From NCBI GenBank assembly GCA_963663405.2, contig CAXXSM010000023.1, positions 18,417 to 82,416 on the forward strand: a stretch of DNA of 64,000 bases, read 5' to 3'. This DNA is from a bacterium. Lineage in GTDB: Bacteria; Hinthialibacterota; Hinthialibacteria; Hinthialibacterales; Hinthialibacteraceae. The translations under genes and the position numbers were made by a program. Below the pieces are notes generated by a model that saw nothing but the letters and a program-made list of their open reading frames with translations, made no database searches and was not told the DNA's origin. Shown here in pieces: positions 1-64,000 of this stretch; the first letter of the stretch is position 1; each line of letters begins with the position of its first letter.

Positions 1-54
1 ATCACCCATACGCCGAATATTACGTGACGGCGCTGTGTTGGTCGACGAAGCCAT
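1..54 (-). CDS. 5' end of a gene running off the window; possibly a PilB/GspE-type ATPase with an N-terminal MshEN motif
   Basis: ATG at 54 with AAGGA upstream. Reads MASSTNTAPSRNIRRMGD; RMGD resembles the start of the RLGxxL MshEN motif. Only 18 codons visible. Confidence 0.3.
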   Translation of the reverse strand, partial: MASSTNTAPSRNIRRMGD

Positions 55-327
55 GACTCACTTCAATCCTTTGGCCGGGATGCGAGATTACGGCTTCTTT
101 CCATCCATACCGTCCAGGAACTATCTCAACGGTAATTTATAAGGATTACTCCTTATCTATATTACTAATAATAAAGAAACGGGATTTTCCCGTTCTCGAA
201 TCCATTATCGGCAATACTTTATAAGAACTTTAGCTCTTTTTTTGATTTTTTCATAATTTTTTTTGTCTCCAATAATAGTAAATTATATTTTCAAAATATT
301 AAAATTTGATTATTTATGGATTGTTTA

Positions 328-355
328 TTGACATGATTTGTTTTCGCGTTATACT
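328..355 (+). promoter_or_regulatory. sigma-70-type promoter
   Basis: TTGACA-N16-TATACT in an AT-rich region, pointing to the ORF at 648. Confidence 0.5.
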
Positions 356-440
356 AGTCTGGAATTTGAAATACAAACGTCGTTTTCGAATACTATTATA
401 ACACAATTTTGTTTAATTTATTTAAATTGTAACCTTTTTT

Positions 441-527
441 TAATGAGAACTGAATTTCTGAGAGTTTCTCGTTCGCGATTTCTCCAGCGATTCATTTTCA
501 TCTGCAGGTTGTGATCTCACTGATGAT
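441..527 (-). repeat. ~90-bp fixed-spacing inverted-repeat element, copy A
   Basis: Arms 490-501 and 443-455 enclose 34 bp; leader GAGATCACAACCTGCAG present. Confidence 0.8.
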
Positions 528-647
528 TTATATGTGGATGCGATGATCCTTGGTTCTTTAACTGGTCGCGAATGGAACCAAGGGGAGCGAATCGCGAAAC
601 CGGCCACGCGGAGCATATTCCCTAAATTCTATGAGGGCTGAGGAGGG

Positions 648-1250
648 ATGGCTGTGCGTGAGAATGAATGGTATCAACGAAAATCGAGCCGGGAATCTCA
701 GGTTATTCGTCCGCTTTGTTGTTTCCGGTGCCAAATGCCATTAAAAAAGAATAAAAACAATCGATTAAACTGGTTTACTGAACAGAGATATAAGAAGAAG
801 TTATTTTGCCCGGCTTGTGAAAAACGAGACCGGTTTCTACTCGCTCATGTCAATGTCTGCATTCGTCTCTATGGGGGGATGATCTCTTTGCATGACATCA
901 TTGATCTATACGACAATCAGGAACGGATCGAGAAACTCTATTTTGACCCATTCGCGGATGTGCGCGGCCTTTACAAAGGGAGAGACAAACTCTGCATACA
1001 CGACATTCATGGATGGGTGGAGGATGGCGCGATCTTTAAAACCTGGAACTCGAAATTGACCAATAGCGCGGTCAAAGCCCGTGAGGAAATCCAATTACAG
1101 CAGAAACTTCTTGAGGAGAGGAAAAAAGCGGTCGAGAAGATCTGTGTGGATGTGGATGGCGCTGAAGAGGATGAGAAGGAATCGCTTTCCCGTCTGCGGG
1201 AGAGTGGAGGGGCTTCTATGGGGAAACATCGTTGGATCGCTGGGCGGTGA
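648..1250 (+). CDS. hypothetical protein with a putative zinc finger (CxxC...CxxC)
   Basis: 200-aa ORF with RBS GAGGAGG; motifs CFRC and CPAC; charged coiled-coil C-terminus. Confidence 0.7.
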   Translation: MAVRENEWYQRKSSRESQVIRPLCCFRCQMPLKKNKNNRLNWFTEQRYKKKLFCPACEKRDRFLLAHVNVCIRLYGGMISLHDIIDLYDNQERIEKLYFDPFADVRGLYKGRDKLCIHDIHGWVEDGAIFKTWNSKLTNSAVKAREEIQLQQKLLEERKKAVEKICVDVDGAEEDEKESLSRLRESGGASMGKHRWIAGR

Positions 1251-1423
1251 TTGGGTGGAGGTTTAATGGAGACAGGCCAAGCGAAAAAATGAGATTGCGC
1301 ATGGTTTAATTGTACCTTTGTCTATAGATCTTTTTTTGAATCACGGATGGCGCGGATGGAGATGGATTACATCGCGGAAGATAAATCGTGGTTTTCGCGC
1401 TTCTTTTTTTGAAACTGATAAAT

Positions 1424-1669
1424 GTAGGATGAGCTAAAAACGAAGAACAGTAGGATGGGCTAAAAGCGAAGCGTAGCCCATCATTTCTTCTACGGATATT
1501 GTACGGGGATATGTTCGATTGATCACGGGCGGGGACGCCCGCGCACCCGCACCGCAAACCATAAAAGTATAAGGTGGGCTACGCTTCGCTTTTAGCCCAC
1601 CCTACAAAATTTTAGCCTCATTGTGCGGGGATGTGTTGGATTAATCACGGGCGGGGACGCCCGCGCTCC
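1424..1669. repeat. BIME-like cluster of REP family 1 (GTAG-type) and family 3 palindromes
   Basis: GTAGGATGGGCTAAAAGCGAAGCGTAGCCCATC at 1450-1482 and an inverse copy at 1573-1605, alternating with a ~45-bp direct repeat ending ACGGGCGGGGACGCCCGCGC (about 1500-1545 and 1622-1669). Lies between convergent genes. Confidence 0.85.
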
Positions 1670-1689
1670 ATTATCTTCACATTTCCTTT

Positions 1690-2193
1690 TTATAGACTAG
1701 GCTCTATCACTCGCTCAATGATCCCTGTTGTTGAGTGGCCGTCTTTTTGGACTAGGTATAGTTTTCCGTTGTTGCGTTCTAAGATTGGGGCCTCGATCAA
1801 GTCGGTTCCATACGTGTTGTCTTTAACGTGAACATCAGGCTTCACCTCTTCGACAAACCGCAGGCTTTCCGGCTCATCGAAAATCAGCGCCATGTCCACA
1901 TAGCGTAACGCCCGAAGCATCACCGCCCGTTCCTCTTGCGGAACGATGGGGCGGAGTTCGCTTTTGTATTGCTTCACCGATTTGTCGCTGTTCAGACCGA
2001 CAATAAGAAAATCCCCCTGCTCTTTGGCTTCGCGCAGTAACCGCTCATGGCCGACATGGATAATATCAAACGTCCCGTTCGTCGTCACAATCTGTTTGCC
2101 TTCGCTTCGCAGACGCTCTAATACAGGCAGCCATTTCTCTTTTTCGTCAATGTGAAAGATCATACTATCCTCATTTTGTAATTGATTAGCCAT
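1690..2193 (-). CDS. rfaE2: D-glycero-beta-D-manno-heptose 1-phosphate adenylyltransferase (RfaE domain II / HldC-like)
   Basis: TNGTFDIIHVGH (HIGH motif), LIVGLNSDKSV, RPIVPQEERA, HSTTGII. Confidence 0.9.
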   Translation of the reverse strand: MANQLQNEDSMIFHIDEKEKWLPVLERLRSEGKQIVTTNGTFDIIHVGHERLLREAKEQGDFLIVGLNSDKSVKQYKSELRPIVPQEERAVMLRALRYVDMALIFDEPESLRFVEEVKPDVHVKDNTYGTDLIEAPILERNNGKLYLVQKDGHSTTGIIERVIEPSL

Positions 2194-2320
2194 TTGATGT
2201 AATCGATTCCTTTCTTGAGTTTGGGGGAGAATACGCTTTTTTGATAATTTTTACGGTTCATCCGGTAATTGAATAAAAAATCATTTTGGAGAATTGCGAT
2301 CTTTGTTCAGGATGGCTTAA

Positions 2321-2428
2321 TTGTCTGAACCATGATTCTAAAGATTATAGGATTACCATGATTTTAAAATCAAGAAAATCAAGTAAGACAGCGCCAGCTG
2401 GCTGGCTTTTTAATCAAGGTTCAGATAA
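2321..2428. repeat. inverted-repeat element, family 5 (TTGTCTGAA...TTCAGAYAA)
   Basis: TTGTCTGAACCATGATT pairs with AATCAAGGTTCAGATAA (15/17); related to 12108-12250. Confidence 0.65.
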
Positions 2429-2447
2429 TAAGGATCCTGCATAGAAC

Positions 2448-2506
2448 TGTAGGAGGGGCTAAATACCGGCGCTTGCGCCGGAGCCTTAAGCGAAGCGCAG
2501 CCCATC
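2448..2506. repeat. REP family 1 copy with a nested family 4 hairpin
   Basis: GTAGGAGGGGCT-[AAATACCGGCGCTTGCGCCGGAGCCTT]-AAGCGAAGCGCAGCCCATC. Confidence 0.8.
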
Positions 2507-2827
2507 ATTTCTAAATAACTTGTTGTCTATTCCCGTAAAACGAGAAATCATTATAGAATCAAAACTAGAACACGCAATGAGACTACCCATAGAATTCCTC
2601 CCACTGAACTATCCCAAACGCGACTTCGTTCATGGATTCGGCTTACGCAAAAGTTCTATATCCCTTCACCCGCGTGGCTTAGTTTCTACAATATCATGAG
2701 GCGCGCGGCGCGGAGGTTGACCGGGGCTAGTTATGTGAAATTCCGGTTTCCTATAGGCCCCGCCGCATGCGGTTTTCGGCGCCGTTTCGCCGAACCGCCG
2801 CCAATCTATTTATAAAAGGTAGTGGAT

Positions 2828-3661
2828 ATGGTATTTCAACTGACGCGCGATTTAAACGAGTTGAAGACAATCGCCAATCAAATTCGGATACATGTCGTTC
2901 AAATGCTGGCGAAAGCCGGTTCGGGTCATCCCGGCGGTTCCCTCTCCGCGGCGGATATTGCGACAGCGCTCATGTTCGGCGTTATGCGGCATGATCCCCA
3001 AAATCCCAAATGGGCGGAACGGGACCGGTTTATTATGTCCAAAGGACACTGCATCCCCGTTTGGTACGCCGCTCAGGCGATCGCGGGATACTTTGATGAA
3101 GAGGAATTGATGTCGCTGCGGCAGCTGGGATCGCCGCTGCAAGGCCACCCGGACCGCGTGCGGCTTGACAGTATTGAAGCTTCCACCGGCTCACTCGGTC
3201 AAGGGCTCTCCATCGCGCTCGGACAGGCGCTGGCGGCGAAAATGAATAACGCTGATTGGCGCGTCTACTGCATGATCGGGGATGGAGAAGCGCAGGAAGG
3301 CCAAATCTGGGAAGCGGTACTGGCCGCGGGGAAATTCAAATTGAACAATTTGACCGCGATCCTTGATAACAACAACGGCCAGATCGACGGTTATGTGGAA
3401 GATGTGATGCCGCTCATGCCGATCGGCGATAAATGGAAAGCCTTTCATTGGCATGTCATCGAAATCGACGGTCACGATTTAGATCAGATCTTTAATGCTC
3501 TCGATGAAGCGAAAACAATTGAAGACCGCCCCACTTTGATCTGGGCCAAAACGATCAAAGGAAAAGGCGTGTCTTATATGGAAAACAACATCGGCTGGCA
3601 TGGGAAAACGCCGAATGAAGAGGAATTGAAACAAGCGCTCATCGACTTGAAAGCCGTCTAA
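2828..3661 (+). CDS. transketolase, N-terminal (TPP-binding) subunit
   Basis: GSGHPGGSLS, RDRFIMSKGH, LQGHP, STGSLGQGLS, TPP motif GDGEAQEGQIWEA. Confidence 0.95.
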   Translation: MVFQLTRDLNELKTIANQIRIHVVQMLAKAGSGHPGGSLSAADIATALMFGVMRHDPQNPKWAERDRFIMSKGHCIPVWYAAQAIAGYFDEEELMSLRQLGSPLQGHPDRVRLDSIEASTGSLGQGLSIALGQALAAKMNNADWRVYCMIGDGEAQEGQIWEAVLAAGKFKLNNLTAILDNNNGQIDGYVEDVMPLMPIGDKWKAFHWHVIEIDGHDLDQIFNALDEAKTIEDRPTLIWAKTIKGKGVSYMENNIGWHGKTPNEEELKQALIDLKAV

Positions 3662-3708
3662 ACGATTGCGCCAATCGCACACAATCAGGAAAGGTATGGA
3701 AAGATATT

Positions 3709-4648
3709 ATGGCGAATAAAGCATCCCGTCTCGCGTTTGGAGAAGCGCTGGCCGCCTTGGGTGAAACTCATCCCGAAATCGTCGCGCTCGACGCGGACTT
3801 AAGTAAATCCACTATGACTTGTCTGTTCGCGGAAAAATTTCCCGAACGATTCTTTGAATTCGGTATTGCGGAAGCCAATATGATCGGCGCCGGCGCCGGT
3901 CTGGCGCTCGAAGGGAAAATCCCATTCGTCTGCAGCTTCGCCTGCTTCATCACGGGACGTTACGACACCATCCGCATGTCATGCGGCTATTCCGAAACGA
4001 ACGTCAAGATCGTCGGCACCCACGCCGGGATCGGTATCGGTGAAGACGGCAACAGCCAGATGGGTTTGGAAGATATTGGTCTGATGCGCGGTCTGCCCGG
4101 ATTCACTGTCATTCAACCCGCGGACGAAATCGAGACGAAACAGGCGATCGCATTCGGCGTTGAACACAAAGGTCCGGTCTACTACCGGTTAACGCCGCCA
4201 AAAACTGCCTGATGTCAACGGTGAAGACTATCAATTCGAAATGGGAAAAGGGGTCGAACTCGCTCCTGGTTCCGATATGACCATTCTCGCTACCGGCGGC
4301 ACGGTATCCCACGCGCTTCGGGCTAAAGAAATCCTGGCGGGCGACAAAATCAACGCCCGGATTGTCAACATCCATACGATCAAACCGATCGACGTGGATT
4401 TGATCGTTCGCTGCGCGAAAGAAACGAAGTGCCTCCTCACCGTTGAAGATCACAACATCATCGGCGGATTGGGAAGCGCCACAGCTGAAGTCCTCTGTGA
4501 ACACCACCCGGCGCCATTGAAACGCTGGGGGATCTTGGATACTTTTGGACAATCCGGCGGCGAGAGAGATCTCTATAAGGCGTATAAAATAGACAGCGAA
4601 GGAATCGCTGAAACAGCGGCGGGCTTCTACCGAAAAGTTACCGGGTAG
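3709..4648 (+). CDS. transketolase, C-terminal subunit (one frameshift near 4195)
   Basis: DADLSKST, FGIAEANM and GPVYYRL in 3709-4212; TIKPID and VEDHNIIGGLGS in 4241-4648. The two frames join into one normal protein. Confidence 0.9.
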
Positions 4649-4654
4649 CGCAAT

Positions 4655-4870
4655 GGAGCGCGGGCGTCCCGCCCGTGAAACAAACGTGATGGTCAATTAT
4701 CTGGGTAGCAAGGGGAGGGCTTTTTTCTCTTCTTTTTTAATTTCTGGAAGGACGCCAGGGCAGAAAAAAGTAAAGGCTCCGGCGCAAGCGCTGGTATTTG
4801 CCCTGGGCGCCCGTCGTGAAAAAACAGATGAAATCCATGGATACCCAGGGCAAGGCGTAGTCTGCCCTGG
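4655..4870. repeat. cluster of family 3, family 2 (with nested family 4) and inverse family 2 palindromes
   Basis: GGAGCGCGGGCGTCCCGCCCGTG at 4655; CCAGGGCAGAAAAAAG-[module]-TTGCCCTGGGCGCCC at 4755-4812; CCCAGGGCAAGGC...TGCCCTGG at 4844-4870. Confidence 0.8.
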
Positions 4871-4886
4871 TTTTAACAATCACTAA

Positions 4887-5567
4887 ATGAAGAATGAAAT
4901 AATCGTGACCTCTTCCGCAGTCAAATTACAAGCCATAGTTGGTGAATCGCAGATTGCCCGATTTCATGAAGATGTCTCGCCGACCCTTTATGATGAATGT
5001 CTGTCAAGCAATGACGCTTTGCGCCATTCAGAAGATACCCTTCACATCCAATCCTTGGATGAAGCGATCGCGTTAGCGCAGACAGAAGGTCCTATATCCG
5101 CAAACCGGATTCTTCTTGATTGGCGGCGTTTTGACGGACGGTTTTCTGAGTGGTTGATCTATCTCGCGCCTGCGCTCTACCGTTGGATTGGACGCGAATT
5201 CGCTCTCATTCTGCCTGAAGACAGATCTCCCACCAAAATCATCCCCGCTATTGCGGATTTGCTCCGCTCGTTGGAACTGCGATCACGTGGAATTCGTATT
5301 ATCTCCTGCCCCACCTGCGCCCGTTGCCGGACGAATTTCCCAGTTATGGTTAAATCGATCGAAGACCGGCTGGCCGCAATTGATAAAACGCTGGATGTCG
5401 CCGTCATGGGATGTGAAGTCAACGGTCCCGGAGAGGCGAAAGCGGCTGATATAGGTATCGCTTTCGGAGACCGGAAGGGAATGCTCTTCAAACGGGGCGA
5501 ACCCATACGGACTGTCAACATCGAAGACGCGGCGGATGTGTTACTCAGCGAAATTGAAAAACTATAA
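4887..5567 (+). CDS. protein with the IspG C-terminal [4Fe-4S] domain but no intact TIM barrel
   Basis: ISCPTCARC and VAVMGCEVNGPGEAKAADIGIA match the IspG cluster domain. Only 226 aa; the N-terminal IspG motifs are absent. Confidence 0.75.
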   Translation: MKNEIIVTSSAVKLQAIVGESQIARFHEDVSPTLYDECLSSNDALRHSEDTLHIQSLDEAIALAQTEGPISANRILLDWRRFDGRFSEWLIYLAPALYRWIGREFALILPEDRSPTKIIPAIADLLRSLELRSRGIRIISCPTCARCRTNFPVMVKSIEDRLAAIDKTLDVAVMGCEVNGPGEAKAADIGIAFGDRKGMLFKRGEPIRTVNIEDAADVLLSEIEKL

Positions 5568-5763
5568 TGTCTTGATTTCCTTTCTCTTCCGAAAAATCAG
5601 AACAAAAAATGTACATTTCCTCTATTTTTTGCTATATTCCTGTAATATATTGAGAAGTAGCCTTGGATAAGAATTCGCATTACGCCACCCATCTAGCCAA
5701 GGCTGTTTCTGTTGCGATTAAATATATGAGTAAATCTGTCTGAAATAGAATAAGGGAGGAATC

Positions 5764-7353
5764 ATGAAACGAATCGCCCGTATTCTTGCCATTTTCTTTA
5801 TCGTATTTCTCATGCCTTTATTTGGAGGCGGCTCTTCCGGCTGGACGTTTGAAAAACCGGAACGCATCGTCAATTTCAAAAAAGACAAAAAATCGACGAC
5901 ATCCGAACGAGACGTAAAAGCGTTTCAAAAAAAGGCAAGCACGTCAATAAAAAGGAATGTGAAAGCCTTCCAAAGAAAGGCCAAAACTTCTCAACAGAGG
6001 GATGTCAGAGCTTTCCAAAGAACAACAAGCGTCACACAATCAAGAGATGTGAGCGCTTTTCAGAGGAAAGCGACTCCCGTACCCACTCGGGATGTGAGAT
6101 CCTTTCAAAGAAATGTTACTCCCATCCCCACTCGGGATGTGAGATCTTTTGAACGAAAGGTGACCCCTTTACCCACTCGAGATGTGAGATCCTTCCAAAG
6201 AGAAGCCCCCCGTTTCCCCGTCAGGGATGTGAGCGCTTTTGAACGAATTAGTTCTCCCGGTGGTTCCGGCGAAAGTACAACTGGAGGTCAGGGCGATTCT
6301 GGAACACCGAGTGATGGTGGAGTATCGGACCAGGGAACGGGAAGCAAACCAAACCGCAGCCAACAATATAGAGAAGCATTCGAACCGGAAAATTACCGGG
6401 AACGTTTTCAATCTGAAAACTATCGCAGTAACCGCTCCCCCTATGGTTTCACCAATCAACAATTGCGATCCGGTTTCAGATACCGGAGTCGATACTATCC
6501 CAATGGAAGATACGCGAGAGATACCAATCCATCTTTGGAACCGGATGACGGGGACCGGGATTATTTGACTGGGGATCAGAGCCAGACGGATACGTCCGGA
6601 GCCGAAACGCAAAGCCAGTCCCGCGTATACTGGAAACCGCCAACGCCGCAGTGGATGATGGATTACAACCGCCTGCCTCCAAAAAATACGGGAAATCAAC
6701 CGCTTCAGATCCCGCAATACATCCCCCCGTTGAACGGGCAATATGGAGCGCCTCAAACCACCCCATCGGACAAAGAACAGGCGGACGAGGATCAACCGGC
6801 GGATACTCCACCGCCTGATTTGCAGAAGGGGGACAAAATCGACGAATCCGCATTGGATTCGGCGAAAGACAATTCTGAAGAAGCGGATTCTAGGGCCGCG
6901 GCACAATCTTCCAACAATGCGGAGTCAAACGCGCAAACGTTGAGCGCTAAAGACGAACTCGAACTGGGAAAGAGTTTAACTCCCGCCCAGCGGCTTGCTC
7001 GCAGCGGCGATTCTATGTTCGAACGCCGGCTTTATTACAAGGCTATCAGTCAATACGAAAGCGCGATGATCCACGATCCGGATGACCAAGATATCGCCAT
7101 TCGAGCGGCGCTGTCGCAGTTCGCCGCGCGCAAGTATACCACAGCGGGAGGAACGCTGCGGAAAGCGATGGGCGAGACTCCCGATTCCAACCGGATCTCA
7201 AAAATCGCGCGCGAACTCTATCCCTCAGCCAAAGAATTCAACCAGCATCTTTCCCGATTTTCCCTCCGAAGAAAGAGCAACAGCGATTCAAACATGGATT
7301 ATCTCGATCGAGCGCTGTCACAAGTCCATATTTCGGGTGATGAGGAGAAATAA
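5764..7353 (+). CDS. exported protein with eight 15-aa repeats, a disordered linker and a C-terminal TPR
   Basis: RBS AAGGGAGG; signal peptide MKRIARILAIFFIVFLMPLF; RDVRSFQR repeats; TPR-like GDSMFERRLYYKAISQYESAMIHDPDD. Confidence 0.8.
   Translation: MKRIARILAIFFIVFLMPLFGGGSSGWTFEKPERIVNFKKDKKSTTSERDVKAFQKKASTSIKRNVKAFQRKAKTSQQRDVRAFQRTTSVTQSRDVSAFQRKATPVPTRDVRSFQRNVTPIPTRDVRSFERKVTPLPTRDVRSFQREAPRFPVRDVSAFERISSPGGSGESTTGGQGDSGTPSDGGVSDQGTGSKPNRSQQYREAFEPENYRERFQSENYRSNRSPYGFTNQQLRSGFRYRSRYYPNGRYARDTNPSLEPDDGDRDYLTGDQSQTDTSGAETQSQSRVYWKPPTPQWMMDYNRLPPKNTGNQPLQIPQYIPPLNGQYGAPQTTPSDKEQADEDQPADTPPPDLQKGDKIDESALDSAKDNSEEADSRAAAQSSNNAESNAQTLSAKDELELGKSLTPAQRLARSGDSMFERRLYYKAISQYESAMIHDPDDQDIAIRAALSQFAARKYTTAGGTLRKAMGETPDSNRISKIARELYPSAKEFNQHLSRFSLRRKSNSDSNMDYLDRALSQVHISGDEEK
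5896..6258 (+). repeat. coding tandem repeat, 8 x 45 bp
   Basis: R-(D/N)-V codons start at 5908, 5953, 5998, 6043, 6088, 6133, 6178 and 6223 (exact 45-bp period). Confidence 0.9.
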
Positions 7354-7443
7354 AGGTTAACGGTATGCCATCCTGGGGGGGAATATATGCGGGCGGGACG
7401 CCTGTGTTACTCATCTAATATTTAAAAATGGTCAGGAATTACG

Positions 7444-7476
7444 CCAGGGCTGAAAAAAGCCTTGCCCTGGGTACCC
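7444..7476. repeat. REP-like family 2 palindrome
   Basis: CCAGGGCTGAAAAAAGCCTTGCCCTGGGTACCC. Confidence 0.8.
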
Positions 7477-7499
7477 ACCCGCATCTGGAGAATCTAAAT

Positions 7500-8282
7500 A
7501 TGGCTTGGACAAAAGAATCTGCGATTAGAGAAATGGAGTCATTAATCAAAGAGGCTCAAAATGTCGCTAATTATGACAAAGCATCGCCCGAATTTTCACG
7601 CTGGTATCTTAATGTATCCATTTTTCTTGAAGAGATATTTGGAGGATCATCCAAAATCGTTCTATCGTTTCGTAAATTAAGGTTTTATCCTTCGGGTTCT
7701 TTTGTTATTCAATCTTTTGATATTCAGGGAGCTTTAAATGAAAGGAATCATGGCGCTTTTATTGATGACCTCAATCTAAGTATTGGAATCATTCAAGCGG
7801 GTATTGATGAACTTTCTCGCAAATCTCTGAGTGAAGTATATCAAGGAAAAAATACTCCAAGAGAGTCAAGTATGTTAATTCGAGTTCTCTCATTAGCAGA
7901 ATATAAGATACGGAAAACAATACGAGATATACCGGCGAATGAAAAAGAAATACAAGATGCGTTCGAGAATTTATTAATTGGAGCTGATATCCCTTATAAA
8001 CGTGAACATCCTCATATAACTTATTCTTCAAAAGAGTATATTCCTGATTTCTCTTTTGAGAGAATTGATCTTGCGCTTGAAGTTAAATTTTGTGCACGAA
8101 AGGACAGAGAGAAGAAAATCATAGCCGAGATGAATGATGACATAATGGCATACAAGACAAAATTTGGAAATATAGCTTTCTTAATCTATGATGTCGGAAA
8201 GATAAGATTAATCGGGTTGTGCTATCAATGGCCGTCCAGATCCATGTCCGCCCATACTCCTTTTCCAATTCTTCTTCGCTAA
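7500..8282 (+). CDS. PD-(D/E)XK nuclease domain protein (REase DpnII/MboI-like C-terminus); 3' end replaced by an IS1 remnant
   Basis: ATG at 7500 after GGAG; EKEIQD...IPDF...LEVK...DDIMAY...FLIYD; AT-rich; the last ~25 codons read through IS sequence. Confidence 0.65.
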   Translation: MAWTKESAIREMESLIKEAQNVANYDKASPEFSRWYLNVSIFLEEIFGGSSKIVLSFRKLRFYPSGSFVIQSFDIQGALNERNHGAFIDDLNLSIGIIQAGIDELSRKSLSEVYQGKNTPRESSMLIRVLSLAEYKIRKTIRDIPANEKEIQDAFENLLIGADIPYKREHPHITYSSKEYIPDFSFERIDLALEVKFCARKDREKKIIAEMNDDIMAYKTKFGNIAFLIYDVGKIRLIGLCYQWPSRSMSAHTPFPILLR

Positions 8283-8489
8283 CACTTTTCTTTTTTTTAC
8301 AAAGGTCCAGAGTTCGTCCAGTTGGACCTCGGTCATCTGGAGGGAATGGAGTAAATTGGATAAAACCAAAGCACAGTGTTCACCGGCGCGAAGGATGACT
8401 CGGTTCACTGTGTCTTTATCAAGATTCAGTAATCGAGACGTAGATCTTTTCAAATCAGAATTTAGCCAAAGAGATGACGTCTTAATCAA
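8200..8489 (-). mobile_element. IS1-family transposase remnant
   Basis: HTH LNLDKDTVNRV, then VQLDELWTFVKK, an A8G slippery run at about 8290-8298, and EYGRTWIWTAIDSTTRLI in the shifted frame. No terminal repeats recognised. Confidence 0.75.
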
Positions 8490-8718
8490 GGTCTGTCATA
8501 ACTCACCTAAAACATTAAAACTGAAATTTCGATTAAACAATGTGAAAAGAAATCAAGCAAGACGTTTAAGATATGTAGTGTAGATCGCAGGCGCCTAGGG
8601 CAAGGTTTAAAAAAACTTATCCTTGTTACACATTCTCATCTGATTTTTTAAGAAATAAAAGTAAGTGCTCACTTGACGGGTGAATTGCAGTTAGAGATAA
8701 AATGGGGGTGAGATAATT

Positions 8719-8741
8719 TGCGGGCGGGACGCCCGCGCTCC
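8719..8741. repeat. family 3 palindrome
   Basis: GCGGGCGGGACGCCCGCGCTCC just downstream of hpnE. Confidence 0.75.
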
Positions 8742-8753
8742 ATTGGCTCTCAT

Positions 8754-10088
8754 CTAGTCGTGTTTTATTATGCTTGCGCAGCGGTGGCCGCTTAGGACGG
8801 CTCCTTCCATTGTGGCGGGAAGGCCGGTGTTGGTCCAATCTCCGGCTAGGTATAGGTTTTTAATTGCGGTTGTGTGGGGGGGGCGTTGAACCGCGTTCTT
8901 TGGGGTGAGAGAAAAGGTGGCGCGGCGTTCCCAAAACACGGCTGCGGATTGAGGAACTGTATTCTGAATCGAAGGATACGCTTCGCGGAGATCGTTGATC
9001 GCGATCTGGATTAGTTCCGCCCGCGTCCGGTTGAGTAGATGATGGGCGGCGCTGACTAATAAACAGACGCAGTTCTTTCCACTTTCGTTGGATTTCATGA
9101 AATTCGAACGGTGAAACGCCCATTCGAATGTGGTTCCGGTCAGGCAGCAGAAATCTTCATCGGCTATGGGATTTTTGTACCAAAGATATACGCATAGGAT
9201 TGGGGATTCTCCTAAATCGGGTATGGTTATCCGATCATTCAATCCGGAATTGTCGAGTAATTCGCTGAGATTGTTCGCGGGGATGGCGCTGATTACCGCG
9301 CCGCTTGGAATTATCTCACCTGATTTTAATTGAACGCCGGTGATACGCTCTCCTAAGAATTTGAGTTTTTCGACTCGCGCACCCAGTCTTACTGTTCCTT
9401 TCCGTTCTTCGATGTATTGAATCGCTTTGTCTCCGTGCAGATCTTGAAGCGGCGTTATGGCCAGGGCCATGTTTGAATCTTTTGCGGCTCCGAGAAACGC
9501 TTGTTGGAGAACTGTTGCGAGGGAGGCCGCGTCGGCCTGTTCGAAGGATTCATTTAAAGTGGAAAGTGTGATTGGGCGCCACATTAGTTCATTTAATTGT
9601 TCCGGCTGCTTTAAGCGCGCGCAGAATTGTTCGGTGGTCTCGCGGGGATTGCAGGGCTGGTATTTCCGGATCGCCCATCCAAAGCGGGCCGCGTTCCATA
9701 CATCCCGGATGCCGAATGAGCGCATCCGGATCATGCCAGCGAGCAGGTGAAATGGTCCCGGCAGGGGAGGGCAGCGTAAACTGTCGTGAAAGCCATTCGC
9801 TCCGCGGTAGGGGATGGTTAATGATTTTTGAACTTGCACGCAGTCATCTGTACCCAATTGACGCAGGAGGGAGAAGGTTTCGTGGTAACAGGCCATCAGC
9901 GCGTGTTGGCCGTTGTCGATCATGGCTCCTGAATGCGGATCGCGGATGGAGTAGGTCCGGCCGCCGAGGAAGGGCTTTTTTTCGAGGAGAGTGACGCGGG
10001 CTCCATTTTGGGCCAATTGCGTAGCGGCAGCGATTCCTGACAGGCCTCCTCCGATGATTACTACATCCGCGTTCATGGTATCAAACAT
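8754..10088 (-). CDS. hpnE: hydroxysqualene dehydroxylase HpnE (FAD-dependent)
   Basis: VIIGGGLSG, LGGRTYS, IDNGQH, LAGDWTNTGLPATMEGAVLSG; follows hpnC and hpnD. Confidence 0.9.
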   Translation of the reverse strand: MFDTMNADVVIIGGGLSGIAAATQLAQNGARVTLLEKKPFLGGRTYSIRDPHSGAMIDNGQHALMACYHETFSLLRQLGTDDCVQVQKSLTIPYRGANGFHDSLRCPPLPGPFHLLAGMIRMRSFGIRDVWNAARFGWAIRKYQPCNPRETTEQFCARLKQPEQLNELMWRPITLSTLNESFEQADAASLATVLQQAFLGAAKDSNMALAITPLQDLHGDKAIQYIEERKGTVRLGARVEKLKFLGERITGVQLKSGEIIPSGAVISAIPANNLSELLDNSGLNDRITIPDLGESPILCVYLWYKNPIADEDFCCLTGTTFEWAFHRSNFMKSNESGKNCVCLLVSAAHHLLNRTRAELIQIAINDLREAYPSIQNTVPQSAAVFWERRATFSLTPKNAVQRPPHTTAIKNLYLAGDWTNTGLPATMEGAVLSGHRCASIIKHD

Positions 10089-10927
10089 CTCCAGCGGCTG
10101 CCCAGCCAGCAGCCGAGGGCGTAGAGGATTTTTAACGAGGTGGGGACACGGATTCGTTTGGCGTAGATGTTATAGTCCGCTTGCCGGATCCGTTTCAACA
10201 GGTTGAAATAGATTTTCCGCATGATTTCGGCGGGGAAGAGAAGATGATGATCCCGCCGTTCGTAGCATTGAACCGCCTGTTGGTAGAAACGGAGGGCGCG
10301 TTCTTCTTGGAAGCGCATCAGTTTAATGAACGCGGGGGAATAGGTCTCGTTTAAGAGGTCTTTTTCGCTGTATTGAAACCGATCGAGATCTTCTTGGGGG
10401 AGGTAAATCCGCCCTTCCCGCGCGTCTTCACCCACGTCTCGCATGATATTGGTTAATTGCAGCGCCGTTCCTAGATTCAGGGCGTAGTTTTTTGTTTTTT
10501 CCGAGCGGTAGCCGAAGATCTCGATGCAGATTAATCCAACCACGCAGGCTACGTGATAGCAGTATTTTTCTAAATCCGCAAAGGTGGAGTAGCGTTTTTG
10601 ACGCAGATCCATCTCGACGCCGTCGATCAACGCTTCGAAGTATTCTTTGGGGAGTGAGAATTCTTCAATTGTTCCGCTGAGGGCTTGTGTGATGGGATGG
10701 GATGGACGGCCTTCGAAACAGGCGATCAGTTCGTCCCGCCAGCGATCCAGTTCCCGCCGGGCGCTATCTTCGTCACGGGCGTCATCGACGATATCGTCAC
10801 TGTGTCGACAGAAGGCATAGAAGGTGAAAATCGCGTCCCGTTTCTTTTTGGGAAGAAATAAGAAGGAATAATAAAAATTGGTTTTGCTTGATTTGGTTTT
10901 TTCTTGGGTGTACTGATTGACGTCCAC
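10073..10927 (-). CDS. hpnD: presqualene diphosphate synthase HpnD
   Basis: SKTNFYYSFLFLP, YAFCRHSDDIVDD, LQLTNIMRDVGEDAREGRIYLP; GTG start chosen after AGGAG. Confidence 0.9.
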   Translation of the reverse strand: MDVNQYTQEKTKSSKTNFYYSFLFLPKKKRDAIFTFYAFCRHSDDIVDDARDEDSARRELDRWRDELIACFEGRPSHPITQALSGTIEEFSLPKEYFEALIDGVEMDLRQKRYSTFADLEKYCYHVACVVGLICIEIFGYRSEKTKNYALNLGTALQLTNIMRDVGEDAREGRIYLPQEDLDRFQYSEKDLLNETYSPAFIKLMRFQEERALRFYQQAVQCYERRDHHLLFPAEIMRKIYFNLLKRIRQADYNIYAKRIRVPTSLKILYALGCWLGSRWRCLIP

Positions 10928-10974
10928 GCGCTCCGCTCCTGGATGATGATCCAGCCTCGATCTCCGGTCGAGTA

Positions 10975-11937
10975 TTATTTTCCATTGATTCCCTGCGCGA
11001 ACAAACGCTGAAGCCGCTCGCGGCGGCTTTTGATTCCCAGCAACGAGTACGCGCCCAAATGCAAAAAATCCCATTTGGAGAGTTTAGGGCGTTTTTCAAA
11101 CGCGTTACAGTCATTCAATAACGTTCGGGAAAGAATTGTGGCTCCAGTCAACCAAGTTAACCGCAATTCCGCCGAGAGCGGCCAGTGGACACGCTCTACT
11201 AATGGATAACCCCGATCGAACAGCGCCCAGGTTCGTTCGATTTGCCGCAGGAGGAGCCGCTGGAAGCGTTCGTCGAATACTTGCGCGAAATATTCATCTT
11301 CGCTGTATTGTTCTTGTTGCATATCCCGTTTGGGGATGTAGATGCGATCTTTTTTTTGATCGATGGTGATGTCCTGCCAGAAGTTCGTTAATTGCAGCGC
11401 TGTGCAGATGCAGTCGGAGAGTTCGAACAATTCTTCGTCCCGGTAGCCGAAGAGATATAGGATCAAGCGGCCTACTGGATTGGCGGAATACCGGCAATAG
11501 CCGAGAACGTTCTCAAATTCTTCATATCGCTTGACGGTGACGTCCATTTTGAAGGCGCGCAGGAGTCCCTGGAACAGATCGGCGGGCAATTCGTATTTTT
11601 GCACCGTGTCCGCCAATGCGATAAAGATGGGATGGTCCGCTTTGCCTTGATAGCAATCGATCAGTTTCCGTTCCCATTCGTTGAGCAGATCCAGCCGTTT
11701 TCCTTCGTATGAGGCTTCGTCGGCGAAATCATCCGACACCCGCGCGAATGAATAGATCGCCGCGACGTGCGGGCGCAGGGGTTTTGGGATTAACAGCGAT
11801 CCAACCGGGAAATTTTCATAGTGAGAGGCGGTGATATCCCGGCAGAAGCTGTACGCCGTCTCCACCGTGCAATCGGCTGGGGGAGGCTGCGTTTTGAGAT
11901 GATAAAACGCTCGAAGCGCTTGAGCGGAGGGGATCAT
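10975..11937 (-). CDS. hpnC: squalene synthase HpnC
   Basis: HYENFPVGS, IYSFARVSDDFADE, YCRYSANPVGRL, CTALQLTNFWQD. Confidence 0.92.
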   Translation of the reverse strand: MIPSAQALRAFYHLKTQPPPADCTVETAYSFCRDITASHYENFPVGSLLIPKPLRPHVAAIYSFARVSDDFADEASYEGKRLDLLNEWERKLIDCYQGKADHPIFIALADTVQKYELPADLFQGLLRAFKMDVTVKRYEEFENVLGYCRYSANPVGRLILYLFGYRDEELFELSDCICTALQLTNFWQDITIDQKKDRIYIPKRDMQQEQYSEDEYFAQVFDERFQRLLLRQIERTWALFDRGYPLVERVHWPLSAELRLTWLTGATILSRTLLNDCNAFEKRPKLSKWDFLHLGAYSLLGIKSRRERLQRLFAQGINGK

Positions 11938-12107
11938 GTTCCTAACCTTTCCTTTTTGAGATGGTGTCAAAAAGGTTTTTTCAAAAAAAATGTTTAATAC
12001 AGTTTATCTGGGAAATGAGTATTCTTGAAATATTAATTACTGATGCTACGCAGATTCGACAAATAATCTATTAATTTAAAGAGAAAAATAGATTGATTTA
12101 TCTTTCT

Positions 12108-12250
12108 TTGTCTGAATCTGGATATCCAGGATGATTAGGATTTTCAGGATAGGAATCATCAGAGTGGAATCTGTCAGCGGATAGTAAAATCCATTAATCA
12201 AGTAAAAAATCCTGAACATCCTTTAATCTTGGCCATCTTGATTCAGACAA
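12108..12250. repeat. inverted-repeat element, family 5
   Basis: TTGTCTGAATC...GATTCAGACAA with inner AGGAT/ATCCT repeats; the first 25 bp recur exactly at 51727. Confidence 0.75.
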
Positions 12251-12269
12251 AAATAATCTTAAAAACAAT

Positions 12270-12770
12270 GGCTCATCCGGAAATTGGGCGCATTGCGTTT
12301 TTTCTTAGGAAATTTCACCATTTTTTGTAAGTTTTATCATTGTGATACCTCAAATTTCCTAGGAAAAAAGCATCGATACTCCGTGATCTGTTAAATGTCA
12401 AAAGTAATCTGTCAAATATTTGTGTATCTTATTCTATGATTATCTAATCTTTGAATAGACTATCGGAATATTGATTATTGGGTGTTTTGCAATCTGTTTT
12501 TTAAAATGATCAATACAAGGATTTCTTTAAATCTTAGCAAGTTTTTCAAGATTCTTAAGTATAGAATATTCAATCAGTTATTAACAAAGAAAAAAATAGA
12601 ATTGGTATTATCCGTATAACTGTGGAGCGTGTGGATAACGGCTTTATCGTTATCCAAGTGGCTGTGGGCAATATCGATAGATTTGTCCACAGACACGTCA
12701 CGATCCATAGGGCTTTCGATTACACTTTTTATTAAAAATTCAATCGATGTGCCCAATTTCCGGATGAACC
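12270..12770. mobile_element. 501-bp non-autonomous element (MITE-like) with 26-bp TIRs and an 8-bp TSD
   Basis: GGCTCATCCGGAAATTGGGCGCATTG (12270-12295) matches the reverse complement of 12745-12770 at 23/26. AAAACAAT flanks both ends (12262-12269 and 12771-12778). Confidence 0.75.
12578..12691. promoter_or_regulatory. cluster of DnaA-box-like 9-mers
   Basis: Perfect TGTGGATAA at 12630; near matches TTGTCCACA 12683, TTATCCAAG 12650, TGTGGGCAA 12663, TTATCCGTA 12608, TTATTAACA 12578; AT-rich tract upstream. Confidence 0.6.
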
Positions 12771-13042
12771 AAAACAATCTCTATTGGTAGATTTGCGTAA
12801 CATCAGTTAATATTTTGAGATAGTAGAACTCATTATACCGGTTTAAATCCCAGGGTTAAAACCCTGGGCTATTGTCTTTTGTCCCGTAAAGGCTCCGGCG
12901 CGAGCGCCGGTAGGACAATTCACCCAATCTGTAAGCAATACCATTCTTGGTGGTTAGCCGTTTGATTCTTTGAGATATGGTATCATACTCTTAAGATTCG
13001 CTCCACTCTTTTCGTGGAGAAAACTGGATTAGGAAGTGACGT

Positions 13043-14551
13043 ATGAAATCCCGATGGATTTTTTTATTATTGATTGTCATCTGCTACGGATGCAGCCAGA
13101 TTACGCCGGAGGAGCGGTTGCGGCAAGCCACGGATTTACTGGCGGAGAATGAGTTTGATCAAGTTCTTACGCTTCTGCACGACTCATTCGCCACCCCGAC
13201 AGAAGAAGAACAACGGTGTCTCTTGCGGGGATTAACTTATACTTGGAAAGAGCAGTGGGATTTGGCGAAGGATGAATTCAACCGGGCGATCGAGCAGATC
13301 AAACCGGCGCCTGAAGTGGATTTCATCTATCCAGAAAGTTTGCGCAGCGGCCAGGCGTATGAGGAATTCCGCGATCTCCGGTTTTCCGAAGATGACATGC
13401 GATATTTGTGGCGGGTTCTGTGGCAGCGCCGAATCGCGGAGCGAGTGACAGGTGATCTCCAAGATCCGATGGAAAAAACCATCGCTCTCTGTGATTATGT
13501 TTACCGTCATATTCAATTTGGGATTATCGAGGGGGGGTACTGTTTCGATAAACCGTTTCATATTTTGATCCGTGGGCAAGGGCTTTGTGATGAATTGGCG
13601 TGGGAACTCACGCAGTTGCTACGCGCTGTGGGATTGGAAGCGCTTCGCCTTGTGTTATATCGGGATCCCAGTTTGCGCGAACAATCCAGCCCCCATACGT
13701 TGGCAATGGTGAAGATCGGTGAATCCTGGTTACCGGTTGATCCGACGTTGGGCGTTATTTTGAAAAATGTGACTACAGGGAAACCGGAAGGATTCCCGCA
13801 GAATTTTTTAATCGATCCAGTTCCTGAAGACGTCCAGGCGTTTGGGGATGAGAAGAAGCCGATTGACGGATTTCTGGAGGAAATTAAATCGTTTGGACAA
13901 TACGAGGAATTCGCCGACGCTTTTTATTACTCGCTTCCCGCTGTTGATTATGAAGTGGAAGCGCATACGCCCCGGTTTCTTCTTCTTGCGCAGCGCTTGA
14001 AAAGGCTTGTTGAGATTCCGGCTCTCGCGGTTCCTTTTATAACAATCGGCGCGCCGGAGTTGGATCCGGATACGAAAAAAATTATCAATTGGGTTCCTAT
14101 CCGTTTGAATTATATCTACCAGATGACGCAGGAATCGAACGCCCAGCAAAGGCAGTACACGTTTACTATATATCGATACCTTCTCCCTATTCGTGAAGCG
14201 CGATTAGCCCTGTTGGCGGGGGATTATGAGAGGGCCGAACAGTTGTTCAGCGCTGAATTCTCTAAAATTGGAATTAAGCCTCTCGCGCTGGAGGATTATG
14301 AATATTACATAGCCGTGTCCGCATATGAACAAGGCCGTTTTGAGGAAGCGGAAGACCTATTCCATTCTTTTCTTGAAAAGAATCCCCATTCCAATTGGAT
14401 GAATCGCGCCTATTATCAATTGGCCCTGCTGGCTTGGATGGGAGGCGATCAGACGAAGGCCGATTCTTATGTAGAGAAATGCGGTCAAAATCATGAGGGG
14501 GGGCTTTTTCGGTGGGTTGTGAAACTTGGCCTTGTACCTGGGCGCACGTGA
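13043..14551 (+). CDS. putative lipoprotein with a transglutaminase-like domain and TPRs
   Basis: Signal peptide ending CYGC; likely catalytic triad GQGLCD / PHTL / WLPVDPT; TPR-like helices at both ends. Confidence 0.7.
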   Translation: MKSRWIFLLLIVICYGCSQITPEERLRQATDLLAENEFDQVLTLLHDSFATPTEEEQRCLLRGLTYTWKEQWDLAKDEFNRAIEQIKPAPEVDFIYPESLRSGQAYEEFRDLRFSEDDMRYLWRVLWQRRIAERVTGDLQDPMEKTIALCDYVYRHIQFGIIEGGYCFDKPFHILIRGQGLCDELAWELTQLLRAVGLEALRLVLYRDPSLREQSSPHTLAMVKIGESWLPVDPTLGVILKNVTTGKPEGFPQNFLIDPVPEDVQAFGDEKKPIDGFLEEIKSFGQYEEFADAFYYSLPAVDYEVEAHTPRFLLLAQRLKRLVEIPALAVPFITIGAPELDPDTKKIINWVPIRLNYIYQMTQESNAQQRQYTFTIYRYLLPIREARLALLAGDYERAEQLFSAEFSKIGIKPLALEDYEYYIAVSAYEQGRFEEAEDLFHSFLEKNPHSNWMNRAYYQLALLAWMGGDQTKADSYVEKCGQNHEGGLFRWVVKLGLVPGRT

Positions 14552-14576
14552 TTGTTGGGGATTTGGTGGATTCATG

Positions 14577-14668
14577 CCAGGGCAGAAAAAAGCCTTGCCC
14601 TGGGCGCCCGCTTTTCGTTAAAAGTGGGAGTTAAAGGTGGGCTACGCTTCGCTTTTAGCCCACCCTAC
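14577..14668. repeat. family 2 + family 1 palindrome pair
   Basis: CCAGGGCAGAAAAAAGCCTTGCCCTGGGCGCCCG, then GGTGGGCTACGCTTCGCTTTTAGCCCACCCTAC. Confidence 0.85.
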
Positions 14669-14733
14669 AAAGCTACAACGCTGTATAATTACCTATCCAC
14701 GACCATTTCATTGTTCCTTTCTTGGAGATGAAA

Positions 14734-15303
14734 ATGCCTATTCCTGAAAAAAAAGAGCGGTACACGTACCAAGATTACTGCGGATGGCTGGATGAACAAC
14801 GCTGGGAATTGATTGATGGCAAGCCTTATAATATGACACCTGCGCCATCGTTCCATCATCAAACGATCGTTGGGAATATATACTCGTATCTTAATTATGC
14901 GCTTAAAGGAAAGAATTGTGTACCGTCGATCGCTCCCAGCGACGTTGTTTTATCAAAGGATGATGTCGTTCAACCCGATGTGTTCGTTGTTTGTGATCCG
15001 GAAAAAATAACGAAAGAGAACGTGCAGGGGGCTCCTGATCTTATAATTGAGGTTCTCAGTCCATCGACGGCGAAAAAAGATCGATGGGAGAAGCTGAAAC
15101 TGTATGAACGATATGGCGTTATTGAATATATCCTCATTGATCCGGATGGTCAGTATGCGGAGCGCTATCTTCAAGGAGCTGGTGGGCTGTTCGATCAGAG
15201 AGAAATCTTCGATACAAACCAAAGGATTCCCTTGCGATCTATATCGGGCTTGGAACTACCGCTTTGGGAAGTTTTTGGAGAAGAACCACCCGAAACATCA
15301 TAG
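14734..15303 (+). CDS. Uma2 (DUF820) family putative endonuclease
   Basis: RWELIDG, PAPSFHHQ, VQPDVFVVCD, GAPDLIIEVLSPST, YGVIEYILIDP. Confidence 0.92.
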   Translation: MPIPEKKERYTYQDYCGWLDEQRWELIDGKPYNMTPAPSFHHQTIVGNIYSYLNYALKGKNCVPSIAPSDVVLSKDDVVQPDVFVVCDPEKITKENVQGAPDLIIEVLSPSTAKKDRWEKLKLYERYGVIEYILIDPDGQYAERYLQGAGGLFDQREIFDTNQRIPLRSISGLELPLWEVFGEEPPETS

Positions 15304-15353
15304 ATGGGAGTTTTTGTGTGTAAGAGGCGTCTTGCGCTGTGCTTTTAGTAAAA

Positions 15354-15386
15354 GGTGGGCTACGTTGCGCTTTTATCTCACCCTAC
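15354..15386. repeat. family 1 palindrome overlapping the pectate lyase stop codon
   Basis: GGTGGGCTACGTTGCGCTTTTATCTCACCCTAC; on the minus strand it supplies GTA GGG TGA. Confidence 0.7.
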
Positions 15387-16772
15387 AAAGCTATTTAGAT
15401 ATTTCTCCAACATGGTGTAACCATCGTCAGCCACCTTATTTCTATCAGAAGCATCATCGGGATTCAAACCATTCTTCTTTTCCCAACTATCGGGCATACC
15501 ATCATGGTCGGAGTCGGTTGGCGCTGATGCGCTTTTTAATTCAGGCCAGCCGCCAACATCATTCTGAGAATCAATAATGCCGCTCTTTTTTGATTGATCT
15601 TGCATCGCATTTTTTTGTTTGTAATTTGGTCCTTCATAGGTTGCAAACTCGTTTCGAACTTCTTCAATTATGCGTGTATCAACCGCATCGCGTTTGGGTA
15701 AAGTCGCGCCTGCATTTTCAAGAACGGATAAATAGGCTTCCTCCGCTGTTTGTTGGTTAATGGGCATGGATGGCCAAGGTTCATCCATCTTGAATTTGCT
15801 AACTGAATCTACAGGTTGTATACCGCCATCCCAATTATTGGCCGAAACGGCGGTATTACCCTCAACTACATTATCAGCAATATACCATCGTCCAGCGTCA
15901 GCGGCTCCATTGCGTGTCGAAGGGGCTGCTATACGCTGCAAGGTTTCTCCCGGGCGGGTTGCAGGACCGGGTTTATAATAATTGCCAACCATATTGATCC
16001 TGGTGAAATTAAATTTGGGATTCCCTTTTTGCTGTTTTTCACCTCCATAACAACTTTGATATCCCCAATTGTATAACACATTATTACGATAATCCGTATT
16101 TCCGCATCCCGAAGCGAAACGGGGATTGCGACTTGAGTGATGCGCTATAAGGTTATGATGGTAGGTGCTGTTGTTTGATCCCCAAATCCCTCCAAATCCA
16201 TGATGACCTTTGACATGGTTGGATTGATATAAGCTTTCCGCAATCAAACACCATTGAACCGTTACGTTCTCATTATGATAAACGGACATTGTCTCATCAA
16301 CACTCCAACTGGCCGATACATGATCAAGGATTAGGTTTTTGTTGTATCTACTTGAAACGGCATCTGCATCTACGCCCGATTCATCGCCTAACCGTACTCG
16401 TATATACCGAATGATGACTTCATCGGTTCCAATTGATAATGGGTAGCGTTTAATGCAAATTCCATCTCCTGGAGCCGTTTGTCCGGCTATAGTGATATAC
16501 GGATTGCGAATCGTTAAATTACTTTTTAGGTCTATCGTGCCTGAGATCCTAAAAACAACGGTTCGCGGCCCTTCCGCTTCAACTGCGGCGCGAAGGCTTC
16601 CTTCACTGGAATCATTCAAGTTCGTCACTTCATAAACTTTGCCACCTCTTCCACCAACCGTATATTTTCCATACCCTTCAGCGCCAGGGAACGCAAGTTG
16701 CTTCTGTGCAAAACTGGTTGCAGACCAGAAACAGATAATGATTAGTAATCCTGTTTTATAATATGGATACAT
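15378..16772 (-). CDS. secreted pectate lyase (PL1-like)
   Basis: Signal peptide; AFPGAEGYG, GGRGGKVYEVTNL, TIAGQTAPGDG, DHVSASWSVDE, SRNPR, DSDHDGMPDSWE. Confidence 0.9.
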   Translation of the reverse strand: MYPYYKTGLLIIICFWSATSFAQKQLAFPGAEGYGKYTVGGRGGKVYEVTNLNDSSEGSLRAAVEAEGPRTVVFRISGTIDLKSNLTIRNPYITIAGQTAPGDGICIKRYPLSIGTDEVIIRYIRVRLGDESGVDADAVSSRYNKNLILDHVSASWSVDETMSVYHNENVTVQWCLIAESLYQSNHVKGHHGFGGIWGSNNSTYHHNLIAHHSSRNPRFASGCGNTDYRNNVLYNWGYQSCYGGEKQQKGNPKFNFTRINMVGNYYKPGPATRPGETLQRIAAPSTRNGAADAGRWYIADNVVEGNTAVSANNWDGGIQPVDSVSKFKMDEPWPSMPINQQTAEEAYLSVLENAGATLPKRDAVDTRIIEEVRNEFATYEGPNYKQKNAMQDQSKKSGIIDSQNDVGGWPELKSASAPTDSDHDGMPDSWEKKNGLNPDDASDRNKVADDGYTMLEKYLNSFVG

Positions 16773-16820
16773 AATAATCCTCCAACTATTAGTTTATTTG
16801 TTCTTAAAAAGCGATTAATA

Positions 16821-18287
16821 CTACTCTATTTCGACAACGACTCTCTGGTATCTCGTTAATGGTGGGGCGCCGTTATCCGTTACTTCACAAATGATATGGA
16901 TGGTTTTTCCTTTTGGGGCATCGCTTGGCACAGTAAACAAGGCATCCTGTTTATCGACATTTTTTATCTCGATGTCGCCATCATAAGTGTCTGCCTCTCC
17001 ATACCGCCACCAGCGGTAAGTCAATTTGTCTGCATCCGGATCAGTTGTTCCTTCTGCACTGAATTTCACTTTTACTCCCGGCTTGACTTGAAGATCATTC
17101 GCATGAGTAAGTTTGACGACTGGAGGATGATTGGCGTCTTCATAGGATTTTACACACCAGTCTGCCCGCGCCGCGAAATCATTCTGAATTACATCAATCC
17201 AGCGCCACTGAGGTTTGAGATACGCAGTGAGTTTCTCATCGTTCGGGATATCCTCCTTCACACGCTTGCGCCCCCACGCCGAACTTCCATACCAACGGCC
17301 TGTTGGATACTCGTACCCAGGTTCCTGTACAGGATCGAGCCATGTGTTATCGCGTACATTAACAAAACGGCCACCCCAACCGCCCCAGCCTGGCGATTCC
17401 GCGCTGCGCAAGCCAGTCGGTATGACGTGCAGAAACGAAGGCGAGTCACCCTCGGACCGGAAACGCCCACCATCGTGCGCTTTGTACAAGGCAAGCAGAG
17501 GACCGTGGTCCTGCAGGAGATTTTGGTTCATCCATTTCGCGGAATAGTAACGCTTCATTTCCTGAGAGATCTCCCTCCTCTGATGGTCGTACGCCATAGC
17601 GATGAACTGGTCGGAAATGATGGTGGGAATGTTGTACTGTCCCCAGTTTGGACGGATATAGTCTTGGTAAGTCGAATCCTGTTCCCAAATAAAATAGAAT
17701 CGTATCTTGTTCGCCACATAGACCATTTTTTCCGGGTGTTCTTCTTCAATGGTTTTGAGGGCTCTAGCGATTGTGTTAGGACCTCCCCAGGCTTGTAGCC
17801 AGATGGGGCGGTCATCCGATTCATCCAATAAGACTTTGGCTATATGCTGTGAACCAGGAGTGATTTCATCCATCTCTCCCTCTGATTTCACATTCCCTAA
17901 AAATGTGCGTTCTTGCAGATACTCCGGTGTGGGATACCGGCTGTCATGCTTCACTAAATTTGGATAGACCTTTTTATAAGCACTCAAGTAAGGTTGAATC
18001 CAATCATCCCCAACCCAATTGTGTCCATGCGAATGATATTGAGAACTCGAAGTGACAATCCCTTCGATATCCCATTCATTGGCATAAAGTAAAAACCGGA
18101 CCATAGAACACTCGTCATCGATTTCACCGTCACTTGTAACGATCACTCGTGGCTTCTTAGCTGTGGCAGTATTGTGACAAACGTCTATTAAGACAGCAAC
18201 CAGAAAAAATAGTAATACACTCATTTTATATAAAAATGAGTTTCTAAGGTTTACTCGTTTAAGATTTCTCTCGCAACTCATTATCAT
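16821..18287 (-). CDS. DUF1593 (nucleoside-hydrolase-like) secreted protein with a C-terminal Ig-like domain
   Basis: PRVIVTSDGEIDDECSMVRFLLYANEWDIEG, WGGPNT, SEGDSPSF, GGWGGRF, ANHPP, EVTDNGAPPLTRYQRV. Confidence 0.88.
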   Translation of the reverse strand: MIMSCERNLKRVNLRNSFLYKMSVLLFFLVAVLIDVCHNTATAKKPRVIVTSDGEIDDECSMVRFLLYANEWDIEGIVTSSSQYHSHGHNWVGDDWIQPYLSAYKKVYPNLVKHDSRYPTPEYLQERTFLGNVKSEGEMDEITPGSQHIAKVLLDESDDRPIWLQAWGGPNTIARALKTIEEEHPEKMVYVANKIRFYFIWEQDSTYQDYIRPNWGQYNIPTIISDQFIAMAYDHQRREISQEMKRYYSAKWMNQNLLQDHGPLLALYKAHDGGRFRSEGDSPSFLHVIPTGLRSAESPGWGGWGGRFVNVRDNTWLDPVQEPGYEYPTGRWYGSSAWGRKRVKEDIPNDEKLTAYLKPQWRWIDVIQNDFAARADWCVKSYEDANHPPVVKLTHANDLQVKPGVKVKFSAEGTTDPDADKLTYRWWRYGEADTYDGDIEIKNVDKQDALFTVPSDAPKGKTIHIICEVTDNGAPPLTRYQRVVVEIE

Positions 18288-18290
18288 TTT
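18224..18290 (-). repeat. fixed-spacing element core, copy I (overlaps the DUF1593 start)
   Basis: Arms 18276-18287 (ATGATAATGAGT) and 18230-18241 enclose exactly 34 bp. Confidence 0.75.
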
Positions 18291-18435
18291 CTAACTCTCC
18301 ACATATCTAAATTTTGATTTGATTTTATCATCGATTTTCACGCGACACTCTACGCGAATCAAGTTTCCAAAAAAACTTACGAATTCAGGGAACGATTTCC
18401 CTGAGCAAGGATCTATGCAGCCTTAAGATCCACCC

Positions 18436-19752
18436 CTAAAATGAATTGGGATCGTATTCAGGAATGCGCATTTGTGAGCTGACGGCGGCGATTTTGTCAC
18501 GGAGGCGCTCCCATGAAGAACGCATCCGCACATTGACGATCAATCCAATCCCCAACATGCACGACAACAAAAACGAGCCCCCATAAGAAATAAATGGAAA
18601 AGGAAGACCGGTCACAGGGAGAAGCCCGGTAACCATGCCCACATTAATCGTGATATGCGTGAAAAACATCGATAGAATCCCTGTGACGATCAAGGAGCCT
18701 TCCAGCGTTTTCGAAATCACCGCGGTTTCAACTCCTCGTGTCAACAACAGAAAAAATCCTCCAAGCAGAATCGAAACCCATAAAAATCCCATCTGTTCCC
18801 CCAAAACCGAGAAGGCGAAATCGTGCTTGAATTCCGGCAGGAATTTGTATTTACTCTGCGTTCCCATGCCTACGCCCTTGCCCCAAAAGCCTCCTGATCC
18901 AAGCGCGATTTTTGATTGATCGAGATTCCAATTGCTCCCTCTAATATCCTCATCTTGCGCGAAATACGCTTCAAACCTCATCCTCGCGTGGGAGGGAACC
19001 TGATTCCAAATCGCGGGTCCGAACTCATAAATCACAACAAACAACACAATGCCAGCCGATAAAAAAGGCGCCCAGACACTCGCAGGCGTCTTTTGAAAAA
19101 GGGAGATGGCTAACAAAGCAAGCAGTATGACCAACCAGATCAAAATCCAAATGATATCATGATTGATGGCCATGAGACTCAAGGCAGGTGACACAATGAG
19201 AGCAAGATACATTCCCGGCAGTCCCGCTACGTACATCATAATCAATGTCACTGGGACAAAGACCAGCGCCGTGCCATAATCAGGCTGTTTCAAGATTAAC
19301 AAAGAAGGGATAGCGCCGATCACAAGCGGTTTGATGATATCCAACAGGCCGTTCCATTCCCCCCGTTGTTTGGATAACCATTTCGCCAGAAACAAGATAG
19401 TAGCCAGTTTGGCGAATTCAGATGGCTGTACTTGAACGGATGGCAGAATCTTAATCCAAGAATCCGCCCCATGGCTACTATGTCCTAATGGTGTAAAACA
19501 GAGAAGTAGACTGAACAATCCAACAATATAAATCAATCCCGAACATCGTACCAAAAACTCAAAATCGACAAACAAGATCCCGATCATCGCTAAAAAGCCG
19601 ATTGCGGTCCACTGAATCTGCCGGACCCATTCCGTATCCGAAGGATTATCGATCGTCGCGCCGGCCAGCGCGAGGATACCGATCACAATCAAACCGATCG
19701 TGAGTAACATGGAAAAGTAATCAATTTCAAACAGGATCTTTGTTTTTATCAC
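18436..19752 (-). CDS. rodA: rod shape-determining SEDS protein RodA
   Basis: QVQPSEFAK, KQPDYGT, QSKIALGSGGFWGKG, LPEFKHDF, PFISYGGS; follows mrdA; start (GTG) approximate. Confidence 0.92.
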   Translation of the reverse strand: MIKTKILFEIDYFSMLLTIGLIVIGILALAGATIDNPSDTEWVRQIQWTAIGFLAMIGILFVDFEFLVRCSGLIYIVGLFSLLLCFTPLGHSSHGADSWIKILPSVQVQPSEFAKLATILFLAKWLSKQRGEWNGLLDIIKPLVIGAIPSLLILKQPDYGTALVFVPVTLIMMYVAGLPGMYLALIVSPALSLMAINHDIIWILIWLVILLALLAISLFQKTPASVWAPFLSAGIVLFVVIYEFGPAIWNQVPSHARMRFEAYFAQDEDIRGSNWNLDQSKIALGSGGFWGKGVGMGTQSKYKFLPEFKHDFAFSVLGEQMGFLWVSILLGGFFLLLTRGVETAVISKTLEGSLIVTGILSMFFTHITINVGMVTGLLPVTGLPFPFISYGGSFLLSCMLGIGLIVNVRMRSSWERLRDKIAAVSSQMRIPEYDPNSF

Positions 19753-21547
19753 GCTGATACGCCTCAATCATTTTCATCGCCATAGGAGATGCGATTTCTC
19801 CACCGTGTCCACTATTTTCAACAAGGACCGTCACAACAATCTCCGGGTTTTCGAAAGGCCCGTAACAGACAAACCACGCGTGCGGTTCCCGGCCTCCTCC
19901 CACCTCCGCTGTGCCGGTTTTCCCCGCCAGAACGAATTCCTCGTTGCGAACCCGCCGTCCAGTGCCCCGGTCCGTGTTCACCACTTCCCACATGGCTTTA
20001 TGGCAGGTTTCCCAGGTAGATGGCTTCGCCTCGATCTTTCGCACCTCAACAGGATCAAAGGTATAGATTTCTTCCCGGTCCGTCGGGGAAACGACGCACT
20101 TGGCGACACGGGGTTGATAGAGCGCCCCATTATTGACCAATGCGCATAGACCCGTGCTGATTTGAAGCGGCGAAAGCGCGAGCGAACCTTGTCCGATTGA
20201 TAGATTGATCATCTCACCCGGACTCACGGTGTTTGGTGTTGGCAATGGATAATTGAATCGTTCTCCGGGAAGATCGATCCCCGTTGGACCTTTAAACCCA
20301 AAGTTCACCAGCCAGGGGAACAAGCGGTTCATCTTTAATTCCTGCCCGACCATTTTGTAAAAATAGCAGTCACAGGACAATTGCACGGCCTGGATCATAT
20401 TCATGGCTCCGTGCCCCCGGTGGTAATCATGCCAAATGTGACACTTCTTATCCTGGCCGTAGATTAAAACATGACCGGGGCAGTAGACTGTCGCGGAAAC
20501 CGGCGTATTCAATTCTTCCAGCAATGCGGCGCAGTAAAACGGTTTCATGATGGAACCGGGAGCGTATTGACTCCGTATCGCCCGGTGATAGAGAGGATTG
20601 TCGCGATCGAAATTGTACTCCCGGAACTTTTCGTTGTAGAGATTGGGATCAAACCGGGGGCTGGAGGCGAGAACGAGGATGGAATTATCGTTCGGATCAG
20701 CGACAATAATAGCCCCTCGCGAAGCGCCCAGAATGTTCTCCGCTTCCCGCTGCAAATTCGCGTCTATCGAGAGCATGATATTCATTCCAGGGATAGAGGG
20801 TTCAATCTCCCACGCCTGCCCATGTTGAATCTGCGATTTATCGACCATCACCCGGTTCAATCCATCTTTGCCCCGGAGATAGGATTCGTATTGTTTCTCG
20901 ATTCCGCTTTTCCCAATGACGTCATTTTGTGTATACCCCAATTCCTTTCTCGTCTCTAACTCGTGGAAATTGATCGGACCCGCGCGGCCAATGACGTGAG
21001 CCGCGAGTGATCCGTTGGGGTACTTGCGTTTATAGACTTTCCGGTAAAACACCATCGCCTCAATTGGGAATTCAACGCGCCGTTCCCGTACCGCCACATA
21101 ACGGTTGTAATCAATCTGTTTCGCGACAGGAACACGAAAATGCTTGTACCGGTAATCCGGATTATTGACCTTATAATTCCGCTTCAACGTATCCGTTGGC
21201 ATTTCGAGAATTTCGGAAAGAAGCTGGATGGATTTTTCGATAGTCTCGTCAACACAGCGCGTGGCGTCTTTTATCCGGATCGGGAGATAGATATCCCAAT
21301 ACGGTTCATCCATCGCCAGAATTTCGCCGTCCCGGTCGAGGATTTTTCCTCTCATGCTCTGGATAGGAACGTTTCTGAAATAATTCCGCTCCGCTCTCTC
21401 CTTATAAAAGGATTGCTGCAAAATCTGGATCGACCAAAGCCGGGAAATAAGAATCGCGAAGACGGTCATGCAGAACAAGAGAAAGACTTGCAGCCGGCGA
21501 TCAATGGTTTTGGGTTTCGGTGTGAGCAGTGATTTAGATTGCATCAT
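19727..21547 (-). CDS. mrdA: penicillin-binding protein 2
   Basis: RGKILDRDG, GKSGIEKQYE, SxxK (PGSIMK), SCD, KTGTAE; start at MMQSK just after the mreD stop. Confidence 0.93.
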   Translation of the reverse strand: MMQSKSLLTPKPKTIDRRLQVFLLFCMTVFAILISRLWSIQILQQSFYKERAERNYFRNVPIQSMRGKILDRDGEILAMDEPYWDIYLPIRIKDATRCVDETIEKSIQLLSEILEMPTDTLKRNYKVNNPDYRYKHFRVPVAKQIDYNRYVAVRERRVEFPIEAMVFYRKVYKRKYPNGSLAAHVIGRAGPINFHELETRKELGYTQNDVIGKSGIEKQYESYLRGKDGLNRVMVDKSQIQHGQAWEIEPSIPGMNIMLSIDANLQREAENILGASRGAIIVADPNDNSILVLASSPRFDPNLYNEKFREYNFDRDNPLYHRAIRSQYAPGSIMKPFYCAALLEELNTPVSATVYCPGHVLIYGQDKKCHIWHDYHRGHGAMNMIQAVQLSCDCYFYKMVGQELKMNRLFPWLVNFGFKGPTGIDLPGERFNYPLPTPNTVSPGEMINLSIGQGSLALSPLQISTGLCALVNNGALYQPRVAKCVVSPTDREEIYTFDPVEVRKIEAKPSTWETCHKAMWEVVNTDRGTGRRVRNEEFVLAGKTGTAEVGGGREPHAWFVCYGPFENPEIVVTVLVENSGHGGEIASPMAMKMIEAYQRDKNKDPV

Positions 21548-21548
21548 C

Positions 21549-22055
21549 TTACGCGTTCCGTCCTCCCCACAAGGTTTCGACGTCCCGCTCAGGCAGCTGA
21601 ATTGGAGGAGAGGACCAGGGGAACAGATAGAAACAAATCCCGGCGACAATCGCGCCGGCGAGTATATACGCTTCCATCTGCTGAATGGAAACACCCGTAT
21701 TGAAATTCGACAACCAGAAAATCACCTCGCCAAACCGGACAAGGCCACAGAGGAGCATCCCAATAAATAACCGGGAAATGGAAAACTGCGCCCAGAACAA
21801 AACCCGAATCCGGGCGACGATCATCACCATTAGCAAATAAAGACAGGAGTGCATCCCCATCAGATCCACATTAACCGCGTCCCAAAAGATCCCCATAATG
21901 AACGCCAGCAGATACGCCTCCCCCATAGGACGGGTTAAAGCGGAATAAATCACCGCCAACAACACAATATCCGGAGTCCAGATTCCCCAATTGAAGAAAA
22001 TCCGGATCGAAAGATCCCCCAAAAAAATTCCCGTCATTTGCAGCCAGTATTTCAT
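21549..22055 (-). CDS. mreD: rod shape-determining protein MreD
   Basis: Hydrophobic 168-aa protein with PDIVLL and GIFWD motifs, directly before mrdA. Confidence 0.85.
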   Translation of the reverse strand: MKYWLQMTGIFLGDLSIRIFFNWGIWTPDIVLLAVIYSALTRPMGEAYLLAFIMGIFWDAVNVDLMGMHSCLYLLMVMIVARIRVLFWAQFSISRLFIGMLLCGLVRFGEVIFWLSNFNTGVSIQQMEAYILAGAIVAGICFYLFPWSSPPIQLPERDVETLWGGRNA

Positions 22056-22157
22056 TGTGATTTCTATATTGTTGAACTGTGTGGTTTAACTATTTGTCTA
22101 TTCAAAATATACCAACGTTTCATCCTGCGGGAACCGTTTTGTTTCACAATCTGAAGT

Positions 22158-23051
22158 CTAAGATTGAATTCGCTTCAACAATAAATTGTGTAGTTCCCTG
22201 AAATCATTTGGTGCTTGATTGAGAGGTTTTCTCATCAGATCTTTGAGAATCTCACGCCTTTTATCGATCCCTTGCAGTATATTTCCTTTTGCGTCTTTGA
22301 TTTCGAAATAACTGTTAACAATTGAATTTACTATTTCTTTTCCACTCTGTAATTCCAACCATTTCCCGCATCCGAATTCAAGGATTTCTTTACTACCAGA
22401 TAATAATTCAAAGATATCATCGAATCGTTTCTCGATTTCTCTCACATCTAATTTCTTGGTTACTTTGTTTTTATAATTCGGAAATTCACTCGCAGTGGTC
22501 AGTTTTTCAATCGCATCCTCTCGGCTTTGAAAATCTTCTAATCGCTTGAATTTCTGAATCCAATTCTCTTTGAAATCTTCCCGAATTTCCACAATCACTT
22601 GATTGGCCGCATCGATATAAATCCGCTCCTGAAAACGGCTAAGAATCTCTTTGCGCAATTGTTCTTCTGAAATAGAACAATGTTCTGATAGAATAAGAAA
22701 TTCTGGATCTAAAAAATAATTCTCAATTTCACGCCGCCGCCACACAAGAAGATTCTTCTTTGATGGATCGGGGAAATTACTCCAGCTATTTTCAATGAAT
22801 TCATCAGTATGATAATCACGGTCGATTAAGAAATAATAATTCGGATGATGCTTATAAAGCGCTTCCGCTACGCTATGAATATGGAACGATGGGCCTAACG
22901 GTTTCACTTTAATGTTTATTTTTTTATCATTCAAGAATTCCTCTAAAACAACCGAATCCAAAGAATTTTCATCTTTGCCTTCCACAAATAATACATGTTC
23001 TCCACTCTGCCTGATCGATTCCGCCCGCACCCCGGATTGAACAGCAGTCAT
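22158..23051 (-). CDS. TOPRIM/DUF4435-like protein (PARIS AriB-like effector)
   Basis: LFVEG, IDRD and EIENY OLD-type TOPRIM motifs; ATGA overlap with the upstream ATPase; AT-rich. Confidence 0.7.
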   Translation of the reverse strand: MTAVQSGVRAESIRQSGEHVLFVEGKDENSLDSVVLEEFLNDKKINIKVKPLGPSFHIHSVAEALYKHHPNYYFLIDRDYHTDEFIENSWSNFPDPSKKNLLVWRRREIENYFLDPEFLILSEHCSISEEQLRKEILSRFQERIYIDAANQVIVEIREDFKENWIQKFKRLEDFQSREDAIEKLTTASEFPNYKNKVTKKLDVREIEKRFDDIFELLSGSKEILEFGCGKWLELQSGKEIVNSIVNSYFEIKDAKGNILQGIDKRREILKDLMRKPLNQAPNDFRELHNLLLKRIQS

Positions 23052-24133
23052 CCCTTTCCTCCCCCTGATGCGGTTAGTAAAACCCGGTGATCTTCCGGCA
23101 CAGCGGAAAAGACATCTTCAGAGTGCGTAGCAATGATATATTGATTCTCCGGCGCGATATCATATAAAGACCACATAAATTTCCGATGCCATTCCGCATT
23201 CAGATGAAGCTCTGGTTCATCAATGAGCACAATTCCTGGATTATTTTTTGTGTTATACCATATAAGAAATAATGTGGAAATGATCTCTTTTTGACCGGAA
23301 CTTAAACCATCGAATGTATATGATTCGCTACCATTTTCAGGAGTGATTCTAATATCAACTGTGTTGTTAGCAGCAGGACGTAACTTTTCAATTTTTCCAC
23401 CAGCATAACGAAAAACTAAATCATTTAATTTCATCAGTTCTTCATGCGATTCTTCCATATCAAAATTCTCGAAAAGAGATGCTTTGCTCATCATATATTT
23501 CAAAATCTCAACTTTGAACAAACTAATTGGAAAATCGCTTCTATCTCTATATCTCATTTGTCTCATATATTTATAATCATCCACCATCATTCCAAGTTTT
23601 GGATTCCCTTCTTGTACTTTCCTATAACTGTGAAAGTATAAAAAGGGAGACAAGATTAATGGTTCTGAATTCAATGCTATTATTGAATACAAAAAATGCT
23701 CTACAAGGTTTTCAATATACTTATTAGGTTTCAATATTGTTTCAAACGGCTTTATATTTCCCTCAAATTTTAATCCTATATCCTTTGAAAACGTTAATTT
23801 TATTTTTATGTCTTTTTCATTTATATCGAAATTTCCTTCAATAATTGCTTTATTCGTTCCAGCACGAATTAATAAATCAAATATATTAATCGGTGTTTCT
23901 CTCCACATTGATCTATTGAAATTCTCTTTCCCCAAAAAAACACCAAGAAACAAAAGCGCGCACGCTTCCAACACCGATGTCTTCCCCACTCCATTTTTGC
24001 TGCCCATGGCAAAAACATCGGGATCGTTTTTCATTAATGGAGGAGGGAATTCCAGATCGAGGGAATCGAGCGCTTTGAAATTCTGTATTTTTAAACGCCG
24101 AAGTTTGATCCCCACGTTCTCTTGCTTGGGCAT
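23048..24133 (-). CDS. ABC-type ATPase (AAA_15/AAA_21; PARIS AriA-like)
   Basis: IQNFK, Walker A GSKNGVGKT, signature LSSGQ, Walker B LIDEPELHL, IATHS; no TM segments. Confidence 0.85.
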   Translation of the reverse strand: MPKQENVGIKLRRLKIQNFKALDSLDLEFPPPLMKNDPDVFAMGSKNGVGKTSVLEACALLFLGVFLGKENFNRSMWRETPINIFDLLIRAGTNKAIIEGNFDINEKDIKIKLTFSKDIGLKFEGNIKPFETILKPNKYIENLVEHFLYSIIALNSEPLILSPFLYFHSYRKVQEGNPKLGMMVDDYKYMRQMRYRDRSDFPISLFKVEILKYMMSKASLFENFDMEESHEELMKLNDLVFRYAGGKIEKLRPAANNTVDIRITPENGSESYTFDGLSSGQKEIISTLFLIWYNTKNNPGIVLIDEPELHLNAEWHRKFMWSLYDIAPENQYIIATHSEDVFSAVPEDHRVLLTASGGGKG

Positions 24134-24251
24134 GATTTGAGTTCCCTTATCGCAGATCGAAAATGATCCGTTTTCTGTTATTAATGATCTATGACGCAAT
24201 GAAAACAGTTCGATGAGAAGAATTCGTGGATTAATCCGGCTTGAATCCGCG

Positions 24252-25136
24252 TCATCCGTCTGTCATTAGAGACAGCATTTCGTCTTCTAGAGACGTTGTG
24301 GTAATAATGAGGACCGATTTGACGGATTCAAAATCGACCGCGGGTTCCACGACCAATCCCTCTTCGGACGTGGCGTCGCTGATATAGCCGACAAGAAGAT
24401 CGCGTGGAAAGACAAATCCCTGCCCAGAGGTCCACACCGCGTTCCCCGGTGAAGGATAGTTGTTCTCGTCTCCCCCAGCGATTAGATGCTGGTCTTGAAA
24501 GATTAATTGTTTTCCCTCTTCCGTCCCACAGACGACACCCTCATACGAGGTGCCTTCCACATAACACCCTACGGCGCTTCCCGGATCGGTCAGCGGCATA
24601 ACCCGCGAGGCGTGCTCTTTCATCCGGATTGTCCGCCCGATTAATCCCTGCGTTGTCCAAACCGGCATATTATTGGACAGCCCATCCACCGAACCCCGAT
24701 TGATAATCAGAGACTGCGTCAACCGTTTCTCCCGGTACCGCACAATCGCCGACACCGCAGGGAAATCCTCTTCATGCGGCATCCGCAGCGCGTCAAGGTA
24801 TGACGCATGATCCTTCAGTTTGTATTTCAACTTCGCATTTTCAAGTTTCAACGTCTCCATCTCTTCACGGAGAGCGATCAACTCTTTTTTAGCCCGGAAA
24901 TTTTCGAGCAAGCCGGAAATCTGAGAGGAGACAAAATTCCGCACGCTTTGAATCGCGCCGATGGGATAGAGAATTACGCGGGAGATCACATTCGAGGACT
25001 CCATCCCTTTATCGGACGAATAATAGAGCATCAATAAGACAGAAAGAATGAGTAAAGCAATCCCTAACGTTCGTGGCCGAATCAGAGAGGATTTCTTCTT
25101 TCGGACGGATGTATATCGATTCGATGTGAAAAACAT
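24252..25136 (-). CDS. mreC: rod shape-determining protein MreC
   Basis: N-terminal TM, coiled coil, IINRGSVDG, GLIGR, TSGQGFVFPRDLLVG, PAVDF. Confidence 0.9.
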   Translation of the reverse strand: MFFTSNRYTSVRKKKSSLIRPRTLGIALLILSVLLMLYYSSDKGMESSNVISRVILYPIGAIQSVRNFVSSQISGLLENFRAKKELIALREEMETLKLENAKLKYKLKDHASYLDALRMPHEEDFPAVSAIVRYREKRLTQSLIINRGSVDGLSNNMPVWTTQGLIGRTIRMKEHASRVMPLTDPGSAVGCYVEGTSYEGVVCGTEEGKQLIFQDQHLIAGGDENNYPSPGNAVWTSGQGFVFPRDLLVGYISDATSEEGLVVEPAVDFESVKSVLIITTTSLEDEMLSLMTDG

Positions 25137-25165
25137 AACAATCCGTTTTAAATCAATGAAAGGGA

Positions 25166-26245
<1,080 letters not shown>

Positions 26246-26286
26246 CTAGAATGAGTATGAATACGAACGGGCGCCGGTGGAGCAGT

Positions 26287-26372
26287 AATATAAAACTGAA
26301 TCTCGAAAACGAGCGCATCCGCAGTTACCGCCGCGACTCATTTTCATCTGCAGGTTGTGATCTCGATCATGA
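26287..26372 (-). repeat. ~90-bp fixed-spacing element, copy B (upstream of mreB)
   Basis: Arms 26336-26347 and 26290-26301 enclose 34 bp; leader CATGATCGAGATCACAACCTGCAG. Confidence 0.8.
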
Positions 26373-26706
26373 TGAATTACTAGAAAGTAACACATACTAT
26401 TATGACGTTGATCAATCACTCCACCTTCAATCCTTCGCTGGATATTTTTTTATAATACTTAAAACAAAATCGATAGTACATTATTTCTCGAAAGAGACTT
26501 AACAATCATCCTATTCCGCTAAAGATAATACCTTGAAAACATGATTCCTATAAGTCATAACGCATAAAAAACAATAGTGCGATCAAACTCTTCACAATAA
26601 TGTTTGTTATGGTCAATCAATATTCCCCTCGCTTACGATATCGTATAGTATTATAATGGCGTTGTTACGTTAGTTCTGGTAAAAATATAATTCTATTCTG
26701 TTTTTC

Positions 26707-26738
26707 AAAAAAACCCCCGGAGCAAATCTCCGGGGGGT
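26707..26738 (-). terminator. intrinsic terminator downstream of smc
   Basis: CCCCCGGAG/CTCCGGGGG stem followed by T7 on the minus strand. Confidence 0.7.
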
Positions 26739-26948
26739 AAGAGATGCACGGGCGCAAAGGCGCCTTATGGAGGCAAGATTAAATTTTTCGAACGGAGCGT
26801 TCATGATTTTACCCGGATAGATGCGGCAAAATGATCCTAAAACGTGACGCAAGCAAAATGGCTATCTGATAAGTCCATTAAAACTTGTATATCTATGGGT
26901 AAATCTATTTTTACTGTTTCGTCCCAGATAGAAATAACGATAAAACGC

Positions 26949-29900
26949 TCAAACCGCCACTTCTTCTGGGACCAATTCCTCTTTTTCTTCTGTGTCCGCC
27001 TCTTCTGGATTTGGATCTTTTACTCGATCGATCTTGGAAACGTTCCCTTCTTTGAATTTCATGGAATAAAGGGATGAAACCCCCTCTTCCGCCATAGTGA
27101 CACCATACAAAGCGTCACACATTTCCATTGTCTTTTTGCTGTGGGTAATAATGATAAACTGAGACCGGTCGAGGAAATTCCGTAAAATTGTAGTGAAACG
27201 GCAGATATTCGTTTCATCCAACGGCGCGTCGATCTCGTCGAGAAAACAGAAGGGACTCGGTTTGATTTCATAAATCGCAAACAGAAGAGCCACCGCGACC
27301 AACGCTTTCTCTCCACCGGAAAGCAGTGTAATCGATTGCAACTTCTTTCCAGGAGGCTGGACCTCAATCTCGATCCCGGCGTCCATTGGATCTCCATCGA
27401 GAAGAACGAGTTCGGCGCGCCCTCCGTTGAACATCTTTCGGAACATACGGCTGAAATTCTCTTTGACCACTTCGAATGTCTCCAAGAATAGTTTCACCGT
27501 CGTGCCGTGAAGTTCTTTTGTAGTACTGAGTAAATCCGCCTTCGATTTTTCTAAATCATTCTTCTGCTCTTCAAGAAAATCCCGCCGTTCTTTCACTTCT
27601 TCGTATTCTTCAATGGCGAGTTCATTGACGATTCCCAATTGAGACAAGCGCCGCCGGAAAAATTCAACTTTTTCCTTTATTTCCGCATCGCTGCGGTCGT
27701 CGCGCTCCAATTCCTCCCGGTTCTCAAGAGTAGAGAACGTTTCTTCCAGTTTTTTCTCCCAATATTCTTTTTCCACCGTCAAGCGCATTTGGTCTTGATC
27801 GGATTTCTCTTTCTCTTTTCGGAGGGATTCAAAAAGTTCTTGAAGACCGGATTCTTCTTTTTCCACTTTTTGAATATCGGAGCGCAATCCCTGATTGATC
27901 TCCTCGCATTGGCAAAGTTCCTGCCACAATTCTTCGCGCTCAGTTCGTAATTCCGTAATGGTGTTTTTCGTTTCCTCGATGGCTTGGCGCGTTTCGAGGC
28001 GGCGTTCTTCCTGTTGGGCGGCAAGATGTTTCTTCTCTTCAATTCCTCTCTCCAGTTCATGGAGATGACGTCCAAGAGTCTCAATATCCGCTGTCCACCG
28101 CTCGTTATCCTTCTGTTTTTCCAGCAGAATCATCCGCTGTTCATTGATCTGTTCTTCAAGCGCTTTCCGTTCTTGCACAATCCGGTCGATTTTGGTCTGG
28201 CATTCAATCAACGCGGTTTCGAGCGCATTTCGTTCTCGTTCGAAACCAGCGGATTGCAGTGTCCGTTCCTGCTCATCCCGCGCGCCTTCTTCCAATTTCC
28301 GGGAGAGGCTCTCATATTCCGTTGAGACTGTTTGCAGAGATTGTTCCACACGCTGGAGTTGCGTCTGTGAGCGTTGGAGTTCTTCTTTAACCACTTTAAG
28401 ACGGTTTTTCAGATCCAACGCCGTCTGCCGGACTTCATCCCGCTCCACACTCAACGCGCCGATCTCTTTTTGGATATCCTGCAGGTGAGAATCCAACCGG
28501 GCCCGTTCGCCGTCCAATGTTTGAACGATCTCTTCCAGGCGCGTGATTTCCGATGCGCGGTTCAAGATCTGCGATCCGGTCGAGTAGCCGCCGATGATAC
28601 ATCCATCGCTGTCGATCACGTCTCCCATTGGCGTTACCAACCGGTACCCAGCGGGGAGATCAGGACGAAGCAGCAACGCATGTGAGAAATCATCAACCAG
28701 ATAAACCCGGTCCAAAAGCTGTTGGATGAAAGGCTTGAAGTTATCCTCACAATGAACGAAATCGGCCGCTCGTTTTACTTGCTGTAAAATAGAGGGAGTT
28801 GATTCCGGCTGGTGATTCCCATCTTGTGTAAAAAAGGTCACGCGGCCTTGTTTCTCTGTCCGGAGCCGCTCGATCGCCTGCGCGACGGCGTTGTCGGATT
28901 TTGTGACGACCGCCTGTAATTTATGAGACAGCGCGGCTTCAATGGCCCGTTCATAACCGGCTTCCGCCTGGATCCGCTCCGCCACGGTCCCAACCAGTTC
29001 CGATTCCAATCCCGTTTCGTCTCGCAATAAAAAACGAACGCCTTGATCGAAACCTTCCAAATTGGCTTGCAATTCCCGCAGAGACTCCAAACGCGAGCGG
29101 CTCTGCTGCCACCGCCGTTCACACGCGTTCAAACCGGTTTTCGTCAAGGAAGCCGCTTGGGAAAGATCATCCAATTGTTGGCTAAGCGACTCGGAACGCT
29201 GGTTCACCTCATCGATCTGGGTTTCGAGAAGAATTTCTTCCTGGGCGAGTTCTTCCTGGCTCGTTTGGTGGGTTTGGATCTCCTGCTGCAGCTGTTCTTT
29301 CTCTTCCTGCAGTTTCGATACGCGCGTTGTGAAAAATTCGCGGTCCCGTTCCCAAATACGCTGTTGATTGTTCAGCTCGGTGATTTGATTCTCTATTTTA
29401 ATAAATGCTTCCCGCTTCTCTTTTCCTTCGCTTTCGACCGCAATAAACTCCTGACCGATTCGAGAAAGATCCTGTTCCAATTCAGAAACCGTCTGGCGAA
29501 GGATTTCAATCTCTTGTGTGAGAGACTCGGTTTGTTCCCGCGCGTTTTCAATCCGCTGATTCTCTTCCTCCCACCGTTTTTGATCGGCCTCACATTCACC
29601 CAGAAGACGAGTGCGCAGCTGTTCGTATTCATTCCCGCGTTCAGACAGATCGTTCAAATGGCGTTCCATTTGTTCGAGGCGCGCGGTCGACGAGGTGTAA
29701 AGATCCCGTTTTTCCTGATTCGCTTCATCCTGTTTTTGCAAGTCTGCAGCCAACGCATGTTTGCGCTGGCGGATTTCAACGATTTGTCCTTCATAGGTTT
29801 GAAGCTGCGCCTGTAAGCCGGTGAGACGAGCCGTCACTTCCTCCAGCCTGGAAAAGAGGGTTTTTCCTGACCGCATGTGAAGCGTATATTCCGACTCGTT

Positions 29901-30566
29901 CAGCTGTTTGCGGTATTTTTTCGCCAATTCCGCCTGTTTGGCTTGCCGTTCCAGAGTCCGGCAGCGCTTCTGGAGTTCAGAAAGAATGTCATCGATGCGG
30001 GTGAGATCCTGCTCTGTGCGCTCCAGTTTCCGCAGCGCTTCATTTTTTCGATGGAGATATCGCGAAACGCCCGCCGCTTCTTCTAAAATTTCCCGACGGT
30101 CCCGTGGTTTCGCGTTGATGATCATATCAACGCGCCCCTGCTCCATTAGTGAATAGGAATTGGTCCCAATCCCTGAATCCAGAAACAGATCGGTTACATC
30201 TTTCCGGCGGCATTTCGTCCGGTTGATCAAGTATTCGCTATCCCCGTTCCGGTGAAGGCGCCGGGTGATTTGGACTTCTTTATATGAAATCGGAAGCAAA
30301 TCGTCTGTATTGTCAAACACCAAAGAGACTTCGGCCAAACCGGCCGCGGGGCGGGCGGCGGTTCCATTGAAGATCATATCGAGCATAACGTTCCCACGAA
30401 GCCGCCGTGCGTTTTGTTCGCCCAACACCCAGCGTATGGCGTCCGAAACGTTTGATTTTCCGCATCCGTTCGGACCGATGATCCCCGTCAACCCTTGATC
30501 AAAATCAACTTCGGTTTTCTCAACAAACGATTTAAAACCGGAAACAGTCAATTTACGAAGATACAT
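26949..30566 (-). CDS. smc: chromosome segregation protein SMC
   Basis: [14 protein letters not shown], long coiled coils around a hinge, [20 protein letters not shown]; 1205 aa. Confidence 0.98.
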
Positions 30567-30760
30567 ACTCTGTCCTTATGTACGAAAATGAGGCGTCTTA
30601 ATGAGGAGCCAATTTCGTGAATCATTCCCGGTGGGTCGATTAAACGTGACCCACCCTACCGCTCTGACAGCAACAGTATAGCATCAGAAAGTCATGAAAA
30701 ACCAAATCAATCGTGACTGGGAAAGAATATAAAGGAACACGGCTGGATTGTCAACAGCAA

Positions 30761-30998
30761 AAACGCTATAAAGTGGTTTATCCACACTCTATCCACAAGA
30801 TATAGTGCTATCCAATCAAGATTTTAATTCCTGAATCTGTACGACTTACGATTTAGACTCTATCTTTGTTATTCACAATTAAATTTTTTTTTTCTGAAGC
30901 GTCTTAAAGTTATTCGTTAATATGCAAATATTCTAGAAATTTGAGGGAATATACAGTATAGAGGGGGTTACTAACATATAATCCACAAGATACAGAGT
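30761..30998. promoter_or_regulatory. two tandem pairs of NrdR-box-like sites interleaved with DnaA boxes, upstream of smc
   Basis: CCACAAGATATAGTGC (30793) and CCACAAGATACAGAGT (30983), each with a weaker box 32 bp upstream. TTATCCACA 30778, CTATCCACA 30789, TAATCCACA 30979. Confidence 0.5.
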
Positions 30999-31221
30999 TA
31001 TATTAAGTATAATTTAATTACTGATATTACTGAACTTATGAACATGCAATCTAGTAAGAATTCACAATCACATTGACAAATGGAATTATTGGTGATGAAT
31101 AGCGGAGAATCGATTCTATTTGGATGTTTTTTGAAGGGGAATTTCTAAAGTGGGTGTGGAATGTGGGTTCATCCATTTAATCTGGCAAGTTGTTGTACTT
31201 GACATGGGGGGTGGTTGATTA

Positions 31222-31254
31222 CCAGGGGAGTAAAAGCCTTGCCCTGGGTACCCG
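31222..31254. repeat. family 2 palindrome
   Basis: CCAGGGGAGTAAAAGCCTTGCCCTGGGTACCCG. Confidence 0.75.
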
Positions 31255-31370
31255 CTCATATAAAACGTGATTATGAAGGTGGTTTGGGATTATGTTAGGG
31301 TAGAGTGAAAAAAGGTATTGGATTAAGGATTTGTTAGTTGCTTATGGATACCCAGCCGAGAAGAATACGC

Positions 31371-31399
31371 TTGACGTATAGCGGATTTTTTGTTATTTT
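31371..31399 (+). promoter_or_regulatory. higBA promoter, probably leaderless
   Basis: TTGACG-N17-TATTTT ending 5 nt before the higB ATG; TACG..CGTA palindrome over the -35. Confidence 0.45.
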
Positions 31400-31404
31400 A
31401 AATT

Positions 31405-31689
31405 ATGATCCGGAGTTATCGCGATAAAAAAACAGAGCGCTTCGCGGATGGGGAAAGAGTTCAGCAATTTGAGCCGTTCCGCCGGCAAGCGGAAAAACGG
31501 CTTCGCCTCCTTGAAGCGGCAGTCACCTTAGATGATTTGCGTCATTTGCCAGGAAACCGTCTCGAAGCCCTCAAGGGTGATAGAAAGAGTCAGTACAGCG
31601 TTCGGATTAATGACCAGTGGCGCATCTGTTTCGAGTGGCCGGAAGGCGCAGACGGCCCTGAAAATGTGGAAATTGTGGATTATCACTGA
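31405..31689 (+). CDS. higB: HigB toxin (RelE superfamily)
   Basis: MIRSY, PGNRLEALKGDRKSQYSVRINDQWRICF, VEIVDYH. Confidence 0.95.
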   Translation: MIRSYRDKKTERFADGERVQQFEPFRRQAEKRLRLLEAAVTLDDLRHLPGNRLEALKGDRKSQYSVRINDQWRICFEWPEGADGPENVEIVDYH

Positions 31690-31702
31690 AAGGAGAATGA
31701 TT

Positions 31703-32017
31703 ATGGCGCGCACACCGATCCATCCTGGAGAAATTCTTGCCGATGAACTTAACGAACTTGGATTGAGCGCGGCGGGACTTGCGCGTCTTATTGATGTGCC
31801 TGCCAATCGAATCAGTCAGATTATTGCTGGAAAACGCAGTATTACCGCCGACACGGCTTTTCGCCTTGGACGTTACTTTAGAACATCGCCTGATTTATGG
31901 ATGAATCTTCAAAAAACATATGAACTGGATCTGGAACGGAGTAAAATTGGTCCGATCCTTGAACGGCTTCCACAACGGCCTTTCGCCAGCCAGATGGAGG
32001 AAGCGCAAGGTTTGTAA
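31703..32017 (+). CDS. higA: HigA antitoxin
   Basis: AGGAG RBS; PIHPGEIL, HTH, GKRSITADTAFRL, WMNLQKTYEL. Confidence 0.95.
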   Translation: MARTPIHPGEILADELNELGLSAAGLARLIDVPANRISQIIAGKRSITADTAFRLGRYFRTSPDLWMNLQKTYELDLERSKIGPILERLPQRPFASQMEEAQGL

Positions 32018-32019
32018 TA

Positions 32020-32126
32020 TAAGGGTTTATCATCTCTTTAATGGGCGCCGTTTAATTTCAGCGCGGAAATCGACTCGTATAGAACGAAGGATGTATTGGA
32101 ATTGGATTGGAGGAAATGAGATATGA
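32020..32126 (+). pseudogene. brnT: C-terminal remnant of a BrnT toxin
   Basis: RRLISARKSTRIERRMY matches the BrnT RIISAR..ER..Y tail; ATGA overlap with brnA; N-terminus missing. Confidence 0.7.
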
Positions 32127-32458
32127 AAAACGAAAAAATCATTCAATATACTTTTGATGAATTGGATCAGAAAAAAGAACGTGGAGAGTTCCCCGCAACT
32201 GATTGGAAGCGTTTGGAAACAATGTCTGATGAGGAACTGGAAAAATCAATTCAAGATGATCCGGATTCCAATCCTTCAATGTCTCCTGAACATTGGGCGG
32301 CGGGGCGTCTCGTCACTCGAAAAAAAGTCAATAAAGTCCCGATAAGCATACGGATCGATCCAGAGGTTTTATCGTGGTACAAAGCAAAAGGCCATGGGTA
32401 TCAGACTTTAATGGTGGATGTTTTACGGACGTATGCGAATGCTCATGATAAAACGTGA
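32123..32458 (+). CDS. brnA: BrnA antitoxin family protein
   Basis: TDWKRL, DDPD, KVPISIRIDPEVLSWYKAKGHGYQT. Confidence 0.9.
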   Translation: MKNEKIIQYTFDELDQKKERGEFPATDWKRLETMSDEELEKSIQDDPDSNPSMSPEHWAAGRLVTRKKVNKVPISIRIDPEVLSWYKAKGHGYQTLMVDVLRTYANAHDKT

Positions 32459-32553
32459 TTAGGAGGGTAGTTTGGGATTCTGTTAGGATAGAATATGGAA
32501 AGGTTCCGATGGGAATACCGGTATTTGCAATGGGCGTCCGCGCGTTGGCTTCG

Positions 32554-32753
32554 CTTTTCGTTAAATGGTGGGAGTTAAAGGTGGGCTACGCTTCGCTTTT
32601 AGCCCACCATACAAGACTAACAAGCGATTGTGCTTGACGTGTGGGTTGGTTAGGGTGGTTGAATGCCAGGGCAGAAAAAAGCCTTGCCCTGGGTACCCGC
32701 AGAAAAAAGTAAAAGCTCCGGCGCAAGCGCCGGTATTTACCCTGGGCGCCCGC
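32554..32753. repeat. cluster of family 1, family 2 and family 2 + 4 palindromes
   Basis: Family 1 at 32580-32612 (its left flank also recurs at 14611); family 2 at 32666-32700; partial family 2 with nested module at 32701-32753. Confidence 0.85.
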
Positions 32754-32807
32754 GCATGTGTGATTGTATTGAATATTTGTTTTACCAATCCTGTTCTGGG
32801 GAAGGGG

Positions 32808-33854
32808 TTATCCAAAATAGGTTTGGGATGTTGCGGCGGCGGTGATGTTTTCTTCCAGGTGTTTGAAATTCTGCATATCCGCGTTTACGACGTCGAGTCC
32901 ATGTTCGAGGGCGTAGATGTAGGCGCGTTGAAAGGGGCTGAGGGGAGTTTCTTTGAATTTTTTGTCGTAGACTTCATCGAACGCGGTGGGGTCTCCTTTT
33001 CCGGCTGAACTCATCGGCGCCAGATAGCGAACTGTTTTCATTCCGATCAGGCCGATTCCCGCGTCACGGGATTTATTTAAGATGTTCTGAAGTTTACTCA
33101 ATACCGGCGTGCCTTCTTCAAGGCTTTTTGTGTCCCAGTCGTACCATCCAGAGGGGGTAACGCCGATCATGGCGAGATCGTACCATCCTGTTTCGATCGC
33201 CGCTTCTAATGTTTTGGCGGCGTTCTTGTGTGTGCTTATGCCGAAATGGCCGACTTTTCCAGCGGATTTGGCATCGAGAAACGCTTGATAAATCTCTTCA
33301 CTTTGAATCACGGCTGGATTGTTGACCGCCATTAGATAGTAGGCGTCGACGTAATCGGTTTGGAGATCTTTTAGACTTGCGTTTAATAGTTTGGTCCAAA
33401 ATTTGGCCGCTGTTTTGGCCTGTTCGAGGGTGATCGATTCATCCGGTTTCACTCGAAGGGAGGCGAGGGGGGCTTTGGAAGCGACCCAGATTTCGTCTCT
33501 GTGCGCTTTCATGAATGGGGCCAGGGTTCGTTCGCTTTGTTTGTAATATATATCCGATCCGATATCGTAGTGATTGATTCCCACTTCGAAGGCGCGGTCA
33601 AGCAGCCGGACTCCTTTTCCACCAGCTAATGCGGCCCCGCAGCCAAAGACCAACCGGCTGGACATGAAGTTGGTCCGGCCCAGTTTACGGTATGTCATCG
33701 ATGACCGCTCGTTCCGGTGAATCAGAGTTGGCTCTTTGGGCGCGGTTTCCGCCTTTTGGATTGCCGCTGGAAAGAGGATGGAAGTACTTGCTATCGCTGA
33801 AAGTTTGGCGAATTCGCGTCTGTCCATAGAACCGAGGTTTTTGGTTTCGTTCAT
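32808..33854 (-). CDS. Tat-exported aldo/keto reductase family protein
   Basis: Twin-arginine motif DRREFAK; YRKLGRT, GINHYD, SLKDLQTDYVD, GKVGHFGISTH, GLIGMK. Confidence 0.85.
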   Translation of the reverse strand: MNETKNLGSMDRREFAKLSAIASTSILFPAAIQKAETAPKEPTLIHRNERSSMTYRKLGRTNFMSSRLVFGCGAALAGGKGVRLLDRAFEVGINHYDIGSDIYYKQSERTLAPFMKAHRDEIWVASKAPLASLRVKPDESITLEQAKTAAKFWTKLLNASLKDLQTDYVDAYYLMAVNNPAVIQSEEIYQAFLDAKSAGKVGHFGISTHKNAAKTLEAAIETGWYDLAMIGVTPSGWYDWDTKSLEEGTPVLSKLQNILNKSRDAGIGLIGMKTVRYLAPMSSAGKGDPTAFDEVYDKKFKETPLSPFQRAYIYALEHGLDVVNADMQNFKHLEENITAAATSQTYFG

Positions 33855-33911
33855 TTTGAACCCTTGAAAAACTGTATTCTCTTTGATTTTGTCTTCATTA
33901 TCATCTATCTC

Positions 33912-34841
33912 TTAGCCGTTGTCGAGTTGTTTCCATAGGATGATGGCGGCTCGAAGGGCCTGGCCTCGCTTTTCTACCGATGTCACACCTGCAAGACAAA
34001 ATCCTTTTTGGAAGATGATGTCGTAGTACGATCCCATATCACAGATGATCAATTCAACGCCGTTTATGGCTAGGCGTTCCACTTTTTTACCGTATTGTTT
34101 CGCATAGGCGGCGTATTGGTCTATGACAGACTGGATTGATTCTTGTGAATCCAGGCGGGAGAGAAAGACTGAAACGGGGCCGTTATCAATTTTGTACTGG
34201 GCTGTGTATGTGTTGCGCATGAAATCGAGTCCTAGCGCGTCGGTGAGGAAATATTGGATGGAATTTTGGATAAGACCGTCTTTGGGGAGGGCGTTCAGTC
34301 CCCAGACTGGTTCCCCGGTTTCCACGAGGAAATCCGTTGTTTGACGGGCTAAATCCAAACAGATTTGCCGGAGTTCAGGAGTATCATCCGAGGCGATGAT
34401 TTGGATGTAATATTGGCCTTTCCAGATGTAGCAATTTGCGCTCGATTGGTAGGCGGCGCGGCCGAAATCGAGAGGCGGCGCGTCGATTGATCGCTCTCCT
34501 GAAAACACGCCGAACGCGTTGGTCGGCGTTCCCATATTGTAAATCGAGAGATCGATGAAGTGGTCGTTTCGTCCGATTTTTTCGAAACTGGCGAACCATA
34601 ATTCGATTGCATCGAACGCGATATAGTATTCCGCGCGTCCGTTGATTTGTTCGTAGAGGTTCTCGGGTGTGAATCGCAGAACTCGATCGCTGAGAGTCCA
34701 TCCATTTGGAGTGAGAGCCGTTATACGTTCGGAAATGTTTTCACGCGTTGTTTTAGTTATGTCCTGATGGCCGCATGAGATGACGGTGTATAGGATTATG
34801 TGGATTGTGATGATGGTTGTTGTTTTGTTGATGGATTTCAT
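33912..34841 (-). CDS. putative lipoprotein, DUF6599-like
   Basis: Lipobox-like VISC; NLYEQINGRAEYY, IYNMGTPTNAFGVFS, WKGQYYIQI. Confidence 0.65.
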   Translation of the reverse strand: MKSINKTTTIITIHIILYTVISCGHQDITKTTRENISERITALTPNGWTLSDRVLRFTPENLYEQINGRAEYYIAFDAIELWFASFEKIGRNDHFIDLSIYNMGTPTNAFGVFSGERSIDAPPLDFGRAAYQSSANCYIWKGQYYIQIIASDDTPELRQICLDLARQTTDFLVETGEPVWGLNALPKDGLIQNSIQYFLTDALGLDFMRNTYTAQYKIDNGPVSVFLSRLDSQESIQSVIDQYAAYAKQYGKKVERLAINGVELIICDMGSYYDIIFQKGFCLAGVTSVEKRGQALRAAIILWKQLDNG

Positions 34842-35036
34842 TGTTTTGGACCGAAGATTCAATTTGGGTTTTGGATAGAATAATGGTTGGATTGGGGATT
34901 GGGAATGGCTTAAGGGGGAATATGCCAGGGCAGAAATGAAGAGGGAAGGGAATCTTCGGCAAACTCGCATAGTATTAATTGGTAAAGTTTTTTTTGGTTG
35001 GCGTATATTTTTAATTCCGGATTCCATTTATTTTTG

Positions 35037-35125
35037 TAAAATCGCGGGATGGATATATATAAAATCGCGGATTGGATTTTTATAAAAACGCGGGTATAAT
35101 TTTGTGAAAAACGCGGATTGGGTTA
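35037..35125 (+). repeat. four 23-bp tandem repeats upstream of the AAA_14 gene
   Basis: Core AAAAWCGCGG recurs in units starting at 35037, 35060, 35083 and 35106. Confidence 0.75.
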
Positions 35126-35133
35126 CGTGTTCT

Positions 35134-36390
35134 GTGAAAACAATTTATCCACGATGGCAGATGAGGCAAGTTGAACGCGCGCTCAAGACAAGGCGTGTCG
35201 TGCTTTTGTCTGGCCCCAGGCAATGCGGGAAAACAACGTTAGCCAAACTTCTTGTCTCGAATGAGCGGGCATATCGGACGCTTGATGATCCGGCATTGAA
35301 ACAACTTGCGGAAAATGATCCGAGTGGTTTTGTCCGGCACACCGGTAAATGCCTAATCATCGATGAAATTCAGCATGTACCCAATCTGATTCCCGCCATT
35401 AAAATGATTGTTGATGAGGATACAAGACCGGGTCAGTATCTATTGACGGGTTCGGCTCAGATTACGTCTTTGCCTGGCGTGCGAGAGTCTCTGGCAGGCC
35501 GGATCAGGAAGATACGATTGCGCCCTTTATCACAAGGAGAATTGAAAAAACATGAGCCCACTTTTTTAGAACGGGCTTTCAAAGGTGTTTTCTCTGAAAA
35601 CGTATCACAAGAACTGACCCGAAAGAGGATCATTGAGACTGCTTTTTGCGGTGGATTTCCCGAAGCGATAAGACTTGATGCCCATGAGCGGCGCGAGTGG
35701 CACAAGGATTATATCGATGCGCTTCTGGAGCGGGATTTAAAAGAAATCGCGCGTATTCAACGCCGGGACGCCATGCGAGAATTAATTGCCGTAGCCGCCG
35801 CGTGGACCGGAAAATTCATGGATATTTCCGCAATTGGATCTGGTCTTTCTATCCGGAGACCGACGATTGAATCCTATCTAAATGCGCTTGAGGCTCTTTT
35901 TATTGTTGAACGAGTTAAACCATGGACGCGAACGGATTACGAACGAGTGGGGAAACAGGATAAACTGTTTATGACGGATAGCGGCCTTATGACATCCATT
36001 CTTGGATGGAGAGACGATCAAGTCGAACTAGATCCGGATCGATCGGGAAAACTGATTGAAACATTCATGTTCAATGAAATCGCCGCTCAGGTTGACGCTG
36101 GTGGCGGCGAATATCAGTTGTTTCATTATCGTGATCGGGAAAAGCGGGAAATCGACTTTCTCATCGAACGTGAAGATCGAGCGTTACTTGGTATTGAAAT
36201 AAAAGCGGGTTCGAATATTAGGAAACAAGATTTTCGGCATATAAGGTGGTTTCAGGATCACATCGCTAAGGATAGGCCGTTCACCGGTGTTGTTTTATAT
36301 GCTGGGGAACAAGCAGGCGTTATGGGGGATAATCTCTGGGCGGTTCCGTATTCCAATCTTTTGTTTCCCTCTGATCCGAATTCGTTTTAG
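35134..36390 (+). CDS. AAA_14 + DUF4143 ATP-binding protein
   Basis: GPRQCGKTT, IIDEIQ, LLTGS, ESLAGR, GGFPEA, DSGL, REIDFLIE, IEIKAG; start approximate. Confidence 0.9.
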   Translation: MKTIYPRWQMRQVERALKTRRVVLLSGPRQCGKTTLAKLLVSNERAYRTLDDPALKQLAENDPSGFVRHTGKCLIIDEIQHVPNLIPAIKMIVDEDTRPGQYLLTGSAQITSLPGVRESLAGRIRKIRLRPLSQGELKKHEPTFLERAFKGVFSENVSQELTRKRIIETAFCGGFPEAIRLDAHERREWHKDYIDALLERDLKEIARIQRRDAMRELIAVAAAWTGKFMDISAIGSGLSIRRPTIESYLNALEALFIVERVKPWTRTDYERVGKQDKLFMTDSGLMTSILGWRDDQVELDPDRSGKLIETFMFNEIAAQVDAGGGEYQLFHYRDREKREIDFLIEREDRALLGIEIKAGSNIRKQDFRHIRWFQDHIAKDRPFTGVVLYAGEQAGVMGDNLWAVPYSNLLFPSDPNSF

Positions 36391-36399
36391 GGATTGATG

Positions 36400-36445
36400 C
36401 CAGGACAGAAAAAAGCCTTGTCCTGGGTACCCGCGCCCGCGCTCC
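36400..36445. repeat. family 2 palindrome with a compensatory change, plus a family 3 half
   Basis: CCAGGACA...TGTCCTGG in place of CCAGGGCA...TGCCCTGG. Confidence 0.8.
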
Positions 36446-36465
36446 ATAAATGAAAAAAGGGAAAA

Positions 36466-36507
36466 ATGAAAAAAGCGGAGCTGAAAAGCCGGGGGACTCA
36501 GCTCCGC
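36466..36507 (-). terminator. intrinsic terminator of glnA
   Basis: GCGGAGCTGA/TCAGCTCCGC stem followed by a T-run on the minus strand. Confidence 0.75.
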
Positions 36508-36567
36508 CAGAAGGAGAGAAATAGTTTTCAGTACGCGAATGTGAGACGTACGAAAACTGATTTCTCC

Positions 36568-37983
36568 TTAGCAGTCGTAGTATAAGAAAAATTCGTAGGG
36601 ATGCGGGCGAAGACGAACGGGATCGATTTCGTTTTCGGTTTTGTAGTCAATCCAGGTGTCGATGACGTCTTGTGTGAAGACATCGCCCTGGAGGAGGAAA
36701 TCGTGATCTTTTTTGAGCGCTTCGATCGCGCCTTCCAATGAACCGGGGACTTGTGGGATCTGGGCGAGTTCTTCCGGTGGCAGATCGTATAAATCTTTGT
36801 CAAGTGGATCGCCTGGATCGATTTTATTCAAAATGCCGTCCATTCCCGCCATCGCGATTGCGGAGAACGCGAAATAGCCGTTGCAGGAAGGATCGGGGCA
36901 ACGGAATTCGACGCGTTTCGCTTTGGGGCTGGGGGAATACATTGGAATCCGGACCGCCGCGCTGCGGTTTCGTTGTGAGTACGCTAGATTGACCGGTGCT
37001 TCGTAACCGGGAACCAACCGTTTGTAGGAGTTGGTTGTGGGGGCGCAGAAGGCGATCAGCGCGTCCGCGTGTTTTAAAATTCCACCGATATAATAGAGCG
37101 CTTCCTGGGAAAGACCCGCGTATTTATCGCCTGCGAAGAGGGGGGTGTCGCCTTTCCACAAACTGGAATGGACGTGCATGCCGGAGCCATTGTCGGAAAA
37201 GATCGGTTTTGGCATAAATGTGGCGGTTTTGCCATGTTTCCGGGCGATGTTTTTGACGACGTATTTGTACATCATCAATTGATCGGCCATTTCGACGATC
37301 GGAGAGAACCGCATATCGATTTCGCACTGTCCAGCGGTTCCGACCTCATGGTGATGCGCTTCAATATCTACGCCAAGTTCGATCAAAGTCGCGACCATCT
37401 CTGAGCGGATGTCTTGGAGGGTGTCGACGGGTGGAACGGGGAAATAGCCTTCTTTGTGGCGGGGACGGTGTCCGAGGTTTCCGCCTTCCACATCGGCGTC
37501 GGAATTCCAAATTCCTTCAACGGAATCAATTTCGTACATGCCATAATGGGCGGTCTGACCGTAGCGGGCGCTGTCGAAAATAAAGAATTCCGCTTCGGGG
37601 CCAAAGTAAATCTGGTCAGCGATGCCTGTGGACCTGATGTATTCCAAACATTTTAGGGCCACATTGCGGGGATCGCGGGTGTACCGTTGTTTGGTGATCG
37701 GATCAAGAATTGAACAGGTCAGTGAGAGGGTGGGGATTTCCATGAACGGATCGACGAACGCTGTGGTCGGATCGGGCAGGATTAACATGTCACTTTCGTT
37801 GATCGCCTGCCATCCGCGGATACTTGAACCGTCGAATCCGAAACCTTCTTCAAATGAATCCTCTTCCAGACAGTGTTGAGGAACGGTGAAGTGCTGCCAT
37901 GTTCCTGGGAAATCCTGAAATTTGAAGTCAACGAACTGGATCGACTTCTCTTTAATCATGCTGAGTACTTCTTTTGGTGTCAT
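36568..37983 (-). CDS. glnA: glutamine synthetase type I
   Basis: [50 protein letters not shown], adenylylation site KDLYDL. Confidence 0.98.
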
Positions 37984-38337
37984 TTTTCTCTCCTTCGGCT
38001 TACATAGAATGGATTGGGTTTAATAAGATTTAATCGCTTTCAAAATCAATAGATACGCATACATCTCCGAGGGATGTCATTCTCAGAATTCATCAGAAGA
38101 ATTCTATCCATGTAACAACATAAGGTGGATAAATGATAATCCGCTCGTACGGCGATAATCAGAGACCCCGGCTTCGTAGGCGTCTAAGGCGAAACGGTGA
38201 TAGGTCATATTCCCAACACGTCACTCCATGATGAAGATGTTAATCCAAGATGCGTGTTTAAACAATGGAGTTTATATAGGATACCTTTAACCGTAACGTC
38301 ATCTATAGTTTGGAATGTTCTTTCGTTCTTTTTTCTA

Positions 38338-38353
38338 TGCAGATAATGTGCCA
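38338..38353 (-). promoter_or_regulatory. sigma-54 promoter of glnA
   Basis: TGGCACATTATCTGCA on the minus strand: exact GG-N10-GC. Confidence 0.75.
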
Positions 38354-38425
38354 GATTTTTATATTTCTATAACGTGTTCATTCTATTGGTTTTATATAGA
38401 ATCGTCGAAAATGACTCTTTTAAAT

Positions 38426-38462
38426 TGTTCAATTGTAGACATTGAGTGTTGTTAATTGAACA
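38426..38462. promoter_or_regulatory. two tandem TGT-N10-ACA enhancer (UAS) sites
   Basis: TGTTCAATTGTAGACA at 38426-38441 and TGTTGTTAATTGAACA at 38447-38462, about 75-110 bp upstream of the -24 element. Confidence 0.55.
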
Positions 38463-38915
38463 GTATATTGTTACAAAAATGTAAGAAGGAGATTGTTTGT
38501 AGGATTAAAAACAAGAGATTTTGAGGAAGGAGAGATGAGAGTAGATAATGACCATTCAAGAAAATATTTTAAGAGATTCATTTGAAATTATTCCTCGTTC
38601 TTTCAATTCATACCTTGAAGAAAAGTAAAAATTAATATTAAATATTATTATCTAATATTAATATTTTGTTTAAATAGAGTAATAAAGAATTGCTTTTTCA
38701 ATATTCGATGAAGATTTTTTGGAAAAGAAAATGTATTCAATGAATTCTTTGAAGAAGATTGAAAAAGGTAATTTTTCTTTTTGTGTTCTCGCGTTTTATA
38801 AATGAGAGAGAGTATGAATTATTGCATTAAGAGGTATTCACGGAATTGACGCTTATAAAAGTTCTGTTATTTTATATCCATCACTTTCACAGAGGAAAAA
38901 AGAGTGTAAAATTTC

Positions 38916-38945
38916 TTGACAGAGTTTTTATTTTCGTGCTATACT
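38916..38945 (+). promoter_or_regulatory. sigma-70-type promoter of the enhancer-binding protein gene
   Basis: TTGACA-N18-TATACT with an extended -10 TG. Confidence 0.5.
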
Positions 38946-39101
38946 AAATCGTGAATTATTTTTTTCAATACAGAAAGATGTTTAGCAAAATCGTTTTTAT
39001 TGTTCTACAATTGGGTATTGATTGATCGATTGTTTTTTTAATTGACTTGTTATTACTCGCTTGTTGAATGGACTGCTGAGGATTGGGAGAATAACCCGAT
39101 T

Positions 39102-40119
39102 ATGACTCGTCGAAGAATCACATTCAGTCAAATCGTCTGCCGGAATCCCCGGATGGAGCAAATTGTCCGTACTGCTGAACGGATCGCGAATTCGGATACG
39201 ATGGTTCTGATTACCGGCGAAAATGGATGCGGAAAGGAAACGCTGATTCAAGCGATTCATCACGCCAGCGACCGGAGTGAGGGGCGGTTTGTTTCCGTGA
39301 ATTGCGCGGCTCTTCCTGATACTTTGCTCGAAACGGAATTGTTTGGACATGAGAAAGGCGCGTTTACGGGCGCCGTCTATTCCCGGAAAGGAAAGTTCGA
39401 GCAGGCGCAGGGAGGCACCTTGTTTCTGGATGAAATCGGAGAGATGAGCATGACCACGCAGGCCAAGCTGCTGCGGGTTCTTGAAGAAGGAGTGACGGAA
39501 CGTATCGGGGGCAACGAATCGATCCCGTTGGATGTCCGGATTTTAACCGCTGGGAATCAGAATTTCCATCGTCAGGTGATTGATGGCTCATTCCGGCAGG
39601 ATTTATATTATCGTTTGAAGGAAGTGCAGTTGGATATCCCGCCGCTGCGCGAACGGAAGGAAGATATTCCGCTTCTCGTCGATCATTTTATAAAGATATA
39701 TAACAAACAGTATCATAAGAATATTACGGGCGTATCGGATGCGGCGCTGCAGTTTCTCCGCCGTCATGATTGGCCGGGGAATGTTCGCGAGCTGCATCAT
39801 GTGATCAAATGCGCGGTATTGATGAATGACACGCAGGATATGGTCTGGCTTGAACATATTCCCCTTGATATTCATTTGGCGGAATCGGCGAAAATGGCGG
39901 AGGAGAAGGCGGATACAAAAGCCGATGAGCTGCTGGAGATTCTCACTCTGGATGAGGCGGAAAAACGTCATATTTTAAGAATTTTGGAATTTACCCGGTT
40001 TAAACAAGAGTCAAGCGGCCAATATTTTAAAAATCTCACGGCCGACTCTGGACCGGAAAATTGAGAAATATCAGCTGCATGGTATTAAAGTGCAGGAAAA
40101 ACCTCCGAAAACAAAATAA
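39102..40119 (+). CDS. sigma-54 enhancer-binding protein lacking a sensory domain (frameshift near 40000, before the HTH)
   Basis: GENGCGKE, ELFGHEKGAFTGA, LFLDEIGE, FRQDLYYRL, WPGNVREL; Fis-type HTH NKSQAANILKISRPTLDRKI lies in the shifted frame. Confidence 0.9.
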
Positions 40120-40841
40120 TAAGCGGCGTTGGATTTTTATAAATACTGCCTAAGGAGAAGCGCCCATAACTTGACAGAGGACCAGCTCCCACGATACCTT
40201 TCGTAAGTGTGGTTATGAAGAAAGGGAGTTCCACAGAAAATCGATCGAATACTAAATGTAATTAAAATTATTTCTGGCAAAGGAAAATGAACCGCGGCGG
40301 GATTTGCGGATATGATTCTTTGTGAGGCGTATGGAAATCGTATTCTTTCGTAGGGCTCATATTTCTCATTTCACATGTCCTATGGGATGTGAGAGGATCT
40401 AAGGAAAATCTAACAAATAAGGGCGAAGCGGCTGATTATACGGATCGAAATAATCGATTTTTAGTGAAGGGCGCTTATCCAGTTTTTACTTTGCGAAGGC
40501 GCCAGGAATTACAGTACTATCAAAACGTTTCTTCCGTTCTATTCATAATGGAATTCTATTTTCCAGGTCATTTTTTCTTTTTTTTCTACTCGCATTGATT
40601 CAAGGAGAAAACAACGCTGTTGACCTTAATCCAGCCGGACCAAAATGGTATGATTTTTGTGCGATGCGGCGTCCAATAAAGCCCTGCAAGGCGAAGTTTA
40701 GACATATCTTATTATGAATAGTATTTCCGCACGGATATCTTAAAGAGGATTTAATTTTTTGCCGTTCCGCCCTATAAAACTTTTGGGTCCACTGACACGT
40801 TATTATAGAGAGAAGAACCAATCACGGCAGCGAGGTGTATC

Positions 40842-42658
40842 ATGATAGTGAAGCAGCGTATGACATTTCTCTCTTTTCTTTTTATTTTCTTTTTAAGTTT
40901 TTCTTTTCTGTTATTTGATATTTCTCCCGGCATTGGCCCAATACAACCGCGGTGGGTATGGGGGTTATGGTAATAGTGGCGGGTATGGTTCCGGTGGTTA
41001 TGGTTCCGGTGGTTATGGTTCCCGTGGCGGGTATGGTTCCGGTGGCGGGTATGGTTCCCGTGGCGGGTATGGTTCCGGTGGCGGGGATGGTTCCAGTGGC
41101 GGGTATGGTTCCAGTGGTTATGGAAGTGGTGGTTATGGGAGCGGTGGGGGCCGGCGGAGCAGCCGGCGGAGCAGCAGTCGTTCGGGGGGGTATGGGAATA
41201 CCGGCGCATATAATCCCCTATGGGAATCAAGGCGCGCAGGCAGACCACACCAACGGGCACATCCTCCAATCAACGAAGATCTTTGTCTGGAAATACCACA
41301 CGGGGCGCATTGGCTCCGACGAGCAGCGCGGGCGCGGCGGCCCAAGGCGGTCTCTCTGTCCAAGGCGCATCGGGCGCCACTAACGCCGCGCGGCGCGCCG
41401 TAGGGGGAAACCAGCGCACTGCGCCTGTGCGGAAAACCGCAACAAGCGCCGGAAGTGCGAATTCGTAAATCAGCTGTTATGCGGCTGCAGACCGCTAATA
41501 CTCTCGCTGTAGTCAATGAACCGTTTGTGGTCGACGTGATTCTCTCTTCGCCCAAGGGATTGGGATTCGATCAAATTGGATTCGCTTTGCAATACAATCC
41601 TGTGGATATCATGCCGGTGGAAGGACAGGACGCGGAAGGCCGATGGATTCCGGCGTCTGTTCTGACGATTCGGGAAGAAGCGGGAACCGCGGAAACGAAA
41701 GCGGGGGAGAAAGAGAAGGAATCTCCTTATCTCTTTGATAAAAAAGCGTCGAACTATACAATCCAAACGAATCAAATCGATTCCGCGAATGGATTTTTCT
41801 ATTTATCCGCCAAAGTCAAGAATGAGACCAGCGTCGATTCCGGACTTATCGCGCGGATCAACTTTGTCCCTCTCAAAGAAACAAAGAAATCGAGCATTCA
41901 GTTTGTATTTGAGGATGTGACGGCGGATAAGGAGAGTAAACCGCCGTTGCTCACGTATCTTGTCGCGGAGAAGGTCGATCAACTGGGATCAAAGTTTAAT
42001 CCGAAGGATGGTGTGATCAATCTCGATCTGCAAATCTTCAACACACGTGAAGAAGTCCCCGATCGCGCTGAGATTATCAAAGCGAATGAGAAATATAAGG
42101 ATGAAGGCGACGATTCTACGTTCAATACCCGTCTTTATTTGATTCCCCGGAGTAAACAGGTCGATATGGGTGATTTTTTAGATGTCGACGTTTATCTCGA
42201 TAATCCCGACCGGGAATTGATTGATTCGGTGAGTCTACTGATCGCTTACAATACGAATGTGCTTGAAGCGGTGGATTTGGATGAACGGATGGCGGGGATC
42301 AATATAAACGATGAAAATTATCTTCGTGATTTCCCCTTGGATTTTAGTATCTTAAACTCGGTTGACATTCAGAAAGGGATTATCGATTACCGTAAACGAG
42401 GGTATCGAGTGCCTGCGCGGGGTGATGGGGTATTTGCGACGATCCGGTTTAAGGCGCTTCGCCCCACGACAAAAACGACCTTCCGGGTTTTGTATAATGA
42501 AACCGGGGGAAGATCCCACGACAGGCGTGTTTTACCGGTCTCAAGACCGTCTGGGCGCCGCGGATGATCCATTTGACGGGCGGATGACCGCATCTGTCCA
42601 AATCCGGGCGACCGCCGCTTATTTAAAACGGATTGAAAGTCAAGGAGAACGGGGATAA
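40842..42658 (+). CDS. exported protein with a GYG-rich low-complexity region and two cohesin-like domains (about 5 frameshifts)
   Basis: ATG at 40842 after GAGGTG, signal peptide, GGYGS repeats, then FVVDVIL...FALQYNP and DVDVYLD...IAYNTNVLE...FATIRFKAL. Reconstructed across frames. Confidence 0.6.
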
Positions 42659-42751
42659 CGGTGTTTATCCCTTCCCTGAACGGGTGAGTGTTGATACAAT
42701 CGTCTGGTTTGGACAATCAGCGAATAAAATAGAATTAAAGGGAACGGTTGC

Positions 42752-44892
42752 ATGGCTAAGATTCCCCCAACTCGTAATTGACATTGGGCAAGATCGAATC
42801 AAAATCCTTCAAGTCCCGCTCTTCGAAAAAGGGCGTACAAATCGTGAAGGCGGGCAGTAAAACCGATACTGCTTCCTCCCAATGCGGAAGCGGATGTGAT
42901 TCAGAAGCACATACAAGAGACGCTTCCGATTCTCTTGCAGGAGTTGAGTATCAAAGAGAATCGGGCGATTGTGACATTGCCAGGGGCGCGCGGCGTTTAC
43001 CCGCCGTTTAAAAATACCTGTTGTCCGCGGCGGTCAATTAGAACGCATTGTCAAGTATGAAGCCCGTCAGCATATTCCATTTCCTCTCGATCAAGTCAAT
43101 ATGGACTATAAAGTCTTTACTCCGGCGGGGGATGGCGGGCAAGCCGATCAGTCGGAATTGGAAGTCCAGCTTGTGGCGGTCCGTAAAGAAGTGGCGGATA
43201 CGTACGCCGCGATTTTGAAGAAATGCAAAATCCGCGCGGATATCATCGAAGCCGCTCCGATCTCCATTTACAACGCATACGCCGGCTCACTCAAGCGTGA
43301 TCCGGAGGAAGTGACGGCGCTCATTTCCATCGGCGCGTCGGGCACGGACATTGTGGTCGAGCAAAATGGCTCGATGCAATTCATGCGGAACGCTCCCGAG
43401 GCCGGGTCTTCGTTGACGACGGCTCTTGCAAAAAACTTAGAAATTCCATTTGATAAGGCGGAAGAGCTGAAGACCAAACCCGCGCCGGACTATTCCCAGG
43501 AAGAGGGGGAAGGCGGTTCCATTACAGCGGATAAAGTTTCTGCGATTTTGGAAAAAGGTTTCGAGCGGATCGCAACAGAAATCCGCCGGTCGTTTGACTT
43601 CTATGTTTCGCAATCGGACGCGATGCCGGTGACCCGTGTCTTTCTCTCCGGTGGAAGTTCGAAGATGGAGGGGGTCACGGACTTCTTGAGTGAGCGTCTT
43701 GGCGTTCCCGTGGAACTGTTTGGACGCGAGTGATGTCGAATGCGTCGAAATCCCGGCGGAATATGAAGAGAGCCTCCGGGGGGAAGCTTCATTAATCGGG
43801 ATGGCGATACGCGCGGCGGGTCAGGCGGTTTGCGCGCTCAGTTTTTCACCGGAATCGACGAAGATGCGGCTGGAACTGGAACGCCGGTCGCCGATGCTGG
43901 GTCTGATGGCGGTTTTGTTGGTGGCGATCTGTGGTCTTTCGATCTACTGCCTGCAGTTATTGGTGGAATCGCATCGGAGCGCGGTCGCGCAGGTGAATGA
44001 GATCATTTCACCCCGGTGTGGACGCCGCGCCCGAATTGACCCGTGTCCGTGGGGGAGCAGAAGGAATACGACGAGCGGATCGAACGGATTCAAAAAGTCG
44101 CGGAAAAGCGTGGTGGATTGACTCGTGTTTTCCTGGAAATCCAACGGTTGGTGCCCCAGGATATTTGGCTGGAAAATATTGCGATGACCAGCAAGAGCAT
44201 GACCATTAAAGGGCGGGCGCTGAATGACGAGAAAATATCGACGTATCTGCAGAACCTTTCCATGTCCCCCTTCTTTGAAATCAACGCGGTTGTGGCGACG
44301 GATGTGAGTGTGGCGGCGGGGACGACGGGAAGCGGGCAGTCGCAGATGGACTTCACGATCGAGATTCTTCAATTTAACGATCCCACGGAACAGGAAGTAA
44401 AATTTGTTGAAGAATTCCGGAAAGAGACCCAGGATCAGGATATTTCTGTTCTTCTCGTCCGTTTCGACCGGGCAGGGATCTATGGATCCTGATGCGCCGG
44501 CGAAGCTCATCGTCGGTCTGTACAGGCCGGAAGATGACAATGAAAAAATACTCATGCTCAATAAAATATTCACCGCTGTGAAAAAGGCGGAGGATGAAAC
44601 GATCCAGAAAGTGGAATTGCGTTTTCACGATCGGGAAAGCAATGAAGTGGAACGCAACGTCGTAACGAAAGAACTCTATACGCGGTATAATGACCGGCAG
44701 CTTGACAAACCGGGTTTCATCCAGGAATTTGAAATCCAGACACCGCCTCCAAGCCCCACACCTTCGCATACGCCCACGCCGGAATTGGAAGAGGGTGAGA
44801 GCAGAGGCATGGGGATGTACGGCATGGGGATGTATGGCATGGGGATGTACGGCATGGGCATGGGTGGGATGATGGCCCCCGGTGGTGGATGA
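42752..44892 (+). CDS. pilM: type IV pilus PilM-PilN fusion protein (multiple frameshifts)
   Basis: VIDIG, QHIPFPLD, LVAVRKE, EIRRSFDFY, FLSGGSSK and IGMAIR run directly into a TM segment and the PilN motifs VPQDIWL, IKGRA, SPFF; ends in GMGMY repeats. Confidence 0.7.
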
Positions 44893-44905
44893 TCGTAGTA
44901 ACCGT

Positions 44906-44990
44906 CAAGATTGTGAACACAGCAGCAAATGAAAATGAGTCGCGTGAGGAATTTAGAGCGAGTAAGCCTCTAAAACTCAATTTCATATAA
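44906..44990 (+). repeat. ~90-bp fixed-spacing element, copy C
   Basis: Arms 44929-44940 and 44975-44986 enclose 34 bp. Confidence 0.8.
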
Positions 44991-45062
44991 TTGAATGTGA
45001 AATGCCGCTCGTGATTGGAATGATAAACCGCGCGCAAACTGAACAACAGAGGGAGTATTACG

Positions 45063-46637
45063 TTGGCTCTTTCCATAGACAAAGAAGCGTTACTCGAATT
45101 TTTAGGTAAAAATAAAGATCCCCTTTTTGTATCGATTCTGGCATTGATTCTTGTTGTGGGAGGCTGGTTTCTCTATCAGCAGAGTTCCCAAACCGCAGGG
45201 CAGATCATCGATCCACTGCTCAAACAGGATGATCGGTCAGGACGGACAGGCGGCGCCGGTGGGACGGCGCAGGCGAAAGTGACTGCGGAGCAAGTCGTTG
45301 GGATGCTGCTGGACAAGCGGAATCAAGAAGTGTATTCGTCGCAGCGGAACCCATTTGGCTCACCAGAAGATCAGCTCCGCATGCGTCAGGAAGTCCAGTC
45401 CGTCTATGATCGCGCTGTAAACTATTTTAAAAATAAAGACTACGAGGCTGCGCTTACAGAATTCGATAAAGTGATCGCGCTTGATGTCACTGAGACTCGG
45501 ATCCCCTATCCCGTCACTCCCTCTGAGTACAAACTCCTCGTCACGCAACAGAATTTGAAGGAGAATTTGGATAAAATTCTCCAGAATGCGCAGACCGATA
45601 TCGCGGAAGGTGACCGCCTGGCCCAATCGGGGAACGCCAAAGGGGCGATGGAAGTGTATGAGCGCGCCAATGATAATCTGATGACCGCGATCAATTCCGA
45701 TCCGGATGGGAAAGTAGTGGGCGAGGAGAGTATCAATAAAGTCAAACAAATTCAGCAGACTGCGTTTCAGAAATATGTGACGATTCGCGGGCAATCCTTG
45801 AAACAAGAATACAATTTGGCGATCAATCAATCCCAACAGATTTTGGGAGGATCGGATTATATAGAGATGCTGCGCGTTCTGAACAGTCTCGTATTGATCC
45901 AGAGCGCCATTAATTCTGTTGATCCAAACGCGCAGATTATTGCCCGCGAAGAACGAACTCGTTTGGGCCGGTCAGCAGATGAGATGGTTAAAAAACTGCA
46001 GGATAATTTTACATCTTTGACCGATCAGGCGAAGCGGCAGTTCGAACAGGCGTTGTCAGAGAACGATCCTCAAAAGACAAAAGAGGCAATTACGGTATTG
46101 CGGAGCGCAGCGTCGTTTAATCTGAAAAATGACGCCGCCGCGAAAACATTGAAAGAGACGATTTCCTCGTTCGTCAACCGCCGTGCGCAGCTCGTAATTA
46201 AATTGAGCAACGCGTTTGCCGCGGAACAAGAGACTCTTTTGAATGAAGGCAATTATGAACAATTCAAAGAGCAGGCTAAAAACCAATATGTCGCGGAATT
46301 GAAGAACTTGAAAGAAGCCGGCGCGGCGCTCGATCTAACCACGAGGAAAGATCTTGACGACGCGTTAGTTAAAGTCAACGGATTGAAACTGCCTCCACCG
46401 GTCACGGATAGCTATTTCGTCAAGAATGTGACCCGTTCCTCCGGCAATAATTATAAATTTGAAGTGACAGATAAAACGGGGACGAGTCCGAAACCGCGGA
46501 TCTTCCGGCTAAAAGAAGGCGCCCGGGACCGGACAACTGGAATAACTCTTAAACAAGTTGACACAGACCAGGGCTTTGTTATACTTTCCAAACCTAAGTA
46601 CCTCGATGCAAAAGTGAACATTACTTCTTCGAATTAG
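45063..46637 (+). CDS. membrane-anchored TPR protein in the PilO/PilP position
   Basis: TTG start after GAGGGAG; single TM; RNPF motif; TPR AVNYFKNKDYEAALTEFDKVIALD; beta-rich C-terminus. Confidence 0.7.
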   Translation: MALSIDKEALLEFLGKNKDPLFVSILALILVVGGWFLYQQSSQTAGQIIDPLLKQDDRSGRTGGAGGTAQAKVTAEQVVGMLLDKRNQEVYSSQRNPFGSPEDQLRMRQEVQSVYDRAVNYFKNKDYEAALTEFDKVIALDVTETRIPYPVTPSEYKLLVTQQNLKENLDKILQNAQTDIAEGDRLAQSGNAKGAMEVYERANDNLMTAINSDPDGKVVGEESINKVKQIQQTAFQKYVTIRGQSLKQEYNLAINQSQQILGGSDYIEMLRVLNSLVLIQSAINSVDPNAQIIAREERTRLGRSADEMVKKLQDNFTSLTDQAKRQFEQALSENDPQKTKEAITVLRSAASFNLKNDAAAKTLKETISSFVNRRAQLVIKLSNAFAAEQETLLNEGNYEQFKEQAKNQYVAELKNLKEAGAALDLTTRKDLDDALVKVNGLKLPPPVTDSYFVKNVTRSSGNNYKFEVTDKTGTSPKPRIFRLKEGARDRTTGITLKQVDTDQGFVILSKPKYLDAKVNITSSN

Positions 46638-46875
46638 AACGGAACGGAGCAAGTTGTTACAGTCAATATTTAAATGACTTTATCTGAGAGCATAGAGGGG
46701 ATGGGTATGGATACAAAGGGCGCGCGCGCCGAGTAGGGTAATTGCCGCGTCCGTTGTGTCGAATGCAATTGTAACAAAAGAGTTCCTCATATTTTTGCAT
46801 GAGATGGAAAAAAGAGTAGCCGCGTCAATTGCCTGAAAGGGCCTTTATGTGGTAATATTCTTTTGTGTATAAACG

Positions 46876-46955
46876 ATCATGATGCGCAAATGAAAATGAG
46901 TTATGAGAGTAATCGCGTACGAGTAAGTTGTAGAAACTCATTTTCATATAAATAG
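46876..46955 (+). repeat. fixed-spacing element, copy D
   Basis: Perfect arms ATGAAAATGAGT 46890-46901 and ACTCATTTTCAT 46936-46947 enclose 34 bp. Confidence 0.85.
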
Positions 46956-47120
46956 GATTCAGCGCAATCGAAAAAAAACGATTGGCATTCCGTAAGCGTC
47001 CTTGTTCATTTGCCTAAACAAGCAAAAAAGCCGGACCAATGGGCTTAGTTAGGAAAACGGATGCGTCAGTGCGGATGTAACGTTTGAATCACGTCTTAGC
47101 CAATAATACGCATAGAAGCG

Positions 47121-47302
47121 ATCATGATTGAGATCACAACTGCAAATGAAAATGAGTTGTGGGAGTACTCGCGAATGAGAAAATCCTCTAAACTCATTTT
47201 TATATAAACTAGCATGATTGAGATCACAACCTGCAAATGAAAATGAGTCGTGGAAGAGATTGCGGAGAAGTATAGTTAACTAGACTCATTTTCAATAAAA
47301 AG
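47121..47302 (+). repeat. fixed-spacing element, tandem copies E and F
   Basis: E arms 47146-47157 and 47192-47203 (34 bp); F arms 47237-47248 and 47284-47295 (35 bp); head-to-tail. Confidence 0.9.
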
Positions 47303-47583
47303 GGACTAGGACACTTTCGTGGGGAGCCGCTCTTTTGATTGTTTTGGTTCCTATGAAAGCCATCCGCGAGGCGCATTCGCAGGTGGGCGTTGAAAGAATG
47401 TTGTGAACCATGCGAAACGTTCAAATCATTTCCGGCTTCTCTCGGCGGCGCCGTTCGCCGATTATGTATAAATAAAAGTGAGCACGTACGGATCGGTAAA
47501 TGGATCCGGGCGGGTTTACTTTGTGCGATGGAGCGTTATCACACCCGGCATAGTTCGGATAAAAAAACTAAGGAGTAATATAG

Positions 47584-50500
47584 ATGTTTTGTGCCCGACG
47601 AAGGATTCAACAGGATCTCCCCAAAACGATACAGAACACCCTGCGGACTCTCTGCGCAAGTTTTTTAGTTCTTGCAGGATGCCTGACGGCTCACGCTGGC
47701 TCGGTTTGGACTGGTGTCACTCCGTTGACCGCTTTCCAAGCGGCGGAAAAGGAAACGAAAACGGTCAAGAATCAGTGCCGCCATTTCTACAACTTGGGCC
47801 GCAAGGAAGCCAAAGCCGGCAATTACGAAAAAGCAAGAACGTATTTTCAACAGGTTCTGACGCTCGATCCTCAGCATCGCGGCGCGAAAAAAGAGATGCA
47901 GAAGTTGACCGAAGCCGGGATCTCCCTCGCTTCAGACGCCGCGGCGAATCCTGTGCTCACTTACAGCGATCTGACATCGGCGGAGCTTCTCGATACCGCC
48001 AAGGTTATGATGAAAGACGGTGATTATGAGACGGCGCAGACCGTGCTCGAGCAGGCGTTGGAGAAATCGAACGACGACAAAGAGCAACGCCAGATCCGCA
48101 GTTATCTCAGCGCTATGGGAAAAAAGCGGGGAACAGATAGAGCAGGTGCGGGAATCGGTTGTGAATTATAATCTTTCCGAACTTGAGAGACATCTGAAAA
48201 AAGGCATGGTTTACATGCAAAGCGAGCAGTTTGATAAAGCCGCCGTTGAATTTCAACGCGCGAAGATGATCGATCCAAACGATACTCGGGCGGATAAGCT
48301 TCTCGCGCAAGTCGAAAAAGCGCAAGGCGTCGTCGAACAGCAGACGATCGCGATGACGCAGCAGGCGGATGCGGCGAGAGTACAAGAATTAAGCGCCATC
48401 GCGGATGTTCTTTTTAAAGAAGGTCAGGATTTATACCGCGCCGGACAGATTATCGAAGCGGTGGCGAAATGGAATGAAGCCGTAGAGATTTGTCCCACCC
48501 ATCAAGCAAGTCAGACGTATTTGACAAACACGTTAGTGGAATACAAACAAGCGGTGAAGGCGAAAGAAGCGGCGGATAAAATGGCCGCTCAGGAAGCCAA
48601 ATATGAAGTGATGCTGGATACGGTGATTCCTCAGTACTCCACCTCCGGCCAATTGATCGATATTAAAGATGTTTTGAGCACGCTCAGCGCGTTTACCCAG
48701 CTTAATTTGGCGATGGACCAGAATTTGAAGGGGAACGTGGCGCTTGACGTGAAGAATAAACCTCTCCGGGATATCCTTAACATTGTCCAAAAACAATACG
48801 GTTATATTTGGTCGCGTGAAGGGGATACACTCTATGTCGAACCCGGTTTTGAATCCCGTGTGTTCCCATTGTCAGACGATCAGTACAAAACCATCGAATT
48901 GATTCTCAGCGATCCTTCATCACTCGAAGATTCCAGCCGAAACCTGAAGTCCATCCTTTATGGGCCGGAAGAAGAATTCAATGTTCCCGGCAAACAACTC
49001 TATCTCAACCTTCGCGCGCGGGCGTTGATGGTGACCGATACCGAAGAAAATCTTCGGAAAGTTGAATCCTTTCTTAAAGAAATGCCTTTGATCGTGGCTG
49101 AAAAGAAACCGGTCTCTTTCCGTACATTTAAACTCGGAAAAGATGTCGCGGTGGATTATTATGAAATCATCAAACTGATGCTCTTCGGTGAAAAAGGCGC
49201 TTATGACGTGTCGGATGAACGGCGTCAGTTGTTCCTTGAACCACGTTCTCATACCCTGCTTGTGAATGACTATCCTGAGAATATCCAAAAAGTCGAGGAC
49301 TTTCTAAATAACCAGTTGATCAACCGCAGTATTGAAGATGGGGATTTGATGGCCAAGGAATTCCAGATTTCCGACGTGGACGATGTTGAGGACACACCGG
49401 AAGCGGCGCTTCGCCGGGCGGAATTCATCACCAACGTCGCGCAGGTCATTGAGGATATGCTTTATGGACGGATTGGACGGGATGAGGCCGCTTTGCAAGG
49501 CCGGAAGATCTACACCAATCCCGATCGCGGCACAATCAGCATTGTTGATTCCCGCGCGAATATCCGCCGCGTTGAGGAATATCTTAACAGCATCAAGGGA
49601 GAGACCACGCAGGATATTCTGATTGAGTCGTTTCCGATTGAACACGTCAATGTGTATGATATCTCTGACGCGCTGGGGTATCTCTTCTTCGATTCACAGC
49701 AATCCACACGGAACCAGTTCCTGAGTGAAACTTCCTTCCAATCGATTGGAACGGATGAAACCGGTGGTTCGCAGGATATCAGTAACATCTTTGAACAAAC
49801 CTCCCGTGACCGGTTCAACCTGACCGGTGGCGGCGGCGGTGGAACCGACTTGCTGCAGTTCTTCTCGATCCGTTTCTTCCCGGATACCAACACCAACTCG
49901 CTGGTTATCTTTACGCCGGATGAAGAAGTGCTTTCACTCGTGTCGAAGGTCATCACGACGTTTGATAAACCGCAGAGAATGGTTGAATTGGAGCAGCGTA
50001 TCGTATCGGTATCCTTGACGGATATGCGGACCATCAACTTTGATTACATTCTCAGTAATCCGTTGATCGCCGATGAGATGGAATTGGACCGTCATTCCAG
50101 CACTTCGGATATGAGTTTAATTCAAGCCGGTGTGACGGAAACGACCGTCGAACCGGGTTTCCAATTCAACTTGCATACGGTCGGCGCGTCCCGTCTCGAT
50201 TTTATTATGAGCCTGTTGGAAAACACGGATAGTTACAATATTCTCAATCAGGCGAAAGTGATCGGGATTCCCGGCACGTTTGTCACGCCTCTTATGTTTG
50301 TCGGTCAGCAGATTCCATACGCCGATTCTGTTGATTTTGAGGATCAGGGGGACGATGATCCGACGAACAACCGGATGACCGCCGACTTCCAACGCGCGTT
50401 CGCGGGGACTACACTCGCCTTCCTCGCCTTTATTTTGAATGACGATCACGTTTACCTTGAATTGCGTCCTGAAATTATTGAAGCCGGTGATCGTGTTCCA

Positions 50501-50782
50501 GTTTCGATCACGGGTGAAGGTGACACATCAGGCGGCATACCGGATATCGGTCCCCTTCTGTTGAACCAGAAATCCATTCAGACCGCTGTGCGGCTAAAGA
50601 ATGGTGGAACCGTTGTCCTTGGTGGATTTATTGATGAAAAAGAGTCGGAAGCCACGAACAAGATTCCGATCATCTCAAAAATCCCGTTCCTCGGTAATCT
50701 ATTTACGGATCGCGCGGTCAGCAAATCGAAAACATCAACCCTTTGGTTCATTACCGTGCGTATTATTGAACCTGAATATTAA
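47584..50782 (+). CDS. secretin (PilQ/GspD family) with a long N-terminal TPR region (frameshift near 48125)
   Basis: AGGAG RBS; TPR repeats; N-domains (LMVTDTEENLRKVE, LLVNDYPENIQKVE); C-terminal TAVRLKNGGTVVLGG and KIPIISKIPFLGNLF. Confidence 0.88.
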
Positions 50783-50808
50783 GCCATTTTTATGAACGTA
50801 ATGAGCAT

Positions 50809-50848
50809 CGGGCAGGAGTGAATCTATCGCTCCTGCCCGTTTGATTTT
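50809..50848 (+). terminator. intrinsic terminator after the secretin
   Basis: CGGGCAGGAG/CTCCTGCCCG stem followed by TTTGATTTT. Confidence 0.8.
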
Positions 50849-50974
50849 ATTGTTGGTATATATGAAAATGAGTCGCGGCAGGGCGTCTCACGTTTTATCG
50901 GTCCACCGGGAATGATTCAGGAAATTGCCGCTTCATTAATATGCGATCCATCCTGCATGCTATCTTACAGGTTA

Positions 50975-51033
50975 AGGCGCCCTACGCTTCGCTTAATACT
51001 CCGGCGCGAGCGCCGGTATTTAGCCCACCCTAC
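50975..51033. repeat. family 1 palindrome with a nested family 4 module
   Basis: CTACGCTTCGCT-[TAATACTCCGGCGCGAGCGCCGGTA]-TTTAGCCCACCCTAC. Confidence 0.8.
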
Positions 51034-51063
51034 AGGATTCTTAATTTCATAGATAAATAATTC

Positions 51064-51151
51064 TGATTGAGATCACAACCTGCAAATGAAAATGAGTCGC
51101 GGAAGAGTTTGCGAATGAGATAGTTCTGGAGACTCATTTTTAAATAAATAG
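51064..51151 (+). repeat. ~90-bp fixed-spacing element, copy H
   Basis: Arms 51086-51097 and 51132-51143 enclose 34 bp; a solo arm also occurs at 50862-50878. Confidence 0.85.
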
Positions 51152-52055
51152 AAAATAGAGAGTTACGATCTTTTTTATAATGCGTTTTAAGTATGGGCGT
51201 TTATCCGAGTGAGATCAATCATTCAGGTTTCATTTTCATCCCCATTGAATTCTGTAATTTTGTAAATAAAATTTAAATAAGGGGAGTATCCCGGTAAATA
51301 ATTCGGCGATATGAAAAAACGTACTTGCATTGCTTGTACGAAGACGCTACAATCATTAGAGTGTTTTGTTTCTACTGTGACTCACGTATCTTTTCACACA
51401 CCTTCGCTGGTTAAATCCACGTTTGAAAATGTATGGTTTGAGAAATTGTCTTATACGTTCATTGAATTCTATCGTACGTTGACTCCTCTTCATCTTACGC
51501 CGATCGTTTCCTTGTAATAAAAGGAGCCAGAGAAAAGCAGGCGCAACGATAAACAGCCGAATTCTCTATTGTTTACTGAGATATAGGCTTCGATAGAGTG
51601 AATGTATCGTGAAAAACAGCGATAGGTCTACTAGGAATCTAATTTCGGCGTTCTGTGACGATGAAAAGAGCGAGATTTTAAAAGCGCCGTGATTTTTTAT
51701 AAAGTCATATCCATATGGTTCATTTATTGTCTGAATCTGGATATCCAGGATTCGCAGGATATTTACCTTCTACATCAAACAAACCTAATCGAGCAGCCTT
51801 TGCGGCTTCCCGGTTTCTCATGGGCGTAATCGGAACGCTGAATTTGCAGAATGGCTTTGGAAGAATTTAAATCATTTTTGTATGCGAAAACCTCATTTAT
51901 TAAATCAACGTGTAAAAACTGGGTAACTCGTTTCGTCAGTATGGGCGGATTGGTTACTGTAAATTTGTGTTCCAATCATTTTTGTGAACAATCGTAATTT
52001 AAGATCGAAATGAATCGATGAAAATAAGTTGTGGGTTATTATATGACTGCGTTAA

Positions 52056-52088
52056 GGTGGGCTACGCTGCGCTTTTAGCCCACCCTAC
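52056..52088. repeat. family 1 palindrome
   Basis: GGTGGGCTACGCTGCGCTTTTAGCCCACCCTAC. Confidence 0.85.
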
Positions 52089-52155
52089 AGACTACATGAG
52101 ATATATGAAATCGGTGGGTTATTAAAAAGCGGCCCATCCTGCTAGGCGTCAAAAT

Positions 52156-54813
52156 ATGAGCGTAACCTTTCTGGTTGATGGCAGTTCAATTTTCTTCCGG
52201 TCCTTTCACGCCATCCGCGATCTGCGGCGGTCTGATGGAATGGCCACGAACGCCGTTTATGGTTATGTGATGACGCTGCGAAGCCTTATACGTGAATATC
52301 AACCTGAACAAATGGCCGTCGCGTTTGACGCGCCGGGAAAAACATTTCGCAGTGAAATCGATGAGCAGTACAAGGCGAACCGAGTCAAACCACCGGACGA
52401 TTTAGTCGTTCAGATTCCCTCTATCAAAAAAGTGACTACGCTGCTGGGAATTTCCCATTTTGAAGCCGCTGGTTTTGAAGCGGACGATTTAATCGGCGCG
52501 ATGGCCGTTTGGCTTTCTGAACAGGGACAGGAGTCGATTCTCGTTTCCGGCGATAAAGATTTTTTCCAACTGGTCAACGACCGTATCAGCGTTCTCCGGC
52601 TGACTCCCAAGCGGAATGATTTGTATAAACCAAGTGATGTGCAAAAGCGGTATGGCGTGACGCCCGAACAGTTTGTTGACGTTCTCGCGTTGATGGGGGA
52701 CAGTGTAGACAATGTGCCGGGGGCGCCGGGAATCGGTGAAAAAACCGCGATCGCTCTGATTCAAGAATACGGTTCAATCGACAATCTTTATGATCGTGTG
52801 GATACCGTAAAAGGGAAAAAACGAAAAGATAACCTGATCGAATTTAAAGAGCAGGTGTATCGATCGCGCCGTTTGGTTACAATCAAAACCGATGTTGATT
52901 TGGGACTGACTTCGATAGAACAATTCAAAATCGCGGAACCAAATACTGAGAATCTTCTGGCGTTCTATCAAGATTTTGAATTCCGGACATTGGCGTCGGA
53001 ATTGGATACGGCTCCGGATGTTGTTGAAGAACGGGACTATCAAACCGTTGATTCTCTTGACGCACTGACAGAGATCGCCGAACGGATCCGTGAGTGTGGA
53101 TTCTGCGCGGTGGACACAGAAACGACTTCTCTCAATCCTCTCCAGGCGCGGCTTGTTGGGATTTCTTTTTCGATCGAAGAGAAACAGGGGTGGTATATTC
53201 CAATTGGGCATGTCGAAGGAAAGAATCTTCCATTGGATCAAGCCCGGCCGGTGTTGAAAGAGATCTTGGAATCGGACGCCATCGCGAAAACCGGCCACCA
53301 TTTGAAATACGATCTTCACGTTCTTGAAAACGAGGGTTTTCATCTTCAGGGGATCCAAGACGATACGCTTATTTCTTCTTATCTGATTGAACCGGATTTA
53401 TCCAGTCATAAGCTGGACGATCTGGTATGGCGTCAATTTGGGATGAAAATGACGCCGATTTCCGATCTGATTGGAACGGGGAAGAATCAAAAATGTATGG
53501 CGGATATCGATATTCCCCGCGTATCAGATTACGCGTGTGAAGACACGGACGCGGCTTGGCGGTTGTGTAAAGCGCTTCGACCGAAATTAGATGATTATGG
53601 GTTGCGGCGCCTTTATGAAGAGGTCGAAATGCCTCTGTTGCAGGTACTCGCCGCAATGGAGCGCCGGGGGATCAAAGTCGATCCGGATGTGCTCGCCAAG
53701 CAGTCGGTGGAATTGGGAAAAGAGATGGATTCTATCGCCGACGACATTTTTCAGTCTGTTGGGAAAGAATTTAATTTGAACTCCCCTTTGCAATTGGCAA
53801 AAATTCTGTATGATGATTTAGAACTGCTTTCTGGCAGAACTCGTTCCACCCGAGCGGATATTCTTGAAAAACTAGCGGGCGAGGGGGTTGTGATCGCCCG
53901 GTGGATCCTTGACTATCGGCATCGCAAGAAGATCAAATCAACCTATCTTGACGCCTTGCGTATGTTAATGAATCCGGATACGGGACGGATTCATACCACC
54001 TACAATCAAGCCGTTGTCAATACGGGGAGGATTTCCAGCAGCGATCCGAATCTGCAAAATATTCCGATTCGAACGGATTTAGGCCGCCGTGTGCGCCGGG
54101 CGTTCGTGGCGGAAGATGGATATCTCCTGGTTTCATTGGATTATTCCCAGATCGAACTTCGTATCCTGGCGCATATTTCCCAAGATCCGGGATTGCTGAG
54201 CGCGTTTGCGCAAGGAGATGATATCCATCGGAGGACAGCCGCTGAGATTTTTGATGTGTCGATTGATGAAGTGCAGTTGGATATGCGCCGGAAAGCCAAG
54301 GAAATCAATTTTGGATTGAATTATGGAATGTCGCCTTATGGATTGGCCCGGCGGCTGCAAATCCACGATCATGAAGCGGCGGCGTATATTGAAAAATATT
54401 TTAAGCGCTATCCCCGTGTACAAGCGTATATGGATGAAACGACGGACGCTGCGCGTGAGCGTTTGTACGTGACAACCATTCTGGGACGCCGCATTCCCAC
54501 TCCGGGTGTGCGTGACAGCAACCGCAACCGGCAGGAGAACGCCCTGCGCGCCGCGATTAACGCGCCGATTCAAGGCTCGGCGGCGGATTTAATGAAGATT
54601 GCGATGATCCAGGTTCATCAGGCCCTGAAAGACCAACCAGACCGGGCCTCTATCCTTCTGACGGTTCATGACGAATTGGTCCTGGAAGTACGAGAGGATT
54701 GTGTTGAAGAGATTGCGGACCTTTGCCGTGATTTGATGGACCATGCGATGAAACTGGATATCCCGATTCCAGTGGAATGCTCGACCGGTTCCAATTGGGC
54801 GGATTTAAAGTGA
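52156..54813 (+). CDS. polA: DNA polymerase I
   Basis: 5'-3' exonuclease (VDGSS, FEADD, GDSVDNVPG), 3'-5' exonuclease (DTETT), polymerase (DYSQIELR, AKEINFG, TVHDEL). Confidence 0.98.
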   Translation: MSVTFLVDGSSIFFRSFHAIRDLRRSDGMATNAVYGYVMTLRSLIREYQPEQMAVAFDAPGKTFRSEIDEQYKANRVKPPDDLVVQIPSIKKVTTLLGISHFEAAGFEADDLIGAMAVWLSEQGQESILVSGDKDFFQLVNDRISVLRLTPKRNDLYKPSDVQKRYGVTPEQFVDVLALMGDSVDNVPGAPGIGEKTAIALIQEYGSIDNLYDRVDTVKGKKRKDNLIEFKEQVYRSRRLVTIKTDVDLGLTSIEQFKIAEPNTENLLAFYQDFEFRTLASELDTAPDVVEERDYQTVDSLDALTEIAERIRECGFCAVDTETTSLNPLQARLVGISFSIEEKQGWYIPIGHVEGKNLPLDQARPVLKEILESDAIAKTGHHLKYDLHVLENEGFHLQGIQDDTLISSYLIEPDLSSHKLDDLVWRQFGMKMTPISDLIGTGKNQKCMADIDIPRVSDYACEDTDAAWRLCKALRPKLDDYGLRRLYEEVEMPLLQVLAAMERRGIKVDPDVLAKQSVELGKEMDSIADDIFQSVGKEFNLNSPLQLAKILYDDLELLSGRTRSTRADILEKLAGEGVVIARWILDYRHRKKIKSTYLDALRMLMNPDTGRIHTTYNQAVVNTGRISSSDPNLQNIPIRTDLGRRVRRAFVAEDGYLLVSLDYSQIELRILAHISQDPGLLSAFAQGDDIHRRTAAEIFDVSIDEVQLDMRRKAKEINFGLNYGMSPYGLARRLQIHDHEAAAYIEKYFKRYPRVQAYMDETTDAARERLYVTTILGRRIPTPGVRDSNRNRQENALRAAINAPIQGSAADLMKIAMIQVHQALKDQPDRASILLTVHDELVLEVREDCVEEIADLCRDLMDHAMKLDIPIPVECSTGSNWADLK

Positions 54814-55478
54814 CGGCGCCGATAACACGGAAACAGGATGCGGATTGTCTGCGCGTCTTGGACGATCGAGACCTTTGTCTGACCCTTGGATTGACCGGGA
54901 ATCCCGGAGCGGGGAAATCGGCCGTTGCGGATATGTTGGAAGAGTGGGGCGCGGAGGTTGTCAATGCGGATGCGGTTGGTTATGAGACGCTCCGGCGGGA
55001 TTCACCAGTATTTTCTGAGCTTGTCGAGACTTTCGGCGCCTCGATTTTGGATGAGCGGGGAGAGATCAGCCGGGTGGAACTGGGGTGGATTGTCTTTCCT
55101 TCTTCCGCGCAGCTGGAGAGATTGAATCAGATTGTCCATCCGGTTATGTTGCGGCGCATACAGGAGCGGATGGATTCGTTCCGGCGATTGAACGAACGTT
55201 CTCTGTTTGTGCTTGACGCGGCGTTGATTTATGAATGGGAGATTGAGGATTGGTTTGACGCGGTCGTGGTTGTCACCGCTCCGATTGAAATAAGACGGAA
55301 GCGGTTTCTCGCGGCGCGAGGGGGAACGGAAGAGAATTTTAATAACCGGGAAGCGGCGCAGCTTCCTGAATCCGAAAAGATACAACGGGCCGATTTCGCA
55401 ATCCAAAATGATGGCGGTCTCGATGCCTTGAAACATAATTTGAAGCAATGTTTAGATCAGTTTATAAGGAATAGGTAG
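54810..55478 (+). CDS. coaE: dephospho-CoA kinase
   Basis: GLTGNPGAGKS, ADAVG, LNQIVHP, DAALIYE; GTGA overlap with polA. Confidence 0.92.
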   Translation: MTAPITRKQDADCLRVLDDRDLCLTLGLTGNPGAGKSAVADMLEEWGAEVVNADAVGYETLRRDSPVFSELVETFGASILDERGEISRVELGWIVFPSSAQLERLNQIVHPVMLRRIQERMDSFRRLNERSLFVLDAALIYEWEIEDWFDAVVVVTAPIEIRRKRFLAARGGTEENFNNREAAQLPESEKIQRADFAIQNDGGLDALKHNLKQCLDQFIRNR

Positions 55479-55481
55479 TGA

Positions 55482-56903
55482 ATGATGGTGACTGACCCAA
55501 AAAACAGAATGAAACGCACCCCCCGGCCGGTTGGCCGGAACAACATGACTCGTGGAAATCCCAATGGATTCTCCGAGCAGGCCAATGGCGGTATTGACAC
55601 CCAGACGGATGTCGTCAATGGGGAGAAAATCACCCACAAATTCGATAGTGAAAGTCTGAAAAGAAAAACTATATCGGAATTGATGGATATCGCTCATGAG
55701 ATGAAGCTAGAAGGTCTCAGCGGATTGCGGAAGCAGGAGTTGATTTACAAAATCCTTGAGCACGCCGCCAAGGTTGAACGTGATGAAGGCGGCGCGTTGG
55801 AAGGCTCCGGCGTTTTGGAAGCCCTGCCGGAAGGATTTGGTTTTCTCCGCAGCTCTGACTACTGCTATCTGCCAGGGCCGGATGACATCTATGTTTCTCC
55901 TTCGCAGATCCGACGGTTCGGATTGCGTAAAGGGGATATCGTTTCGGGGATTATCCGCCCGCCGAAAGAAGGGGAGCGTTATTTCGCCCTTCTTAAAGTG
56001 ATGGAGATCAACCACGAAGCGCCTGAAGCCGCCAGGGATAAGATCCTTTACGATAACTTGACGCCGCTGTTTCCCAACCAGCGCTTTCATATGGAAACAT
56101 CCGCGACGCGGATCTCTTCGCGGATCATCGATCTGATCACACCGATGGGGATGGGACAGCGCGCGCTGTTCGTGGCTCCGCCCAACTCCGGGAAGACGAT
56201 GCTTCTGCAAGAGGTGGCCAATAGTATCACGACCAATCATCCGGATGTGACGTTGATCGTTCTGTTGATCGATGAGCGGCCGGAAGAGGTGACCGATATG
56301 AAGCGGACCGTCAAAGGCGAGGTAATTTCCTCCACCTTCGATGAGCCGCCTGACCGTCATATCCAGGTCGCGGAGATGGTCATTGAAAAGGCCAAGCGTC
56401 TTGTGGAATACAAACACAATGTCGTGATTCTTCTCGATAGTATCACCCGGCTGGCGCGCGCGTATAACCAGATCGCTCCGCACAGCGGCAAGATTCTTTC
56501 CGGCGGTATTGATTCCAGCGCCTTGATTCCACCGAAACGCTTTTTCGGGGCGGCGCGGAATATCGAGGAAGGGGGGAGCCTTTCGATTATGGCTACGGCT
56601 TTGATCGATACGGGCAGCCGGATGGATGATGTTATTTACGAAGAGTTTAAAGGCACCGGCAACCTTGAACTTCATCTCGACCGTAAGCTGGCCGAGCGGC
56701 GCATCTATCCGTCGATCGACATCAACCGGTCGAAGACGCGGAAGGAAGAATTGCTGCTCGAACCGGATGAACTGGAACGCGTCTGGCTTCTGCGGAAGGT
56801 GCTCAACGAGATGAACGCCAGCGAAGCCGTCGAACTCCTCATCGAACGGATGCGCAAGACCAAGAGCAACCAGGAATTCCTCCAGACCCTCAGCGGTTCC
56901 TAA
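55482..56903 (+). CDS. rho: transcription termination factor Rho
   Basis: [50 protein letters not shown]. Confidence 0.98.
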
Positions 56904-56953
56904 ATGGAACCGGGCCTGTCCACCATCTTTTCTTCATAAATGATTGTTAAGCG

Positions 56954-56994
56954 TTCCCGCCGGCTGTTTGTTGACAGCCGGTGGGGATGTTGTA
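56954..56994 (+). terminator. hairpin or terminator after rho
   Basis: TTCCCGCCGGCTGT/ACAGCCGGTGGGGA stem with a weak U-tract. Confidence 0.55.
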
Positions 56995-57158
56995 TTGATT
57001 CGTCTCAAAAAAAACCTGACAACAATTTTATTTTTTGATATTATTGTGATATAATGAGTTGTTATTTGTGTCGCGGGCGGTATGGGCAGGAACTGTTTCT
57101 GTTCTTGTTTCATTCCGAATCATGTTTAAAAAATTGGGTACGATCGGTTGGAGTGGAG

Positions 57159-57986
57159 ATGATGAAAGGATGTTGCGCGCTTTTTTTGTTCATTGGGTTG
57201 AGTTTATTCATGGTTGAAAGCGCGGAGTGTGATTCGATTGTTGTTTATGCTAGTGGAGGAACTTTGGATGAAGACCTCATCTTTGGAAATCCATACGATA
57301 ATTTAAAATTGACAATTACAATGCGTGGCGATATTTCGAATATCAGTTTAATCAAAGCGGAACTCGATCATCCTTATCAAACGGATAATTTTACGATTCA
57401 GGATTCATTCTTTCCCTCGTTCATTAAAAGCGCGTCGTATCATATAACGAACGCGTCGATTGCGTTTGAATTAGAAACAAATCCCACTGTTGTAAGTGAT
57501 GAAATCAAGTTACTTGTATTTAAACCAAACACATATAGTTCTCTTCGAGAAAGTAAATATCCATGAGAGATCAAATGGAAATCATTTGAAGTATTTGATC
57601 CAAGTGGTAATCGAATTGAAATAACGTTGAAGTCATTCCCTGGATTACATTTTATTGATGTTATTTATGACATATATGTTAAGCTGATTCATATGGAAGA
57701 GAAAGTCAATATGATGTATGTCAGTGAATTGAATGGTGTCGATATTGGTGAGGCTCTTTTATTTCCTTTTACTTCTAATGAATATATTGACGCAGATTTT
57801 TATGGAATGGGAAACCTGATTGGAATCGCTCATTCTCCTTACTTGCCTTTCACACTTACAGTACGGTTGGAAAGTGGAAGGGAATTGCATTTCCGAGAGA
57901 ATGTTTATAATCCGAAAGTTTGGCCAAATGTCTTTATATTGGATGGGGCTAAGTCAGTTGTGGGGGATTGGGAACTTTTTCGATAG
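57159..57986 (+). CDS. hypothetical secreted protein interrupted by one in-frame TGA (57564-57566)
   Basis: Signal peptide MMKGCCALFLFIGLSLFMVESAEC; both ORF halves are in the same frame (YP*EIKW); ends SVVGDWELFR; AT-rich. Confidence 0.55.
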
Positions 57987-58023
57987 AGATTGGAATGGTG
58001 TTTTTGAGAAGAATACGAATTAT

Positions 58024-58058
58024 GCAAGGGCAGATGAAAAACCTTGCCCTTGCTACCC
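58024..58058. repeat. family 2 palindrome variant
   Basis: GCAAGGGCA...TGCCCTTGC, with compensatory changes in the stem. Confidence 0.65.
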
Positions 58059-58283
58059 AGGTAGATGTAGATGGATCGTAAGTGGGAATATAGATTGGAA
58101 TGTACTCACTGAATGATACATAAAACACTTCACGCTCTACAGCCAGCCTTGAATCGTATATACTATTCGTTACAAATACCATTTTAGAGAACGCGTTTTG
58201 GCGCGGATGAGCCGGTTGAATCTCCGCTGGATGGAGGGGGGGATTTGTTGCGCGTTCTTTAGTACGATCATCGATTGGGAAAT

Positions 58284-60398
58284 ATGAATGTACAAGCAAG
58301 CCATTCTGAATGGCGTATTGTTCGAAAACTCTTTCACTACGTCTATCGATATAAGAAGCGGTGTTTGCTGGCGTTTGCTTGCAGCCTGATAGTGTCGGTT
58401 CTCACCGTCGCATCACTTTCGATGATGAAGCCTACGGTGGAGACGATCTTTCAACGTGAAACGTTGGGTGGGGGAATGGTGTCTTCGCTGAATGAATCGC
58501 CAGGGCAGAATAAAGCCTTGATCAGGGCGCAAGGGGAAATAGTGTCTTTACTGGATGAATCGCCAGGGCAGAAAAAAGCCTTGCCCTGGGCACCCGGGAA
58601 AACCTTGATCAGGGCGCCCGGGACCGAGATGGATAATGCGCAAGGGCAGAATATTACTTTGTCCAGGGCGTCAGGCGCGTTGAGTGGAGATCGGGAATCG
58701 GCGCCGGATGTGGGGATTGAGAGTAAGCTTCGGGAGGTGATGGCTCCATTTTACCGGATGCTTGACACGTATGCGGCGGATTCGCCATTGGGGGTTCTCG
58801 CGATTGTATTTCTGGTCTTTATTCTGCTTAGTGTGTTGAATGGCGCATTCCGATATACGCAGGAATATATGATCAACTGGGTGGGGAACCGGGCGCTGCT
58901 TGATTTACAGCGCGATCTCTTTTCCCATATGCTGGGTTTTAATACCGCTTATTTCTCGCGCACGAAGGTTGGTTCGATTCTGTCGTATTATACGGTCGAT
59001 GTGCGTGTGATCGGATTGAGCCTGTTTAATATTCTTGGCCGGTTGATGATTGATCCATGTATTGTGCTGGTGTTGATTGTCACGTTGTTCTGGATGCAGT
59101 GGCAGTTGACGTTGTTGTATGGCTTAATATTTCCTGTGCTGGCGTATACCGTGCGGTATTTTGCGAAGAAAAACCGGCGCGCGGGCCGGAGCGCGCAGGA
59201 TGTGCTCGCCCGGTTGAACGCTTTTCTGCAGGAGCATTTCAGTTTTATTCAACTCGTTCAGGGCTACGGCATGGACGCGCATCAGCGGTCCAAATTCTGG
59301 CGGGAGACGCGCGGTGTCTTCAGCGCCAGTATGTCTATGGTCAAGGCGAAAGCCGCGTCGTCTCCGATTAATGAAGTGATCGGACTGACGGGCATGTGTG
59401 TGATTATTTTTCTCGGGGCGTATATGATCTTCGAACGGAAGGCGATGGCTCCCAGTGATTTTCTGGTTTACATTGCGTTCATGTGGAGCCTTTATCAGCC
59501 ATGCAAACGGATCGAACGGTCGTTTCAGGAAATCCAGCATGGCTTCGCCGCCGCGGAACGGGTGTTGGATGTGCTCGAACGGGATGAATCGCTTCCAGTA
59601 TCGCCGAATCCCGTTTCTATTGATCGATTTGATCAAGAGATTCGATTTGATAACGTATCGTTTTCGTATGATGGGGAACGGCCGGTTCTCGATCGAATCT
59701 CGTTTGAAGCGAAGAAGGGGGAACTGGTCGCGCTTGTTGGACCGAGTGGGGCGGGGAAGACCACGATTGTCAATTTGATCCCCCGTTTCTATGATCCTTT
59801 GTCCGGCTCGATTTTGCTTGATGGGAATGATCTTCGTTCGCTGGATTTACAATCGCTTCGGTGTTTAATCGCCTTTGTTCCGCAGGATGTGGCGATCTTC
59901 GGCGATACGGCGCGGGTGAATATTACCTGTGGGGATGAACGGTATACGGACACGCAAGTGAAAGCGGCGGCGAAGGCGGCCTACGCTGATGAGTTTATTG
60001 AGAACCTGCCACAAGGATACGATACGATCGTTGGTGAACGCGGGGCGGCTCTGTCCGGGGGGCAGTGTCAACGGCTGGCGCTGGCGCGGGCGTTTTTGCG
60101 TGATTCGCCGATTTTGATTCTTGATGAAGCGACGTCGTCTTTGGATAGTGAATCCGAACGGCGTATTAAATTATCGATTGAAAAATTGATGAAAGGGCGC
60201 ACGGCGCTGGTGATCGCCCACCGCCTTTCCACGATTCTTCATGCGGATCGGATTGTTGTTGTCGACAAGGGGAGCGTGGTTGATATCGGCTCCCATTCTG
60301 AGTTATTGAAGCGCTGCTCTCTTTACCAACGCTTGTATCAACTGCAATTCGCGGAAGAGGGCGATGATGTTGTATCGATGGGACCGGGATCATGCTGA
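58284..60398 (+). CDS. MsbA-like ABC exporter (TMD + NBD) with a repeat-derived insertion in its first external loop
   Basis: Multiple TM segments; GPSGAGKT, VPQD, LSGGQCQR, ILDEATSSLD, IAHRLST. Confidence 0.92.
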   Translation: MNVQASHSEWRIVRKLFHYVYRYKKRCLLAFACSLIVSVLTVASLSMMKPTVETIFQRETLGGGMVSSLNESPGQNKALIRAQGEIVSLLDESPGQKKALPWAPGKTLIRAPGTEMDNAQGQNITLSRASGALSGDRESAPDVGIESKLREVMAPFYRMLDTYAADSPLGVLAIVFLVFILLSVLNGAFRYTQEYMINWVGNRALLDLQRDLFSHMLGFNTAYFSRTKVGSILSYYTVDVRVIGLSLFNILGRLMIDPCIVLVLIVTLFWMQWQLTLLYGLIFPVLAYTVRYFAKKNRRAGRSAQDVLARLNAFLQEHFSFIQLVQGYGMDAHQRSKFWRETRGVFSASMSMVKAKAASSPINEVIGLTGMCVIIFLGAYMIFERKAMAPSDFLVYIAFMWSLYQPCKRIERSFQEIQHGFAAAERVLDVLERDESLPVSPNPVSIDRFDQEIRFDNVSFSYDGERPVLDRISFEAKKGELVALVGPSGAGKTTIVNLIPRFYDPLSGSILLDGNDLRSLDLQSLRCLIAFVPQDVAIFGDTARVNITCGDERYTDTQVKAAAKAAYADEFIENLPQGYDTIVGERGAALSGGQCQRLALARAFLRDSPILILDEATSSLDSESERRIKLSIEKLMKGRTALVIAHRLSTILHADRIVVVDKGSVVDIGSHSELLKRCSLYQRLYQLQFAEEGDDVVSMGPGSC

Positions 60399-62206
60399 AG
60401 AAGTATTCCCTCGTTGCGTTTCTGCTTTTTCTACACGCGGGGATTCTCTTGCATAGCGCGTCTCGTAAATCCGCGTCGGTGGATGAAATGAGCCACTTGG
60501 CGGCGGGGCTGTATTCTCTCTCGACTCTTGATTTCCGGGTCAACCGGGCCGCGCCTCCATTGCAGAATTTGGTGTGCGCGGTTCCAGTCGCTCTTTTTCC
60601 AGGCTATCAACTTTCGTATGACAATGAATCGTGGAACAAAGGCATCTGGAACGGATCCGGTGATCGTTTGCTGGAAGCCAATCCGGGGCGGATGCATGAG
60701 TTGCTGATGTGGGGGCGGCTGGGAACGATTGGTTTGTCTGTGTGCCTTTGTTTTGTAGCGTTTTTGTGGGCTTATGAATTGTGGGGGTGGATTCCGGCGC
60801 TTTGCGTGTTGATCCTGACTGTGTTTGAACCCAACATCATGGCGCATGGGCGATTGATTACGACCGATACGGCGCCGACGTTGTTGTTTCTTTTGACTGG
60901 GTATCTGTTCTGGCGGTTTACGAAACGGCCCTGCTATCGAACTCTGATTCTGACGGGCGTTGGATTTGGCTTGAGTTGGTATGCGAAACACTCCGGCGTG
61001 GTTCTGCTGCCGGCGCTAGGGATTGGTTTTGCCGTGTTTGTTTGGACGAAGAGGGAATGGCGGCTGGGGTGGATTCCTAAGTTGGATCGATCTCATCCTG
61101 CCGCTCGTGTTTTCGTTCGCTCGCTTGTGATTCTTTCGTTTGTGACGTGTATTGGGCTATTGACATTATGGGCGGGGTACGCGTTTGAGGTGGGCGATAC
61201 GATTCCCGGTCCGGTCAAACCGTCGAACAGTCAAATTTGGCAGGAACTGCAGGTTCCTATCCGGACCGTTATCTATGCGCTGGGTTTGGGAGACCGTCTA
61301 ACAATGGATAGTTCCGATCCCGATCAGCCGTTTTGGATGTTTCTCCGGAATTATCTTCCACTCTTCAATCATTGGGAAGGTTTTCTTGCGAACCGGGCGC
61401 ATTTGGAAGCCGGTCATTTGGGGTATTTTATGGGGAAGCGGTCATCTTATGGATGGCGGTCGTATTATCCAATTCTGTTTTTGATTAAAACACCCGTTCC
61501 GCTTTTGCTGATCTTTGCGCTAGGGGCGCTGTTGTTGTGTGTCAAGGCGGTTCGTTTGGACGCGCTTGCTTTGACCGGCCTGCTTGTGATACCCGGTGTC
61601 TATCTTTATGTCTTGATTTTTTATTCCACCGCTAATATTGGATACCGGCACGCTCTGCCTGCGCTGCCGTTTTTTATCATTCTCTTTGGGGGCGCGGCGG
61701 CGCAATTTGTTACGCAACTGTTCGAACGTACGGAAACTTCAGCAGATAAATCATCGCCGGTTCATTCTCGAAGAACGCTGGCGGGGATTGGTTTGTTTCT
61801 TATCGCGTGGATGGTTTGGGAAGCGGTGATGATTCATCCTCATTATCTTGAGTATTTCAACGCATTGATCGGCGGTCCGAAAAACGGGCATGAATACGCG
61901 GTTGATTCGAATCTCGATTGGGGGCAGGATTTACTCTACGCGAAGGAGTATATCGAGAAGAACCAATTACAGGACGCGTATCTTCTTTATTTCGGTCCGC
62001 AAAACTATCCAGATGTTTATCACGTTCCTCATAAGAAATTCGGGAAACAGAAAGTATTGGCGCCGGGGGATTATATTGTGAGCGCGTCTTTCCTGCATGG
62101 GATTGGAGCGGGGGCGTTGTATCCTGTGTTTGAGCCGTTACGCCGGGCGGCGCCGGATGAGTATATTACGTATGCGGTTTTTGTTTATCGTGTGGTTGGG
62201 GAATGA
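60392..62206 (+). CDS. ArnT/PMT-type (GT39/GT83) membrane glycosyltransferase
   Basis: SVDEMSH, EPNIMAHGRLITTD, AKHSG, YYPILFLIKTP, NIGYRH, DSNLDWGQDL. Confidence 0.85.
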   Translation: MLKKYSLVAFLLFLHAGILLHSASRKSASVDEMSHLAAGLYSLSTLDFRVNRAAPPLQNLVCAVPVALFPGYQLSYDNESWNKGIWNGSGDRLLEANPGRMHELLMWGRLGTIGLSVCLCFVAFLWAYELWGWIPALCVLILTVFEPNIMAHGRLITTDTAPTLLFLLTGYLFWRFTKRPCYRTLILTGVGFGLSWYAKHSGVVLLPALGIGFAVFVWTKREWRLGWIPKLDRSHPAARVFVRSLVILSFVTCIGLLTLWAGYAFEVGDTIPGPVKPSNSQIWQELQVPIRTVIYALGLGDRLTMDSSDPDQPFWMFLRNYLPLFNHWEGFLANRAHLEAGHLGYFMGKRSSYGWRSYYPILFLIKTPVPLLLIFALGALLLCVKAVRLDALALTGLLVIPGVYLYVLIFYSTANIGYRHALPALPFFIILFGGAAAQFVTQLFERTETSADKSSPVHSRRTLAGIGLFLIAWMVWEAVMIHPHYLEYFNALIGGPKNGHEYAVDSNLDWGQDLLYAKEYIEKNQLQDAYLLYFGPQNYPDVYHVPHKKFGKQKVLAPGDYIVSASFLHGIGAGALYPVFEPLRRAAPDEYITYAVFVYRVVGE

Positions 62207-62266
62207 GTTGATTGGGGGGATTGCGCTGGGGTAGAAGGGGCGCTCATCAACTGGACTGGAATAACA

Positions 62267-62300
62267 CCAGGGCAGAAAAACGCCTTGCCCTGGGCGCCCG
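62267..62300. repeat. family 2 palindrome
   Basis: CCAGGGCAGAAAAACGCCTTGCCCTGGGCGCCCG. Confidence 0.8.
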
Positions 62301-62345
62301 CTCAAATTAAAAACGCGTCCTAAGTATCGCTTTTAGCCCATCTTG

Positions 62346-64000
62346 CTATAATCTAGCGTACTGATTCCGGCCCGCCTTTTTAGCCAGATACATGGCCTGA
62401 TCCGCAGCATTGATTAAACTATCAATATCCTTACCATCCGTGGGATAGATGCTGATACCGACACTGGCCCCAACCCGTTGCTTTTCTGTCTTCCCCTGAT
62501 CATCAATTTGTATAGCTTGGCCAATGATATCAATGAGCTTTTGGGCCACATCATTGACAACATCATCATTTTTGATATCGGGAAGAACAACAACGAACTC
62601 ATCTCCCCCCATCCTGGCCACGGTATCTCCTTGACGCAAAATGCTTGTCATTCGCTGGGCGGTTTGTATTAAAACAATATCCCCTGCGTCATGGCCCAGT
62701 TTGTCATTGATCTCCTTGAATTTATCCAAGTCAACAAAGAGAATGGCGGCCTTACGCTCGCTTCTTTCCGCCTGAGCGAGGATTTGTGAAAGCCGGTCGT
62801 AAAGAAGCTTACGGTTGGGTAAATTGGTTAACGTGTCATGAGTGGCTATTTTTTCAAGTTTCAGCTCGGCCTTTTTACGTATGGTAATATCGCGATTGCT
62901 GGCCCCGCCGTCCTAAAAAACAACCCTCTTCACTAAATACAGGCCGACAAACATGCGCTATCCATTTTTCTTCCCCTGTAGCGGTGACAATCCGAAAATC
63001 AATGTGACAGACATCTTTTTCAGAGTATTCCCGGTTCGGATGTCCGGTCACTTTTTGCAAATCATCGGGGTGAACGAGTTTAAGAAGCAAACCGGGATCC
63101 TGTTGAAAAGCCTGGGGACCATAACCGGTGATTCGCTCACTGGAAGGTGATGTATAAATATAGCCGCCGTCAGGCCCCATCCAATATTCCCAATCATAAG
63201 TGAAGTCAGCCAATGTTCGAAATTTTTCCTGCTCCTTCTTGAGTTCGGCCTCCGCCTCTCTGCGCCGGCGCCAAGCATCCGCAGCCAGCCAGCAGCCGGC
63301 CCCCATTATGATTAGCAGGATGAAATTGGCCCCGATAAAGTGTATTAAGTATGGATGCAGATACGCATTCAGCGCATGGGAAGGAACATGGGACACCAAT
63401 TTCCAGACATAGTCTCTACTAGAAAGGCTTGCTGTACTCTTTGCATACGCCTCGGGCGAGCCAGTGCTGGACTTCAATCCTTCAAACAACGGATGGATGG
63501 TCACAAAACTGAAAAATCCTTCGGGGGAGACAACCTGGCCGCTTTCTTGAGTCGAGATTTCCTGCCACGCTTGGGGATAATGACGGGAAAAATTGTTATT
63601 CTCTTTTCCCGGAAACATGAATCCCCATTCGTCTGCTGACTTGGTTCCACGCAAATAGAAACCGTCTTGATTAAGCATCAGGATATTTCCGACAGTGGAG
63701 TCATCCAGTTTTGTCAGATCATCAAAAAGGTGGCTACCGAGAAAGTTGAGAATAACCATACCAGACTTTTCCCCATCTTTGTTAAAGACAGGGGTTGCGA
63801 AGCGAATCACCGGTTTTTTAGGCTCTTCCACTTCACCACGCTCAATATTGAGATCAAATGGAGAGACAAAGATTTCTCCTTTGCTCAAATTCATCGTATC
63901 CAGAAAATAATACCGCTTGGATTTATCCTGCAATTGGTGGCGTGGCACGACCATAGGCTTTCCGTAATTCCAGTCCACTCTAACCAATTCCATGCCGTTG
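62346..64000 (-). CDS. diguanylate cyclase with a Cache-like sensor, TM, PAS and GGDEF domains (5' end outside window; frameshift near 62905)
   Basis: RYYF, SPFDLNIERG, PVIRFATPV; PAS YTSPSSERITGY and VHPDD; HDTLTNLPNR, DLDKFK, RMGGDEF. Confidence 0.88.

Follow-up and report, generated by a model that had tools for sequence, protein, structure and literature searches.

A 91-bp non-coding repeat with inverted arms at near-constant spacing, likely a small non-autonomous mobile element, in a genome of the Hinthialibacterota

Copies of the repeat in the window

The window analysed here is a stretch of 64,000 nucleotides from a bacterium of the phylum Hinthialibacterota (GenBank assembly GCA_963663405.2, contig CAXXSM010000023.1, positions 18,417 to 82,416). 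Next to genes that include mreB, a pilM-pilN-TPR run and a secretin gene, it carries copies of a 91-bp non-coding repeat, built from a leader, a left arm, an interior and an inverted right arm:

444..529, minus strand: complete copy with its right arm decayed; left arm at 490-501, interior of 34 bp (nhmmer E 8e-17)
18226..18289, minus strand: leaderless copy; arms 18276-18287 and 18230-18241, 34-bp interior
26287..26382, minus strand: diverged but complete copy upstream of mreB; arms 26336-26347 and 26290-26301
30577..30659, minus strand: composite fragment, a GTAG-REP doublet followed by a right-arm remnant; missed by the earlier note
44894..44990, plus strand: complete copy with a decayed leader; arms 44929-44940 and 44975-44986
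46875..46951, plus strand: copy with an internally deleted leader; arms 46890-46901 and 46936-46947
47111..47207, plus strand: complete copy that opens a head-to-tail pair; arms 47146-47157 and 47192-47203
47202..47300, plus strand: second member of that pair, complete and joined where the first one ends; its interior differs and is 35 bp long; arms 47237-47248 and 47284-47295
50857..50960, plus strand: leaderless left arm (50862-50873) followed by a GTAG-REP doublet
51053..51148, plus strand: complete copy downstream of the secretin gene; arms 51086-51097 and 51132-51143
51985..52035, plus strand: decayed left half (leader-like stretch and arm 52018-52029), recognised by eye outside the HMM calls

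The earlier note, drawn from the letters alone, had listed eight copies, and all eight are borne out with their strands and arm positions. The arm pattern has 29 matches in the window against 10.0 ± 3.2 in shuffles, and 0 of 100 shuffles reach 29. Re-measured interiors are, as described, 34 bp in seven copies and 35 bp in one. The unit itself had been drawn too short: it begins after a CATATA-like target and closes with ATAAA past the right arm. A leader had been assigned to every copy; it is intact in five, decayed or partly deleted in two (listed by the note from 44906 and 46876) and absent from one (18224). The two arms described as solo, at 50862 and 52018, both exist but belong to REP composites: the first is preceded by TATAT, a mirror of the right end, and the decayed left half that holds the second is followed by a different GTAG REP.

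As to immediate neighbours, the copy at 444..529 adjoins a c-di-GMP-II-GAG riboswitch on the opposite strand, the gene downstream of 18226..18289 is Sde182/DUF1593-like (Pfam PF07632), and the copy at 44894..44990 lies directly past a stop codon within the pilM-pilN-TPR run. The end motif of 47111..47207 is common to the copy that follows it. A PilB-like gene had been proposed beside the copy at 441; the adjacent 200-aa ORF has no Pfam match, and the genome's seven T2SSE genes all lie on other contigs. On the far side of that copy is a gene whose sequence, read by eye, resembles a flagellin N-terminus.

A genome-wide extragenic family restricted to one lineage

A profile-model scan of the genome and its relatives, as the earlier note had proposed, returns a genome-wide family of 273 copies at 251 loci (196 of them complete) in this one genome, whose assembly is 82% complete, and none in 34 other genomes of the phylum, where nothing scores better than E 0.02. 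No copy lies within a gene called by our own gene caller (0 of 273, with about 61% expected if insertion were neutral), and insertions are found even in core operons, inside the rplB-rpsS interval and upstream of ftsA. Gaps between convergent genes are poor in copies (22 vs 32-34 expected), and between tandem genes the two orientations number 88 and 66. A replication-strand bias is not clear (102 vs 73 copies, 463 vs 385 genes).

Elsewhere, an exact arm-pair scan of 185,579 genomes gives one locus, which is without leader, and a leader-arm pattern scan of metagenome and viral contigs gives 0 matches. A looser arm-pair scan finds at least 119 loci; among the matches listed none starts before model position 22, and so none of these carries the leader start. 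Plasmids and phages yield weak matches alone (E 0.3-0.9). Within these scans the repeat is restricted to one lineage. No description of it was found in the openly searchable literature.

The anatomy of the unit is asymmetric. A conserved leader of 32-34 bp lies outside the left arm, so that the arms are subterminal on that side; inverted repeats at both termini, the symmetric form, are limited to a few leaderless copies. The near-constant arm spacing described for the window holds genome-wide (34 bp in 163 of 181 copies), and among inverted arm pairs at most 150 bp apart anywhere in the genome 160 of 237 have this spacing. The arms are far better conserved than the interior, which had been described as much drifted; about 13 of its 34 positions are in fact kept at ≥85%. 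Indels occur there at 0.0033 per bp per copy, compared with 0.0009-0.0043 in the arms, a range that lends no support to an extra constraint on interior length after insertion. Suspected inversion of the interior was found in 0 of 136 copies, judged relative to the leader, and with one orientation in 136 of 136 we rejected an invertible switch. Variants of the interior do not match their flanks in a guide-like manner (no signal in 106 copies), and therefore a guide role is not indicated. The arm consensus has no GTAG/CGTC tag and no hairpin of its own. An integron attC cassette was also considered and rejected: where a G is required next to the arm end, 109 of 126 copies have A or T, and no paired R box is visible by eye.

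Leader variants reassort against interior types. In 155 of 210 pairs of interior sites all four combinations occur, a sign of extensive recombination or recurrent mutation for which a plain copy-out model does not account. The unit is likely a small non-autonomous mobile repeat. Among the options in the earlier note a MITE-like element comes nearest and the fixed spacing is real; pilus or secretin enrichment, a CRP role and inversion find no support.

Ends, truncation and a rolling-circle reading

The motif CATATAAA stands at both ends of the repeat, the left instance being weaker. In low-divergence copies, the left CATATA is conserved at 0.57-0.89 (n = 44) and the right CATATAAA at 0.87-0.98 (n = 55), and identity between the two motifs of a copy is about that expected by chance (n = 124; largest gap 0.73 vs 0.66). 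There is accordingly no signal of a target site duplication. Because the left motif is weaker and uncorrelated with the right, we read it as a target that resembles the element's own end and not as a duplication. This target is a graded AT-rich sequence of 8-12 bp with an information content of about 6.5 bits.

Most scored head-to-tail joins unite unrelated copies: in 8 of the 12 pairs scored, the partners have 10-18 mismatches over the 34 interior sites, a level similar to that of randomly drawn pairs (mean 12.7). Truncation is one-sided as well, with 65 left-only and 12 right-only partial copies. Among the plain left-only copies 20 of 30 stop at model positions 42-51, where the left arm contains CAAATGAA, a match to the end motif at 6 of 8 positions.

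These features are consistent with a non-autonomous element that is copied as a single strand by an HUH-type (IS91-like) enzyme and joined behind a target like its own end, a reading for and against which we find the balance about even. We infer this mechanism from the ends, since the search gave neither a cognate transposase nor a clean empty site: for 196 copies there is one diverged paralog, which is compatible with a single core but does not prove it, and in contigs assembled from four read runs, one of them with near-identical DNA, no listed joint removes one unit cleanly, the joints linking repeat copies. The enzyme would copy one strand and join it behind the self-like target. The leader end would be the origin end, beside the putative target ttttCATATA|AAW (where the cut falls inside the motif is uncertain), and the arm stem would close the termination end. 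Since the predicted termination cut site resembles the target, the end of a resident copy would itself be a target. Early termination at the look-alike CAAATGAA would give left-only copies; truncation there fits equally well a loss of the hairpin by slippage from one short direct repeat to the other.

IS91 members insert without duplication at a target resembling the terIS cut site (PMC13181058), and IS801 gives fragments of 229, 360 and 679 nt that retain ori and end at cryptic motifs (PMC3189936). The 91-bp repeat is alike in its lack of duplication, in a target at one end that resembles the cut site of the other, in its subterminal palindromes, and possibly in truncated copies that retain the target-adjacent end and stop at look-alike motifs, a pattern that slippage would give as well. 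It is unlike them in its 91-bp size, its 273 chromosomal copies, its 8-12-bp AT-rich target in place of a tetranucleotide, its long arms that pair across the element and the lack of a parent element. The genome's own integrase+IS91 element follows the same end logic, with tandem self-insertion. An arm-plus-tail layout occurs in 1 of 6 plasmid IS91-integrase loci and is therefore not a hallmark of that family.

A transposase or recombinase with matching ends, which the earlier note had suggested looking for, is not among 11 multicopy loci (DDE insertion sequences included) or at the Y1, Y2, IS110 and RT loci. More specifically, the Y2 element has no similarity to the repeat's ends (alignment score 24-26, shuffle median 24), the assembly's two Y1 genes have other repeats at their flanks, none of 29 Y1 loci from relatives matches the element model, IS110 and RT flanks have no matching ends or arms by eye, and no gene in the genome is enclosed by a copy. 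The cognate enzyme may be lost or, because the assembly is 82% complete, missing from it.

The interior is also replaceable. In 20 copies longer REP cargo replaces the 34 bp with both ends kept, and 32 copies have one GTAG-REP doublet as a physical part of them. This doublet family has 33 of its 84 copies within 120 bp of the repeat, compared with 1-4 copies each (of 45-128) for seven other repeat families, and its centre lies on the same strand as the repeat in 22 cases, on the opposite strand in 1 and on both in 1. Under the rolling-circle reading, a doublet would have entered the interior and the composite would then have spread partly as a unit; the 34-bp spacing would be held mainly by selection for mobility, as in REPINs.

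The same association could instead mean that the 91-bp unit is the frame or a shrunken derivative of the GTAG-REP doublet, a BIME/REPIN-like mosaic spread by a RAYT (Y1 HUH) and shuffled at C|T sites by cleavage and strand transfer. The doublet's proximity (33/84) and 22:1 strand bias, and the reassortment of leader variants against interior types, argue for it; fixed spacing and tandem arrays are REPIN traits (PMC3116915), and TnpA-REP makes mosaics (PMC3333891). However, 196 complete copies lack the REP hairpin, the end motif contains no CT, the REP spacer and the interior resemble each other no more than chance allows (17.9 vs 17.3 ± 1.3), and the Y1 genes, both in the assembly and in relatives (0 of 29 loci), are not linked to the repeat; we consider such a mosaic unlikely.

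Integration of a double-stranded circle by a tyrosine or IS110/IS1111-type recombinase, with crossover inside the shared 8-bp CATATAAA core, would also predict a shared end core and self-insertion, and the genome has 49 integrase-domain and 3 IS110 matches. The arms start with ATG, reminiscent of IS1111 subterminal repeats, but across the junction they are 33 bp apart, a distance we take to be far above that of IS1111 ends. The target resembles just one side of the junction (~6.5 bits), no arms are visible by eye beside IS110, the flanks lack matches to interior variants, and one-sided truncation is unexpected; this explanation seems distinctly doubtful.

Gene context and comparison with known systems

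The cluster near pilus and secretin genes had been taken as a functional theme. Four loci in 7 kb arise in 153 of 300 random placements, 0 copies lie within 5 kb of the genome's six other secretins, and downstream genes are mixed, the 39 of 60 with Pfam matches ranging from ribosomal proteins to antitoxins. Each copy was said to point along one adjacent gene, which is untrue for 66 of 271 genome-wide. A weak bias toward the downstream gene start, beyond target availability, remains (183 of 271 vs 57% expected, p = 0.0006), and 21 of 133 copies lie within 40 bp of a gene start.

This bias, together with arms much better conserved than the interior, would suit a host-selected regulatory module, that is two inverted protein sites (CRP, Fur or other) at fixed spacing, or an outward promoter, before chosen genes. 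Raw counts place a copy within 500 bp of 11 of 92 pilin-like genes vs 6.5% of all genes; gap-matched, the figures are 4 of 66 vs a 5.7% background (p = 0.79). The CRP-like leader site of the earlier note has CATGA as left half-site in 74 of 136 copies, TGTGA being outside the ten commonest forms, and no Crp HTH (HTH_Crp_2) scores above cut-off in the 82%-complete assembly. Each arm resembles a Fur box and the genome has two Fur-family genes, but 30 feoA loci of relatives share no Fur-like or arm-like palindrome, and we set the Fur-box reading aside. No function is common to downstream genes, 88 of 271 copies face a gene end, a sigma-70 promoter or terminator match is lacking over three copies, and the repeat is absent from all relatives searched. 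Because fixed arm spacing is known in REPINs, a host function is unneeded for it, and we judge a regulatory module improbable. Neither constant arm spacing nor local clustering around pilus genes is hence evidence of a regulon. The source genome is without a FeoA match, and its family may use another regulator. Nor is the repeat tied to GxxExxY genes: the 3 intact ones lie more than 600 bp from any copy and have repeats of another kind.

A structured RNA, either a cis-element or a small RNA, that would set the 34-nt loop by its shape is highly improbable. In its favour, the interior-closing pair covaries (TA 85, CG 40 of 149; 43 double changes vs 18.8 expected; 12 CG cases outside the main subfamily), and as RNA the top-strand interiors are more stable than shuffles by 2.3 kcal/mol. 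Against it, the consensus fold is the arm stem with no conserved structure past it, the copies match no Rfam family, and the two orientations in tandem gene pairs are split (88 vs 66). Inverted repeats are perfected by template switching without selection (PMC5941160), and a single-stranded DNA hairpin gives the same covariation signal.

Most small bacterial repeats are either MITEs, with terminal repeats and duplication, or REPs, which are linked to RAYTs. On the features tested the 91-bp repeat fits neither, and its ends follow rolling-circle rules. Like classical MITEs (RUP, BOX, ERIC, Correia, Nezha; PMC3184786, PMC3049150), it is short, non-coding, AT-rich and hairpin-forming, nests with other repeats and has a modular interior as in BOX; unlike them, its arms are not terminal, it has no duplication signal and it is less frequent between convergent genes than expected. 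With REPINs and BIMEs (PMC3116915, PMC3333891, PMC8266576) it has in common a species-level, extragenic distribution, a copy number in the hundreds, a fixed distance between inverted arms, and the formation of tandem arrays and mosaics. Here, in contrast, the arms are non-palindromic without a GTAG tag, the leader is asymmetric, the target is self-like and no RAYT is flanked.

Read on its minus strand, the repeat consists of a near-terminal arm, a subterminal arm, a tail with a short (weak) hairpin and a T-rich target. This layout agrees with that of IS91-type elements, and with its fold it fits roughly HINE/DINE-1, animal non-autonomous Helentrons, which have subterminal arms of 12-15 bp, lying 2-4 nt and 38-60 bp from the two ends, a 3' palindrome and a T-rich target (PMC4067079). 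Both have 12-13-bp inverted arms, one of them close to an end and the other succeeded by a tail that contains a short hairpin, and a T-rich target without target modification. The differences are the bacterial host, the ~30-nt tail beyond the arm and the lack of a Rep/helicase partner, and sequence kinship is not expected; the match is an analogy, not membership. We tentatively entertain the possibility of a bacterial counterpart of HINE/DINE-1, a rolling-circle 91-mer that would target TATA-like copies of its own end, build mixed tandem arrays and use its loop as a swappable cargo slot carrying REP doublets. If true, this would link two classes of single-strand mobile DNA. If confirmed, the repeat would represent a minimal 91-bp substrate for HUH transposition, a hitch-hiking route for REP doublets, and a source of insertions at promoter-like AT-rich sites, even in ribosomal and cell-division operons.

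The repeat in the window and in the source genome

All eight copies that the earlier note had placed in the window align, and the interior is 34 bp in seven of them and 35 bp in one, as reported there. Across the window the arm pattern is matched 29 times, versus 10.0 ± 3.2 in shuffled sequences. The leader, thought to be common to the eight copies, is intact in five; in two others it is decayed or deleted, and one copy lacks it. Two extra arms described as solo are indeed present, but they are left halves running into GTAG REPs.

Contig C23, which carries the window, belongs to the source genome (G000; 8.44 Mb, 82% complete). That genome was searched with a profile built from 132 copies, counting non-overlapping matches at E<0.05. 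The 273 matches (196 complete, 65 left-only, 12 right-only) fall at 251 loci, of which 20 are tandem, the period being 90–92. None lies within the 6,556 genes called by a home-made gene caller, which could under-call overlaps. Two tandem copies separate rplB from rpsS in a ribosomal protein operon (C70:106940-107130), and a copy also sits before ftsA. No member of the family turned up in the 34 further genomes of the phylum that were searched, all of other genera (best E 0.02), nor, using exact patterns, in genome, metagenome and viral collections. A long palindromic repeat on low-GC metagenome contigs (L066-L184) contains the word found in the arms, has no leader, and spaces that word mostly about 21 or 32 bp apart; the sharing is probably a coincidence.

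The proposed enrichment at pilus and secretin genes does not hold: the window secretin has five copies within 5 kb, the other six secretins none. Upstream copies occur at 4 of 66 gap-matched pilin-like genes versus a 5.7% background (p=0.79), although 11 of 92 pilin-like genes have one within 500 bp versus 6.5% of all genes; the nearest copies to the seven T2SSE genes are 2.1–30 kb away. Of 300 random placements, 153 had at least four loci in 7 kb. Over its full length the window is rich in loci, with 7 versus 2.4 in random placements and that many arising in 1 of 300, but this count only matches the genome's maximum for a 64-kb stretch, and per-contig counts are over-dispersed. Of 67 genes whose start lies no more than 130 bp downstream of a copy, the nearest 60 were scanned; 39 of these have Pfam hits, with no common theme. 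A modest bias is seen in orientation, 183 of 271 copies facing a gene start versus 57% expected from target availability.

Other features were seen in the window:
527-614 (+), c-di-GMP-II-GAG riboswitch (Rfam RF03169, 52.6 bits), immediately next to the 444-529 copy and followed by an ORF of 200 aa that has cysteine pairs and matches no Pfam family
3709-4648, transketolase C-terminal gene appearing as two ORFs, possibly broken or an assembly error
43101-44121, pilM, likewise appearing as two ORFs, possibly broken or an assembly error

FeoA has no match in this 82% complete assembly and is present in 19 of 19 family relatives.

Interior spacing and REP cargo

Of the 181 complete copies that could be measured, 163 have a 34-bp interior; leader length varies at two hot spots (32, 33 and 34 bp in 52, 85 and 19 of 164). 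Interiors differ at a mean of 12.5 of 34 sites, yet at only about 4 between nearest neighbours, so many source lineages have kept the length. Within individual copies, indels are about as frequent in the interior as in the arms. Variable interior sites show little linkage, with all four combinations present in 155 of 210 pairs. In the consensus fold only the arm stem is present, and covariation is clear only at the pair extending it; template switching can yield such compensation (PMC5941160) and probably also produced the few symmetric leaderless copies.

Thirty-five of the 65 left-only matches run on into REP sequence; in 20 of those the right end reappears, with arms spaced 68–209 bp apart. 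A single GTAG-REP doublet family shows coupling to the element, with 33 of its 84 copies no more than 120 bp away; its doublet centre shares the element's strand in 22 cases versus 1. For other repeat families coupling is weak or none. Shared junctions recur at unrelated loci. This suggests, short of proof, that the longer composites moved as units, in which case the 34-bp spacing would not be strictly required.

The genome carries at least 10 further small repeat families, whose top 16-mers occur 15–100 times; CRISPR-like repeats are among them, as are the phased repeats that surround GxxExxY genes. A Y1 (RAYT-like) gene (L002, C71:25149-25463) lies between copies of a different palindrome family with ~100 genome copies.

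End motifs, target and tandem joins

The consensus has CATATAAA at both start and end. Once tandem copies are set aside, the left motif weakens in the outward direction and shows no correlation with the right motif within a copy; in low-divergence copies conservation is 0.57–0.89 for the left CATATA and 0.87–0.98 for the right motif. We read the left motif as a host target of about 6.5 bits resembling the element's own end, which predicts insertion at the ends of resident copies. Twelve of 22 tandem junctions could be scored: eight join interiors as unlike as random pairs, and four are near-identical local duplications. The target profile alone predicts at least as many insertions at resident ends as the tandem joins seen. 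A diverged paralogous site on C130 (75–79% identity), where the element is absent, offers space for no more than one core, which gives weak support.

An integrase-plus-IS91 element is present in the same genome as 15 near-identical copies and one diverged copy, among them:
L221 (G000:C12), integrase-plus-IS91 element
G000:C118:28164-32526, integrase-plus-IS91 element

It has a terminal arm, a subterminal inverted copy, a 41-nt hairpin tail, ATT at both ends and one tandem self-insertion. Its end logic is that of the 91-bp element, but its sequence is unrelated. Its integrase gene looks split into two overlapping frames. The arm-plus-tail layout occurs in only one of six plasmid relatives, and a Mesorhizobium IS91-integrase locus (L256, NZ_CP051294.1) shares the TTGGAC/GTCCAA arm layout of the G000 element.

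Mode of spread and relation to known systems

The element is very probably a mobile repeat of some kind. On the minus strand an arm lies a few bases from the start, followed by an inverted arm, a ~30-nt tail folding into a weak hairpin, and a T-rich target, a layout close to the HINE description (PMC4067079). IS91-family elements are described as making no duplication, as inserting beside a short target resembling the terIS cut site, and as carrying subterminal palindromes (PMC13181058); the miniature fragments made by IS801 retain the origin end and terminate at look-alike motifs (PMC3189936). Among the 30 plain left-only copies of the 91-bp element, 20 end around CAAATGAA, which agrees with the end motif at 6 of 8 positions, although slippage deletion would give the same stops. 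End logic and layout favour spread by an HUH rolling-circle-type mechanism, but no candidate enzyme with matching ends was found among the loci checked in G000 and the Y1 loci of relatives, and no copy in G000 encloses a gene; we therefore give this mechanism an even chance. RAYT-driven mosaic spread, also HUH, seems unlikely.

The element shares mosaicism with BIMEs (PMC3333891 and PMC8266576) and fixed arm spacing with REPINs, there 71 and 110 bp (PMC3116915), and it fails the tests for a REPIN and for a classical MITE. It also fails as an invertible switch, none of 136 interiors being inverted, and the CRP-like site suggested earlier fails as such. Fur-box, IS1111 and attC comparisons were made against consensus features; PMC3049150, PMC3184786 and PMC6006769 were also consulted. 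Neither the literature searched nor a sequence index gave a description of the 91-bp repeat. By analogy, it would work like a non-autonomous rolling-circle element, one that is ordinary in role and unusual in its ends and cargo slot.
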